A DNA stretch of 32,000 nucleotides from Gemmata obscuriglobus (lineage in GTDB: Bacteria > Planctomycetota > Planctomycetia > Gemmatales > Gemmataceae), in assembly GCF_008065095.1 (NCBI RefSeq), contig NZ_CP042911.1, positions 4,380,001 to 4,412,000 of the forward strand, written 5' to 3'. Numbering within the stretch: position 1 is the stretch's first letter; the number at the start of each line of letters is the position of its first letter. Below, piece by piece: positions 1 through 32,000 of this stretch. A program made the position numbers and the translations under genes. Under the pieces are notes generated by a model, which did not search any database, was not told where the DNA came from, and saw only the letters and a list, made by a program, of their open reading frames with translations.

Positions 1-441
1 AGGCAGCCCGCCCTGATGCCGGATGAACGCCAGTCCCGTGGGATCGTAGTACCCCGGCGCGTGGACGCTCACGCTGTCGAACGTGAAGCCCTGGTCGCCG
101 TCCTCGTCCGACACGCAACTCCGCCACAGGCCCATGCGCAGATCGGGGAAGTAGTACGAGTGCCGCCCTGGCCGGTACACTTCTGGCGCCAACCCGAGCC
201 GCTCGGCGATCTCGGCGATGACCTCGTCGGCCCCGGCCTCGAACAGGTCGATGCCCTCGAACGATCCCCAGTGCTTGGGCGATTCGACGAACGCCACCAC
301 CGGTGGATCACCGCGGAAATCCACCCGGATGTCGCGATCCTGGTCGAGCAGGGGTTGTACTTCCGCGCGGGTCATGCCCAGCCGCACCATGCCGGCGAGC
401 GACCGGATGCCGATGTGCGGGACCACCTCATCCGCTGCCAT
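1..441 (-). CDS. hypothetical cassette protein (start in window, 3' end beyond window edge)
   Basis: ATG at 441 lies 14 nt after the attC core and is preceded by AGAGGG. I translated it by hand and the frame is open for all 147 codons down to position 1 (MAADEVVPHIGIRSLAGMVRLGMTRAEV...). It is absent from the ORF track because it has no stop in the window. GC3 is high. Confidence 0.7.
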   Translation of the reverse strand, partial: MAADEVVPHIGIRSLAGMVRLGMTRAEVQPLLDQDRDIRVDFRGDPPVVAFVESPKHWGSFEGIDLFEAGADEVIAEIAERLGLAPEVYRPGRHSYYFPDLRMGLWRSCVSDEDGDQGFTFDSVSVHAPGYYDPTGLAFIRHQGGLP

Positions 442-455
442 CAGCGCCCTCTGTT

Positions 456-546
456 GCCGAACATACAGCTCACCTGCACCGCCATCACCGGATGAGCGGT
501 GCGTTCCGAATCAGATGGCGGTGTCAGGTGCAGCGCCGGGTTCGGC
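456..546 (-). repeat. attC: attC recombination site (91 bp)
   Basis: GCCGAAC, 5-nt unpaired spacer, AGCTCACCTGCACCGCC, 33-nt loop, GGCGGTG(T)CAGGTG(C)AGC, GCCGG, GTTCGGC. Two bulged bases sit on the plus-strand 3' arm. The layout matches attC R''/L''/L'/R'. Confidence 0.85.
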
Positions 547-634
547 TCGCCTTGCTCGGGACTGAATCGGCCGCGCCCCGTCAGCAGAGCCGCCAAATGA
601 GGCAAGCGACACCGCCGGTCAACGTTACGCCGGG

Positions 635-1045
635 TTAGGACTCTGCTTGGCTCCACTCAGCCAGCGCCGCCCCGGCACGCCGCAACTCCGCCCGCACGAC
701 GCTCAGCGTGGCGTCCGTTTGCCAGCAGCAGGCGTCGTCGGAGGTCGAGCCCATGTACACGCCGAGCAGCACCCGGCCGTCGTCCCCGGCCTCGGCCCGT
801 AGGGTAAAGTCCTCCCCGCTCGCCGTCCACTGCCGCTCGCGGCCGGCGGCGACACCCGCCGCCGATATGAGGAAGTCGCCGAGCTGTCCCATCCCAGGGA
901 AGGCGGGCTCGGCGTCGGGATCAACGGACACGGCGGCCTCGAACGCCGTTCCGCGGAGCCACGCCACCAGTACGCCCGGCAGGTCTGGGTCGGGCGACAG
1001 CGACAGCGACATACCCGCCGCCTCAGCGATAGTGACGACCGCCAC
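635..1045 (-). CDS. hypothetical cassette protein
   Basis: ORF track gives 635..1051. A GGAGG SD is followed 5 nt later by GTG at 1045, whereas the GTG at 1051 overlaps the SD. Acidic protein with no recognisable domain. Confidence 0.6.
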   Translation of the reverse strand: MAVVTIAEAAGMSLSLSPDPDLPGVLVAWLRGTAFEAAVSVDPDAEPAFPGMGQLGDFLISAAGVAAGRERQWTASGEDFTLRAEAGDDGRVLLGVYMGSTSDDACCWQTDATLSVVRAELRRAGAALAEWSQAES

Positions 1046-1068
1046 GAGCACCTCCGGGTGCCTTTGGT

Positions 1069-1159
1069 GCCGAACGAACAGCTCACCTGCACCGCCACAT
1101 CCCGAGCAGCGATGCGTCCCGAATCAGCCGGCGGTGTCAGGTGCAGTGCCGGGTTCGGC
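1069..1159 (-). repeat. attC: attC recombination site (91 bp)
   Basis: Same architecture as 456-546. Confidence 0.85.
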
Positions 1160-1170
1160 GTGTCCCACAG

Positions 1171-2106
1171 TTATTCTGTGCGGAAGGGCCTACCAGCCTC
1201 GTAGAGTTTCAATCGCGCCTGCATGGCCTTCCGTTGTTCATCCGCCTTGGGGCCGAGCAACTCGATCGCTTTCTTTTGCGACTTGATTGCCTCATCGAAC
1301 TGACCAGCCTCCGCGTAGGCGGCCGCCACCGTATCAAGGCACTCCGGTCGCTTTCCTCCGGATTTCTCATTCGACTTACTGGCGTATTCCAACGCCTTCC
1401 TGCCGTCGCGGAACTTGGGGTCGGGGCACGTTGCCAGCTGCCACGCCCAACTGTTGAGGAGGTTGGGATAGTCGGGATCACGCGTCAGCGCCTTCGCGAA
1501 GTCGGCCTGGGCATTGGCAAAGTCTTTCAGCGCGTGGCGCGCTTGGCCCCGCCGGTAATGCACCATTTCCATCTCCGGGTCGAGCCGCAGAGCCTCGGTG
1601 TAATCGGCCACGGCCTTAATGCTGTCCTGCTTGTACCACTGGTAGGCGCGGCCCCGGTAATGATGTGTGTGCGCCAGACACTTGTCTTTGCCGTCTCCGT
1701 TCCTGGAGAAATCGGTGCCGCCTTCGATCACCTTGGTGTAGTCAGCGATGGCCTTGTCGTACTCGCGCAGGGACTCATAGGCGAGGGCGCGATTGAACCG
1801 AGCACTGAAGCCCTTGGGATCGATCACCAGGATCTTCGTCAAGTCGGCCACCGCCTTCGCATACTCTCGCTTGTCGAGAGCGGGATGGCCGGCGTAGAGC
1901 GAACTGCGGCTGAAGTAGGCTTCCACGAACTGGGGGTCGAGTTCGATGGCCTTTGAGTAATCGGTAATGGCTTCGGTGTAGCGCCTGTTCTGCTCGTGGG
2001 CAAGAGCGCGCTCGTAGTAGCCTCGCGCTGTGGCGGGCTCGTCCGCACGGCCCCCGATCGCCAGCAGGCAGAGCGAGGTTACGGAAAGCAGACCGGATGT
2101 GCGCAT
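1171..2106 (-). CDS. TPR-repeat protein with N-terminal signal peptide
   Basis: 311 aa with repeated TPR-type motifs (AITDYSKAIELDP, AIADYTKVIE, AVADYTEALRLDP, AQADFAKALTRDP) and a hydrophobic N-terminus. ATG lies 19 nt after the attC core and the stop 11 nt before the next attC. Confidence 0.85.
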   Translation of the reverse strand: MRTSGLLSVTSLCLLAIGGRADEPATARGYYERALAHEQNRRYTEAITDYSKAIELDPQFVEAYFSRSSLYAGHPALDKREYAKAVADLTKILVIDPKGFSARFNRALAYESLREYDKAIADYTKVIEGGTDFSRNGDGKDKCLAHTHHYRGRAYQWYKQDSIKAVADYTEALRLDPEMEMVHYRRGQARHALKDFANAQADFAKALTRDPDYPNLLNSWAWQLATCPDPKFRDGRKALEYASKSNEKSGGKRPECLDTVAAAYAEAGQFDEAIKSQKKAIELLGPKADEQRKAMQARLKLYEAGRPFRTE

Positions 2107-2125
2107 GGGAATGCCCTCAGAAGAC

Positions 2126-2216
2126 GCCGAACATAAAGCTCACCTGCACCGCGGCGTCCCGAGCAGCAGTGCGTTCCAAGTCAGACGGCGGTGTCAGGTG
2201 CAGCGCCGGGTTCGGC
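2126..2216 (-). repeat. attC: attC recombination site (91 bp)
   Basis: Same architecture. Confidence 0.85.
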
Positions 2217-2227
2217 GCCTGCGGCAC

Positions 2228-2749
2228 TCACCAGAACCGCCACCAGCGTCGACGCGGGGCCGACCCAACGGCGGCCTCGAAGTCGGCCTCTAGCACCTTC
2301 ACCAACCCGGGACGGCCGGCGGCTCCGATCGCATCCAGGGCGAACCCGAGCGCCTCCCGGGCCGGCCGTGCCGACTCACCCGCCGCGGCTTCCGCCGCCT
2401 TCGCCGCGTGCTCCGCCACCTTCGCGGCGAACGACGCGACCAGCGCCGCCTCGGGGCCGGCCGGGCCGGGGTCGTGCTCCGCCTCGTCGGGCTCCAGCGG
2501 CACCGGGTAGTGGTACGGGATCAGCGCCCGACCGGCCGCCGCAAGGGCATCAATGTACGCCGCCCGCAGCCCGCCGCACGCCTGCCGCTCGGCCGCGGAC
2601 TGCTCGGCCAGCGCGATGGCCCGGTCGACAGCTGCGACTCGGGTTGGGGCGGCATCCGGCCACGCCTCGGCGAACAGCGGCTGAACGCGGCGGGCGCACC
2701 GCACGGCAAAGGCCACCCGCAACCAGTGTGGCAGCCGTTCTGGGTCCAC
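2228..2749 (-). CDS. hypothetical alpha-helical cassette protein
   Basis: Track ORF 2228..3346 reads through attC 2768-2858. The likely real start is GTG 2749, after a GGAGGGGGG SD just downstream of the core. Ala/Arg-rich helical protein (DPERLPHWLRVAFAVRCARRVQPLF...). Confidence 0.6.
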   Translation of the reverse strand: MDPERLPHWLRVAFAVRCARRVQPLFAEAWPDAAPTRVAAVDRAIALAEQSAAERQACGGLRAAYIDALAAAGRALIPYHYPVPLEPDEAEHDPGPAGPEAALVASFAAKVAEHAAKAAEAAAGESARPAREALGFALDAIGAAGRPGLVKVLEADFEAAVGSAPRRRWWRFW

Positions 2750-2767
2750 CTCTATCCCCCCTCCGTC

Positions 2768-2858
2768 GCCGAACGAACAGCTCACCTGCACCGCCACCAC
2801 CAGATGAGCGGTGCGTTCCAAGTCAGCGGGCGGTGTCAGGTGCAGCGCCGGGTTCGGC
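2768..2858 (-). repeat. attC: attC recombination site (91 bp)
   Basis: Same architecture. Confidence 0.85.
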
Positions 2859-2864
2859 TCGATG

Positions 2865-3557
2865 CTACTCCTTGCCGAGTACCAAGTCCACCACCCAGCA
2901 GCCGCGAACGTGCGGGCCGGGGCCGCGGCAGTGGTCGAGGATGTCGTCGGAGTCACAGCCCGCGTCTTGAAGCGCGTCAGCGAGAATCGGCATGGTGCAG
3001 AACTCACGCGACTCGTACATCTGCCGAGCGAACGCCAACACCTTCTGTGTGCGCCATTCGGGATCGAGGTCGACGGGGTGGAATGGGTTGCCCAGAACTT
3101 CGCGGAGGATAGTTGCCCCGACCGCGTTGGCTTGCCTCCGGTAACACCGTCCCGCCTCAGTTTGCGCCTCGTCCTCATCATCGTCTTGGGTGGGGTGTAA
3201 CTCCCACCATTGATCCGCGAGTCGGTCTTGCATGAACGAAACCACCCTTGCGACAGTTTCCGAGCCGTACCTGCCATGATCGGGTGGCCAGCAGACCTCG
3301 AACGGGAACGTGCCTGGGATTTCATCGGCCTTGTCGGCGTACGCACGCACCTGAACGGCGAAGCTCGGATCGTCGGCGAAGGCTTCCGCGAGATCGAGAA
3401 GCCGAGATTCTTGGTCGCTGAAGGTGCCGCTGCGAATCAACCGGTAGATGCCACACCCAGCCAAGCGGTACTTGCGAGACGAGTATTTCCCGGTCTCCCA
3501 CAGGTAGTTCTTCATCGGCCAAATGTCATCCGCGGACAACCACTCCGCTTCGGTCAC
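2865..3557 (-). CDS. hypothetical protein of a planctomycete/myxobacterial paralogous family (C-terminal ...LADALQDAGC..HCRGPGPHVRGCWVVDLVLGKE motif)
   Basis: Track ORF 2865..3623 reads through the attC. AGGAGG plus 6 nt plus GTG at 3557. The C-terminal motif is one I recognise from memory as common in Gemmata-like proteomes. Confidence 0.7.
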   Translation of the reverse strand: MTEAEWLSADDIWPMKNYLWETGKYSSRKYRLAGCGIYRLIRSGTFSDQESRLLDLAEAFADDPSFAVQVRAYADKADEIPGTFPFEVCWPPDHGRYGSETVARVVSFMQDRLADQWWELHPTQDDDEDEAQTEAGRCYRRQANAVGATILREVLGNPFHPVDLDPEWRTQKVLAFARQMYESREFCTMPILADALQDAGCDSDDILDHCRGPGPHVRGCWVVDLVLGKE

Positions 3558-3572
3558 AGTGCGCCTCCTGCG

Positions 3573-3664
3573 GCCGAACATAAAGCTCACCTGCACCGCC
3601 CCCTGCCAAGGGAGCGATGCCATCCAAGCTACATGGCGGTGTCAGGTGCAGCGCCGGGTTCGGC
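3573..3664 (-). repeat. attC: attC recombination site (92 bp)
   Basis: Canonical arms. The loop CCCTGCCAAGGGAGCGATGCCATCCAAGCTACAT is identical to the site at 9166-9257. Confidence 0.85.
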
Positions 3665-3670
3665 GTGCCT

Positions 3671-4015
3671 TTACTCCGCGCACAGGAAACCCGCGGCCTG
3701 CCACGCCGCAAAGCTCTGGGCTACTGGCTCAAAGCAGTCCGGCGTCATTGCCCCCATGCCGACGCTGTGGACCTGCCCGTCCGCGAGCGACAGCACGAGC
3801 GCGACCCCGCCGCTGTTGTCGCCGATCATCAGGTGCCCTGGGCAGTACGCCCGCGACTCGTGGGTGTCATTCCGCTCCATCACGGCGGTGCGACCGTACA
3901 CCAGCGTCCGCCCATTGGCCGCGAGGAACGACACGGCGGTGCCCGCTAGGAAGGAACGGTACGGCTCCGGCAGCGGTCGCCCGAGCCATGTCTCGACCTC
4001 TTCCAGCGACTGCAC
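3671..4015 (-). CDS. SMI1/KNR4 (SUKH-1) family immunity-like protein, copy 1
   Basis: 114 aa. LEEVETWLGRPLPEPYRSFL ... IGDNSGGVALVL ... is the typical SMI1_KNR4 pattern. GGAGG plus 9 nt plus GTG 4015. The track ORF 3671..4288 is an attC read-through. Confidence 0.8.
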   Translation of the reverse strand: MQSLEEVETWLGRPLPEPYRSFLAGTAVSFLAANGRTLVYGRTAVMERNDTHESRAYCPGHLMIGDNSGGVALVLSLADGQVHSVGMGAMTPDCFEPVAQSFAAWQAAGFLCAE

Positions 4016-4033
4016 GCCCTGCGCCCTCCGGTG

Positions 4034-4124
4034 GCCGAACGAACAGCTCACCTGCACCGCCATCACACGATGAGCGATGCCATCCAAACTACATGGCGGT
4101 GTCAGGTGCAGCGCCGGGTTCGGC
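4034..4124 (-). repeat. attC: attC recombination site (91 bp)
   Basis: Same architecture. Confidence 0.85.
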
Positions 4125-4478
4125 TCGCTCACCACCGCGGTTCGGGGGCGCACACCGAGCGTCGCGGTTCCGCGGAAGCCCGCCCACCACCGCGGCCGAG
4201 CGGAGCAGCACCGACCCCGGGCGCCGTGTCGCCCCACTTCGGAGGCCACCCACCACCGCCACACACAGCGACGAGCCGCGCCGACCACCCACGGGCACTA
4301 CGCGGAGCACCACCGACCCGCAATCACCGTGTCCCCATACCCGGCCACGCCCACCCGCACCTCGCGGCGACGAGCCGCGCCAGCACCGACCGGCACCACG
4401 CGGAGCCCGACGCGCGGGGTTCACCCACGCGGACCACACGCCACCGCCGCCGCACGCGCGCTCCTGCACGCGATGGTT
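4125..4478 (-). repeat. ORF-less cassette, GC-rich tandem-unit family (354 bp, 2 units)
   Basis: Bounded by attC sites and paralogous to 14 other cassettes. It has 98- and 102-nt units starting GCTCCGC (minus sense) with a CGCGGC-N5-GCCGCG hairpin. No conserved reading frame. Confidence 0.8.
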
Positions 4479-4569
4479 GCCGAACGTAAAGCTCACCTGC
4501 ACCGCCATCACACGATGAGCGGTGCGTCCCGAATCAGCCGGCGGTGTCAGGTGCAGCGCCGGGTTCGGC
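4479..4569 (-). repeat. attC: attC recombination site (91 bp)
   Basis: Same architecture. Confidence 0.85.
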
Positions 4570-4926
4570 TCGCTCACGTCCGCGGTTCCGGGGCACACGC
4601 CCCGCGCCGCGCATCTGCGGATGCCCGCGGCACCGATGCGGCCGAGCGGAGCACCACCGACCCCACGCGCCGTGTCGCGGCCCATCGGAGGCCGGCCACC
4701 ACCGCACCTCGCGGCGATGAGCCGCGCCGACCACCGGCGGGCACCACGCGGAGCACCCCCGACCCGAACCGCCGTGTCCCCACCCGCATCCCGGCCACGC
4801 CCAACCGCACCTCGCGGCGACGAGCCGCGCCCGCGCCCACCGGCACTCTGCGGAGCCCGACGCGCGGGGTTCACCCACGCGGACCACACGCACACCGCCG
4901 CACGGGCGCTCCAGCACGCGAGGGTG
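4570..4926 (-). repeat. ORF-less cassette, GC-rich tandem-unit family (357 bp, 2 units)
   Basis: Same family, with two 102-nt units. Confidence 0.8.
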
Positions 4927-5017
4927 GCCGAACGTAAAGCTCACCTGCACCGCCATCACACGATGAGCGGTGCGTCACAACTCAGCGGGCGGTGTCAGGT
5001 GCAGCGCCGGGTTCGGC
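4927..5017 (-). repeat. attC: attC recombination site (91 bp)
   Basis: Same architecture. Confidence 0.85.
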
Positions 5018-5458
5018 CTCTTGGGCCGCCACTCTGCCGGACGCGAGTAGTTGCCGGAGAGCATGGCAACCGCTCATGGTCGCCTCGCGAAGCTCGACGG
5101 CGAACCCATCGAGTGTGGTCGCCGACCGTACCGGCAGCCCGAGTTGATCGGGGAGATACGATTCGGCATCCCATACAGCACCACGAACGACTTGGCTGGC
5201 TGCGCCCGTCTGGATCTTCCACTGATCTTCAGACCAGTCCACCGTTAGCCGGAGATTGTAGCGGCGGCAGACGGCAGTATCGACCTCGACCCCGATCTCT
5301 AAATACCGCCAGGCGTGCATACTGATGCGGATATACGGCTCATGTTGGTCGGCGACGAGGCCACCATCGGCGAGGTCGTTCGCCAACTGCAGGAGCGTGT
5401 GTTGGGCCTGCGTTAACGCACCCAAGAACGCGACGACGTTGCGGCTGCCCTCGTCCAC
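4982..5458 (-). CDS. hypothetical cassette protein
   Basis: 158 aa, GTG 5458 after AGAGG. The last 11 codons (AEPGAAPDTAR) and the stop lie inside attC 4927-5017. Confidence 0.65.
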   Translation of the reverse strand: MDEGSRNVVAFLGALTQAQHTLLQLANDLADGGLVADQHEPYIRISMHAWRYLEIGVEVDTAVCRRYNLRLTVDWSEDQWKIQTGAASQVVRGAVWDAESYLPDQLGLPVRSATTLDGFAVELREATMSGCHALRQLLASGRVAAQEAEPGAAPDTAR

Positions 5459-5475
5459 CGCTTACGCCTCTGGTT

Positions 5476-5566
5476 GCCGAACGAACAGCTCACCTGCACC
5501 GCCATCATACAGTCAGCGATGCGTCCCGGAACAGATGGCGGTGTCAGGTGCAGCGCCGGGTTCGGC
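5476..5566 (-). repeat. attC: attC recombination site (91 bp)
   Basis: Same architecture. Confidence 0.85.
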
Positions 5567-5595
5567 GTGCCTTTGCGACCCACCCCGCCACCGCG

Positions 5596-5979
5596 TCACT
5601 TGTCGGACTTCTTCCCCCGCGACTCCGGCGGGCAGCCGTAGAAGCGGAGCTGAACTGGCGCATCATTCTTTTGGGGATCGGTCGTCACTTCGACGCGCGG
5701 ATACCTCTGATCGGACACCCACCCGATGACCTCAGCCCGTGTAGCCGCTTTACCATTGATGGTGAGCCGGACGCTCTTCAGGTCAGGCACGGTGACGGTC
5801 CTGCCGTCCTTCTCTCCCTCTTGGGGTTCAGCGCGGAGGAGAAATCCGTCTGCACCGGCGTGCTTCCCGCTGGGGACAGTGACGGACTGAACCTCGTAGA
5901 TGACAGCCTTCAAGTCGCTGGCCATGCCCGGCGAGGCGGACAGCGAGAAAACAACGAATGCCAACAGGGGCCGAGGCAT
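5596..5979 (-). CDS. small secreted protein (signal peptide)
   Basis: Track ORF is 5596..6024. I prefer the ATG at 5979 because of GGGAGG 10 nt upstream and the resulting MPRPLLAFVVFSLSASPGMA signal-like N-terminus. Confidence 0.65.
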   Translation of the reverse strand: MPRPLLAFVVFSLSASPGMASDLKAVIYEVQSVTVPSGKHAGADGFLLRAEPQEGEKDGRTVTVPDLKSVRLTINGKAATRAEVIGWVSDQRYPRVEVTTDPQKNDAPVQLRFYGCPPESRGKKSDK

Positions 5980-6040
5980 GGGGATCAACCCTCCCACAAG
6001 GGCTATGCGAAATGGACCATTCACGGCCTCGGCTTCTGCC

Positions 6041-6131
6041 GCCGAACAATAAGCTCACCTGCACCGCCATCACCGGATGAGCGATGCGTCCCGAATCCGC
6101 GGGCGGTGTCAGGTGCAGCGCCGGGTTCGGC
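6041..6131 (-). repeat. attC: attC recombination site (91 bp)
   Basis: Same architecture. Confidence 0.85.
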
Positions 6132-6140
6132 GTGCCTTTG

Positions 6141-6524
6141 CTAGTCACCGAAGCAGATCACGGCTCGGCCAGACTCCTGCGCCCGCGAGGCCGCGCGCTC
6201 CCACGTTGAGAGGAGCCGGAGGAACTCGCCCCGCCCGACCCGCCGGTGCAACACCGGGACGACCGCGGTCTGCACCTCCCACGCCTCGGCCTGCGCCTCC
6301 ACCAATCGGCGGGCGTCGGCCAGCATCCGAGTCAGGGCGGTCAGGTCCGGGCCGGCGAACAGGGCGCAACCGTACAGGTCGATGTACTGGCCTGTCTCGG
6401 CCGCCAGCCGCTCGAATAGCGGGTGCAGGAACCAGTAGTACCCGTCGTCGCCCTCGAACCCCAGCGACGGCTCGTCGGGGTCCGACGCCTGGTACGGAGC
6501 GTCGCCAACACCGATGTCGAGCAT
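6141..6524 (-). CDS. hypothetical cassette protein
   Basis: Track ORF 6141..6587 reads through the attC. ATG 6524 follows GAGGG. MLDIGVGDAPYQASDPDEPSLGFEGDDGYYWFLHPLFERL... Confidence 0.65.
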   Translation of the reverse strand: MLDIGVGDAPYQASDPDEPSLGFEGDDGYYWFLHPLFERLAAETGQYIDLYGCALFAGPDLTALTRMLADARRLVEAQAEAWEVQTAVVPVLHRRVGRGEFLRLLSTWERAASRAQESGRAVICFGD

Positions 6525-6538
6525 CGCGCCCTCGTGTG

Positions 6539-6629
6539 GCCGAACGAACAGCTCACCTGCACCGCCATCAGTGGATGAGCGGTGCATCCCAGATCAGATG
6601 GCGGTGTCAGGTGCAGCGCCGGGTTCGGC
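6539..6629 (-). repeat. attC: attC recombination site (91 bp)
   Basis: Same architecture. Confidence 0.85.
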
Positions 6630-6634
6630 GCGCT

Positions 6635-7084
6635 TTAACCCCACATTACTTTTTCTGGCAGCAAGCCGGGCTGGTTGAAGATGATCCAGAACGAGTGCGC
6701 ATTCATCAGGTCGCCCGTGCCATAACCCACCTCGGCCACGTCACCTTTGAAGTGGACGCATTCCAATTGGAGCTGCTCTCGGAACAATTCCGGGTTGGTG
6801 ATGGACGATCTTAACTCCTCAGCCCATTCTGTCCGCTCCCACCAAGAGTACATCCGATCTACTACGAGTTTCAGCATTGTGGGCTCGTTCTCGCAGATCC
6901 ACGCGACGTGCCCTCGAATCGTTTCGAACTCGACGCCGGACATCGGCACCGCCTGATCGGTGGGGAAGATGTACCCCATCACACGCCGCCCACCAAATGC
7001 CCCGACACGAAATCTCCACCACCGCCATTCCTCATCCCAGAGGACCGGCCCGAGCGTTCCGTCGCGGATCAGGCTATCGTCCAC
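6635..7084 (-). CDS. hypothetical cassette protein (Trp-rich), visibly lower GC than its neighbours
   Basis: 149 aa with a GTG start at 7084 and a stop 5 nt from the attC. Composition is markedly AT-richer than adjacent cassettes. Confidence 0.65.
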   Translation of the reverse strand: MDDSLIRDGTLGPVLWDEEWRWWRFRVGAFGGRRVMGYIFPTDQAVPMSGVEFETIRGHVAWICENEPTMLKLVVDRMYSWWERTEWAEELRSSITNPELFREQLQLECVHFKGDVAEVGYGTGDLMNAHSFWIIFNQPGLLPEKVMWG

Positions 7085-7098
7085 GCTTACCTCGGGCG

Positions 7099-7189
7099 GC
7101 CGAACATACAGCTCACCTGCACCGCCACCATCGAATCAGCGGTGCGTCGCAGTATAGCGGGCGGTGTCAGGTGCAGCGCCGGGTTCGGC
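7099..7189 (-). repeat. attC: attC recombination site (91 bp)
   Basis: Same architecture. Confidence 0.85.
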
Positions 7190-7210
7190 CGGGGCTGAGG
7201 GAGGACTTTC

Positions 7211-7546
7211 ATGGGCCGCGTGTATGCCGTTGACGCCGACTGCTCCCGCGGCGAGATCCAAGTCGATAGGGGCCGTTTGTGGGTGCTGTGCGGCACTTGG
7301 CAACGGGTGCCGATGCCCGTGCGGGTCGAGTTCGACGGCGACACGTCGGTCGGTGGTGCCACGGTGACCGCCTTCTTCAGTCTGTGCGGGGGGCCGGTCG
7401 AGTCCCCCGACGGCGGGGCGGCGAAGGTCCGGTTCCGGGCGGTCGCGTGTTTTCTGCAGGTGACGCCGGAAGACCCGGACCCGCACCCTCACGGCTCACG
7501 CGGGTCCGAGGTCGCGAGCGCCAGTTTCGAGTCGATGAGCTCGTAG
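7211..7546 (+). CDS. hypothetical protein, inverted relative to the array
   Basis: GAGGGAGG SD plus 6 nt plus ATG 7211. GC3 is high across 111 codons. Its 3' end overlaps 7489..7761 convergently by 58 nt. Confidence 0.5.
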   Translation: MGRVYAVDADCSRGEIQVDRGRLWVLCGTWQRVPMPVRVEFDGDTSVGGATVTAFFSLCGGPVESPDGGAAKVRFRAVACFLQVTPEDPDPHPHGSRGSEVASASFESMSS

Positions 7547-7761
7547 CGGCCTTTGGCGAGTCGCCGGGCATGTAGGCCGACGTTTGTGCCCTTGACGGAC
7601 GCGGTGTACTGCCACGCGGCCGGGTCGGCGCTCGGCTCACCGATGTCGAACGCCGCGCCGGGCAGGGCTCGGTTCCGATGCGCCTTGACCGTGTATGTCG
7701 TCCCGTCGCCGCTAACGGCTTCGAACTCGGCCATGAGTTCGCGCGTGAACTGCTGCCCCAT
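7489..7761 (-). CDS. hypothetical cassette protein (90 aa)
   Basis: Track ORF 7489..8007 is an attC read-through. ATG 7761 is preceded by GGGAG. Confidence 0.55.
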   Translation of the reverse strand: MGQQFTRELMAEFEAVSGDGTTYTVKAHRNRALPGAAFDIGEPSADPAAWQYTASVKGTNVGLHARRLAKGRYELIDSKLALATSDPREP

Positions 7762-7782
7762 ATGCGACTCCCGCCCTTCAGT

Positions 7783-7873
7783 GCCGAACGAACAGCTCAC
7801 CTGCACCGCCACCACCGGATGAGCGGTACGTCCCAAATCAGATGGCGGTGTCAGGTGCAGCGCCGGGTTCGGC
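7783..7873 (-). repeat. attC: attC recombination site (91 bp)
   Basis: Same architecture. Confidence 0.85.
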
Positions 7874-7879
7874 TCTGCG

Positions 7880-8491
7880 TTACGGCGACGGGTAGTGAGG
7901 TACCCACGTAGCGTTAGGCTTGTCTGCCGACACACTGAACCCCCAGCCGTATACCGCCCACCACCGCCGCCACAGCTGCCGGTTCTCCGGATCGAAGTCT
8001 GCGCCACTGCGATCTCGCCCGATCTGCTGGCCGGTCAGGTACGGGAGCGCGAACGAGAAGCACATGACCCGGACCCAGCGGGGATCATCCGACCCGAGGC
8101 CGCGCACGTCGTCGGTGGGGTAGGCGTCGATCAGCAGCGGCACCGTCTCGCGATCGCCGATCGCACCGAGTACCAGAACAACCTCGTTCCGGATCGCCTC
8201 CTCACCCACGAGCCGGTGGAGCGCCGGGAGTGCGCGAGCACCCAGCCGGATCAGCTCCTTCATCGGCGGGGAGAACTGCAGCACTTCCCCGCCGGGGATG
8301 AGCGTGCCGAAGAACTGCACCCGCCCGGCCGGCTCGCGCAATCGGGCGATCAATTGCTCCACTTCCGAGTCGGGCTCCTGTGCCGAGGCCTGAGGTGGTG
8401 GTTTCATCGCGTGCACACCCCACCACAGGACCGCGGCAGCCACGGCGGAGGAGAGTGCGCACGCGCCGATGAACAGTAAGCGCTTCCGCAT
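7880..8491 (-). CDS. HEAT-repeat-like protein with N-terminal signal/anchor
   Basis: 203 aa with an MRKRLLFIGACALSSAVAAAVLWW hydrophobic N-terminus. ALPALHRLVGEEAIRNEVVLVLGAIGDRETVPLLIDA is HEAT-like. Confidence 0.75.
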   Translation of the reverse strand: MRKRLLFIGACALSSAVAAAVLWWGVHAMKPPPQASAQEPDSEVEQLIARLREPAGRVQFFGTLIPGGEVLQFSPPMKELIRLGARALPALHRLVGEEAIRNEVVLVLGAIGDRETVPLLIDAYPTDDVRGLGSDDPRWVRVMCFSFALPYLTGQQIGRDRSGADFDPENRQLWRRWWAVYGWGFSVSADKPNATWVPHYPSP

Positions 8492-8506
8492 ACCTCACCT
8501 TTTATG

Positions 8507-8597
8507 GCCGAACAATGAGCTCACCTGCACCGCCCTCACCGGATGAGCGATGGGTCACAAATCCGATGGCGGTGTCAGGTGCAGCGTCGGGTTCGGC
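8507..8597 (-). repeat. attC: attC recombination site (91 bp)
   Basis: Same architecture. Confidence 0.85.
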
Positions 8598-8618
8598 AGG
8601 CCTTTGCTCGCCCGCGGG

Positions 8619-9149
8619 TCACCCCAGCCAACGCCGCCAAAACCACAGCCACCCGACTCCGCCGCGCCGCAACTCCCGCCGCAGGAGCCGGGCGGCCGAC
8701 TGCCCGATTGGATACGTCTGGGCATGCGAACCCGGCCCGACTACGCGGACGTTGCCGCACCAGAAGCAGATCAGGAACTCGGCGACCTGACCGCCGCGGG
8801 AGGCGCGGACCGCGTAGTGCGGGTCGAAGCACAGCGCCCACCCGAGGCCCTCGCGGTTGGCCGCGACAAGCGCCTGCCCGACCGCACGCCTCCGGTCTGC
8901 GGTTGGCACCCGAGCGACGCCGCGGATACGATACCCTCGAATGAACCCTGGACCTTCTCGCATCGGCGGGTCGTCGTACTCCTCATCCTCGTCGCTCCCG
9001 TCGTGATCGGGCAGGTGAGGGTCGACGGACAGAATTTCGACCTCCTCCGGCGACGCCAAGATATCCAATACGGACGGCGGGAAGAGGAACTCGCGGTCGG
9101 GTCGCGAATTAGCCTCGAAAGGCGGTGGTTCGAGAACGTCCGCACTCAC
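8619..9149 (-). CDS. hypothetical cassette protein
   Basis: 176 aa. GGAGG plus 7 nt plus GTG 9149. Acidic central stretch (DHDGSDEDEEYDD). Confidence 0.65.
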   Translation of the reverse strand: MSADVLEPPPFEANSRPDREFLFPPSVLDILASPEEVEILSVDPHLPDHDGSDEDEEYDDPPMREGPGFIRGYRIRGVARVPTADRRRAVGQALVAANREGLGWALCFDPHYAVRASRGGQVAEFLICFWCGNVRVVGPGSHAQTYPIGQSAARLLRRELRRGGVGWLWFWRRWLG

Positions 9150-9165
9150 GTGTCGCCCTCCGGTG

Positions 9166-9257
9166 GCCGAACATAAAGCTCACCTGCACCGCCCCCTGCC
9201 AAGGGAGCGATGCCATCCAAGCTACATGGCGGTGTCAGGTGCAGCGCCGGGTTCGGC
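9166..9257 (-). repeat. attC: attC recombination site (92 bp), identical to 3573-3664
   Basis: Part of an exact cassette duplication. Confidence 0.85.
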
Positions 9258-9263
9258 GTGCCT

Positions 9264-9608
9264 TTACTCCGCGCACAGGAAACCCGCGGCCTGCCACGCC
9301 GCAAAGCTCTGGGCTACTGGCTCAAAGCAGTCCGGCGTCATTGCCCCCATGCCGACGCTGTGGACCTGCCCGTCCGCGAGCGACAGCACGAGCGCGACCC
9401 CGCCGCTGTTGTCGCCGATCATCAGGTGCCCTGGGCAGTACGCCCGCGACTCGTGGGTGTCATTCCGCTCCATCACGGCGGTGCGACCGTACACCAGCGT
9501 CCGCCCATTGGCCGCGAGGAACGACACGGCGGTGCCCGCTAGGAAGGAACGGTACGGCTCCGGCAGCGGTCGCCCGAGCCATGTCTCGACCTCTTCCAGC
9601 GACTGCAC
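9264..9608 (-). CDS. SMI1/KNR4 (SUKH-1) family immunity-like protein, copy 2 (identical to 3671..4015)
   Basis: Nucleotide sequence is identical by eye to copy 1 across ORF and attC. GTG start at 9608. Confidence 0.8.
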   Translation of the reverse strand: MQSLEEVETWLGRPLPEPYRSFLAGTAVSFLAANGRTLVYGRTAVMERNDTHESRAYCPGHLMIGDNSGGVALVLSLADGQVHSVGMGAMTPDCFEPVAQSFAAWQAAGFLCAE

Positions 9609-9626
9609 GCCCTGCGCCCTCCGGTG

Positions 9627-9716
9627 GCCGAACGGACAGCTCACCTGCACCGCCATGCCCCCTTTAGGCTCGCACCTGCTGACGATGGCGGTGTCAGGTG
9701 CAGCGCCGGGTTCGGC
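9627..9716 (-). repeat. attC: attC recombination site (90 bp)
   Basis: Canonical arms with a divergent loop (ATGCCCCCTTTAGGCTCGCACCTGCTGACGAT). Confidence 0.85.
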
Positions 9717-9725
9717 GGATTGGGA

Positions 9726-10427
9726 TCAGGGCATGCTTGATGACTGCGGAGCGGCTTGGGTATTCGGTGTTTGTTTGTGCTTGTCAATCTCTGCGAAGTA
9801 GCGACCGCCGAAGAACGCCACGACCGAGGCGATGCCCGCGAGAAGGACTGTGGTAACTGCCGTGATGACCGCGAGACGCTTCTTGTAGCTGTAATCCTGA
9901 GCCGTTCGCTTCGATTCTTGCGACTCTTGCCACGCGCGGCGATCCTTCTCTTGGGCTTCTTGCCACTGGCGGTTCTTCTCATCCTTCTCGTCCTGCTTGC
10001 GGTCGCGTTCATTCTGCCACTGTCGCGCCTTCTCGGCTTCGGCGGCTTGGTGAGCGCGGTTTTTGTCGGCTTCGGTCGCGTTCTTCTCTTGCACTTCTCG
10101 CGCGACCTCTCTTGCGGTAATCATTTCGGCATGCTCCTTTGGACTGTGCCCAGATTCAAATGCACAGTAATCGGAACATGCTCGCTCTGAGTTGATGGCG
10201 GCTACATACGATTTCTGCTTGTCCCGCGTATCCTCGAACTGGCGTTTGTAATCCTCTTCGGGTCCGGCGTGGCCGTGGAAACAGAACGGCGAATGTCGAG
10301 CACCAGGAAAAGAGGTTGACTTGCCGGTGCGGCGCCACTCCAAGTCAACGAGCTTCAACTCGGGGTCGTGATCCACTTTCCCGGAGAGGAACCCACAGTT
10401 AGCGCATCGGACCTTGGGCGATTCCAT
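9726..10427 (-). CDS. Cys-rich / coiled-coil / C-terminal TM protein, low-GC cassette
   Basis: Track ORF 9726..10730 is a read-through, and I place the start at ATG 10427. 233 aa. N-terminal CANCG..CFHGH..CSDYC, a central charged region with W-Q repeats (RQWQNERDRKQDEKDEKNRQWQEAQEKDRRAWQESQE), and a C-terminal helix AVITAVTTVLLAGIASVVAFFGG. Confidence 0.7.
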   Translation of the reverse strand: MESPKVRCANCGFLSGKVDHDPELKLVDLEWRRTGKSTSFPGARHSPFCFHGHAGPEEDYKRQFEDTRDKQKSYVAAINSERACSDYCAFESGHSPKEHAEMITAREVAREVQEKNATEADKNRAHQAAEAEKARQWQNERDRKQDEKDEKNRQWQEAQEKDRRAWQESQESKRTAQDYSYKKRLAVITAVTTVLLAGIASVVAFFGGRYFAEIDKHKQTPNTQAAPQSSSMP

Positions 10428-10447
10428 CCGCGCATTCCCCTCTGGTT

Positions 10448-10537
10448 GCCGAACATAAAGCTCACCGGCCGCGGTGTGAGCGACACGGTCTAAAAACAGC
10501 GCAGTATACAGCGGTCCGGTGCAGCGCCGGGTTCGGC
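10448..10537 (-). repeat. attC: attC recombination site, variant-stem class (90 bp)
   Basis: The L arms are CACCGGCCGC and GCGG(T)CCGGTG instead of CACCTGCACCGCC and GGCGGTG(T)CAGGTG, a compensatory change. The cores are retained. Confidence 0.8.
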
Positions 10538-10800
10538 CTCGGGGCACCTCCGCGGATCGCGTCCGCGCGCCACGACTGCGGTTCTGCGGTTCTGCGGAGC
10601 GCCGCGCATCCGCTGTGCCCGCGCCACCGGGGCACATCCGCAGAGCCCGAGGCCGCGACACGCGCGGACTCGTGCGGCCACCACATTCTCTCCGATGGGC
10701 CGCGGCGATGCAAGCCACCTCGTGCGACACAACCGCCTACCGTGCTGGGGACCACACGCCCACCACACCGGAGCGTGTGTCGCGTGAAGCTCGCGGCGCG
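10538..10800 (-). repeat. ORF-less cassette, subfamily b (263 bp)
   Basis: Shares its ends with the main family. The middle segment is shared only with 20562-20796 (GCCCGAGGCCGCGACA.GCGCGG ... CACCTCGTGCGACACAACCG). Confidence 0.7.
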
Positions 10801-10891
10801 GCCGAACATAAAGCTCACCTGCACCGCCATCACACGATGAGCGATGCGTCCCAGATCAGATGGCGGTGTCAAGCGCCGCGCCGGGTTCGGC
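10801..10891 (-). repeat. attC: attC recombination site, degenerate right arm (91 bp)
   Basis: The right arm reads GGCGGTGTCAAGCGCCGCGCCGGGTTCGGC, so the CAGGTGCAGC block is mutated. Confidence 0.7.
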
Positions 10892-11148
10892 TCGATGCCC
10901 TCGGCGGTTCCGGGCCATACGCTCAGCACCGCGCATCCGCTGTGCCCGCGGGACCGGTGCGGCCGAGCGGAGCGCCACCGACCCGACGCGCCGTGCCGCC
11001 GCACACCGGAGGCCAGACCCAACCGCACCTCGCGGCGATGAGCCGCGCCCGCCCCGACGGGCACCACGCGCAGCACCACACGACCGTCGGACGCGGTGCG
11101 GACCATGCGCCCACCGCCGCCGCACGCGCGCTCATGCAGCCTTGTGTG
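10892..11148 (-). repeat. ORF-less cassette, tandem-unit family (257 bp, 1 unit)
   Basis: Same family. Confidence 0.75.
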
Positions 11149-11260
11149 GCCGAACTTACAGCTCACCGGCCCGGCCACCACACCAATCACGACAACGACA
11201 CGCCGGCGAGCAGCACGAAACCAATCACGTGGCTGGGTCAGGTGCAGCGCCAGGTTCGGC
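11149..11260 (-). repeat. attC: attC recombination site, long class (112 bp)
   Basis: GCCGAAC..AGCTCACCGGCCCGGCC...GGCTGGGTCAGGTGCAGCGCCAGGTTCGGC. Related to 12828-12939. Confidence 0.75.
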
Positions 11261-11812
11261 CTAACGACCTGCGGCGACCAGTGCCTCGCGTATCCGACTC
11301 GCGACAACTTCGTCATCCCATGTGGTGGCCCGGAGGTTCGACACGACGTTGGCCGGGAGAGGGCATCCGGCCCGAACCAGAACCCGGATTGACATCGCTG
11401 CTTCACGCCGAACCTTTGGCACCGGGTCGCGCAGCAGTCCGGCGAGCGCTGGCAGTGCGGCTGCGGCAGCATCATTCGGCTCGCGGGCTTCAGGAACGAA
11501 GTGCCGCAAGGCCTCGGCTGCCGCCGCCCGATTCTTGGCGTCCGTGGCGACGAGCTGACGGATGCAGCCAACGACCGCTTCGTCCGGTGCGTCCGTTACG
11601 GACTCCGGTACCTCGGCACCGATCGCCGCAAGGGCCGCCCGGACCTCCGGGTGTACATCCGCTACGTCCGACGGATCAACGTCGTGTTCGACCAGAAGCC
11701 GAAGCAAGCCCGCGGTAACCTCCTGCCGCTGCCGCTTGTTGCGGACACGGGCTTGGATCAGCGGCCACACGTCCGCGAATAGCTCGGCTCCGGCTCGCCA
11801 CGACATCCGCAT
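11261..11812 (-). CDS. HEAT-repeat protein
   Basis: 183 aa. LAGLLRDPVPKVRREAAMSIRVL is a HEAT signature. ATG start at 11812, and the stop abuts the attC. Confidence 0.75.
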   Translation of the reverse strand: MRMSWRAGAELFADVWPLIQARVRNKRQRQEVTAGLLRLLVEHDVDPSDVADVHPEVRAALAAIGAEVPESVTDAPDEAVVGCIRQLVATDAKNRAAAAEALRHFVPEAREPNDAAAAALPALAGLLRDPVPKVRREAAMSIRVLVRAGCPLPANVVSNLRATTWDDEVVASRIREALVAAGR

Positions 11813-11822
11813 GCCTCGTCTT

Positions 11823-11913
11823 GCCGAACAAAGAGCTCACCTGCACCGCCATCATCGAATGAGCGATGCGTCACAAGTTAGCCGGCGGTGTCAGGTGCAG
11901 CGCCGGGTTCGGC
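11823..11913 (-). repeat. attC: attC recombination site (91 bp)
   Basis: Same architecture. Confidence 0.85.
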
Positions 11914-12384
11914 CCGCGGCCGCCACTGCTTGAGCTGTCGCTCATGCTCCTCAGCCTTAACTCGGCAGAGGGTAAACGCCTCGTCCAGCGACTCCACGCA
12001 CAGACCCGCATACTCGTCCCGCAACAGTGACCGGAGTGCATCACGACAACCGTCCCCAACCACGATGGCGAGCGGCCACTGGAGCTTGGTCACCCCATCG
12101 CGCCCGATCTGAGTGACCCACGCCATGTTGTCTCCCCAGCGGTACACGAGCTCACGGAAGTCGAGGACGGTACACCGTGACCACCACGCCTCCCGGGCGG
12201 CTGCGGACGCGGCGAGGATGTACTTGGCGTCCGGCGTGCCCTCGGACCCATCGCGATAGGAGCCGAAGTAGCGAACGACGAGGAACTCGGGAGGTTGGAA
12301 CTGCGGGCCATCGACGACCGCCACTTCGTGCCGCAAAGCGGAGAGGTCCGAATAGGTCACCGTTCTCAGCCGGACGTTCCCCAT
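11878..12384 (-). CDS. hypothetical cassette protein
   Basis: Track ORF 11878..12756 is a read-through. ATG 12384. The tail AEPGAAPDTAG and the stop lie inside the attC. Confidence 0.65.
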   Translation of the reverse strand: MGNVRLRTVTYSDLSALRHEVAVVDGPQFQPPEFLVVRYFGSYRDGSEGTPDAKYILAASAAAREAWWSRCTVLDFRELVYRWGDNMAWVTQIGRDGVTKLQWPLAIVVGDGCRDALRSLLRDEYAGLCVESLDEAFTLCRVKAEEHERQLKQWRPRAEPGAAPDTAG

Positions 12385-12399
12385 CCGCGCCCTCTTCCT

Positions 12400-12490
12400 G
12401 CCGAACGAATAGCTCACCTGCACCGCCATCACCGGATGAGCGGCGAGTCTCGAATCAGCGGGCGGTGTCAGGTGCAGCGCCGGGTTCGGC
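12400..12490 (-). repeat. attC: attC recombination site (91 bp)
   Basis: Same architecture. Confidence 0.85.
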
Positions 12491-12827
12491 TCGCTCACGT
12501 CCGCGCCGCGCATCCGCGCGAGCCCACCCACCGGTGCGTGCGAGCGGAGCCACCACCGCCCCTGCGCGCCGTGCCGCGGCACACCGGTGGCCGCCCACCA
12601 CCGCCACCCGCGGCGATGAGCCGCGCCCACCACCGGCGGGCACCACGCGGAGCACCACCGACCCGCACCACCGTGTCGCCGCACATCACGGACCATGCCC
12701 AACCGCACCTCGCGGCGGCGAGCCGCGCCAGACCCGATCGGCACCACGCGGAGCACGACGCGCGGGCGTCACCTTCGCGGACCACACCGTCAGCGCCGCC
12801 GCACGCGCGCTCGCGCGGCTCGGGGTG
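12491..12827 (-). repeat. ORF-less cassette, tandem-unit family (337 bp)
   Basis: Same family. Confidence 0.8.
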
Positions 12828-12939
12828 GCCGAACGAACAGCTCACCGGCCCGGCCGCGACACCAGTGTGCGGCAGAGACGCGCAGGGAGCCACGGGAAAC
12901 CGACTACGTGGCCGGGTCCGGTGCAGCGCCTGGTTCGGC
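12828..12939 (-). repeat. attC: attC recombination site, long class (112 bp)
   Basis: Related to 11149-11260. Confidence 0.75.
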
Positions 12940-12948
12940 GCCTGCGTC

Positions 12949-13815
12949 TCACTCGAAGAAGGCGGCGAGCTTGGCAGCCAGCCAGCCGCGGAACTCCGGC
13001 GTTGTCGGCGGGCAGTGCTTGCACCCGGCGATCACCTCACCGTCGGCGTGCGGGACGATCGCCCGCACCCGCCCCACGACCGCCGCGCCGGGGAACGAGA
13101 TGTCGTCGGCCGCCCCGAGCACCAGCACCGGCATTGTCAGCCGCCGCAGCTCGTCGTCGGTCGCTAGCGGCGGGATGCGGAAGTCGAACGGCATGTCCCG
13201 GATGGCGTCGCCGGTGTACCCGGCCCAGTCGGGGTCCCAGGTTGTGAACAGCGGGTCGAGCAGCCGCCGTAGGTTCCGCTCCGTCCGCCACACCCGGTAC
13301 CGGATCATCGGCAGGGCCATCTTGGTCAGCCCCTTCCAGTGTGAGCCGTTGGCGATCCCGGCGGGGACCAGCAGGGCCAGACGGCAGACCCGCTCGGGTG
13401 CCGCCGAGGCGGCCTGCCGTGCGACGAACCCGCCCCAACTCACCCCGAACAGGTTCACCGCACCGAGGCCCAGCCCGTCGAGCAGGTCCCCAAGCCACCG
13501 GGCGTGGGAGTCGTCGGTCAGGGGTAGTTTCACTTGCAGACCGCGGACCGATTGGCCCGGCAGGTCGGGGGCAACGACGCGGAACCGTTCGAGGAGGGGA
13601 CTCAGTTCGGCAACGAGGAAGGCCGAGCCGGTCCGCATGGCATGCAGGCAGACGAGCGGCGGACCATCAGTGCGACCGGCGAGTAGCACTTGATTCGGCC
13701 CGTACCGCGTCGGCACCTCGCGGCTCTCGACCGAACCCAGGATGCGGTCCCGGAAGCGGTCGAACCACGACTCCAGTCGATCGCGAGCCACATCGTTCTT
13801 CCACGTCACGGCCAC
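12949..13815 (-). CDS. alpha/beta-fold hydrolase
   Basis: 288 aa. GVSWGG nucleophile elbow (GxSxG) after a beta-strand, with a typical ...PPLVCLHA... oxyanion region. GAGAGGG plus 7 nt plus GTG 13815. Confidence 0.85.
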   Translation of the reverse strand: MAVTWKNDVARDRLESWFDRFRDRILGSVESREVPTRYGPNQVLLAGRTDGPPLVCLHAMRTGSAFLVAELSPLLERFRVVAPDLPGQSVRGLQVKLPLTDDSHARWLGDLLDGLGLGAVNLFGVSWGGFVARQAASAAPERVCRLALLVPAGIANGSHWKGLTKMALPMIRYRVWRTERNLRRLLDPLFTTWDPDWAGYTGDAIRDMPFDFRIPPLATDDELRRLTMPVLVLGAADDISFPGAAVVGRVRAIVPHADGEVIAGCKHCPPTTPEFRGWLAAKLAAFFE

Positions 13816-13831
13816 CCGGAAGCCCTCTCTT

Positions 13832-13919
13832 GCCGAACGAACAGCTCACCTGCACCGCCACCACACGATGAGCAGTGCGTCACAATACAGCGGGCGGTGT
13901 CAGGTGCAGCGCCGGGTTC
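13832..13919 (-). repeat. attC: attC recombination site interrupted by an IS (remaining core bases at 15177-15184)
   Basis: Canonical up to ...GCAGCGCCGGGTTC, then the IS inverted repeat begins. GGTTCGGC resumes after the IS. Confidence 0.8.
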
Positions 13920-15176
13920 CAGTAGTTTCAAGTTGGCGGCTTGGTTTTGTTGGCCGATCGTGCAGTAGTAATGGACTTATTTTCGCCATCTGTAGGTGCC
14001 AGCCCATCGGCCAACAGTATCAGGCATACCGCCGCCAGTGTCCACCCGAGGCCGCGGGCTGAGCGGGACCACAACCAGGCGTTACGCAGGATCAGCCCGA
14101 CGGCCACCCACAGGAGTCGCACGACCCCATCGGTGGTCGAGGTCCGGGGCCGAACCTGCCCCAACTGGCGGTAGCTGCTCTCGATCCCGAATCGGGTCCG
14201 GTACAGGTCCCGAATCGCCACCGGGCTCCCGCTCACCCGCCACACCGCGTACAGTAACTTCTTGCTCCGCCGGCCCCCGGTCCGCCGGTACCGGTAGCTC
14301 TTGTGAGCGATCACCACGTGCACCCGCACCGAGGTGCCCCGATCCGCGTGGGTGTACGCATATCGACCCGCGCCCCGCCGCCGCACGGCCCGCAACCCGA
14401 CCCCCTTCACCCCGGGCCGGGGCTTGCGGCCCCGGACCACGGCCGGGATCACGAACGGCACACCCCGCGCCTGGAGCAACCGCATCACCGCGATCGAGAA
14501 GAACGCCTTGTCCAGCAGCGCGACCCGGACCGTAACCCGTGCCGCCGTCACCTGATCCAACAGCCGGGTGAGCACCGCGGTCATCGGCTCCTTCTCGCCC
14601 ACGGCCGTCAACCCGAGCGTGTACCGGTCCGGTCCCCCGACGAGGCACGCGGTGGCGTACGTGTGGAACGTGTGGGTGCCGCCGGCCCCCTTGGACCGGG
14701 TGGTGTCCCGGTTCGGCGTCCCGAAGTACCCGATCCGGTGGTAGTCGATCGCGACCCGAGCCGCCCGCTTCCGCTTGCCGAGCGGGGCGTGGAGGGCCGG
14801 CCGCAACCGCCGCTCGAGGGTGCGGCGCCGCTTGGGCAGCGTGAGGTACAAGCAATCCCAGATGGCCTGCCCGGACGGGGCGTCGGCGATCGCGGCACAG
14901 GCCGCGGCCACCGAGCGGGCGAACGCCGCGGCGAACAGCACCACCCGCCACACCACCTCGGGTGTACAGGTGCGGCGACGCTTGGGCAGTTGGACCGCAC
15001 GGCCGAGCCAGTCGGTCAGGACCGGACGGAGGTGCCGGGTGGCGTGGGCCGGGGTGGCTCGGATAGACTGACGTTTGGGTCGCATGGGGGCTCCGACAGT
15101 GGAGGCGTGGTAACCACCATTGACCGGTAAACCCATGCGGCCCGCTACTCATAAATCGCCCAACTTGAAACTACTG
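13920..15176 (-). mobile_element. IS element, IS4/ISH3-like (1257 bp)
   Basis: Perfect terminal inverted repeats CAGTAGTTTCAAGTTGG / CCAACTTGAAACTACTG, flanking direct repeat GGTTC (or GTT if the repeats are 18 bp), and a single DDE transposase ORF. Confidence 0.85.
13928..15085 (-). CDS. DDE transposase (IS4 superfamily, DDE_Tnp_1-like)
   Basis: Track ORF is 13928..15136. I prefer ATG 15085 because of GGAG upstream. Motifs: VAIDYH, LLDKAFFS, and YRTRFGIESSYRQLGQ (Y-R-E signature). Confidence 0.8.
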   Translation of the reverse strand: MRPKRQSIRATPAHATRHLRPVLTDWLGRAVQLPKRRRTCTPEVVWRVVLFAAAFARSVAAACAAIADAPSGQAIWDCLYLTLPKRRRTLERRLRPALHAPLGKRKRAARVAIDYHRIGYFGTPNRDTTRSKGAGGTHTFHTYATACLVGGPDRYTLGLTAVGEKEPMTAVLTRLLDQVTAARVTVRVALLDKAFFSIAVMRLLQARGVPFVIPAVVRGRKPRPGVKGVGLRAVRRRGAGRYAYTHADRGTSVRVHVVIAHKSYRYRRTGGRRSKKLLYAVWRVSGSPVAIRDLYRTRFGIESSYRQLGQVRPRTSTTDGVVRLLWVAVGLILRNAWLWSRSARGLGWTLAAVCLILLADGLAPTDGENKSITTARSANKTKPPT

Positions 15177-15184
15177 GGTTCGGC

Positions 15185-15521
15185 TTCTGCGCTGGCAGTT
15201 GCGTTTCCGCGGAGCCCGCGCCCGCGTCGCGGTTCCGCGGGGCCACCACCGACCCGCGCCACCGTGTCGCGGCACACCGTAGGCCACCCACCACCGCACC
15301 TCGCGGCGACGAGCCGCGCCGCCCACCCACGGGCACCACGCGGAGCACCACCGACCCGCATCACCATGCCGCCGCACACCGGAGGCCGCGCCCAACCGCA
15401 CCTCGCGGCGGTGAGCCGCGCCCATCACCCCCGGGCACCACGCAGAGCCCGACCAGCGGGGCTCACCCACGCGGACCACACGTTCTGCGCCGCCCGCACG
15501 CGCGATCGAGCGACTCGGGTG
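15185..15521 (-). repeat. ORF-less cassette, tandem-unit family (337 bp)
   Basis: Same family. Confidence 0.8.
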
Positions 15522-15612
15522 GCCGAACGAACAGCTCACCTGCACCGCCATTATCGGATGAGCGGTGCGTCCCAGATCCGCGGGCGGTGTCAGGTGCAGC
15601 GCCGGGTTCGGC
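15522..15612 (-). repeat. attC: attC recombination site (91 bp)
   Basis: Same architecture. Confidence 0.85.
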
Positions 15613-15665
15613 GTGCCTTTCGCTGCTTGCGAATGGAAGGCCCCGGCACGCCAAGCGAGCCGCCC

Positions 15666-16160
15666 CTATTTGAACTCGAAGGAGGCGACGAACGCAGCGG
15701 CCTCCGTCGAGCTGACGAACTCCTTTGAACCCCGAACCATGATTGCGTAGATGCGGGTGCCGTTGACGACCAGCACGAGACGGCCATGTACCCCGTCCCT
15801 CTCGGTGAGCAGGTCCCGCGCGGGCAACTTGTCCGGCCCGAACGTGACCTCCTTCCGCTCGGTGACCTTCGCCCCGGTCCTCTTGACGAGCCCACTCTCA
15901 ACTGAGTCGTAGAACGTGCCCAGGTTCTTTAGCTCTGCCGCGGGCACCTCGCCGTAGGCCACCCCGTGAAGCGTGCCTTGGCTCTCCACGAGCACGGCGT
16001 CGAGGGAAGCGCGCCCCTTCTCATTCTTGTGCGTTTTGGCCTCCGCGCCCTTCGGGAAGGCAATCGCGAATTGCCCCTCTTTCGAGGTGTACTTCTCACC
16101 GCCAGCAGCAGCACCGGCGACGGTGATTGTCAACACGAGGGCGATGGACAGTGCCTTCAT
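15666..16160 (-). CDS. secreted protein (signal peptide)
   Basis: Track ORF 15666..16238 is a read-through. ATG 16160 gives MKALSIALVLTITVAGAAAGG... Confidence 0.7.
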   Translation of the reverse strand: MKALSIALVLTITVAGAAAGGEKYTSKEGQFAIAFPKGAEAKTHKNEKGRASLDAVLVESQGTLHGVAYGEVPAAELKNLGTFYDSVESGLVKRTGAKVTERKEVTFGPDKLPARDLLTERDGVHGRLVLVVNGTRIYAIMVRGSKEFVSSTEAAAFVASFEFK

Positions 16161-16186
16161 GGGTAATCCGCCAACGGCCTCGGGTT

Positions 16187-16277
16187 GCCGAACATAAAGC
16201 TCACCTGCACCGCCATCATACCGCCAGCGAGGCGTCACAAATCAGCCGGCGGTGTCAGGTGCAGCGCCGGGTTCGGC
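16187..16277 (-). repeat. attC: attC recombination site (91 bp)
   Basis: Same architecture. Confidence 0.85.
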
Positions 16278-16283
16278 GGGCCT

Positions 16284-16628
16284 TTACTCCGCGCACAGGA
16301 AATCCGCGGCCTGCCACGCCGTAAAGCTCTGGGCTACTGGCTCAAAGCAGTCCGGCGTCATTGCCCCCATGCCGACGCTGTGGACCTGCCCGTCCGCGAG
16401 CGACAGCACGAGCGCGGCCCCGCCGCTGTTGTCGCCGATCATCAGGTGCCCTGGGCAGTACGCTCGCGACTCATAGGTGTCATTCCGCTCCATTACGGCG
16501 TTGCGACCGTACACCAGCGTTCGCCCATTGGCCGCGAGGAACGACACGGCGGTCCCCGCTAGGAAGGAACGGTACGGCTCCGGCAGCGGTCGCCCGAGCC
16601 ATGTCTCGACCTCTTCCAGCGACTGCAC
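16284..16628 (-). CDS. SMI1/KNR4 (SUKH-1) family immunity-like protein, diverged copy 3
   Basis: 114 aa with a few substitutions versus copies 1 and 2 (for example RTAV to RNAV, DTHE to DTYE, GGVAL to GGAAL). It has a different attC. Confidence 0.8.
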   Translation of the reverse strand: MQSLEEVETWLGRPLPEPYRSFLAGTAVSFLAANGRTLVYGRNAVMERNDTYESRAYCPGHLMIGDNSGGAALVLSLADGQVHSVGMGAMTPDCFEPVAQSFTAWQAADFLCAE

Positions 16629-16647
16629 GCTCTGCGCCCTCGGGGTG

Positions 16648-16737
16648 GCCGAACAAATAGCTCACCGGCCGCGCACGCCGCGACACGGTCTACCGAGTGC
16701 GTAGTTTACAGCGGTCCGGTGCAGCGCCGGGTTCGGC
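16648..16737 (-). repeat. attC: attC recombination site, variant-stem class (90 bp)
   Basis: Same class as 10448-10537 and 26637-26726. Confidence 0.8.
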
Positions 16738-16743
16738 GGGCCT

Positions 16744-17184
16744 TTACTCGGCAGGCGGCTCCCGCCCGGCCGCGACCTCGTCGATAGTGGCGTTGACCCG
16801 CCACGCTGCGTCCAAGTCGCAAGCTCGGAGCTGCGGCGGCACATGCCCCCGGCCGCGGATCCGGGCGACGAGCGCGTCGGGCAACCGCAGCCCGTGCCGC
16901 TCGACGTAGTGCGCCAGCGTGTGCGGCCAGAGCCACTCCCCATCCCACCGCCAGGTCGCATTGTCGGTCAGCGACTCGCCGCACAGCGAACATGGGCAGT
17001 AGCTCGGCTGCGTGGACCAGCACACCGGCGTCTGCCGCAGGTACTCCAGCAGTTCCGCTCGGTCCGCCACCTGCCAGGACGCATCGAGGAGACGACCGAG
17101 GGACGGGAACACATCGTCCTGCGTGGACTCCCAGCAGAAGAAGCCGAACCATCGGTGGGGCCAGTCCCGCCACAGGTCTGCCAC
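16744..17184 (-). CDS. hypothetical cassette protein (Trp/Cys-rich)
   Basis: 146 aa. GAGAGGG plus 8 nt plus GTG 17184. The leader is identical to that of 12949..13815. Confidence 0.65.
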   Translation of the reverse strand: MADLWRDWPHRWFGFFCWESTQDDVFPSLGRLLDASWQVADRAELLEYLRQTPVCWSTQPSYCPCSLCGESLTDNATWRWDGEWLWPHTLAHYVERHGLRLPDALVARIRGRGHVPPQLRACDLDAAWRVNATIDEVAAGREPPAE

Positions 17185-17201
17185 CGCCTAAGCCCTCTCT
17201 T

Positions 17202-17292
17202 GCCGAACGAACAGCTCACCTGCACCGCCCCCTCCCAGGGAGCGGTGCCATCCAGACTACATGGCGGTGTCAGGTGCAGCGCCGGGTTCGGC
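17202..17292 (-). repeat. attC: attC recombination site (91 bp)
   Basis: Same architecture. Confidence 0.85.
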
Positions 17293-17627
17293 TTGCTCAC
17301 ATCCGCGCCGCGCATCCGCGGAAGCCCGCCTACCGGTGCGGCCGAGCGGAGCGGCACCGATCCGACGCGCCGTGCCGCGGCACGCCGGAGGCCACCCACC
17401 ACCGCCACCCGCGGCGATGAGCCGCGCCCGACACCCACGGGCACCACGCGGAGCCACCACCGACCCGCACCGCCGTGTCCCCACGCGCTCCCGGCCGCGC
17501 CCAACCGCACCTCGCGGCGGCGAGCCGCGCCCGCCACCCACGGGCACCACGCGGAGCACTACACCCGGGGTTCACCAACGCGGACCACACGCCCACCGCC
17601 GCACGCGCGATCGTGCCCGCGATGGTT
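17293..17627 (-). repeat. ORF-less cassette, tandem-unit family (335 bp)
   Basis: Same family. Confidence 0.8.
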
Positions 17628-17717
17628 GCCGAACGAACAGCTCACCTGCACCGCCAGGATGAAGTGAGCATCACAACTGCGGCCGATGGCGGTGTCAGGT
17701 GCAGCGCCGGGTTCGGC
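17628..17717 (-). repeat. attC: attC recombination site (90 bp)
   Basis: Canonical arms. Loop AGGATGAAGTGAGCATCACAACTGCGGCCGAT resembles that of 24512-24601. Confidence 0.85.
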
Positions 17718-18176
17718 TCACTGACCTCCGCGGTTCCGGGCGACACGCGCCGCACCGCGGCTCCGCGGAGCCCGTGCCACCGGTGCGGCCGGGCGGAGCA
17801 CCCCCAACCCGATGCGCCGTGTCGCGACACATCGGAGGCCACCCACCACCGCCACCCGCGGCGATGAGCCGCGCCCGCCACCTACGGGCGCCACGCGGAG
17901 CACCACCGACACGAACCGCCGTGTCCCCACCCGCGCCCGGCCACGCCCAACCACACCTCGCGGCGGCGAGCCGCGCCAGACCCGATCGGCACCACGCGGA
18001 GCGCCACCGAACCGACACGCCGTGTCCGCACCCGCCACCGGCCGCGCCCACCGCACCTCGCGGCGACGAGCCGCGCCACACACCCACGGGCACCACGCGG
18101 AGCCCGACACGCACTGTTCACCTTTGCGGACCATACGTTCAGCGCCGCCGCACGCGCGATCGAGCGCCTTGGGGTT
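17718..18176 (-). repeat. ORF-less cassette, tandem-unit family (459 bp, 3 units)
   Basis: Same family with one extra ~100-nt unit. Confidence 0.8.
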
Positions 18177-18268
18177 GCCGAACGAACAGCTCACCTGCAC
18201 CGCGAGATCCCGGGCCGCGGTGCGTCGCAATACCGCATGGCGGTGTCAGGTGCAGCGCCGGGTTCGGC
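18177..18268 (-). repeat. attC: attC recombination site (92 bp)
   Basis: Same architecture. Confidence 0.85.
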
Positions 18269-18332
18269 GCGCGGACCTCCGCGGTTCCGGGCACACGCCG
18301 AGCGCCGCGGCTCCGCGGATGCCCGGGCCACC
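18269..18332 (-). repeat. ORF-less cassette, tandem-unit family, part 1 (split by an IS)
   Basis: Continues at 19639. Removing the IS and one target-duplication copy restores the family consensus (compare 17718-17800). Confidence 0.75.
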
Positions 18333-19638
18333 AGGGCAAACGCACTCAATCCCCTAGGAATCGCTGGATTCTAGCTAATTTTGAGGCGTGTGATCGAGCG
18401 GCCATCGCTCGCCTCCTGCGCATGTGCGGCCCCGCCTCCATATGATTCTGGCGCGCCCTCACCGCCTCGGAGTCTGCCGATGAGTGCCGCCCCCGGCCCA
18501 CGCCCGTTAATCGAGTACCTGTCCCAGATCCCGGATCCGCGGGTCGAGTTGAAGTGCTTCCACGACTTGATTGATGTACTCATGATCGTGACCTGTGGGA
18601 CGATCGTCGGGGCCGATGACTTCGTGTCGATCGCCGAGTTCGCGCGGGCCAAGGAGTCCTGGTTCCGGGACCGGCTGGGGCTGACGCTGCGCAACGGGAT
18701 TCCGTCCCACGACACCCTCAACCGGGTGTTCGCGCTGGTCCGCCCGGAGGCGTTCGGGCGGTGCTTCCGGGCGTGGGTCGCGGACGCCGCCGAGGGCCTC
18801 CGGGTGCCCCACATCCCGATCGACGGGAAGACCATGCGGGGGTCCAAGCGGGTCACCGGCACGGGGGCTCGCAAGGCCACACACATCGTCAGCGCATGGG
18901 CTCAGCAGTTGGGCCTCACGTTGGCCCAGGTGAAGACCGACGAGAAGTCCAACGAGATCACCGCGATCCCGGAACTGCTGGAGCGGCTGGACCTCGCGGG
19001 GGCCCTGGTGAGCATCGACGCGATGGGCACCCAGAAGGACATCGCCCAGCAGATCGTGGCCGCCAAGGGGGACTACCTGCTGGCGGTCAAGGACAACCAG
19101 CCGCGGCTGCTCGAGGACATCCAGCGGTTGGCCGAGGGGGCCCTAGAGGCGAGCTACGCGGGCCGCTCGACCGACCTCAACGAAGGAACGGGCCACGGGC
19201 GCGAGGAGATGCGGTTCTGTTTCGTGATCGACGACCTGGAGTCGATCCGGGACCGGAATGTGTGGCCCCGGTTGCGGTCCGTCGTGGTGCTCGTCAGCAG
19301 CCGCACGGTCGCCGGTAGGACGAGCGACGAGGTGCGGTATTACATCAGCTCGCGGAAGGCATCGGCCAAGCGGTTCCAAACGTGGATCCGGGCTCATTGG
19401 TGCATCGAGAATTCATGCCATTGGGTGCTGGATGTCGCGTTCCGAGAAGACGACCACCGACTCCGTGAAGGGCACGGCCCGCAGAATATGGCCCTCGTGC
19501 GCAAGATCGCCTTGGCGATGTTGAAGAAGGCAAACGCCAAATGTGGGATCAAGAACCGGCGACTCAAGGCCGGATGGGATAATACCTACCTCGAACAGGT
19601 ACTACTGAAAAATCCCGAGGATTGAGTGCGTTTGCCCT
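18333..19638 (+). mobile_element. ISAs1-family insertion sequence (~1.3 kb)
   Basis: Terminal inverted repeats AGGGCAAACGCACTCAATCC / GGATTGAGTGCGTTTGCCCT. A 10-12 bp target duplication (G)CCCGGGCCAC(C) lies at 18321-18332 and 19639-19650. Confidence 0.85.
18480..19625 (+). CDS. ISAs1-family transposase
   Basis: Track ORF is 18381..19625. I prefer ATG 18480. The N-terminal LSQIPDPRVELKCFHDLIDVLMIVTCGTIVGADDFVSIAEFARAK and the later IDAMGTQKDIA and HWCIENSCHWVLDVAFREDD are hallmarks of this family. Confidence 0.85.
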   Translation: MSAAPGPRPLIEYLSQIPDPRVELKCFHDLIDVLMIVTCGTIVGADDFVSIAEFARAKESWFRDRLGLTLRNGIPSHDTLNRVFALVRPEAFGRCFRAWVADAAEGLRVPHIPIDGKTMRGSKRVTGTGARKATHIVSAWAQQLGLTLAQVKTDEKSNEITAIPELLERLDLAGALVSIDAMGTQKDIAQQIVAAKGDYLLAVKDNQPRLLEDIQRLAEGALEASYAGRSTDLNEGTGHGREEMRFCFVIDDLESIRDRNVWPRLRSVVVLVSSRTVAGRTSDEVRYYISSRKASAKRFQTWIRAHWCIENSCHWVLDVAFREDDHRLREGHGPQNMALVRKIALAMLKKANAKCGIKNRRLKAGWDNTYLEQVLLKNPED

Positions 19639-19921
19639 GCCCGGGCCACCGGTGCGGCCGAGCGGAGCACCACCGAACCGACGCCCCGTGTCCCGGCATA
19701 TCGAGGGCCACGCCCACCGACAACTCGCGGCGACGAGCCGCGCCGACCACCGGCGGGCACCACGCGGAGCACCACCGACCCGAACCACCGTGTCCCCACC
19801 CGCGCCTCGCGGCGGCGAGCCGCGCCCGCTCCGACCGGCACCACGCGGAGCCCGACACGCGCGGTTCACTCACGCGGACCACGCGCCCACCACCGCACGC
19901 GCGCTCCTGCACGCGATGGTG
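19639..19921 (-). repeat. ORF-less cassette, tandem-unit family, part 2
   Basis: See 18269-18332. Confidence 0.75.
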
Positions 19922-20017
19922 GCCGAACAGGAAGCTCAGTAGCGGCGGGGCCCGGCTGAGCTCCACGTCACGGAGACCCTACACACCCCCGCCATCTGCT
20001 GCAGCGCGGGGTTCGGC
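19922..20017 (-). repeat. attC: attC recombination site, divergent arms (96 bp)
   Basis: GCCGAAC and GTTCGGC cores are retained. The arms are AGCTCAGTAGCGGCGGGG and CCCCGCCATCTGCTGCAGC. Confidence 0.7.
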
Positions 20018-20455
20018 CGCGAGCTGGTCGAGTACCGGGTACTTGATCGCCCAGTACCGGAAGTAGTAGATCGGGGCCATCGACGCCCGCCACGTCTCGT
20101 ACTGGAGGACGGCCTCGTCGCTCCCGGCGAGCCGAAGCCACATGACCCCCAGCCCCACCCGCCCGCCGGTCTTGAAGTCGCCGAACCAGGTGTCGCGGAC
20201 ATCGAGGGTGGCGGCCGCCACCTCCCGGCCAGCATAGGCACCGAGCACCCGCCGGGTGGTGAGCAGAAACCAGCCGTCCGCTGCGAGGAAGAAGCTGACG
20301 ATGACCAACTCCCCCGGCTGTAGCGCGGCACGGGCCAGCGCCTCCGGGTGGGCGTCACCGACCAGCGTGTACCGGTACTCCGGCGTGCTGATCGCGTGCT
20401 TGCCGATGTACCAGAGCGCCGTCGAGCGGATCTTCGCGTCGGGCCAGTTGTCCAA
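19979..20455 (-). CDS. hypothetical cassette protein
   Basis: 158 aa with a TTG start at 20455 after GGGGGG. The stop lies inside the attC. Confidence 0.55.
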   Translation of the reverse strand: MDNWPDAKIRSTALWYIGKHAISTPEYRYTLVGDAHPEALARAALQPGELVIVSFFLAADGWFLLTTRRVLGAYAGREVAAATLDVRDTWFGDFKTGGRVGLGVMWLRLAGSDEAVLQYETWRASMAPIYYFRYWAIKYPVLDQLAAEPRAAADGGGV

Positions 20456-20471
20456 CCGCGTGCCCCCCAGG

Positions 20472-20561
20472 GCCGAACGAACAGCTCACCTGCACCGCCC
20501 CTCCAAGGGAGGGATGCGTTCCGAACTCCGTGGCGGTGTCAGGTGCAGCGCCGGGTTCGGC
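20472..20561 (-). repeat. attC: attC recombination site (90 bp)
   Basis: Same architecture. Confidence 0.85.
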
Positions 20562-20796
20562 GCGCGCACCACCGCGGTTCGCTTCTGCGCCGTTGCGCAC
20601 GCGGCTGCGCGGAGCCCGCGCCGGCGCCGCGCATCGGCCGTGCCCGAGGCCGCGACATGCGCGGTGCCGTGCGGCCCGCCGCTGCATCTCAACCGGGGCC
20701 GCGGCGACACCCGGCACCTCGTGCGACACAACCGTCTTACGCACCGCGGGCCACGCGCCCACCACCGCCGCACGCGCGTTCATGCACGCGATGGTA
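20562..20796 (-). repeat. ORF-less cassette, subfamily b (235 bp)
   Basis: Related to 10538-10800. Confidence 0.7.
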
Positions 20797-20887
20797 GCCG
20801 AACGAACAGCTCACCTGCACCGCCATCACCGGATGAGCGGTGCGTCACAAGTCAGCGGGCGGTGTCAGGTGCAGCGCCGGGTTCGGC
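20797..20887 (-). repeat. attC: attC recombination site (91 bp)
   Basis: Same architecture. Confidence 0.85.
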
Positions 20888-21221
20888 TCGCTCACATCCG
20901 CGCAGCGCATCCGCGGATGCCCGCCCACCGGTGCGACCGGGCGGAGCACCACCGAACCACGGCGCCGTGTCCCGACACATCGGGGGCCACCCACCACCGC
21001 CACACGCGGCGATGAGCCGCGCCCGCGACCGATCGGTCTCAGCGGAGCACCACCGACCCGCACCACCGTGTCCCCATCCGCACCCGGCCACAACCACCGC
21101 AAGCTCGCGGCGACGAGCCGCGCCAGCCCCAACCGGCACCACGCGAAGCCCGACGCGCGCGGTTCACCACCGCGGACCACACGCACACCGCCGCACGCGC
21201 GCCCTCATGCACGCGATGGTT
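20888..21221 (-). repeat. ORF-less cassette, tandem-unit family (334 bp)
   Basis: Same family. Confidence 0.8.
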
Positions 21222-21289
21222 GCCGAACAAATAGCTCACCTGCGGCGGGCGGCTTTGAGCCCGCCGTCAGGTGCAGCGACGGGTTCGGC
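21222..21289 (-). repeat. attC: attC recombination site, short class (68 bp)
   Basis: GCCGAACAAATAGCTCACCTGCGGCGGGCGGCTTTGAGCCCGCCGTCAGGTGCAGCGACGGGTTCGGC. The arms are retained and the loop is shortened. Confidence 0.8.
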
Positions 21290-21297
21290 ACTGCCAC

Positions 21298-21747
21298 CTA
21301 CGCGGTTGTGGACCAGAAGAACGCTACGAACGTCTCGGCCACCGCCGCCACCGCCGCCACGTCATTCCAGTCCGCGTACATCCGCAGGCCCGACCGATAT
21401 CCGGTCAACTCGACCAGGTATGGCGGGAGGGGCCGACGCAGCCCGCTGCCGTACTCCGCGACCAGCCGGGCGAACTCATGCGCGGTGATCGGCTCGCAGA
21501 GCCCGGCTTCGGCATATGGCCGGAAGTACGTCTCCCTGCCCGACCAACCCTGCGCCTGAAGTGCCTCCATCCAGAACCGGAGACCACTGGCGAAGTCACG
21601 CTTCCAACCGAGGAACGCCCAGATGGACTCCTCGCAGTCCGGTGAGACGAAGTCTTGGCCCTCGAACTGCGTAACCTCCAGTCGCGGAGAATCAGTGGCT
21701 GCAACGCGAGGGAGCTCGGCGATCAGTTCTTGCCGGGTGAACACCAC
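21298..21747 (-). CDS. hypothetical cassette protein
   Basis: 149 aa with a GTG start at 21747. The stop is 8 nt from the attC. Confidence 0.65.
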   Translation of the reverse strand: MVFTRQELIAELPRVAATDSPRLEVTQFEGQDFVSPDCEESIWAFLGWKRDFASGLRFWMEALQAQGWSGRETYFRPYAEAGLCEPITAHEFARLVAEYGSGLRRPLPPYLVELTGYRSGLRMYADWNDVAAVAAVAETFVAFFWSTTA

Positions 21748-21763
21748 ATCTGCGCCTCTGGTT

Positions 21764-21854
21764 GCCGAACATAAAGCTCACCTGCACTGCCAGGATCGAG
21801 TGAGCAACACAACGCAGATCAGATGGCGGTGTCAGGTGCAGCGCCGGGTTCGGC
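21764..21854 (-). repeat. attC: attC recombination site (91 bp)
   Basis: Same architecture. Confidence 0.85.
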
Positions 21855-22070
21855 GCCTCGAGTGTTCCTGACGACACGCCCGGCCGCGAAGCCACTCGCC
21901 CATGCCACGCGGGTTGCGATCAGTGGTGGCATGACGGCCGACACGGCCAGCACCATCAGCGCACCCAACGGCTGCTCGGACGCGATCGACCCGGCTACCT
22001 GCATCCCGCCGAGCGTGATGAGCGCACCCATCACCACATGCAGGATCGTGAGCGCGGCTTTCTGGGACAC
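21819..22070 (-). CDS. small membrane protein (two predicted TM helices)
   Basis: Track ORF is 21819..22076. GGAGG plus 6 nt plus GTG 22070. Hydrophobic segments ALTILHVVMGALITLGG and LGALMVLAVSAVMPPLI. The stop lies inside the attC. Confidence 0.55.
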   Translation of the reverse strand: MSQKAALTILHVVMGALITLGGMQVAGSIASEQPLGALMVLAVSAVMPPLIATRVAWASGFAAGRVVRNTRGAEPGAAPDTAI

Positions 22071-22084
22071 GCGCAACCTCCGCT

Positions 22085-22175
22085 GCCGAACATAAAGCTC
22101 ACCTGCACCGCCATCATACCGTCAGCAACGCGTCACAAATCAGCGGGCGGTGTCAGGTGCAGCGCCGGGTTCGGC
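22085..22175 (-). repeat. attC: attC recombination site (91 bp)
   Basis: Same architecture. Confidence 0.85.
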
Positions 22176-22192
22176 ATCTGCGCAGCCCCCAG

Positions 22193-22624
22193 CTACCCGC
22201 CGTTGACCTCGGCCGCCACGACCCGACCATCCGGGCCGAAGTGAACGTACAGGAAGGCGTCGTCGAAGCCGTATGGGCCGAGGCCGCTCCAGCATCCCAG
22301 CCAGTACACCCACGTCTCCGGGTGGTCCAGTCGAACGCCGTACCCGTCCACCGGCCCCCGCGGGTCACGCGACGGTGGCTCGCCCTCGCCCAGCAGTTCC
22401 CGCACACGCTCTTTGGGCGTCCCAGCGGGCAGGTGGCGGATGGCGTCACGGGCCATCGGCCCCCGCCCCCGCTCGTCGGCGGCCGCCCACGCCGCCGGGC
22501 TGAATGGGCGGTCGTCGAACGGGTCGAGATACCGGTCGAGCGCGACGAACCCGGCCACGCACCCGCGGGCCAACAGCAACGCGGCCAGGGCGAGCAAGCC
22601 GACGACACACTTCCACCGCCGCAT
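22193..22624 (-). CDS. secreted or anchored protein
   Basis: 143 aa, ATG 22624, with an MRRWKCVVGLLALAALLLARGCVAG signal-like N-terminus. Confidence 0.7.
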   Translation of the reverse strand: MRRWKCVVGLLALAALLLARGCVAGFVALDRYLDPFDDRPFSPAAWAAADERGRGPMARDAIRHLPAGTPKERVRELLGEGEPPSRDPRGPVDGYGVRLDHPETWVYWLGCWSGLGPYGFDDAFLYVHFGPDGRVVAAEVNGG

Positions 22625-22641
22625 CTCGCACTGCCTCTGTT

Positions 22642-22732
22642 GCCGAACATAAAGCTCACCTGCACCGCCCTCACCGGATGAGCGGTGCGTCCCGAATCAG
22701 CCGGCGGTGTCAGGTGCAGCGCCGGGTTCGGC
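22642..22732 (-). repeat. attC: attC recombination site (91 bp), identical to 23997-24087
   Basis: Part of an exact cassette duplication. Confidence 0.85.
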
Positions 22733-23146
22733 GTTTGGGGATAACCCGGCGGCCAGGAACGCGGGGAACGAAGGGGCCATCTCGTGGATGCCGCCAAAGT
22801 CGTGATCCTCGACCAGCACTCGCCCGGACGAGAGCTCGATGCCGAACGGGTTGCCGCCGCCATCCCAACCGATGATGAACACTCCTCGCATGTGCCAGAA
22901 CTCGTTGTCCGCTCGGAACTGGCGGTGCGAATCGGCCAACTCGGGCAGCCCGTCGATCCACTCGCCGTCACCGCCCACGCGCCCGCCGCACACCGTCAGG
23001 TACTCGCGGAACGCTGGCGGGATCGTCCCGAACTCGACCTCGAACGCCCGCAGGTCGCCCTCGGCGGCCGGCGGGTGGCGTTCCTCCTCAGGGCAGGCGT
23101 GCCACGCCGCGACAAGGAGTTGCCGCAGTCGCTCGTTCACATGCAA
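22697..23146 (-). CDS. SMI1/KNR4 (SUKH-1) family immunity-like protein, type B copy 1
   Basis: LRAFEVEFGTIPPAFREYL ... IIGWDGGGNPFGIEL ... APSFPAFL is the SMI1_KNR4 pattern. The track gives a TTG start at 23146, but GTG 23140 has better AGAGGG spacing. The stop lies inside the attC. Confidence 0.8.
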   Translation of the reverse strand: MHVNERLRQLLVAAWHACPEEERHPPAAEGDLRAFEVEFGTIPPAFREYLTVCGGRVGGDGEWIDGLPELADSHRQFRADNEFWHMRGVFIIGWDGGGNPFGIELSSGRVLVEDHDFGGIHEMAPSFPAFLAAGLSPNAEPGAAPDTAG

Positions 23147-23156
23147 GCCCTCTGTG

Positions 23157-23247
23157 GCCGAACAGAAAGCTCACCTGCACCGCCATCATGGGATGAGCGA
23201 TGCGTCCCGAATCAGCGGGCGGTGTCAGGTGCAGCGCCGGGTTCGGC
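23157..23247 (-). repeat. attC: attC recombination site (91 bp)
   Basis: Same architecture. Confidence 0.85.
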
Positions 23248-23390
23248 TCTTCGTCGGCCGTAGCGGTTCCGCGGAGCCCGCTCCACCGACACACATCCGT
23301 AGAGCCACCACCGACGCGCGTCCGCGGAGCCGCGACCGCGCATCTGCTGCACCCGCCTGGCCGCCGAAGTCCGCCGAGGCAAGCCTCTGT
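23248..23390 (-). repeat. 3' untranslated part of a cassette containing a fragment of the ORF-less family
   Basis: 23248-~23320 (GCGGTTCCGCGGAGCCCGC ... CATCCGTAGAGCCACCACCGAC) aligns with the attC-adjacent module of 24602-24937 and 15185-15521. Confidence 0.6.
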
Positions 23391-23654
23391 TCAAGTCTCC
23401 GACGTGCCCGGAAGCCGGGCGCCGCAGAACGAGCAACGGGTGAGGCTCGGTCCAACCAGGATCGACACCCGGCGACACGACAGGCACACGGCCCGTCGCA
23501 CCCCGACTGCTACCGCGATAGCCCCCACCACAGCGCCAAGACCGGTGAACATCAGCGACAGAGGCCACATCTGCGAGAGCAGTAATCCGCCGAAGAACAG
23601 GATAGCGGCAACTGTCAATCCGTGCCGGTATGTTCTTCGTCGCCATTCTGCCAC
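23391..23654 (-). CDS. small membrane protein with C-terminal CxxC-x13-CxxC zinc-ribbon
   Basis: Track ORF 23391..23861 is a read-through. AGAGGG plus 6 nt plus GTG 23654. 87 aa with two hydrophobic helices followed by CLSCRRVSILVGPSLTRCSFCG. Confidence 0.55.
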   Translation of the reverse strand: MAEWRRRTYRHGLTVAAILFFGGLLLSQMWPLSLMFTGLGAVVGAIAVAVGVRRAVCLSCRRVSILVGPSLTRCSFCGARLPGTSET

Positions 23655-23670
23655 CGTTCGCCCTCTGCTT

Positions 23671-23762
23671 GCCGAACCAGGAGCTGAGCTGCAAGCCGCC
23701 CCTCTCAGGACGGTCTCCCCTTGCTCCCGCGACGGCTGGTCAGCTCCAGCGGGGGGTTCGGC
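23671..23762 (-). repeat. attC: attC-like site, divergent (92 bp), nested in a larger 153-bp palindrome ending at 23823
   Basis: GCCGAAC at 23671, with GTTCGGC both at 23756-23762 and at 23817-23823. 23797-23823 is a near-perfect complement of 23671-23697. Confidence 0.55.
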
Positions 23763-23823
23763 CGACGGCCGCCTCCTTCCGCCAGAGGATGAGTGAGCCT
23801 TGCAGCTCAGCTCCGGGTTCGGC

Positions 23824-23996
23824 CGCCGCCGGATGAGCTCAGCCCACCGGGGACATCGCACGGCGGGAGATCACCATGCGACCTCAGGCCGCTCGGATCG
23901 GCGGGCCCTCGCCGGTCGCCTTCACCAGGGGGGAGGTGGCGACAACCTTACGACCGCCCGCCGATCCGCGGCGAATGCAACCACCTCACGGCGGCG
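23824..23996 (-). repeat. short unique ORF-less cassette with a long hairpin
   Basis: No ORF longer than about 13 codons. 12-bp perfect inverted repeat GGATCGGCGGGC (23895-23906) / GCCCGCCGATCC (23956-23967), with an inner GTCGCC..GGCGAC pairing. Confidence 0.5.
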
Positions 23997-24087
23997 GCCG
24001 AACATAAAGCTCACCTGCACCGCCCTCACCGGATGAGCGGTGCGTCCCGAATCAGCCGGCGGTGTCAGGTGCAGCGCCGGGTTCGGC
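23997..24087 (-). repeat. attC: attC recombination site (91 bp), identical to 22642-22732
   Basis: Part of an exact cassette duplication. Confidence 0.85.
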
Positions 24088-24501
24088 GTTTGGGGATAAC
24101 CCGGCGGCCAGGAACGCGGGGAACGAAGGGGCCATCTCGTGGATGCCGCCAAAGTCGTGATCCTCGACCAGCACTCGCCCGGACGAGAGCTCGATGCCGA
24201 ACGGGTTGCCGCCGCCATCCCAACCGATGATGAACACTCCTCGCATGTGCCAGAACTCGTTGTCCGCTCGGAACTGGCGGTGCGAATCGGCCAACTCGGG
24301 CAGCCCGTCGATCCACTCGCCGTCACCGCCCACGCGCCCGCCGCACACCGTCAGGTACTCGCGGAACGCTGGCGGGATCGTCCCGAACTCGACCTCGAAC
24401 GCCCGCAGGTCGCCCTCGGCGGCCGGCGGGTGGCGTTCCTCCTCAGGGCAGGCGTGCCACGCCGCGACAAGGAGTTGCCGCAGTCGCTCGTTCACATGCA
24501 A
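24052..24501 (-). CDS. SMI1/KNR4 (SUKH-1) family immunity-like protein, type B copy 2 (identical to 22697..23146)
   Basis: Identical protein in the ORF track, and the nucleotide sequence is identical by eye. Confidence 0.8.
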   Translation of the reverse strand: MHVNERLRQLLVAAWHACPEEERHPPAAEGDLRAFEVEFGTIPPAFREYLTVCGGRVGGDGEWIDGLPELADSHRQFRADNEFWHMRGVFIIGWDGGGNPFGIELSSGRVLVEDHDFGGIHEMAPSFPAFLAAGLSPNAEPGAAPDTAG

Positions 24502-24511
24502 GCCCTCTGTG

Positions 24512-24601
24512 GCCGAACAACAAGCTCACCTGCACCGCCAGGATCGAGTGAGCATCACAACGGTGGCCGATGGCGGTGTCAGGTGCAGCGCCGGGTTCGG
24601 C
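24512..24601 (-). repeat. attC: attC recombination site (90 bp)
   Basis: Same architecture. Confidence 0.85.
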
Positions 24602-24937
24602 TTCTGCGCGGGCCGTTGCGGTTCCGCGGAGCCCGCGCTCGTACCGCGCATCCGCGGAGCCACCACCGACCCGAACCGCCGTGTCCCGGCCCACCGAGGG
24701 CCACCCACCACCGCACCTCGCGGCGATGAGCCGCGCCCACCACCGACCCGTATCGGCGGAGCACCACCGACCCGCAATCACCGTGTCCCCACCCGCACCC
24801 GGCCACGACCAACCGCACCTCGCGGCGGTGAGCCGCGCCAGACCCGACCGGCACCACGCGGAGCACGACGCGTGGGGTTCACTCACGCGGACCACACGCA
24901 CACCGCCGCCGCACGCGCGATCCAGCGCCCTCGGGGT
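24602..24937 (-). repeat. ORF-less cassette, tandem-unit family (336 bp)
   Basis: Same family. Confidence 0.8.
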
Positions 24938-25028
24938 GCCGAACATACAGCTCACCTGCACCGCCATCACCGGATGAGCGGTGCGTCACAAGTCAGATGG
25001 CGGTGTCAGGTGCAGCGCCGGGTTCGGC
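24938..25028 (-). repeat. attC: attC recombination site (91 bp)
   Basis: Same architecture. Confidence 0.85.
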
Positions 25029-25030
25029 TC

Positions 25031-25444
25031 CTATCGAGCTGCTGGGAAGTCCGAAAACGAAGCCGTCACGAACTCCAGCGCGCCGTCCGCGGTTGAGCGG
25101 AAGCCCAGGCTCACCGTACCCGTCGGCGTGTCAATTACGCCCAGGTGCGACACCAGTTCCTCGGAAAGCAGGTGATAACCACTGGCCCCATTCCGGACGA
25201 CCGACACACGGTACCCACCGACCAGAGCCGGCTGATGTTGGAGGAGCCAATCGACCGTTCCCGCGTGCCCGTGGAGCAGCGGCTCGGCGGCCAGCGCGGT
25301 GCGATCCGAGGCGACAACCGCGGCGGCCACGCGCTCTGTTGCCGCGATGGCCTCAGGTGGGGCGGCTGACCGCTGACGAACCGCTACGACGGCCACGACC
25401 GAGAGGGTGGTGGCAACCGCCAGGACCGCGACGCGGGATCGCAT
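25031..25444 (-). CDS. secreted protein (signal peptide)
   Basis: 137 aa, ATG 25444, MRSRVAVLAVATTLSVVAVVAV... The stop is 2 nt from the attC. Confidence 0.7.
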   Translation of the reverse strand: MRSRVAVLAVATTLSVVAVVAVRQRSAAPPEAIAATERVAAAVVASDRTALAAEPLLHGHAGTVDWLLQHQPALVGGYRVSVVRNGASGYHLLSEELVSHLGVIDTPTGTVSLGFRSTADGALEFVTASFSDFPAAR

Positions 25445-25461
25445 TCTTGCGCCCTCTGGGT

Positions 25462-25551
25462 GCCGAACGAACAGCTCACCTGCACCGCCCCTCCCAAGGA
25501 GCGATGCGTCCCAAGTCAGCGGGCGGTGTCAGGTGCAGCGCCGGGTTCGGC
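25462..25551 (-). repeat. attC: attC recombination site (90 bp)
   Basis: Same architecture. Confidence 0.85.
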
Positions 25552-25883
25552 TTCTGCGCCCCGCGCCGCGCATCCGCGGAGCCCGCCCACCGACGCGGCC
25601 GAGCGGAGCCACCACCGACCCGACCCGCCGTGTCCCGGCACACCGGAGGCCACGCCCACCGCCACACGCGGCGACGAGCCGCGCCAACCACACACGGGCG
25701 GCACGCGGAGCACCACCGAACCGAAACGCCGTGTCCGCACCCGCCACCGGCCGCGCCCACCGCACCTCGCGGCGACGAGCCGCGCCCGGCACCCACGGGC
25801 ACCACGCAGAGCGCCACACCACCGCCTGATGCACTGCGGACCACACGCACACCGCCGCACGCGCACTCGCGCGGCTCTGGGTG
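25552..25883 (-). repeat. ORF-less cassette, tandem-unit family (332 bp)
   Basis: Same family. Confidence 0.8.
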
Positions 25884-25974
25884 GCCGAACATAAAGCTCA
25901 CCTGCACCGCCATCATACCGTCAGCGGTGCGTCGCAGTATAGCGGGCGGTGTCAGGTGCAGCGCCGGGTTCGGC
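25884..25974 (-). repeat. attC: attC recombination site (91 bp)
   Basis: Same architecture. Confidence 0.85.
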
Positions 25975-25982
25975 TGTCTTTG

Positions 25983-26621
25983 CTACCCAATCTGCTCCCG
26001 CACCGCCTGCCACTGCTCCCAAAGGCGTTCTGGGTGCAGGCGCGGGATCGGCATCTGTGCATCCAGCGAGGCGTAGAACCGCTCGGCCTGAGACAACGGC
26101 ATGGAGGTACACGCCGCCGTATCCCGGACCTCCAGCACCTCGGCCTCGGTAAGCGGCGCCCCCTTCTGCCTCTCCCGAGCGCGTAGGAGCATAGCCAGCG
26201 GATTGAGGAACACCGGAACGGTCAACTCGGGTAGGCCGGCCCGCCGGCGGACGCTGGTAAAGTTGGCATACACGTTATCGACCAGCACCCGCCAGTCGGA
26301 GACCCCGTAGTACGTGCGGCCGACCCCGATCAACTCGTGGTGGCCGGGGTGGTGGGCTTTGCTGCGGGCGGCGGCGTTCGCCTCCTCGACCAACCCGCCG
26401 CTCCACTTGGCGGCCGCCCCGACCCGCTCAATCATGCACCGCAACACGGCCGCATCGACATCCGCCACGGCGAGTCCCATCGCCCGCCCGGTATCCACCC
26501 CGAACCCGTAAAGGAGCATACCGAGGACAGAAACATTGAGGTCGTCACGTACCCAACGCCAGTCAGCGAGGACGGCGTCGGCCAGTTCGCCGACACGATC
26601 AGTCAAAGTGCCGCGCGCCAT
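25983..26621 (-). CDS. hypothetical cassette protein (212 aa)
   Basis: Track ORF 25983..26981 is a read-through. ATG 26621 follows GGGTGAGG. Confidence 0.65.
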   Translation of the reverse strand: MARGTLTDRVGELADAVLADWRWVRDDLNVSVLGMLLYGFGVDTGRAMGLAVADVDAAVLRCMIERVGAAAKWSGGLVEEANAAARSKAHHPGHHELIGVGRTYYGVSDWRVLVDNVYANFTSVRRRAGLPELTVPVFLNPLAMLLRARERQKGAPLTEAEVLEVRDTAACTSMPLSQAERFYASLDAQMPIPRLHPERLWEQWQAVREQIG

Positions 26622-26636
26622 CCTCACCCTCTTCTT

Positions 26637-26726
26637 GCCGAACAATAAGCTCACCGGCCGCGCACGCCGCGACACGGTCACCGAAGTACGCACTTTACAG
26701 CGGTCCGGTGCAGCGCCCGGTTCGGC
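26637..26726 (-). repeat. attC: attC recombination site, variant-stem class (90 bp)
   Basis: Same class as 10448-10537 and 16648-16737. Confidence 0.8.
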
Positions 26727-27060
26727 TTCTGCGCTGGCATTTGCGGTTCCGCGGAGCCCGCGCCCGCGTCGCACATCCGCGGAGCCACCACCGATCCGCA
26801 CCACCGTGCCGCGGCACACCGGGGGCCACCCAACACCGCACCTCGCGGCGGTGAGCCGCGCCAACCCCGACCGGCACCACGCGGAGCACCACCGACTCGC
26901 ACCACCGTGTCCCAAGGCACTGCCAGCCACGCCCACCCGCACCTCGCGGCGGTGAGCCGCGCCCGCACCCACGGGCACCATGCGAAGCCCGACACCCGGG
27001 GTTCACTTACGCGGACCACGCGCCCACCACCACCGCACGCGCGATCCAGCAGCGTCGGGT
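26727..27060 (-). repeat. ORF-less cassette, tandem-unit family (334 bp)
   Basis: Same family. Confidence 0.8.
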
Positions 27061-27151
27061 GCCGAACATAAAGCTCACCTGCACCGCCATCACACGATGA
27101 GCGGTGCGTCACAAGTCAGCGGGCGGTGTCAGGTGCAGCGCCGGGTTCGGC
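27061..27151 (-). repeat. attC: attC recombination site (91 bp)
   Basis: Same architecture. Confidence 0.85.
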
Positions 27152-27507
27152 TCGATGCCCTCGGCGGTTCGGGGTCGCACGCCGAGCGCCGCGCATCCGC
27201 AGAGCCCGCGGCACCGACGCGGCTGGGCGGAGCACCACCGACCCGACGCGCCGTGTCCCGGCACACCGGAGGCCGCCCACCACCGCACCTCGCGGCGATG
27301 AGCCGCGCCGACCACCCACGGGCCACACGCGGAGCACCACCGACCCGCACCGCCGTGTCCCGACACATCGGAGGCCACGCCCAACCGCAAGCTCGCGGCG
27401 ATGAGTCGCGCCAGACCCGACCGGCACCACGCGAAGCCCGACGCGCGCGGTTCACCACCGCGGACCACACGCACACCGCCGCACGCGCGATCCAGAACGC
27501 GATGGTT
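27152..27507 (-). repeat. ORF-less cassette, tandem-unit family (356 bp); first cassette of the array
   Basis: Same family. It abuts the lone R' core at 27508-27514. Confidence 0.8.
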
Positions 27508-27535
27508 GCCGAACCAGTGTTTAGTGTGCGAGGCT

Positions 27536-27551
27536 TCGCACAATAACACGG
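27536..27551. repeat. direct repeat TCGCACAATAACACGG (copy a)
   Basis: Identical 16-mer at 27690-27705 and a related copy at 27637-27651. Overlaps the palindrome TGTGCGA-GGCT-TCGCACA (27525-27542). Confidence 0.7.
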
Positions 27552-27636
27552 GACTATTTCACTCGGCGCACCACGCGCCGGGAACCGAACTACTGACCGG
27601 CCTTATCGTTACCGTGTGAAGGGCGTCTTCACAATA

Positions 27637-27651
27637 TGCGCAATAACGGGG
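27637..27651. repeat. direct repeat variant TGCGCAATAACGGGG (copy b)
   Basis: Shares the CAATAAC core. Confidence 0.55.
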
Positions 27652-27689
27652 TAATGGGCCGTGCGAAACTTCGACTCGGCCTTCACGGC

Positions 27690-27705
27690 TCGCACAATAA
27701 CACGG
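27690..27705. repeat. direct repeat TCGCACAATAACACGG (copy c)
   Basis: Identical to copy a. Confidence 0.7.
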
Positions 27706-28026
27706 TAACGGCTCGCGCGAACGGGAAGAGCACTTCGATACTTCGCCCGGTAACAATTGCCCCACTCGTGCGAGCCGACGCGTTCTTCCGCGCCGCCCGA
27801 GCCGGCACGCCCAGAAGTCTACCGGCGTCGTCGCCTGCGCTCAAGACCCTCATTTCTTTTCGGTCCAGTGCCCGCGCGCCCGTTCGTCCGTCTCGTTCCG
27901 CCGGCACATCACCCGTCGCGCCGCTCGTCATTTCATCCGGGCAACCCGGCTCGCCACACTGAACGCACTTACTTCCAGCGTTTCCGGGCGGCGTGCTGCC
28001 CGCGCGCGCCCCACACGGAGCGGGTC

Positions 28027-28545
28027 ATGGCGGTGTCGATCAGGCGGGAGAAGGGCGGGCAGGTGCACTACGCGGTGAGCCTGGACGCGCGGCTGTCGAG
28101 CGACGGCAGCGGGGTCCAGGTCGTCACCGGCACCGGGCAGGTGACCGAGTGGAGCCCGGACGCGGGCCGGGCCGGGCGGTTCCCGGACGCGCTCGGGCAG
28201 CACGCCGCCCGGCACTACAACGGCCGGGCCAACGCGGGCACCGTCACGTTCACGGACGAGCGCGGCCGGGTGCTGGCCGCGGTGGACGGCGCGGCCGCCC
28301 CGGAGCCGGACGAGACCGAGCTGCAGGAGCTCCGCGCCGAGCGGGACGAGTTCCGGCGGCAGGCGCGGGTGCTGGGCGACGAGGTCGAGCGGCTCCGCGC
28401 CGAGGCGGCGCAGCAGAAGACGTACGCCGACACGGCCGCCCAGGTGGACGAGGGGCGGCGCAAGGAGATCGCGGACCTGACCAGGAAGGTCGCCGAACTG
28501 GAGAAGCAACTTGCGGCCCGGCCCGCCGAGAAGCCGGGCAAGTAG
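28027..28545 (+). CDS. hypothetical protein with C-terminal coiled coil
   Basis: GGAG plus 6 nt plus ATG 28027. The upstream part of track ORF 27757..28545 is low-complexity. The C-terminal ELQELRAERDEFRRQARVLGDEVERLRAEAAQQ...KVAELEKQL has heptad character. Confidence 0.65.
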   Translation: MAVSIRREKGGQVHYAVSLDARLSSDGSGVQVVTGTGQVTEWSPDAGRAGRFPDALGQHAARHYNGRANAGTVTFTDERGRVLAAVDGAAAPEPDETELQELRAERDEFRRQARVLGDEVERLRAEAAQQKTYADTAAQVDEGRRKEIADLTRKVAELEKQLAARPAEKPGK

Positions 28546-28593
28546 CCGCACCCGGCCGAGCCGCACCCCTCTCATCCGCCGCGAGGCCCTCCC

Positions 28594-31500
28594 GTGCCGT
28601 CCGTCCTGTCCCGCCTCGCGAGCCTGTTCCCCGCGTACCGCCGCACCTACGCGCCGGCCGTGGCCACCCCCGAGGAGCGGGCGGCCCGGGTCATCGCGGC
28701 GGCCAAGGCCCAGATCGAGCAGTCCCGCCGGCGGCCGCGCCCGTCGTCGGACGAGAAGGTGCCGGTCAACTACAGCGGCGGGATCGCCGGCAAGGTGTGG
28801 TTCCACCCGTACCTGGACTCGGGCACCCGGGACACGCCCGAGATCCGCGCCGCCATGCGGCTCATGCGCCGCAGCCCGTGGGTCGCGACGGCCTGGGAGC
28901 CGGCGATCCTGACGGTCGCGGCCGAGGACTGGCAGGTGCAGGCGTCGGAGCCCGGGAACCCGGAGAGCGAGGAGCAGGCGGACGCGTTCAAGGCGATGAT
29001 CGAGGACTACCTGGCGGGCGGCATCATCTCGGTCGTGCGGGCCGTCTGCGCCCCGCTCGGGAGCGAGGGGCACTCGCTCGCCGAGCCGGTCTGGAACCCC
29101 GGCCGGCAGGGGAAGCTCGCGAAGCACATCGTCTGCACCAAGCTGTCGGCCAAGGACACCGACGACACGTGCGGCGACGTGCGGCTGGGCGGCGACACGT
29201 TCGGCAACGTGAAGTGGGTGCAGGCCCGGCGCGCGCCGGAGCAGCCCGCGTACCCCATTGAGGACTTCGTGTTCAGCCGGTACATGACGGTGTTCGACGA
29301 GCCGCTCGGGCTCGCCGCGTACCGCCCGGCGTACGGCGCGTGGTGGATGCTGGACACGGTGGACAAGCTCCGCGTGATCCACCACGAGAAGCGCATGGCC
29401 GGCATGCTCATGGGCACGTACCAGAGCGACGACGACAAGCCGGCGCTGGAGGACGCGCTGCGGAAGGCCAAGAGCGCCACCTGGATCGCCGTGCCCGAGG
29501 GGGTGCGGATCGAGGCGATCAACCTGTCGGCCGCCTCGGAGCCCGACTACAAGAGCTTCGCCGAGAGCAAGCGGGACGAGGTGGTCAGCGGGATCACGTT
29601 CGCCACGCTCCAGAGCCTGGTGAGCGCCGCCCCCGAGCTGCGCGGGGACTCGAAGGTCCAGAAGTCGATCGCCGACCTGGTGCCGTGGCTCCTGATGGCG
29701 CTGGTGACGGACGCGGTCAACAAGCAGCTCGCCCCCAAGTTCGTCGACTTCAACTACCCGTACCCGGCCGGCGGGGCGTACCCCAAGCTCACCTTCGGGG
29801 CGGCCAGCAACCAGGAGCTGCTCGAGCTGCTCCAGGTGGTGCAGGGGGCGCAGGCGATCGGGTTCACCGGCCCGAACGCGCTGTCCAAGAAGCACTACGC
29901 GAAGGCGTTCAGCCTCCAGCTCGCGGACCCGAACGACCCCGACGACGCGCTCCAGCTGCCCGGCCCAAGCGCCGACCCGATGGGCGGCATGGGCATGGGC
30001 GGCATGGGCGGCATGGGCGGTGGGTTCCCGCCCGGCCCGTCGATGGGGGGCGACCCCGCAATGCTCCCGCCCGGCGACCCGTCCGCCGGCGGTGGCGCGG
30101 CGGTGCCGTTCGCGGAACAGCGGGTGCACGTGTTCGGCTGGGACGACTGGAAGCAGACCAACACGCCCGCCGGCCCGCGCATGGTGAGCGCCAGCGGGAA
30201 GCGGTCGCTCACACTCGAGTCGTTCCAGCGGTTGAGTTCCCGGACCCGCGCGGGCGGCGCGCTGCCGAAGGCCCGGGGCGCCGGCCCGGCCCCGGTGCGG
30301 GCGCCCGCACCGCCCCAGGCGCCCGCCGCGCCGGAGCCCCCGGCCGCGCCGAAACCGCCCGCGTCGCCCGTGGCGCCGGCCGCTCCGACGCCCGCCTCCG
30401 TTGCTCCCGCGCCGACGACCGCCCGGGGCGCGCTCGCCGCCCGGCGGGCCGCGGCCGCGGCGGGGCGGGGCGCGAAGGCGGCGGCGCGGACGGCCGGGGA
30501 CGCGGCCGCGCTCGGGCTGGCCGGCGGGTCGTCCACGGTCCAGGGCGCGGGGTGGGCCGCCGAGAAGCTGGGGCAGGCGATCCGCCGGGTGCCGCTCCTC
30601 GACTCCGTCGGCGCGCCCCTCGAGCGGTTCGGCAAGGCGCTCAAGGACGAGGCCCGCTCGATCGCCATCCAGGCCATGATCCGCGGGCAGAAGGGCGCGG
30701 CCACCCGGAAGGCGGTCAAGCGGGTGCTCAAGGCCGCGGCCCCGGACTTCTACCGCAACTACAAGATCCACGGGCTGGGCAAGGCGCTGGTGATGGAGGC
30801 CGGCACCCTGGCGCTGTCGTTCACCCTCGGCACCGCGGCCGTCGGCGGGGCGCTGGCCCTGGCCGGGCTCGCGGGCGCCCCCGGCGTCGCGGGGCTGGCC
30901 GTCGGCACCGTCGCGGGCAAGGGCCTGACCGCGACCGCGCTCCTCGGGGCCGGGGCGAAAACGTACCTGTCCGGGGCCGTGTCCGGGATCATCCGCAAGG
31001 CGGTCCAGGCGCCGTTCTACGGCCGCTGGAACAACCTCCGCGGCACGCGCGGGGCGGGGACCGCGGTGCGCAAGGCGGACGCCGCGATGGAGGCCCGCCG
31101 CGCCCAGGACCTGGGCACCAACACCGGCGGGCTGCTCTCCCGCGCGAAGCGCGCCCTCTTGCTCAAGACCCGCGGGCCGAAGGCGGTGGCCCGCGCGGAG
31201 GCCCGGGCCAAGTTGAAGGCCGCCCGGGCGGGCATGGTGGCCGGGCCGAGCGCGGCCGTGGGCGCCGCCCGCAACGCGAACAACCGGGCCGGCGGGCGGG
31301 ACTTCTACCGCGGCCCGGGGCAGGCGTCGCAGCGGAAGTTCTTCGCCGAGGCCGCCGGCGACGACCCGCTCGGGTTCGTGGTCGCGTTCCGCGAGCAGGC
31401 CGAACGCGCGATCGGCCGCCCGGTGGACCTGACCGACGAGCAGCTCGCGGCGCTGCTGGCGGACCTGCTCGAGTACCTGGACGAGGCGACCGCCGCGGCG

Positions 31501-32000
31501 CTCGACGAGGACGCGCCCCCGCAGGCCGAGTCGTTCGCCGAGCGGGCGGCGGAGCAGGGGCTCGAATGGGCCGTGTTCGGGTGGCAGCCGGCGCGGACCC
31601 GGTCCGGGGGCGTGAAGGCCGTCGGTACCGCGGAGCATCAGGGGCAGGTTCTTTATGGGGACAGGGCCCGGGCCGCGCTCGAGCGCCAGGCCGGCGTCGG
31701 CCGCCGGGCCACGGCCCCGCGGACCCTGACGTTCGAGACCGTCGGCCCGCGCGGGGGCGTGAAGCGCACGGTCGAGCGCGGCGTGAGCCCGGAGCGGGCG
31801 CGCGAGGTGGTCGCCCAGCAGGCCCGCCGCGACGCCCAGGACGGCCCCGCGGACCCGCGTGCCCCGCGGCTCGTGAAGATCAACCGGACCCGGATCCGCA
31901 AGGCCGTCACCGCGCAGGCCGCCGAACTCGCCCCGGCCGCCGCCCGGGCGGGGAGCGATCCCGCCGCGGCCGCGAAGGTGGCCGACGCCGGGAAGCAGGC
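28594..32000 (+). CDS. phage portal-like protein (Mu gp29 / DUF935-like N-terminal ~450 aa) fused to a long C-terminal extension; 3' end beyond the window
   Basis: I checked the frame codon by codon. GTG 28594 is the first start after the TAG at 28543, and there is no stop through 31998 (more than 1134 codons) with high GC3. It is not in the ORF track because it has no stop. The block AYRPAYGAWWMLDTVDKLRVIHHEKRMAGMLMGTYQSDDDKPALEDALRKAKSATWIAVPEGVRIEAINL resembles portal families from memory. Confidence 0.6.
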   Translation, partial: MPSVLSRLASLFPAYRRTYAPAVATPEERAARVIAAAKAQIEQSRRRPRPSSDEKVPVNYSGGIAGKVWFHPYLDSGTRDTPEIRAAMRLMRRSPWVATAWEPAILTVAAEDWQVQASEPGNPESEEQADAFKAMIEDYLAGGIISVVRAVCAPLGSEGHSLAEPVWNPGRQGKLAKHIVCTKLSAKDTDDTCGDVRLGGDTFGNVKWVQARRAPEQPAYPIEDFVFSRYMTVFDEPLGLAAYRPAYGAWWMLDTVDKLRVIHHEKRMAGMLMGTYQSDDDKPALEDALRKAKSATWIAVPEGVRIEAINLSAASEPDYKSFAESKRDEVVSGITFATLQSLVSAAPELRGDSKVQKSIADLVPWLLMALVTDAVNKQLAPKFVDFNYPYPAGGAYPKLTFGAASNQELLELLQVVQGAQAIGFTGPNALSKKHYAKAFSLQLADPNDPDDALQLPGPSADPMGGMGMGGMGGMGGGFPPGPSMGGDPAMLPPGDPSAGGGAAVPFAEQRVHVFGWDDWKQTNTPAGPRMVSASGKRSLTLESFQRLSSRTRAGGALPKARGAGPAPVRAPAPPQAPAAPEPPAAPKPPASPVAPAAPTPASVAPAPTTARGALAARRAAAAAGRGAKAAARTAGDAAALGLAGGSSTVQGAGWAAEKLGQAIRRVPLLDSVGAPLERFGKALKDEARSIAIQAMIRGQKGAATRKAVKRVLKAAAPDFYRNYKIHGLGKALVMEAGTLALSFTLGTAAVGGALALAGLAGAPGVAGLAVGTVAGKGLTATALLGAGAKTYLSGAVSGIIRKAVQAPFYGRWNNLRGTRGAGTAVRKADAAMEARRAQDLGTNTGGLLSRAKRALLLKTRGPKAVARAEARAKLKAARAGMVAGPSAAVGAARNANNRAGGRDFYRGPGQASQRKFFAEAAGDDPLGFVVAFREQAERAIGRPVDLTDEQLAALLADLLEYLDEATAAALDEDAPPQAESFAERAAEQGLEWAVFGWQPARTRSGGVKAVGTAEHQGQVLYGDRARAALERQAGVGRRATAPRTLTFETVGPRGGVKRTVERGVSPERAREVVAQQARRDAQDGPADPRAPRLVKINRTRIRKAVTAQAAELAPAAARAGSDPAAAAKVADAGKQ

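What the first reader, a model, noticed from the sequence alone, without database searches (positions are those of the whole stretch)
1..27514. Very large, homogeneous integron cassette array (at least 45 attC sites, 46 cassettes) with no integrase in view
The sequence shows 45 repeats of one design. In minus sense each reads GCCGAAC (R''), 5 unpaired nt, an L'' arm GCT[G]CACCTG[A]CACCGCC carrying two bulged bases, a ~33-nt loop, an L' arm, then GTTCGGC (R'). Between them lie single promoterless ORFs, all on the minus strand. Most stops lie 0-11 nt from the next repeat (a few are 20-90 nt away) or inside it. This matches the established architecture of attC sites and sedentary chromosomal integrons such as the Vibrio superintegron. 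The near-identity of the sites across 27.5 kb fits that class too. An array of this size in a Gemmata-like planctomycete is uncommon, and here it continues past the window edge. The core GTTCGGC deviates from the GTTRRRY consensus at position 4.
Basis: partly seen in the sequence, partly recalled or inferred. Interest (0 to 1): 0.75.

Follow-up and report, generated by a model that had tools for sequence, protein, structure and literature searches.

The report
Integrase-less integron cassette array inside prophage
This is a real but already catalogued integron gene-cassette array of Gemmata obscuriglobus: 51 recombination sites over about 30 kb, with its own attI but no neighbouring integrase, and it sits, unusually, between the terminase and portal genes of a prophage.

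Summary
A structure-aware model finds exactly 45 copies of one about 91-nt imperfect palindrome in the window, all in one orientation, and none right of 27151. Six more lie just left of the window, giving 51 sites over about 30.4 kb. The repeats have full attC anatomy, and their stems covary. The same attC type lies beside genuine integron integrases in sister Gemmataceae genomes. Window 27509-27715 is homologous to their attI. Two cassettes have 100% identical copies whose identity ends exactly in the 7-bp cores, the signature of site-specific cassette movement. No integrase or remnant lies within 10 kb of either end.

The window is G. obscuriglobus CP025958.1. IntegronFinder 2.0's published Table S3 already lists four CALINs (39, 47, 133 and 48 attC) and one complete integron (78 attC) for this assembly. 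The array itself is therefore known, and an IntI exists in the genome.

Two things do not appear in the papers I could search. First, the array is nested between the terminase and portal genes of a prophage-like module, and a second Gemmata species shows the same nesting. Second, about a third of the cassettes belong to one ORF-less family built of about 102-nt repeats.

The parts
1..27515 (-). Cassette array. The window holds 46 cassettes and 45 attC sites. The array continues 2.86 kb left of the window, for 51 sites and about 30.4 kb in all.
456..546 (-). attC site (the R'' to R' reading is on the minus strand; the plus strand is the predicted bottom strand)
   Evidence: R1 105.6 bits; DNA fold
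1069..1159 (-). attC site
   Evidence: 95.5 bits
2126..2216 (-). attC site
   Evidence: 94.7 bits
2768..2858 (-). attC site
   Evidence: 103.1 bits
3573..3664 (-). attC site, identical to 9166-9257
   Evidence: 93.9 bits
4034..4124 (-). attC site
   Evidence: 102.7 bits
4479..4569 (-). attC site
   Evidence: 104 bits
4927..5017 (-). attC site
   Evidence: 103.5 bits
5476..5566 (-). attC site
   Evidence: 101.9 bits
6041..6131 (-). attC site
   Evidence: 102.9 bits
6539..6629 (-). attC site
   Evidence: 103 bits
7099..7189 (-). attC site
   Evidence: 98.9 bits
7783..7873 (-). attC site
   Evidence: 105.7 bits
8507..8597 (-). attC site
   Evidence: 99.9 bits
9166..9257 (-). attC site
   Evidence: 93.9 bits
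9627..9716 (-). attC site with a different loop
   Evidence: 82 bits
10448..10537 (-). attC site, stem variant CACCGGCCGCG/CGCGGTCCGGTG (compensatory changes)
   Evidence: 75.1 bits
10801..10891 (-). attC site
   Evidence: 90.7 bits
11149..11260 (-). attC site, 112 nt, long loop, variant stem
   Evidence: 73 bits
11823..11913 (-). attC site
   Evidence: 103.9 bits
12400..12490 (-). attC site
   Evidence: 101.6 bits
12828..12939 (-). attC site, 112 nt, variant stem
   Evidence: 71.7 bits; fold
13832..13920 (-). attC site interrupted in its R'' core by an IS. The rest of the core (GGTTCGGC) is at 15177-15184.
   Evidence: 83.5 bits
15522..15612 (-). attC site
   Evidence: 101.9 bits
16187..16277 (-). 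attC site
   Evidence: 98.9 bits
16648..16737 (-). attC site, variant stem
   Evidence: 66.9 bits; fold
17202..17292 (-). attC site
   Evidence: 98.5 bits
17628..17717 (-). attC site
   Evidence: 89.3 bits
18177..18268 (-). attC site
   Evidence: 87.3 bits
19922..20017 (-). attC site, divergent stem
   Evidence: 65.6 bits
20472..20561 (-). attC site
   Evidence: 91.5 bits
20797..20887 (-). attC site
   Evidence: 104 bits
21222..21289 (-). attC site, 68 nt, minimal 8-nt loop
   Evidence: 73.7 bits; fold
21764..21854 (-). attC site
   Evidence: 97.3 bits
22085..22175 (-). attC site
   Evidence: 101 bits
22642..22732 (-). attC site, identical to 23997-24087
   Evidence: 103.9 bits
23157..23247 (-). 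attC site
   Evidence: 102.9 bits
23671..23762 (-). attC site of a second subtype (GCTGAGCTGCAAGCCG...), also seen in Gemmataceae CJuql4 (L044)
   Evidence: 59.9 bits
23997..24087 (-). attC site
   Evidence: 103.9 bits
24512..24601 (-). attC site
   Evidence: 89.3 bits
24938..25028 (-). attC site
   Evidence: 106.1 bits
25462..25551 (-). attC site
   Evidence: 97.5 bits
25884..25974 (-). attC site
   Evidence: 98.3 bits
26637..26726 (-). attC site, variant stem
   Evidence: 62.9 bits
27061..27151 (-). attC site, the one closest to attI
   Evidence: 104.8 bits
27509..27715 (-). attI region. It comprises the crossover core GCCGAAC (plus strand), TTAGTG, the inverted repeat TGCGAGGC/TTCGCACA, and repeated CGCACAATAACACGG motifs at 27538 and 27692 (a variant at 27641).
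   Evidence: Homologous to the integrase-adjacent attI of L044 and L073 and to G. algarum attI copies
13919..15177 (-). Insertion sequence (DDE_Tnp_1 transposase at 13928-15136) with 18-bp perfect terminal inverted repeats, sitting inside the R'' core of an attC
18332..19639 (+). Insertion sequence (DDE_Tnp_1_assoc + DDE_Tnp_1 transposase at 18381-19625) with 21-bp perfect inverted repeats, inside an ORF-less cassette
27152..27508 (-). First cassette after attI, and a member of the ORF-less cassette family. Other members are 4125-4478, 4570-4926, 10538-10800, 10892-11148, 12491-12827, 15185-15521, 17293-17627, 17718-18176, 18269-19921 (with IS), 20562-20796, 20888-21221, 23248-23670 (partial), 24602-24937, 25552-25883 and 26727-27060.
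   Evidence: 81-87% identity between copies; 101-103-nt internal tandem units; indels mostly 1 nt; flat codon-position GC
22642..23164 (-). Cassette plus attC, duplicated at 100% identity at 23997-24519. Identity ends inside the GCCGAAC cores.
3572..4041 (-). Cassette plus attC, duplicated at 100% identity at 9165-9634 (a third copy, 96.7% identical, at 16278-16647). Identity ends inside the cores.
27932..27949 (+). Motif TTCATCCGGGCAACCCGG, 78 nt upstream of the 172-aa gene. The same motif precedes the terminase operon and a later phage operon.
28027..28545 (+). 172-aa coiled-coil phage protein, the first gene of the portal operon
   Evidence: GC3 near 1.0. Homologs sit between terminase and portal in related phage contigs.
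28594..32000 (+). Giant Mu-type portal protein (1831 aa, runs off the window)
   Evidence: Portal_Mu, E = 1.3e-29

Best explanation
This is an integron gene-cassette array with its own attI but no adjacent integrase gene, in IntegronFinder's terms a CALIN. It lies on the Gemmata obscuriglobus chromosome.

Each unit is a promoterless cassette that ends in an attC site. When single-stranded, the plus (bottom) strand of each attC folds into a hairpin. That hairpin has paired 7-bp cores, an unpaired central spacer and two extrahelical bases.

An integron integrase encoded elsewhere on the same chromosome would recognise that fold. The complete integron listed for this assembly is the likely source. 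The integrase would cut in the core between A and C of GCCGAA|C, excise cassettes as circles, and reinsert them at attI (27509-27715).

Shown here: the attC anatomy and covariation, the attI homology, the link of this attC type with genuine IntI in relatives, duplicates bounded at the cores, and the absence of intI within 10 kb.

Inferred: action of IntI in trans, and current activity.

The whole segment, from a half attC through 51 sites to attI, sits as an insertion between the terminase and portal operons of a prophage-like module.
For: - Site count and orientation: 45 one-orientation sites in the window, plus 6 beyond it, and none in the flanks.
- Fold: 7-bp core helix, 5 x 5 unpaired spacer, 3 bp, bulge, 6 bp, bulge, stem, then a variable loop.
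- Pairing within the array: 97.9% of cells paired, with 9 pairs showing compensatory change.
- Pairing across other genomes: 96.2% paired and 160 compensatory cells in 148 distinct sites, with the cores invariant.
- Strand logic: the bulges lie on the arm next to the ORF stops. Stops fall 2-21 nt from the site, or inside it, for most credible ORFs.
- Published model: the Planctomycetes attC model has the same layout, GCCUAAC-5 nt-GUU[G]CAGC.
- Link to integrases: the same attC core occurs in 62 stretches of Gemmataceae and other planctomycete genomes. In several it lies next to IntI that is 49-55% identical to IntI1 and passes TIGR02249 at 424-453 bits against a cutoff of 265.
- attI: homologous to the integrase-adjacent attI of relatives.
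- Cassette movement: two 100% identical cassette copies whose identity stops in the cores.
- Published catalogue: IntegronFinder 2.0 Table S3 lists four CALINs and one complete integron for this assembly.
Against: - No intI or remnant lies within 10 kb on either side.
- I could not read the rest of the chromosome. The presence of IntI therefore rests on a published table, and I could not map which listed CALIN (47 or 48 attC) this one is.
- The R' core GTTCGGC departs from GTTRRRY at position 4.
- The distal attC is truncated in its loop and abuts a phage gene. That junction was made by illegitimate rather than site-specific recombination.
- About a third of the cassettes carry no gene.
- No promoter-like site was found near attI, though the scan only covers sigma-70 consensus promoters.
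Confidence: 0.88

Rival explanations
1. The array is an inert relic. On this view it is a fragment of a former complete integron, separated from its integrase by rearrangement, no longer recombining and simply decaying.
For: - There is no adjacent intI.
- The distal attC is truncated.
- There are two IS insertions, one of them disrupting an attC core.
- Many cassettes are ORF-less.
- Cury et al. proposed that CALINs are often degraded integrons.
Against: - 44 of the 45 sites keep intact cores and pairing.
- attI is retained.
- Two cassettes have 100% identical copies bounded exactly at the cores, so movement is recent on the scale of point mutation.
- A complete integron with IntI is reported on the same chromosome.
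Confidence: 0.15
2. The array belongs to the phage rather than the chromosome. On this view a temperate Gemmata phage lineage carries attI plus cassettes as cargo in the variable gap between terminase and portal. The host IntI loads the array in trans, and the phage moves it between hosts.
For: - Intact terminase C-part and portal-operon genes flank the array.
- Relatives have those genes adjacent, or separated only by same-strand accessory genes.
- The same nesting on both sides is seen in Gemmata sp. SMAG_U3706, a genome that also has a canonical intI-attI locus.
- The portal operon has its own copy of the phage operon motif.
- There is precedent for CALINs with attI inside prophages.
Against: - 30 kb of cargo is large for a tailed phage of ordinary size.
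- The prophage ends, integrase and tail genes were not seen, so the prophage may be defective.
- Only two genomes show the nesting. Their contigs are short, and vertical inheritance of one old insertion explains the data equally well.
- No relative in GenBank phages and only a distant one in IMG/VR was found.
Confidence: 0.2
3. The repeats are REP- or MITE-like palindromic elements, or a CRISPR-like array, unrelated to integrons.
For: The repeats are imperfect palindromes with a highly uniform sequence.
Against: - They show a single orientation and are spaced by whole genes of 230-1650 bp.
- None occurs outside arrays in any flank examined.
- They are physically linked to IntI and attI in relatives.
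- Bulged bases sit at fixed positions, the stems covary and the cores are invariant.
Confidence: 0.01

Closest known systems
CALIN (cluster of attC sites lacking an integron integrase; Cury et al. 2016, PMC4889954; Neron et al. 2022, PMC9024848)
   Same: It has at least two attC sites with no intI within 4 kb, in a genome that also encodes IntI, with IS elements in and near the array. This very assembly is listed with four CALINs and one complete integron.
   Different: Its 51 sites far exceed the average of about 6 per CALIN. It also keeps a recognisable attI, which the CALIN definition does not require.
Sedentary chromosomal integrons such as the Vibrio cholerae superintegron
   Same: It is a long array of tens of cassettes with near-identical attC sites. 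Most cassettes encode small proteins of unknown function, and there are paralogous and duplicated cassettes.
   Different: No adjacent intI is present. In relatives the integrase is co-oriented with the cassettes rather than divergent. No toxin-antitoxin cassettes were detected in the ORFs I scanned. A third of the cassettes are ORF-less repeats.
Planctomycetes-type attC sites (taxon-specific covariance model of Ghaly et al. 2021, PMC8352920)
   Same: The layout is the same: a 7-nt R'', a 5-nt spacer, 3 paired bases, an unpaired G, then the stem.
   Different: The model consensus R'' is GCCUAAC, whereas here it is GCCGAAC. From the model's emission scores, G at that position has a probability of about 0.05. 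The L box sequence also differs.
Integrons and CALINs in phage genomes (Qi et al. 2023, PMC9892861), especially Shewanella prophage M16-3
   Same: A CALIN that begins with an attI is flanked by phage structural and terminase genes inside a prophage.
   Different: The published phage CALINs shown in that paper's examples hold only a few attC sites, whereas this one has 51. This one also sits precisely between the terminase and portal operons and recurs in a second species.

Membership tests
attC recombination site | Inverted 7-bp cores R''/R' with the conserved AAC...GTT triplets | tested here: met
   GCCGAAC...GTTCGGC is essentially invariant across 46 local and 148 foreign sites. Position 4 of R' is C, not a purine.
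attC recombination site | Folded single strand with an unpaired central spacer and extrahelical bases on the R''-L'' arm | tested here: met
   DNA folds give a 5 x 5 nt spacer and two single bulges, T and C on the plus strand, on the 3' arm. Spacing is 3 bp, bulge, 6 bp, bulge.
attC recombination site | Structure conserved while the stem sequence and loop length vary | tested here: met
   Nine pairs show compensatory change. Observed values exceed all 500 shuffles and every slid register. Sites are 68-112 nt long.
attC recombination site | Scored by the IntegronFinder attC covariance model | not testable with these tools
   The model is not available here, and Rfam holds no attC family. Published IntegronFinder 2.0 output lists CALINs of 39-133 attC in this assembly.
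attC recombination site | Recombined by an integron integrase through the bottom strand | not testable with these tools
   This needs an experiment. There is indirect support: identical cassette copies whose identity stops in the cores.
Complete integron | intI gene adjacent to attI | tested here: not met
   tblastn with a Gemmataceae IntI finds nothing better than E = 0.08 in the window plus 10 kb on each side. A phage gene follows attI.
Complete integron | attI site at the head of the array | tested here: met
   27509-27715 shares the crossover motif and the distal GGCTCGCACA..CACGGTAACG motif with the integrase-adjacent attI of L044 and L073.
Complete integron | IntI-type recombinase somewhere in the genome | not testable with these tools
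   The rest of the chromosome could not be read, and the protein search does not return the source genome's own proteins. The published table lists one complete integron with 78 attC in this assembly.
CALIN | Two or more attC sites with no integron integrase within 4 kb | tested here: met
REP / MITE | Dispersed copies in both orientations, outside a gene-by-gene array | tested here: not met
   Every locus shows a single orientation, and there are no copies in the flanks. The genome-wide test was not possible.
Prophage-embedded CALIN | Genes of one phage morphogenesis module on both sides of the array | tested here: met
   Small terminase, large-terminase N part and large-terminase C part lie on the left. 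The 172-aa protein, Mu-type portal and Mu F lie on the right. These genes are contiguous in relatives.

The most novel reading that the evidence does not exclude
The attI-plus-cassette array may be a heritable cargo module of a temperate Gemmata phage lineage. It occupies the variable gap between terminase and portal, and the host integron integrase would fill and shuffle it in trans. The phage could then carry it between hosts, or package it preferentially because it lies directly downstream of the terminase genes. That would make a phage a vehicle for a superintegron-sized cassette pool. A related idea comes from the attI-like modules bounded by cores on both sides in SMAG_U3706 arrays: attI itself may move as a cassette and seed new arrays.
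Probability: 0.15. Interest if true: 0.75.

Novelty: already known. Interest (0 to 1): 0.33.

Why it matters
The array itself adds nothing new. Integrons in Planctomycetes have been reported since 2007-2008, and this assembly's arrays are listed in a published IntegronFinder table.

The context may be worth a specialist's attention. G. obscuriglobus reportedly carries about 345 attC sites in five arrays served by one integrase. That makes it a good non-proteobacterial model for how one IntI manages several attI-bearing arrays.

The nesting between terminase and portal, seen in two species, bears on whether phages can carry large cassette pools. The abundant ORF-less cassette family shared across species is an unexplained component of these arrays.

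Tried and rejected
- Rfam, at gathering threshold over the whole window and at relaxed threshold over 24600-27800, gave no hit. Rfam has no attC family.
- The tRNA scan found none.
- I searched for the G. obscuriglobus IntI by homology. None of the top 120 hits came from the 9-Mb chromosome. The search does not return the source genome's own proteins, shown by the terminase query not finding itself. One search is therefore uninformative on this point.
- I tried the conserved synteny PhyH - 667-aa protein - DAGK - intI seen in L044 and L073 to find the orthologous locus. No hit from the source genome came back. Look-ups of P0136 and P0009 led nowhere.
- The genome-contig scan did not return G. 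obscuriglobus itself.
- tblastn of the terminase C part against GenBank phages found no match. IMG/VR held only a 25% identical relative.
- I tested the ORF-less cassette as a structured RNA. The consensus fold is weak, with a covariation term of -0.42. Single-sequence z-scores are -0.4 and +0.5. I dropped that idea.
- I tested it as a coding repeat, since 102 nt equals 34 codons. I rejected this because 270 of 299 pairwise indels are not multiples of 3 and mismatches show little periodicity.
- The sigma-70 promoter and terminator scan around attI found nothing.
- I considered and rejected REP/MITE and CRISPR readings (see the rival explanations).

Full report
**Origin of the window.** The 172-aa protein encoded at 28027-28545 is found on NCBI record CP025958.1, an 8,998,893-bp chromosome of assembly GCA_003149495.1. 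The IntegronFinder 2.0 table names this assembly Gemmata obscuriglobus. The window corresponds to roughly 3.608-3.640 Mb, read in reverse. Two fetched loci extend it. L001 covers window 18027 to 38545. L069 covers window 12106 down to -8829, in the opposite orientation.

- The short pattern GCCGAAC-N5-GCT occurs 96 times on both strands, against 4.8 expected.
- A profile built from 25 copies finds 45 sites.
- A covariance model built from the 46 distinct G. obscuriglobus copies, searched with filters off, gives exactly 45 plus-strand hits of 60-106 bits between 456 and 27151.
- Each site also gives a weaker reverse-strand echo of 16-38 bits, as expected of a palindrome. Nothing else scores above 15 bits, and there is nothing at all right of 27151.
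- The alignment shows invariant cores GCCGAAC and GTTCGGC, a 5-nt spacer on each side, a conserved stem and a variable centre.
- DNA folding of six representatives returns the same design each time: 7 paired core bases, a 5 x 5 internal loop, 3 pairs, a bulged base, 6 pairs, a bulged base, a further stem and a terminal loop. Total site length runs from 68 to 112 nt.

**Is the structure selected?**
- On the local alignment, 97.9% of cells pair, against 92% in shuffles and 28-44% in slid registers. Nine stem pairs carry compensatory changes, while the seven core pairs do not vary.
- On 148 distinct sites from other genomes aligned to the model, 96.2% pair and 160 cells show changes on both sides. 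The cores again stay constant. That alignment is fitted to the model and leans towards it, but the local MAFFT alignment gives the same picture.
- Invariant cores, covarying stems, bulges at fixed positions and a loop free to vary are the defining pattern of attC sites (established knowledge: Bouvier 2005 and 2009, MacDonald 2006, Nivina 2016).

**Strand logic.** The bulged bases lie on the 3' arm of the plus strand. In attC sites the extrahelical bases sit on the R''-L'' arm, which is the 3' arm of the recombinogenic bottom strand. So the plus strand is the bottom strand, and cassette genes should read on the minus strand with their stops next to R''. That is what is seen. Credible minus-strand ORFs (GC3 0.75-0.89, GC2 about 0.5) end 2-21 nt from the site, or inside it, in most cassettes, with a few at 53-88 nt. 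The published Planctomycetes attC model has the same layout, GCCUAAC, 5 nt, GUU, unpaired G, CAGC. It differs at core position 4, where this family has G.

**Link to integron integrases.**
- The 27-nt core pattern occurs in 62 stretches of other genomes. Nearly all are Gemmata, Gemmataceae or other Planctomycetota, and the sites are arranged in one-orientation arrays.
- The L044 protein and its relatives carry PF13495 plus PF00589. They pass NCBIfam TIGR02249 'integron integrase' over its full length at 424-453 bits, against a cutoff of 265.
- In L044 and L073 the order on one strand is DAGK (opposite strand), intI, attI, cassettes. The integrase is therefore co-oriented with the cassettes.

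**The attI.**
- The array ends at 27509-27515 with a lone GCCGAAC, followed by TTAGTG, the inverted repeat TGCGAGGC/TTCGCACA and repeated CGCACAATAACACGG motifs.
- The same architecture heads the arrays of L044, L073, L008 and L074-77 directly before the integrase stop codon. It runs GCCGAAC, 6 nt, TTAG, an inverted repeat, then ..TAACAC.. motifs.
- The distal motif GGCTCGCACA..CACGGTAACG aligns between the window and L044/L073.
- G. algarum has three copies of the window's own attI variant, at least one of them next to ordinary host genes rather than intI.
- In the window the integrase gene is simply absent after about 27715. tblastn with the Gemmataceae IntI finds nothing better than E = 0.08 in the window or in 10 kb on either side.

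**Extent.** Left of the window, L069 holds five more complete sites. A last one keeps only model positions 40-91, that is loop, L'' arm and R''. It abuts the stop codon of a phage gene. The array therefore has 51 sites and spans about 30.4 kb.

**Evidence of site-specific cassette movement.** Two cassettes exist as 100% identical copies at non-adjacent positions: 22642-23164 equals 23997-24519, and 3572-4041 equals 9165-9634. In both pairs identity begins and ends inside the shared GCCGAAC cores, where IntI crosses over. Homologous recombination or slippage would not be expected to stop there.

**Cassette content.** Most ORFs have no Pfam family. The recognisable ones are TPR, HEAT, an alpha/beta hydrolase and at least five SUKH-1 (SMI1/KNR4) immunity-like proteins.

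Sixteen of the 46 cassettes in the window form one family.
- Copies are about 335 bp long and 81-87% identical.
- Each is built of two to three tandem units of 101-103 nt.
- The family is non-coding. Codon-position GC is flat, 270 of 299 pairwise indels are not multiples of three, and mismatches show little periodicity.
- It occurs, in the same orientation relative to attC, in arrays of G. algarum and SMAG_U3706. Identity to those copies is about the same as between copies within this array.
- It matches no Rfam family and shows no convincing RNA structure.

Two insertion sequences are present. One, at 13919-15177, lies inside the R'' core of an attC. The other, at 18332-19639, lies inside an ORF-less cassette.

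**Already known?** Full-text searches found no paper that discusses Gemmata integrons. However, Table S3 of the IntegronFinder 2.0 paper lists the following for GCF_003149495.1, Gemmata obscuriglobus:

| Element | attC sites | Proteins |
|---|---|---|
| CALIN | 39 | 27 |
| CALIN | 47 | 15 |
| CALIN | 133 | 83 |
| CALIN | 48 | 36 |
| Complete integron | 78 | 43 |

The second assembly of the species shows the same pattern. My count of 51 includes one truncated site, one IS-interrupted site and several divergent sites. It fits the 48- or the 47-site CALIN, but I could not map coordinates. The attC model scores these arrays and an IntI exists in the genome. Integrons in Planctomycetes have been reported since Boucher 2007 and Nemergut 2008, and a Planctomycetes attC model exists.

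**Context not found in the papers I could search.**
- Left of the array, on the window's plus strand, lie a ParB-like protein, a DNA methyltransferase, a small-terminase-like protein and a large-terminase ATPase part (phrog_7579, E = 7.5e-103).
- A large-terminase C part follows (phrog_27743, full length, E = 4e-93). Distant homologs carry the terminase RNaseH-like domain.
- Right of attI lie a 172-aa protein, an 1831-aa Mu-type portal and Mu F.
- In related metagenomic phage contigs these genes are neighbours. In L079 (terminase C part 81% identical) only 45 bp separate the terminase stop from the homolog of the 172-aa protein, and the portal follows.
- More distant relatives have a few same-strand accessory genes there and no attC sites.
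- The terminase C terminus is intact in G. obscuriglobus (...GVFASGNGV, against ...GVFAGGNEV in L079), and the half attC starts right after its stop codon.
- The motif TTCATCCGGGCAACCC precedes the terminase operon, the 172-aa/portal operon and a later operon. L079 has it upstream of its terminase genes but not before its 172-aa homolog.
- Gemmata sp. SMAG_U3706 shows both junctions too. Its terminase C part (90% identical) is followed by a degenerate site, a reverse-strand cassette and a canonical attC. Elsewhere an attC array and attI-like modules are followed by the 172-aa homolog (57% identical) and the portal. The same MAG also has a canonical intI-attI locus.
- So the array is an insertion into the variable terminase-portal gap of a phage lineage, shared by at least two species. 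The junctions are not at attC cores, so they were made by illegitimate recombination.
- Qi et al. 2023 describe a comparable but far smaller case: a CALIN with attI, flanked by terminase and capsid genes, in a Shewanella prophage.

**Verdict.** The finding is correct and its interpretation is supported. The array is an ordinary though large member of a known class, and it is already in a published catalogue. I score interest low to moderate. The score is kept above the floor only by the prophage nesting, the multi-array single-integrase organisation of this genome and the unexplained ORF-less cassette family.

Noticed in passing
window 27152-27508 and 15 other cassettes (4125-4478, 4570-4926, 10538-10800, 10892-11148, 12491-12827, 15185-15521, 17293-17627, 17718-18176, 18269-19921, 20562-20796, 20888-21221, 23248-23670, 24602-24937, 25552-25883, 26727-27060): One ORF-less cassette family makes up about a third of the array. 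Copies are 81-87% identical and are built of 2-3 tandem units of about 102 nt with an invariant GGCGCGGCTC..CGCCGCG hairpin. The family also occurs in G. algarum and SMAG_U3706 arrays, where copies are about as divergent from these as the copies within this array are from each other. It is not coding, matches no Rfam family and has no convincing RNA fold. Its function is unknown.
   Followed up: partly
L069 14919-20936 (left of the window) and window 27716-32000: The array is nested between the terminase genes and the 172-aa/portal/Mu F operon of one prophage-like module. Those genes are adjacent in related metagenomic phage contigs. Gemmata sp. SMAG_U3706 shows the same nesting (L026, L085-87).
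   Followed up: yes
window 22642-23164 = 23997-24519; 3572-4041 = 9165-9634: Two single cassettes are duplicated at 100% identity at non-adjacent positions. Identity ends exactly in the 7-bp cores.
   Followed up: yes
window 13919-15177: An IS (DDE_Tnp_1 transposase, 18-bp perfect inverted repeats) is inserted inside the R'' core of an attC, with the core sequence GGTTC repeated on both sides. I did not test whether this IS family targets attC cores.
   Followed up: partly
L035 3512-3691, L057 3239-3420, L065 2131-2300, L026 960-1137 (all Gemmata sp. SMAG_U3706): attI-like modules of about 170 nt, mutually very similar (most aligned columns identical), are each bounded by a GCCGAAC core on both sides and lie inside cassette arrays. 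They look as if attI itself were carried as a cassette. This could explain several attI-headed arrays per genome.
   Followed up: partly
window 27932-27949; L069 18140-18155 and 16276-16291 (minus); L001 19937-19952; L079 19-34: The motif TTCATCCGGGCAACCC recurs upstream of the phage operons. It may be a phage promoter or operator. The copy before the 172-aa gene is absent from the relative that lacks the array.
   Followed up: partly
L069 14973-17569; L079-L091: This phage family has a large terminase split into separate ATPase and nuclease genes, with small ORFs between them (an Acb2/Tad1-like anti-defence gene in some). It also has giant portal proteins of 1210-1995 aa, sometimes fused to Mu F.
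   Followed up: no
window 3671-4153, 9264-9656, 16284-16628, 22697-23140, 24052-24495; L069 13135-13554: There are at least six SUKH-1 (SMI1/KNR4) immunity-like cassettes. Five are in the window and include an identical pair and a three-copy cassette family. One more lies just left of the window. No toxin-antitoxin cassettes were recognised among the ORFs scanned.
   Followed up: partly
window 7211-7546 (+) and 11501-11782 (+): Two cassettes carry credible genes on the strand opposite to the rest of the array.
   Followed up: no
L009 (MAG labelled Alcaligenaceae), L058 (Phycisphaeraceae), L020, L034, L037 and L038 (Pirellulales): The exact Gemmata-type attC core, and in L009 an IntI, occur in MAGs assigned to other orders or phyla. 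This could reflect cassette exchange or mis-binning.
   Followed up: no
window 28000-32000: The phage genes have GC3 of 0.93-1.0 and 76-79% GC. The cassette ORFs have GC3 of 0.75-0.89 and 61-74% GC per kb.
   Followed up: no
window 12107-18026 versus CP025958.1: The record coordinates implied by L001 and by L069 differ by 13 nt. The window and this record may therefore differ by a small indel in the stretch neither locus covers. I did not verify this.
   Followed up: no

What the first reader, a model, noticed from the sequence alone, without database searches (positions are those of the whole stretch)
4125..27507. One third of the cassettes are a paralogous ORF-less family built from ~100-nt tandem units: a candidate novel non-coding cassette
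Fifteen cassettes are mutually homologous and have no credible ORF. They are 4125-4478, 4570-4926, 10538-10800, 10892-11148, 12491-12827, 15185-15521, 17293-17627, 17718-18176, 18269-18332 plus 19639-19921, 20562-20796, 20888-21221, 24602-24937, 25552-25883, 26727-27060 and 27152-27507. A fragment of the family lies at 23248-~23320.

Architecture in cassette (minus) sense:
- A conserved 5' module: AACCATCGCGTGCAGGAGCGCGCGTGCGGCGG...GTGGTCCGCGTGGGTGAACCCCGCGCGTCGG.
- One to three tandem units of 98-102 nt. Each starts GCTCCGC and carries GGCGCGGCTC(R)(Y)CGCCGCGAGGTGCGG, which contains a CGCGGC-N5-GCCGCG hairpin.
- A 3' module with CCGCGG and CATCCGCGGATG palindromes next to the attC.

Lengths fall into classes of 235-263, 332-337, 354-357 and 459 bp, which is unit copy-number variation.

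The evidence against coding is as follows. Homologous units sit in different frames (RGSSPRGAVG versus RLIAARCGGG in the track ORFs). Copies differ by 4- and 5-nt indels, for example CCGGGTATGGGGACAC versus CCGGGATGCGGGTGGGGACAC. The only SD-preceded GTG frame runs about 53 codons in the 4478 copy but stops after 10 codons in the 4926 copy.

Composition is strongly asymmetric: the plus strand is C+A-rich and the cassette-sense strand is G+T-rich. The copies often occur as adjacent pairs. They also occupy the two positions nearest the attI-like end, which under the integron model are the most recent insertions.

Possible roles, all speculative, are a structured ncRNA, a protein-titrating repeat RNA, a structural or insulator element in the array, or a selfish cassette. 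The titration idea rests on regularly spaced GGA in ACGCGGAGCAC and TCGGAGGCC on the plus strand.
Basis: partly seen in the sequence, partly recalled or inferred. Interest (0 to 1): 0.9.

Follow-up and report, generated by a model that had tools for sequence, protein, structure and literature searches.

The report
Non-coding repeat cassette family in Gemmata integrons
About a third of the mobile cassettes in this Gemmata obscuriglobus integron array belong to one old family that encodes no protein, is built from ~100-base repeats around an invariant hairpin, and is kept by selection for an unknown purpose.

Summary
The window is a minus-strand integron cassette array from Gemmata obscuriglobus. 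Thirteen cassettes share a 5' module, one to three ~101-nt tandem units and a 3' module. Two further cassettes share only the end modules.

Coding is rejected. The family shows no codon-phase GC bias, whereas 29 of the 30 other cassettes do. Its variation has no period of three. The synonymous fraction is 0.28-0.33 in all six frames, against 0.60-0.65 in the true frame of protein-cassette controls. There is no Pfam or Rfam hit.

The family is always attC-bounded and always in cassette orientation. It makes up 64 of 162 cassettes in the Gemmata loci I sampled (G. obscuriglobus, G. algarum, one Gemmata MAG). It was absent from the metagenome and viral scans.

Copies are old (median identity 0.80, the same between species as within). 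Even so, 84 of 319 columns never change, where 3.6 are expected. This points to purifying selection on short sequence blocks, including the hairpin CGCGGC-TCRYC-GCCGCG.

I found no covariation, sigma-70 promoter, terminator, G-quadruplex excess or attC-derived origin. No integrase lies in the window; a Mu-type portal gene flanks the array. Gene-less cassettes are a known class, and this is a new variant of it. The mechanism remains inferred.

The parts
27067..27513 (-). Family cassette with 2 units and the long 3' module, including its attC. It is the first cassette at the array boundary.
26643..27066 (-). Family cassette with 2 units and the short 3' module haplotype.
25468..25889 (-). Family cassette with 2 units.
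24518..24943 (-). Family cassette with 2 units.
20803..21227 (-). Family cassette with 2 units.
20478..20802 (-). Divergent relative. It shares the family's 5' and 3' modules, has a different middle and has no ~100-nt unit.
18183..19927 (-). Family cassette with 2 units, one of them carrying a 20-nt deletion. An IS at 18333-19638 interrupts it in the 3' module.
17634..18182 (-). Family cassette with 3 units.
17208..17633 (-). Family cassette with 2 units.
15150..15527 (-). Family cassette with 2 units. Its attC is cut after GCCGAACCC by the neighbouring transposase region (13928-15136).
12406..12833 (-). Family cassette with 2 units.
10807..11154 (-). Family cassette with 1 unit.
10454..10806 (-). 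Divergent relative of the same subfamily as 20478-20802. It shares only the end modules.
4485..4932 (-). Family cassette with 2 units and the long 3' module. An identical copy lies in another array (L108) with different neighbours.
4040..4484 (-). Family cassette with 2 units and the long 3' module.
23248..23330 (-). A piece of the family's 3' module (about 80% identity over 72 nt) at the end of a small protein-coding cassette.
4710..4728 (-). Example of the invariant unit core GGCGCGGCTCATCGCCGCG: stem CGCGGC/GCCGCG with loop TC-R-Y-C. There are 26 such cores in the window.

Best explanation
**Shown.** This is a family of gene-less integron cassettes specific to Gemmata. Each copy is an ordinary attC-bounded cassette. 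Its roughly 330-nt body encodes no protein. The body consists of a 5' module, one to three ~101-nt tandem units and a 3' module. The family is old and diversified, and it is shared by at least three Gemmata lineages. Purifying selection holds it on short nucleotide blocks that are the same in both unit types. The most prominent block is a 6-bp GC hairpin with a TC-R-Y-C loop.

**Inferred.** The body is a cis-acting nucleic-acid module rather than a gene. Its repeated hairpin-plus-flank blocks are most likely recognition sites for a protein. They would be read on the G-rich sense transcript of the array or on the unwound DNA strand. By carrying such sites, the cassettes would give the array a property that keeps them from being lost, for example control of transcript processivity or stability, or of array architecture or stability. 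The cassette moves and multiplies like any other cassette, through its attC.
For: **Non-coding**
- GC by codon phase spans 0.02-0.15 in all 12 family cassettes tested (p>0.04). It spans 0.21-0.42 (p<1e-4) in 29 of the 30 other cassettes.
- Variation among 20 copies has no period of three (p=0.38).
- The synonymous fraction is 0.28-0.33 in all six frames. It is 0.60-0.65 in the true frame of two protein-cassette control pairs; a third control set, with few differences, was uninformative.
- An ATG at position 19-23 is present in only about a third of copies (24 of 66). The ORFs that follow run 14-166 codons in different frames.
- No Pfam hit.

**Cassette status**
- Every copy in the window and in loci L019, L029, L030, L047 and L108-L111 is attC-bounded and in array orientation.
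- An identical copy sits in two different contexts.

**Selection**
- 84 of 319 columns show zero changes on the tree of 50 copies, where a Poisson model expects 3.6. The index of dispersion is 5.8.
- 46 of 102 unit columns are at least 90% conserved with the same base in both unit types. Only 1 is conserved with a different base.
- 134 of 140 unit hairpins have a perfect stem.
- The G excess sits in the conserved columns.

**Age and retention**
- Median pairwise identity is 0.80. Between-species identity (0.797) equals within-species identity (0.80).
- 63% of family copies have their nearest relative at 80-95% identity. Protein cassettes have either a twin at >=99% (33%) or no homologue (62%).

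**Precedent.** Gene-less cassettes with regulatory roles are documented in PMC11014356, PMC6557892 and PMC8876359.
Against: - No experiment or expression data were available, so the reading strand and any binding partner are guesses.
- No covariation supports a folded RNA.
- MFE is no better than shuffles.
- No sigma-70-like promoter or intrinsic terminator was found.
- The rate heterogeneity could be inflated by gene conversion between copies or units, or by alignment error in the variable stretches.
- The 40% abundance figure comes from loci chosen because they contain the family.
- A selfish explanation cannot be excluded, because selection could act at the level of the cassette rather than the host.
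Confidence: 0.45

Rival explanations
1. Selfish or neutral cassette family. A short, cost-free, non-expressed cassette that multiplies by ordinary integrase-mediated excision and re-insertion or by homologous recombination. It lingers because nothing selects against it, and it has no host function.
For: - It is the most abundant cassette family in the sample, 64 of 162 cassettes.
- Family cassettes are shorter than the others, median 443 against 560 nt.
- Copies are mildly clustered (p=0.012).
- Copies occur in at least 5 genomic regions.
- Recent twins exist: 15% of copies have one at >=99% identity.
Against: - Mobilisation needs only attC. Yet 84 of 319 body columns are invariant across copies that otherwise differ by 20%, and the same blocks are kept in both unit types.
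- Family attC sites are barely different from the others: same length, 0.29 against 0.65 mismatches in the 3' arm, and a slightly weaker fold.
- Adjacent copies are no more alike than random pairs.
- Fewer family copies have recent twins than protein cassettes do (15% against 33%).
Confidence: 0.25
2. Promoter or transcription-control cassette, like the gene-less cassettes of Vibrio and Treponema. The body would start, or keep going, transcription of downstream cassettes far from Pc.
For: - Most gene-less cassettes tested in Vibrio had sense-strand promoter activity (PMC11014356), and so did Treponema cassettes (PMC6557892).
- Copies are spread along a >27-kb array with more than 40 cassettes and precede protein cassettes.
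- Orientation is fixed.
Against: - No sigma-70-like -35/-10 pair was found anywhere in 17000-28000.
- The body is 77% G+C with 7% A, whereas the Vibrio promoters were linked to AT-richness (PMC11014356).
- The only ECF-like motif, GTGAAC, lies in variable columns.
- Runs of up to 8 consecutive copies are hard to explain by promoter supply.
Confidence: 0.15
3. Trans-acting structured small RNA or protein sponge, of the sRNA-Xcc1 or CsrB type, expressed from many copies.
For: - Tandem units each carry the same hairpin.
- Many one-sided G-C to G-U changes keep pairs on the sense strand only.
- An integron-borne sRNA exists in Xanthomonas (PMC8876359).
Against: - No Rfam hit, even at E<=1.
- The covariation term is about zero, and two-sided changes do not exceed the controls.
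- MFE is not better than shuffles.
- No own promoter or terminator was found.
- The mutual-information scan finds only linkage between two 3'-module haplotypes.
Confidence: 0.1
4. Decayed or unusual protein gene. This would be either a pseudogene family descended from a secreted small protein (some copies start SD-ATG MSARAAAVGVWSA...) or a real Arg/Gly-rich repeat protein.
For: - 24 of 66 copies have an ATG at position 19-23, some with a GAGG at Shine-Dalgarno distance, and a similar 13-codon start.
- The genome annotation calls hypothetical proteins over these copies.
Against: - All coding tests are negative, with working positive controls.
- Frames differ between copies after about 15 codons.
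- The annotated ORFs are antisense and run through attC sites.
- Neutral decay would not leave invariant blocks.
Confidence: 0.04

Closest known systems
Gene-less (ORF-less) integron cassettes with promoter activity (Vibrio superintegrons, Treponema; PMC11014356, PMC6557892)
   Same: An attC-bounded cassette with no gene, in a large chromosomal array, making up a sizeable share of it (6-49% in Vibrio). It is proposed to act on neighbouring cassettes.
   Different: - Those cassettes are AT-rich and heterogeneous, and some are decayed genes. This family is 77% G+C and strongly G-skewed, with no sigma-70 motif.
- It is one large diversified family (70 distinct copies) with internal ~101-nt tandem units.
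- It shows invariant sequence blocks shared across species.
sRNA-Xcc1, the integron-cassette small RNA of Xanthomonas (cited in PMC8876359)
   Same: A non-coding cassette cargo found in several copies and genomes.
   Different: - There was no hit to any Rfam model.
- No promoter or terminator is evident.
- No covariation-supported fold was found.
- The architecture is a tandem repeat.
REP/BIME-type repeated extragenic palindromes
   Same: A short GC-rich hairpin repeated more than a hundred times per genome, with a conserved stem and a tolerated loop.
   Different: In the roughly 140 kb I could see, the hairpin lies only inside attC-bounded cassettes. It has one orientation and is embedded in a conserved ~100-nt unit. 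I saw no dispersed intergenic copies.
Repeat RNAs that bind proteins (CsrB/RsmZ sponges, ToxI type III antitoxin repeats)
   Same: Tandem non-coding units that each carry the same short motif.
   Different: - There was no Rfam hit.
- GGA motifs are not in conserved loops.
- No adjacent toxin gene is present.
- Units are about 100 nt, not 36 nt.

Membership tests
Integron gene cassette | Bounded by attC sites with inverted core sites (R'' GCCGAAC ... R' GTTCGGC), with the recombination point at G|TT. | tested here: met
   Every copy in the window and in 8 other loci is bounded this way. Family attC sites match the array consensus in 52 of 56 cases.
Integron gene cassette | The same cassette is found in different array contexts, which is evidence of mobility. 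| tested here: met
   4485-4932 is identical to a cassette in L108 that has different neighbours. 15% of copies have a twin at >=99% identity.
Integron gene cassette | The array is attached to an intI integrase gene and an attI site. | tested here: not met
   There is no integrase in 27514-32000. The flanking gene is a Mu-type portal, PF06074 at 1e-29. Within this window the array behaves as a cluster of attC sites without an integrase.
Gene-less (ORF-less) cassette | No protein-coding signal in the cassette body. | tested here: met
   Codon-phase GC, period-3 of variation, synonymous fraction with positive controls, start-codon survey and Pfam were all negative.
Gene-less (ORF-less) cassette | Operational rule of PMC11014356: no ORF longer than 210 bp. 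| tested here: not met
   ORFs of 90-286 codons overlap the copies on both strands. They result from 77% G+C and scarce A and T, run through attC sites, and show no coding statistics. The rule does not transfer to this genome.
Promoter cassette | A promoter that drives neighbouring cassettes. | tested here: inconclusive
   No sigma-70 consensus match was found in 17000-28000, against 0.5 expected. Promoter activity and planctomycete-specific promoters cannot be tested with these tools.
Structured non-coding RNA | A conserved secondary structure supported by compensatory changes. | tested here: not met
   The covariation term is -0.23 kcal/mol. Four pairs have two-sided change against 4.7 in shuffles, with 422 of 500 shuffles at least as high. 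On 52 copies there are 6 such pairs against 7-14 in slid controls.
Any Rfam family (including sRNA-Xcc1, CsrB/Rsm, ToxI, group II intron) | A match to the family's covariance model. | tested here: not met
   There were 0 hits at gathering score over the whole window and 0 hits at E<=1 over 17200-18200.
REP-type extragenic palindromes | Dispersed intergenic copies, in both orientations, outside mobile cassettes. | tested here: not met
   All 26 cores in the window and all cores in the other Gemmata loci lie inside cassettes on the cassette strand. The complete genome could not be scanned.

The most novel reading that the evidence does not exclude
The family is a domesticated non-coding cassette. 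It would be a mobile, modular array of protein-binding hairpin units that Gemmata integrons carry in dozens of copies to control the array itself, for example transcript processivity or stability, integrase access, or chromosome architecture of the array. That would make it the first cassette cargo shown to be a conserved nucleic-acid element under purifying selection across species, rather than a gene, a promoter or a decayed gene.
Probability: 0.3. Interest if true: 0.75.

Novelty: new variant of a known kind. Interest (0 to 1): 0.6.

Why it matters
Integron cassettes are usually treated as single promoterless genes. Gene-less cassettes have only recently been given a role, as promoters in AT-rich Vibrio arrays.

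This case differs in four ways:
- One non-coding family fills about a third of a planctomycete array.
- It is as diverged between species as within a genome.
- It still keeps invariant blocks.
- It persists far longer than duplicated protein cassettes.

If this reflects function, cassettes can carry selectable nucleic-acid modules, and large arrays may depend on them.

There is also a practical point. The family produces a set of annotated 'hypothetical proteins' in G. obscuriglobus (GobsT_37270 and about 14 others). These are almost certainly antisense artefacts.

Tried and rejected
- **Protein coding, any frame or strand.** Rejected.
- **Units derived from attC sites.** Local alignment of the unit and attC consensus sequences scores 16, against 16.1 +/- 2.6 for shuffles (p=0.55).
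- **G-quadruplex element.** Canonical G4 motifs occur in only 14 of 61 copies. They are fewer than in shuffled copies, 0.23 against 0.80 per cassette.
- **Thermodynamically unusual fold.** z = +0.87 on the sense strand and -1.41 on the antisense strand.
- **Sigma-70 promoter or intrinsic terminator.** None found.
- **Rfam membership.** None.
- **Recent tandem duplication as the cause of adjacency.** Adjacent pairs are 0.81 identical, against 0.80 for all pairs.
- **Special, more recombinogenic attC sites.** The differences are marginal.
- **Covariation scan without a structure model.** Mutual information found only linkage between the two 3'-module haplotypes.
- **Anti-Shine-Dalgarno (CCTCC), ECF-promoter-like (GTGAAC), ops-like, Chi-like and KOPS-like motifs.** I looked at each by eye against the per-column change map. 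Each falls at least partly in variable columns, so I did not pursue them.
- **IS target preference.** The apparent second insertion in L111 was an unrecognised attC, not an IS.
- **Searches outside Gemmata.** The 50 non-Gemmata genome loci, all 44 metagenome loci and 0 viral loci matching the unit pattern contained no true member.
- **Literature.** I found no paper linking Gemmata obscuriglobus to integron cassettes of this kind.

Full report
**What the window is**

The window is a long integron cassette array read on the minus strand. I located 43 attC 3' ends of the type GGTGAGC-N4-6-GTTCGGC, which define 42 complete cassettes, plus one more cassette at the array boundary. Protein cassettes start TTCGGC..GAGG..ATG/GTG.

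An antisense ORF over two family copies (4077-4937, +) is 100% identical to the annotated hypothetical protein GobsT_37270 of Gemmata obscuriglobus, on a 9.03-Mb contig. That identifies the source genome.

**Check of the observation**

A BLAST search with 4570-4926 recovers all the listed intervals except 10538-10800, and it hits only 51 nt of 20562-20796. MAFFT alignment of the 15 cassettes shows the described layout: a 5' module, units that begin GCTCCGC and carry GGCGCGGCTC(R)(Y)CGCCGCGAGGTGCGG, and a 3' module with CCGCGG-type palindromes.

- There are 26 unit cores, all on the minus strand, spaced 99-103 nt apart. Tandem Repeats Finder gives periods of 101-103 with 79-83% matches.
- A gapped unit pattern matches 19 times, against 0 in shuffles.
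- The cassette split by an IS is confirmed. A DDE_Tnp_1 transposase lies at 18381-19625, and a 13-nt direct repeat flanks the insertion.

Some details need correcting.

- 10454-10806 and 20478-20802 are a separate subfamily. They share only the terminal modules with the other 13.
- The 332-337 and 354-357 length classes reflect two 3'-module variants, not unit number.
- The fragment at about 23248-23320 is a family 3' module attached to a small protein cassette.

**Not coding**

- GC content by codon phase differs by 0.21-0.42 (p<1e-4) in 29 of the 30 other cassettes. It differs by only 0.02-0.15 (p>0.04) in all 12 family cassettes tested.
- Sequence diversity among 20 copies has no period of three (p=0.38).
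- Among 52 copies, the fraction of single-difference codons that are synonymous is 0.28-0.33 in all six frames. In diverged pairs of protein cassettes from the same arrays, one frame reaches 0.60-0.65 and the others 0.10-0.28. The test therefore works, and the family fails it.
- An ATG at position 19-23 occurs in about a third of copies (24 of 66). The ORFs that follow run 14-166 codons, and their frames differ after about 15 codons.
- The long ORFs on both strands result from 77% G+C and scarce A and T. They have no Pfam match.

**Distribution**

One scan of 185,579 species genomes with the unit pattern found true members only in Gemmata algarum JC673 (ten contigs) and in a Gemmata sp. MAG. 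The other 50 loci were single chance matches in GC-rich genomes. The metagenome scan (44 loci) and the viral scan (0 loci) gave no member.

Spurious 'hypothetical proteins' over family copies lie in at least five regions of the G. obscuriglobus genome. I fetched four further contigs of that species. In them, 10 of 25, 19 of 29, 6 of 21 and 8 of 16 cassettes belong to the family, with runs of up to eight.

In every locus the copies are attC-bounded and in array orientation. Over all sampled loci the family is 64 of 162 cassettes. That figure is biased upward, because I chose the loci through the family.

**Evolutionary pattern**

- I collected 70 distinct copies. The 52 two-unit copies have a median pairwise identity of 0.80.
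- Identity between G. obscuriglobus and G. algarum copies (0.797) equals identity within each genome (0.80 and 0.79). Adjacent copies (0.81) are no more alike than random pairs. The diversity is therefore old or exchanged, and adjacency is not recent tandem duplication.
- Clustering is modest (p=0.012).
- Protein cassettes in the same loci have either a twin at >=99% identity (33%) or no homologue (62%). In the family, 63% of copies have their closest relative at 80-95%. Family copies are thus retained far longer than duplicates of protein cassettes.
- On a neighbour-joining tree of 50 copies, 84 of 319 columns have no change, where a Poisson model expects 3.6. Neighbouring columns changed nine or more times.
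- The two unit types share 46 columns that are at least 90% conserved with the same base. Only one column is conserved with a different base.
- The G excess lies in the conserved columns.

I read this as purifying selection on short nucleotide blocks that predates the unit duplication. Gene conversion could contribute, and I could not test it.

**Structure**

- Whole-cassette MFE is no better than shuffles on either strand.
- RNAalifold on 52 copies gives 6 pairs with two-sided change, against 7-14 when partners are slid.
- On a 27-copy alignment the covariation term is -0.23 kcal/mol. The count of pairs with two-sided change is 4, against 4.7 in shuffles.
- The only repeated two-sided change lies in a 4-bp hairpin of the 3' module. 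It separates two haplotypes, so it represents one event.
- The unit hairpin CGCGGC/GCCGCG is perfect in 134 of 140 units. Its loop is TC-R-Y-C. The two free positions vary only by transitions and independently of each other. I cannot explain that pattern.
- In last units a 12-bp alternative helix with G-U pairs is possible on the sense strand only. It has 90% canonical pairs against 36-42% when slid, but it has no compensatory support and does not hold in first units.

**Other readings tested**

- No sigma-70-like promoter or intrinsic terminator.
- No Rfam match, even at E<=1.
- Units are not derived from attC sites (p=0.55).
- G-quadruplex motifs are rarer than in shuffles.
- Family attC sites are essentially the same as the others.

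**Surroundings**

- The array ends at 27513. The next gene on the plus strand (28549 to beyond 32000) is a Mu-type portal, PF06074 at 1e-29.
- The 1236-codon minus-strand ORF is the antisense shadow of that portal gene.
- No integrase lies in the window, so I could not confirm that the end is an attI or that the first two cassettes are the newest.

**Interpretation**

Gene-less cassettes are a known class. They make up 6-49% of Vibrio arrays, and promoter activity has been shown in Vibrio and Treponema (PMC11014356, PMC6557892). An sRNA cassette is known in Xanthomonas (PMC8876359). This family belongs to that class by anatomy. It differs in composition, in being one large diversified family with an internal tandem-repeat design, and in showing cross-species purifying selection without a promoter motif or a covarying fold.

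- **Best reading (confidence 0.45).** A cis-acting nucleic-acid module whose conserved hairpin units are recognition sites read on the sense transcript or on single-stranded DNA. It would give the array a property that keeps the cassettes from being lost.
- **Main rival (0.25).** A selfish or neutral cassette.
- **Further rivals.** A promoter-type cassette (0.15) and a trans-acting RNA (0.10).
- **Coding (0.04).** Effectively excluded.

No paper in the held library links Gemmata to such cassettes. That does not prove the family has never been described.

Noticed in passing
window 27514-32000: A Mu-type portal gene (PF06074, 1e-29) runs on the plus strand from about 28549 to beyond the window end. 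The 1236-codon minus-strand ORF at 27928-31638 is its antisense shadow (GC by phase 0.97/0.55/0.73). No integrase gene flanks the array. Three GTTATTG(T/C)GCGA-like repeats lie at about 27520-27700, just outside the last GTTCGGC.
   Followed up: partly
window 18333-19638: An IS with a DDE_Tnp_1 plus DDE_Tnp_1_assoc transposase (18381-19625, +) is inserted in the 3' module of a family cassette. It is flanked by a 13-nt direct repeat, GGTGGCCCGGGCA.
   Followed up: partly
window 13838-15160: A second DDE transposase ORF (13928-15136, -) lies directly downstream of family copy 15185-15521. That copy's attC is cut after GCCGAACCC, so two cassettes appear fused.
   Followed up: no
window 23163-24002; L109 and L110: This 'cassette' is compound. 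It begins with a roughly 335-nt stretch that shows no codon-phase signal and contains atypical attC-like sites. That stretch is nearly identical in two other arrays, where it is followed by different downstream cassettes. It may be a second kind of gene-less cassette.
   Followed up: partly
window 22648-23162 and 24003-24517; 3579-4039, 9172-9632, 16193-16653: Protein cassettes are duplicated at 96-100% identity within the window and across other arrays of the genome. This contrasts with the 70-95% identity typical of the non-coding family.
   Followed up: yes
window 4077-4937 (+) and about 14 other G. obscuriglobus loci: Annotated hypothetical proteins (GobsT_37270, 43780, 43830, 11330 and others) are antisense ORFs that run across family cassettes and attC sites. 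They show no coding statistics and are probably annotation artefacts.
   Followed up: partly
window 11161-11250, 12840-12929, ~16660, ~26649, ~19930-20020: A minority of cassettes end in a second, divergent attC type, with a GGCCGGGCCGGTGAGC-like arm or a longer variable centre. They are mixed in with the dominant type.
   Followed up: no
all 140 unit hairpins (window and loci L019-L111): Loop positions 3 and 4 of TC-R-Y-C vary only by transitions. All four combinations occur at independent frequencies, and each position switched many times on the tree. The rest of the hairpin is invariant, and elsewhere in the family transversions dominate.
   Followed up: partly
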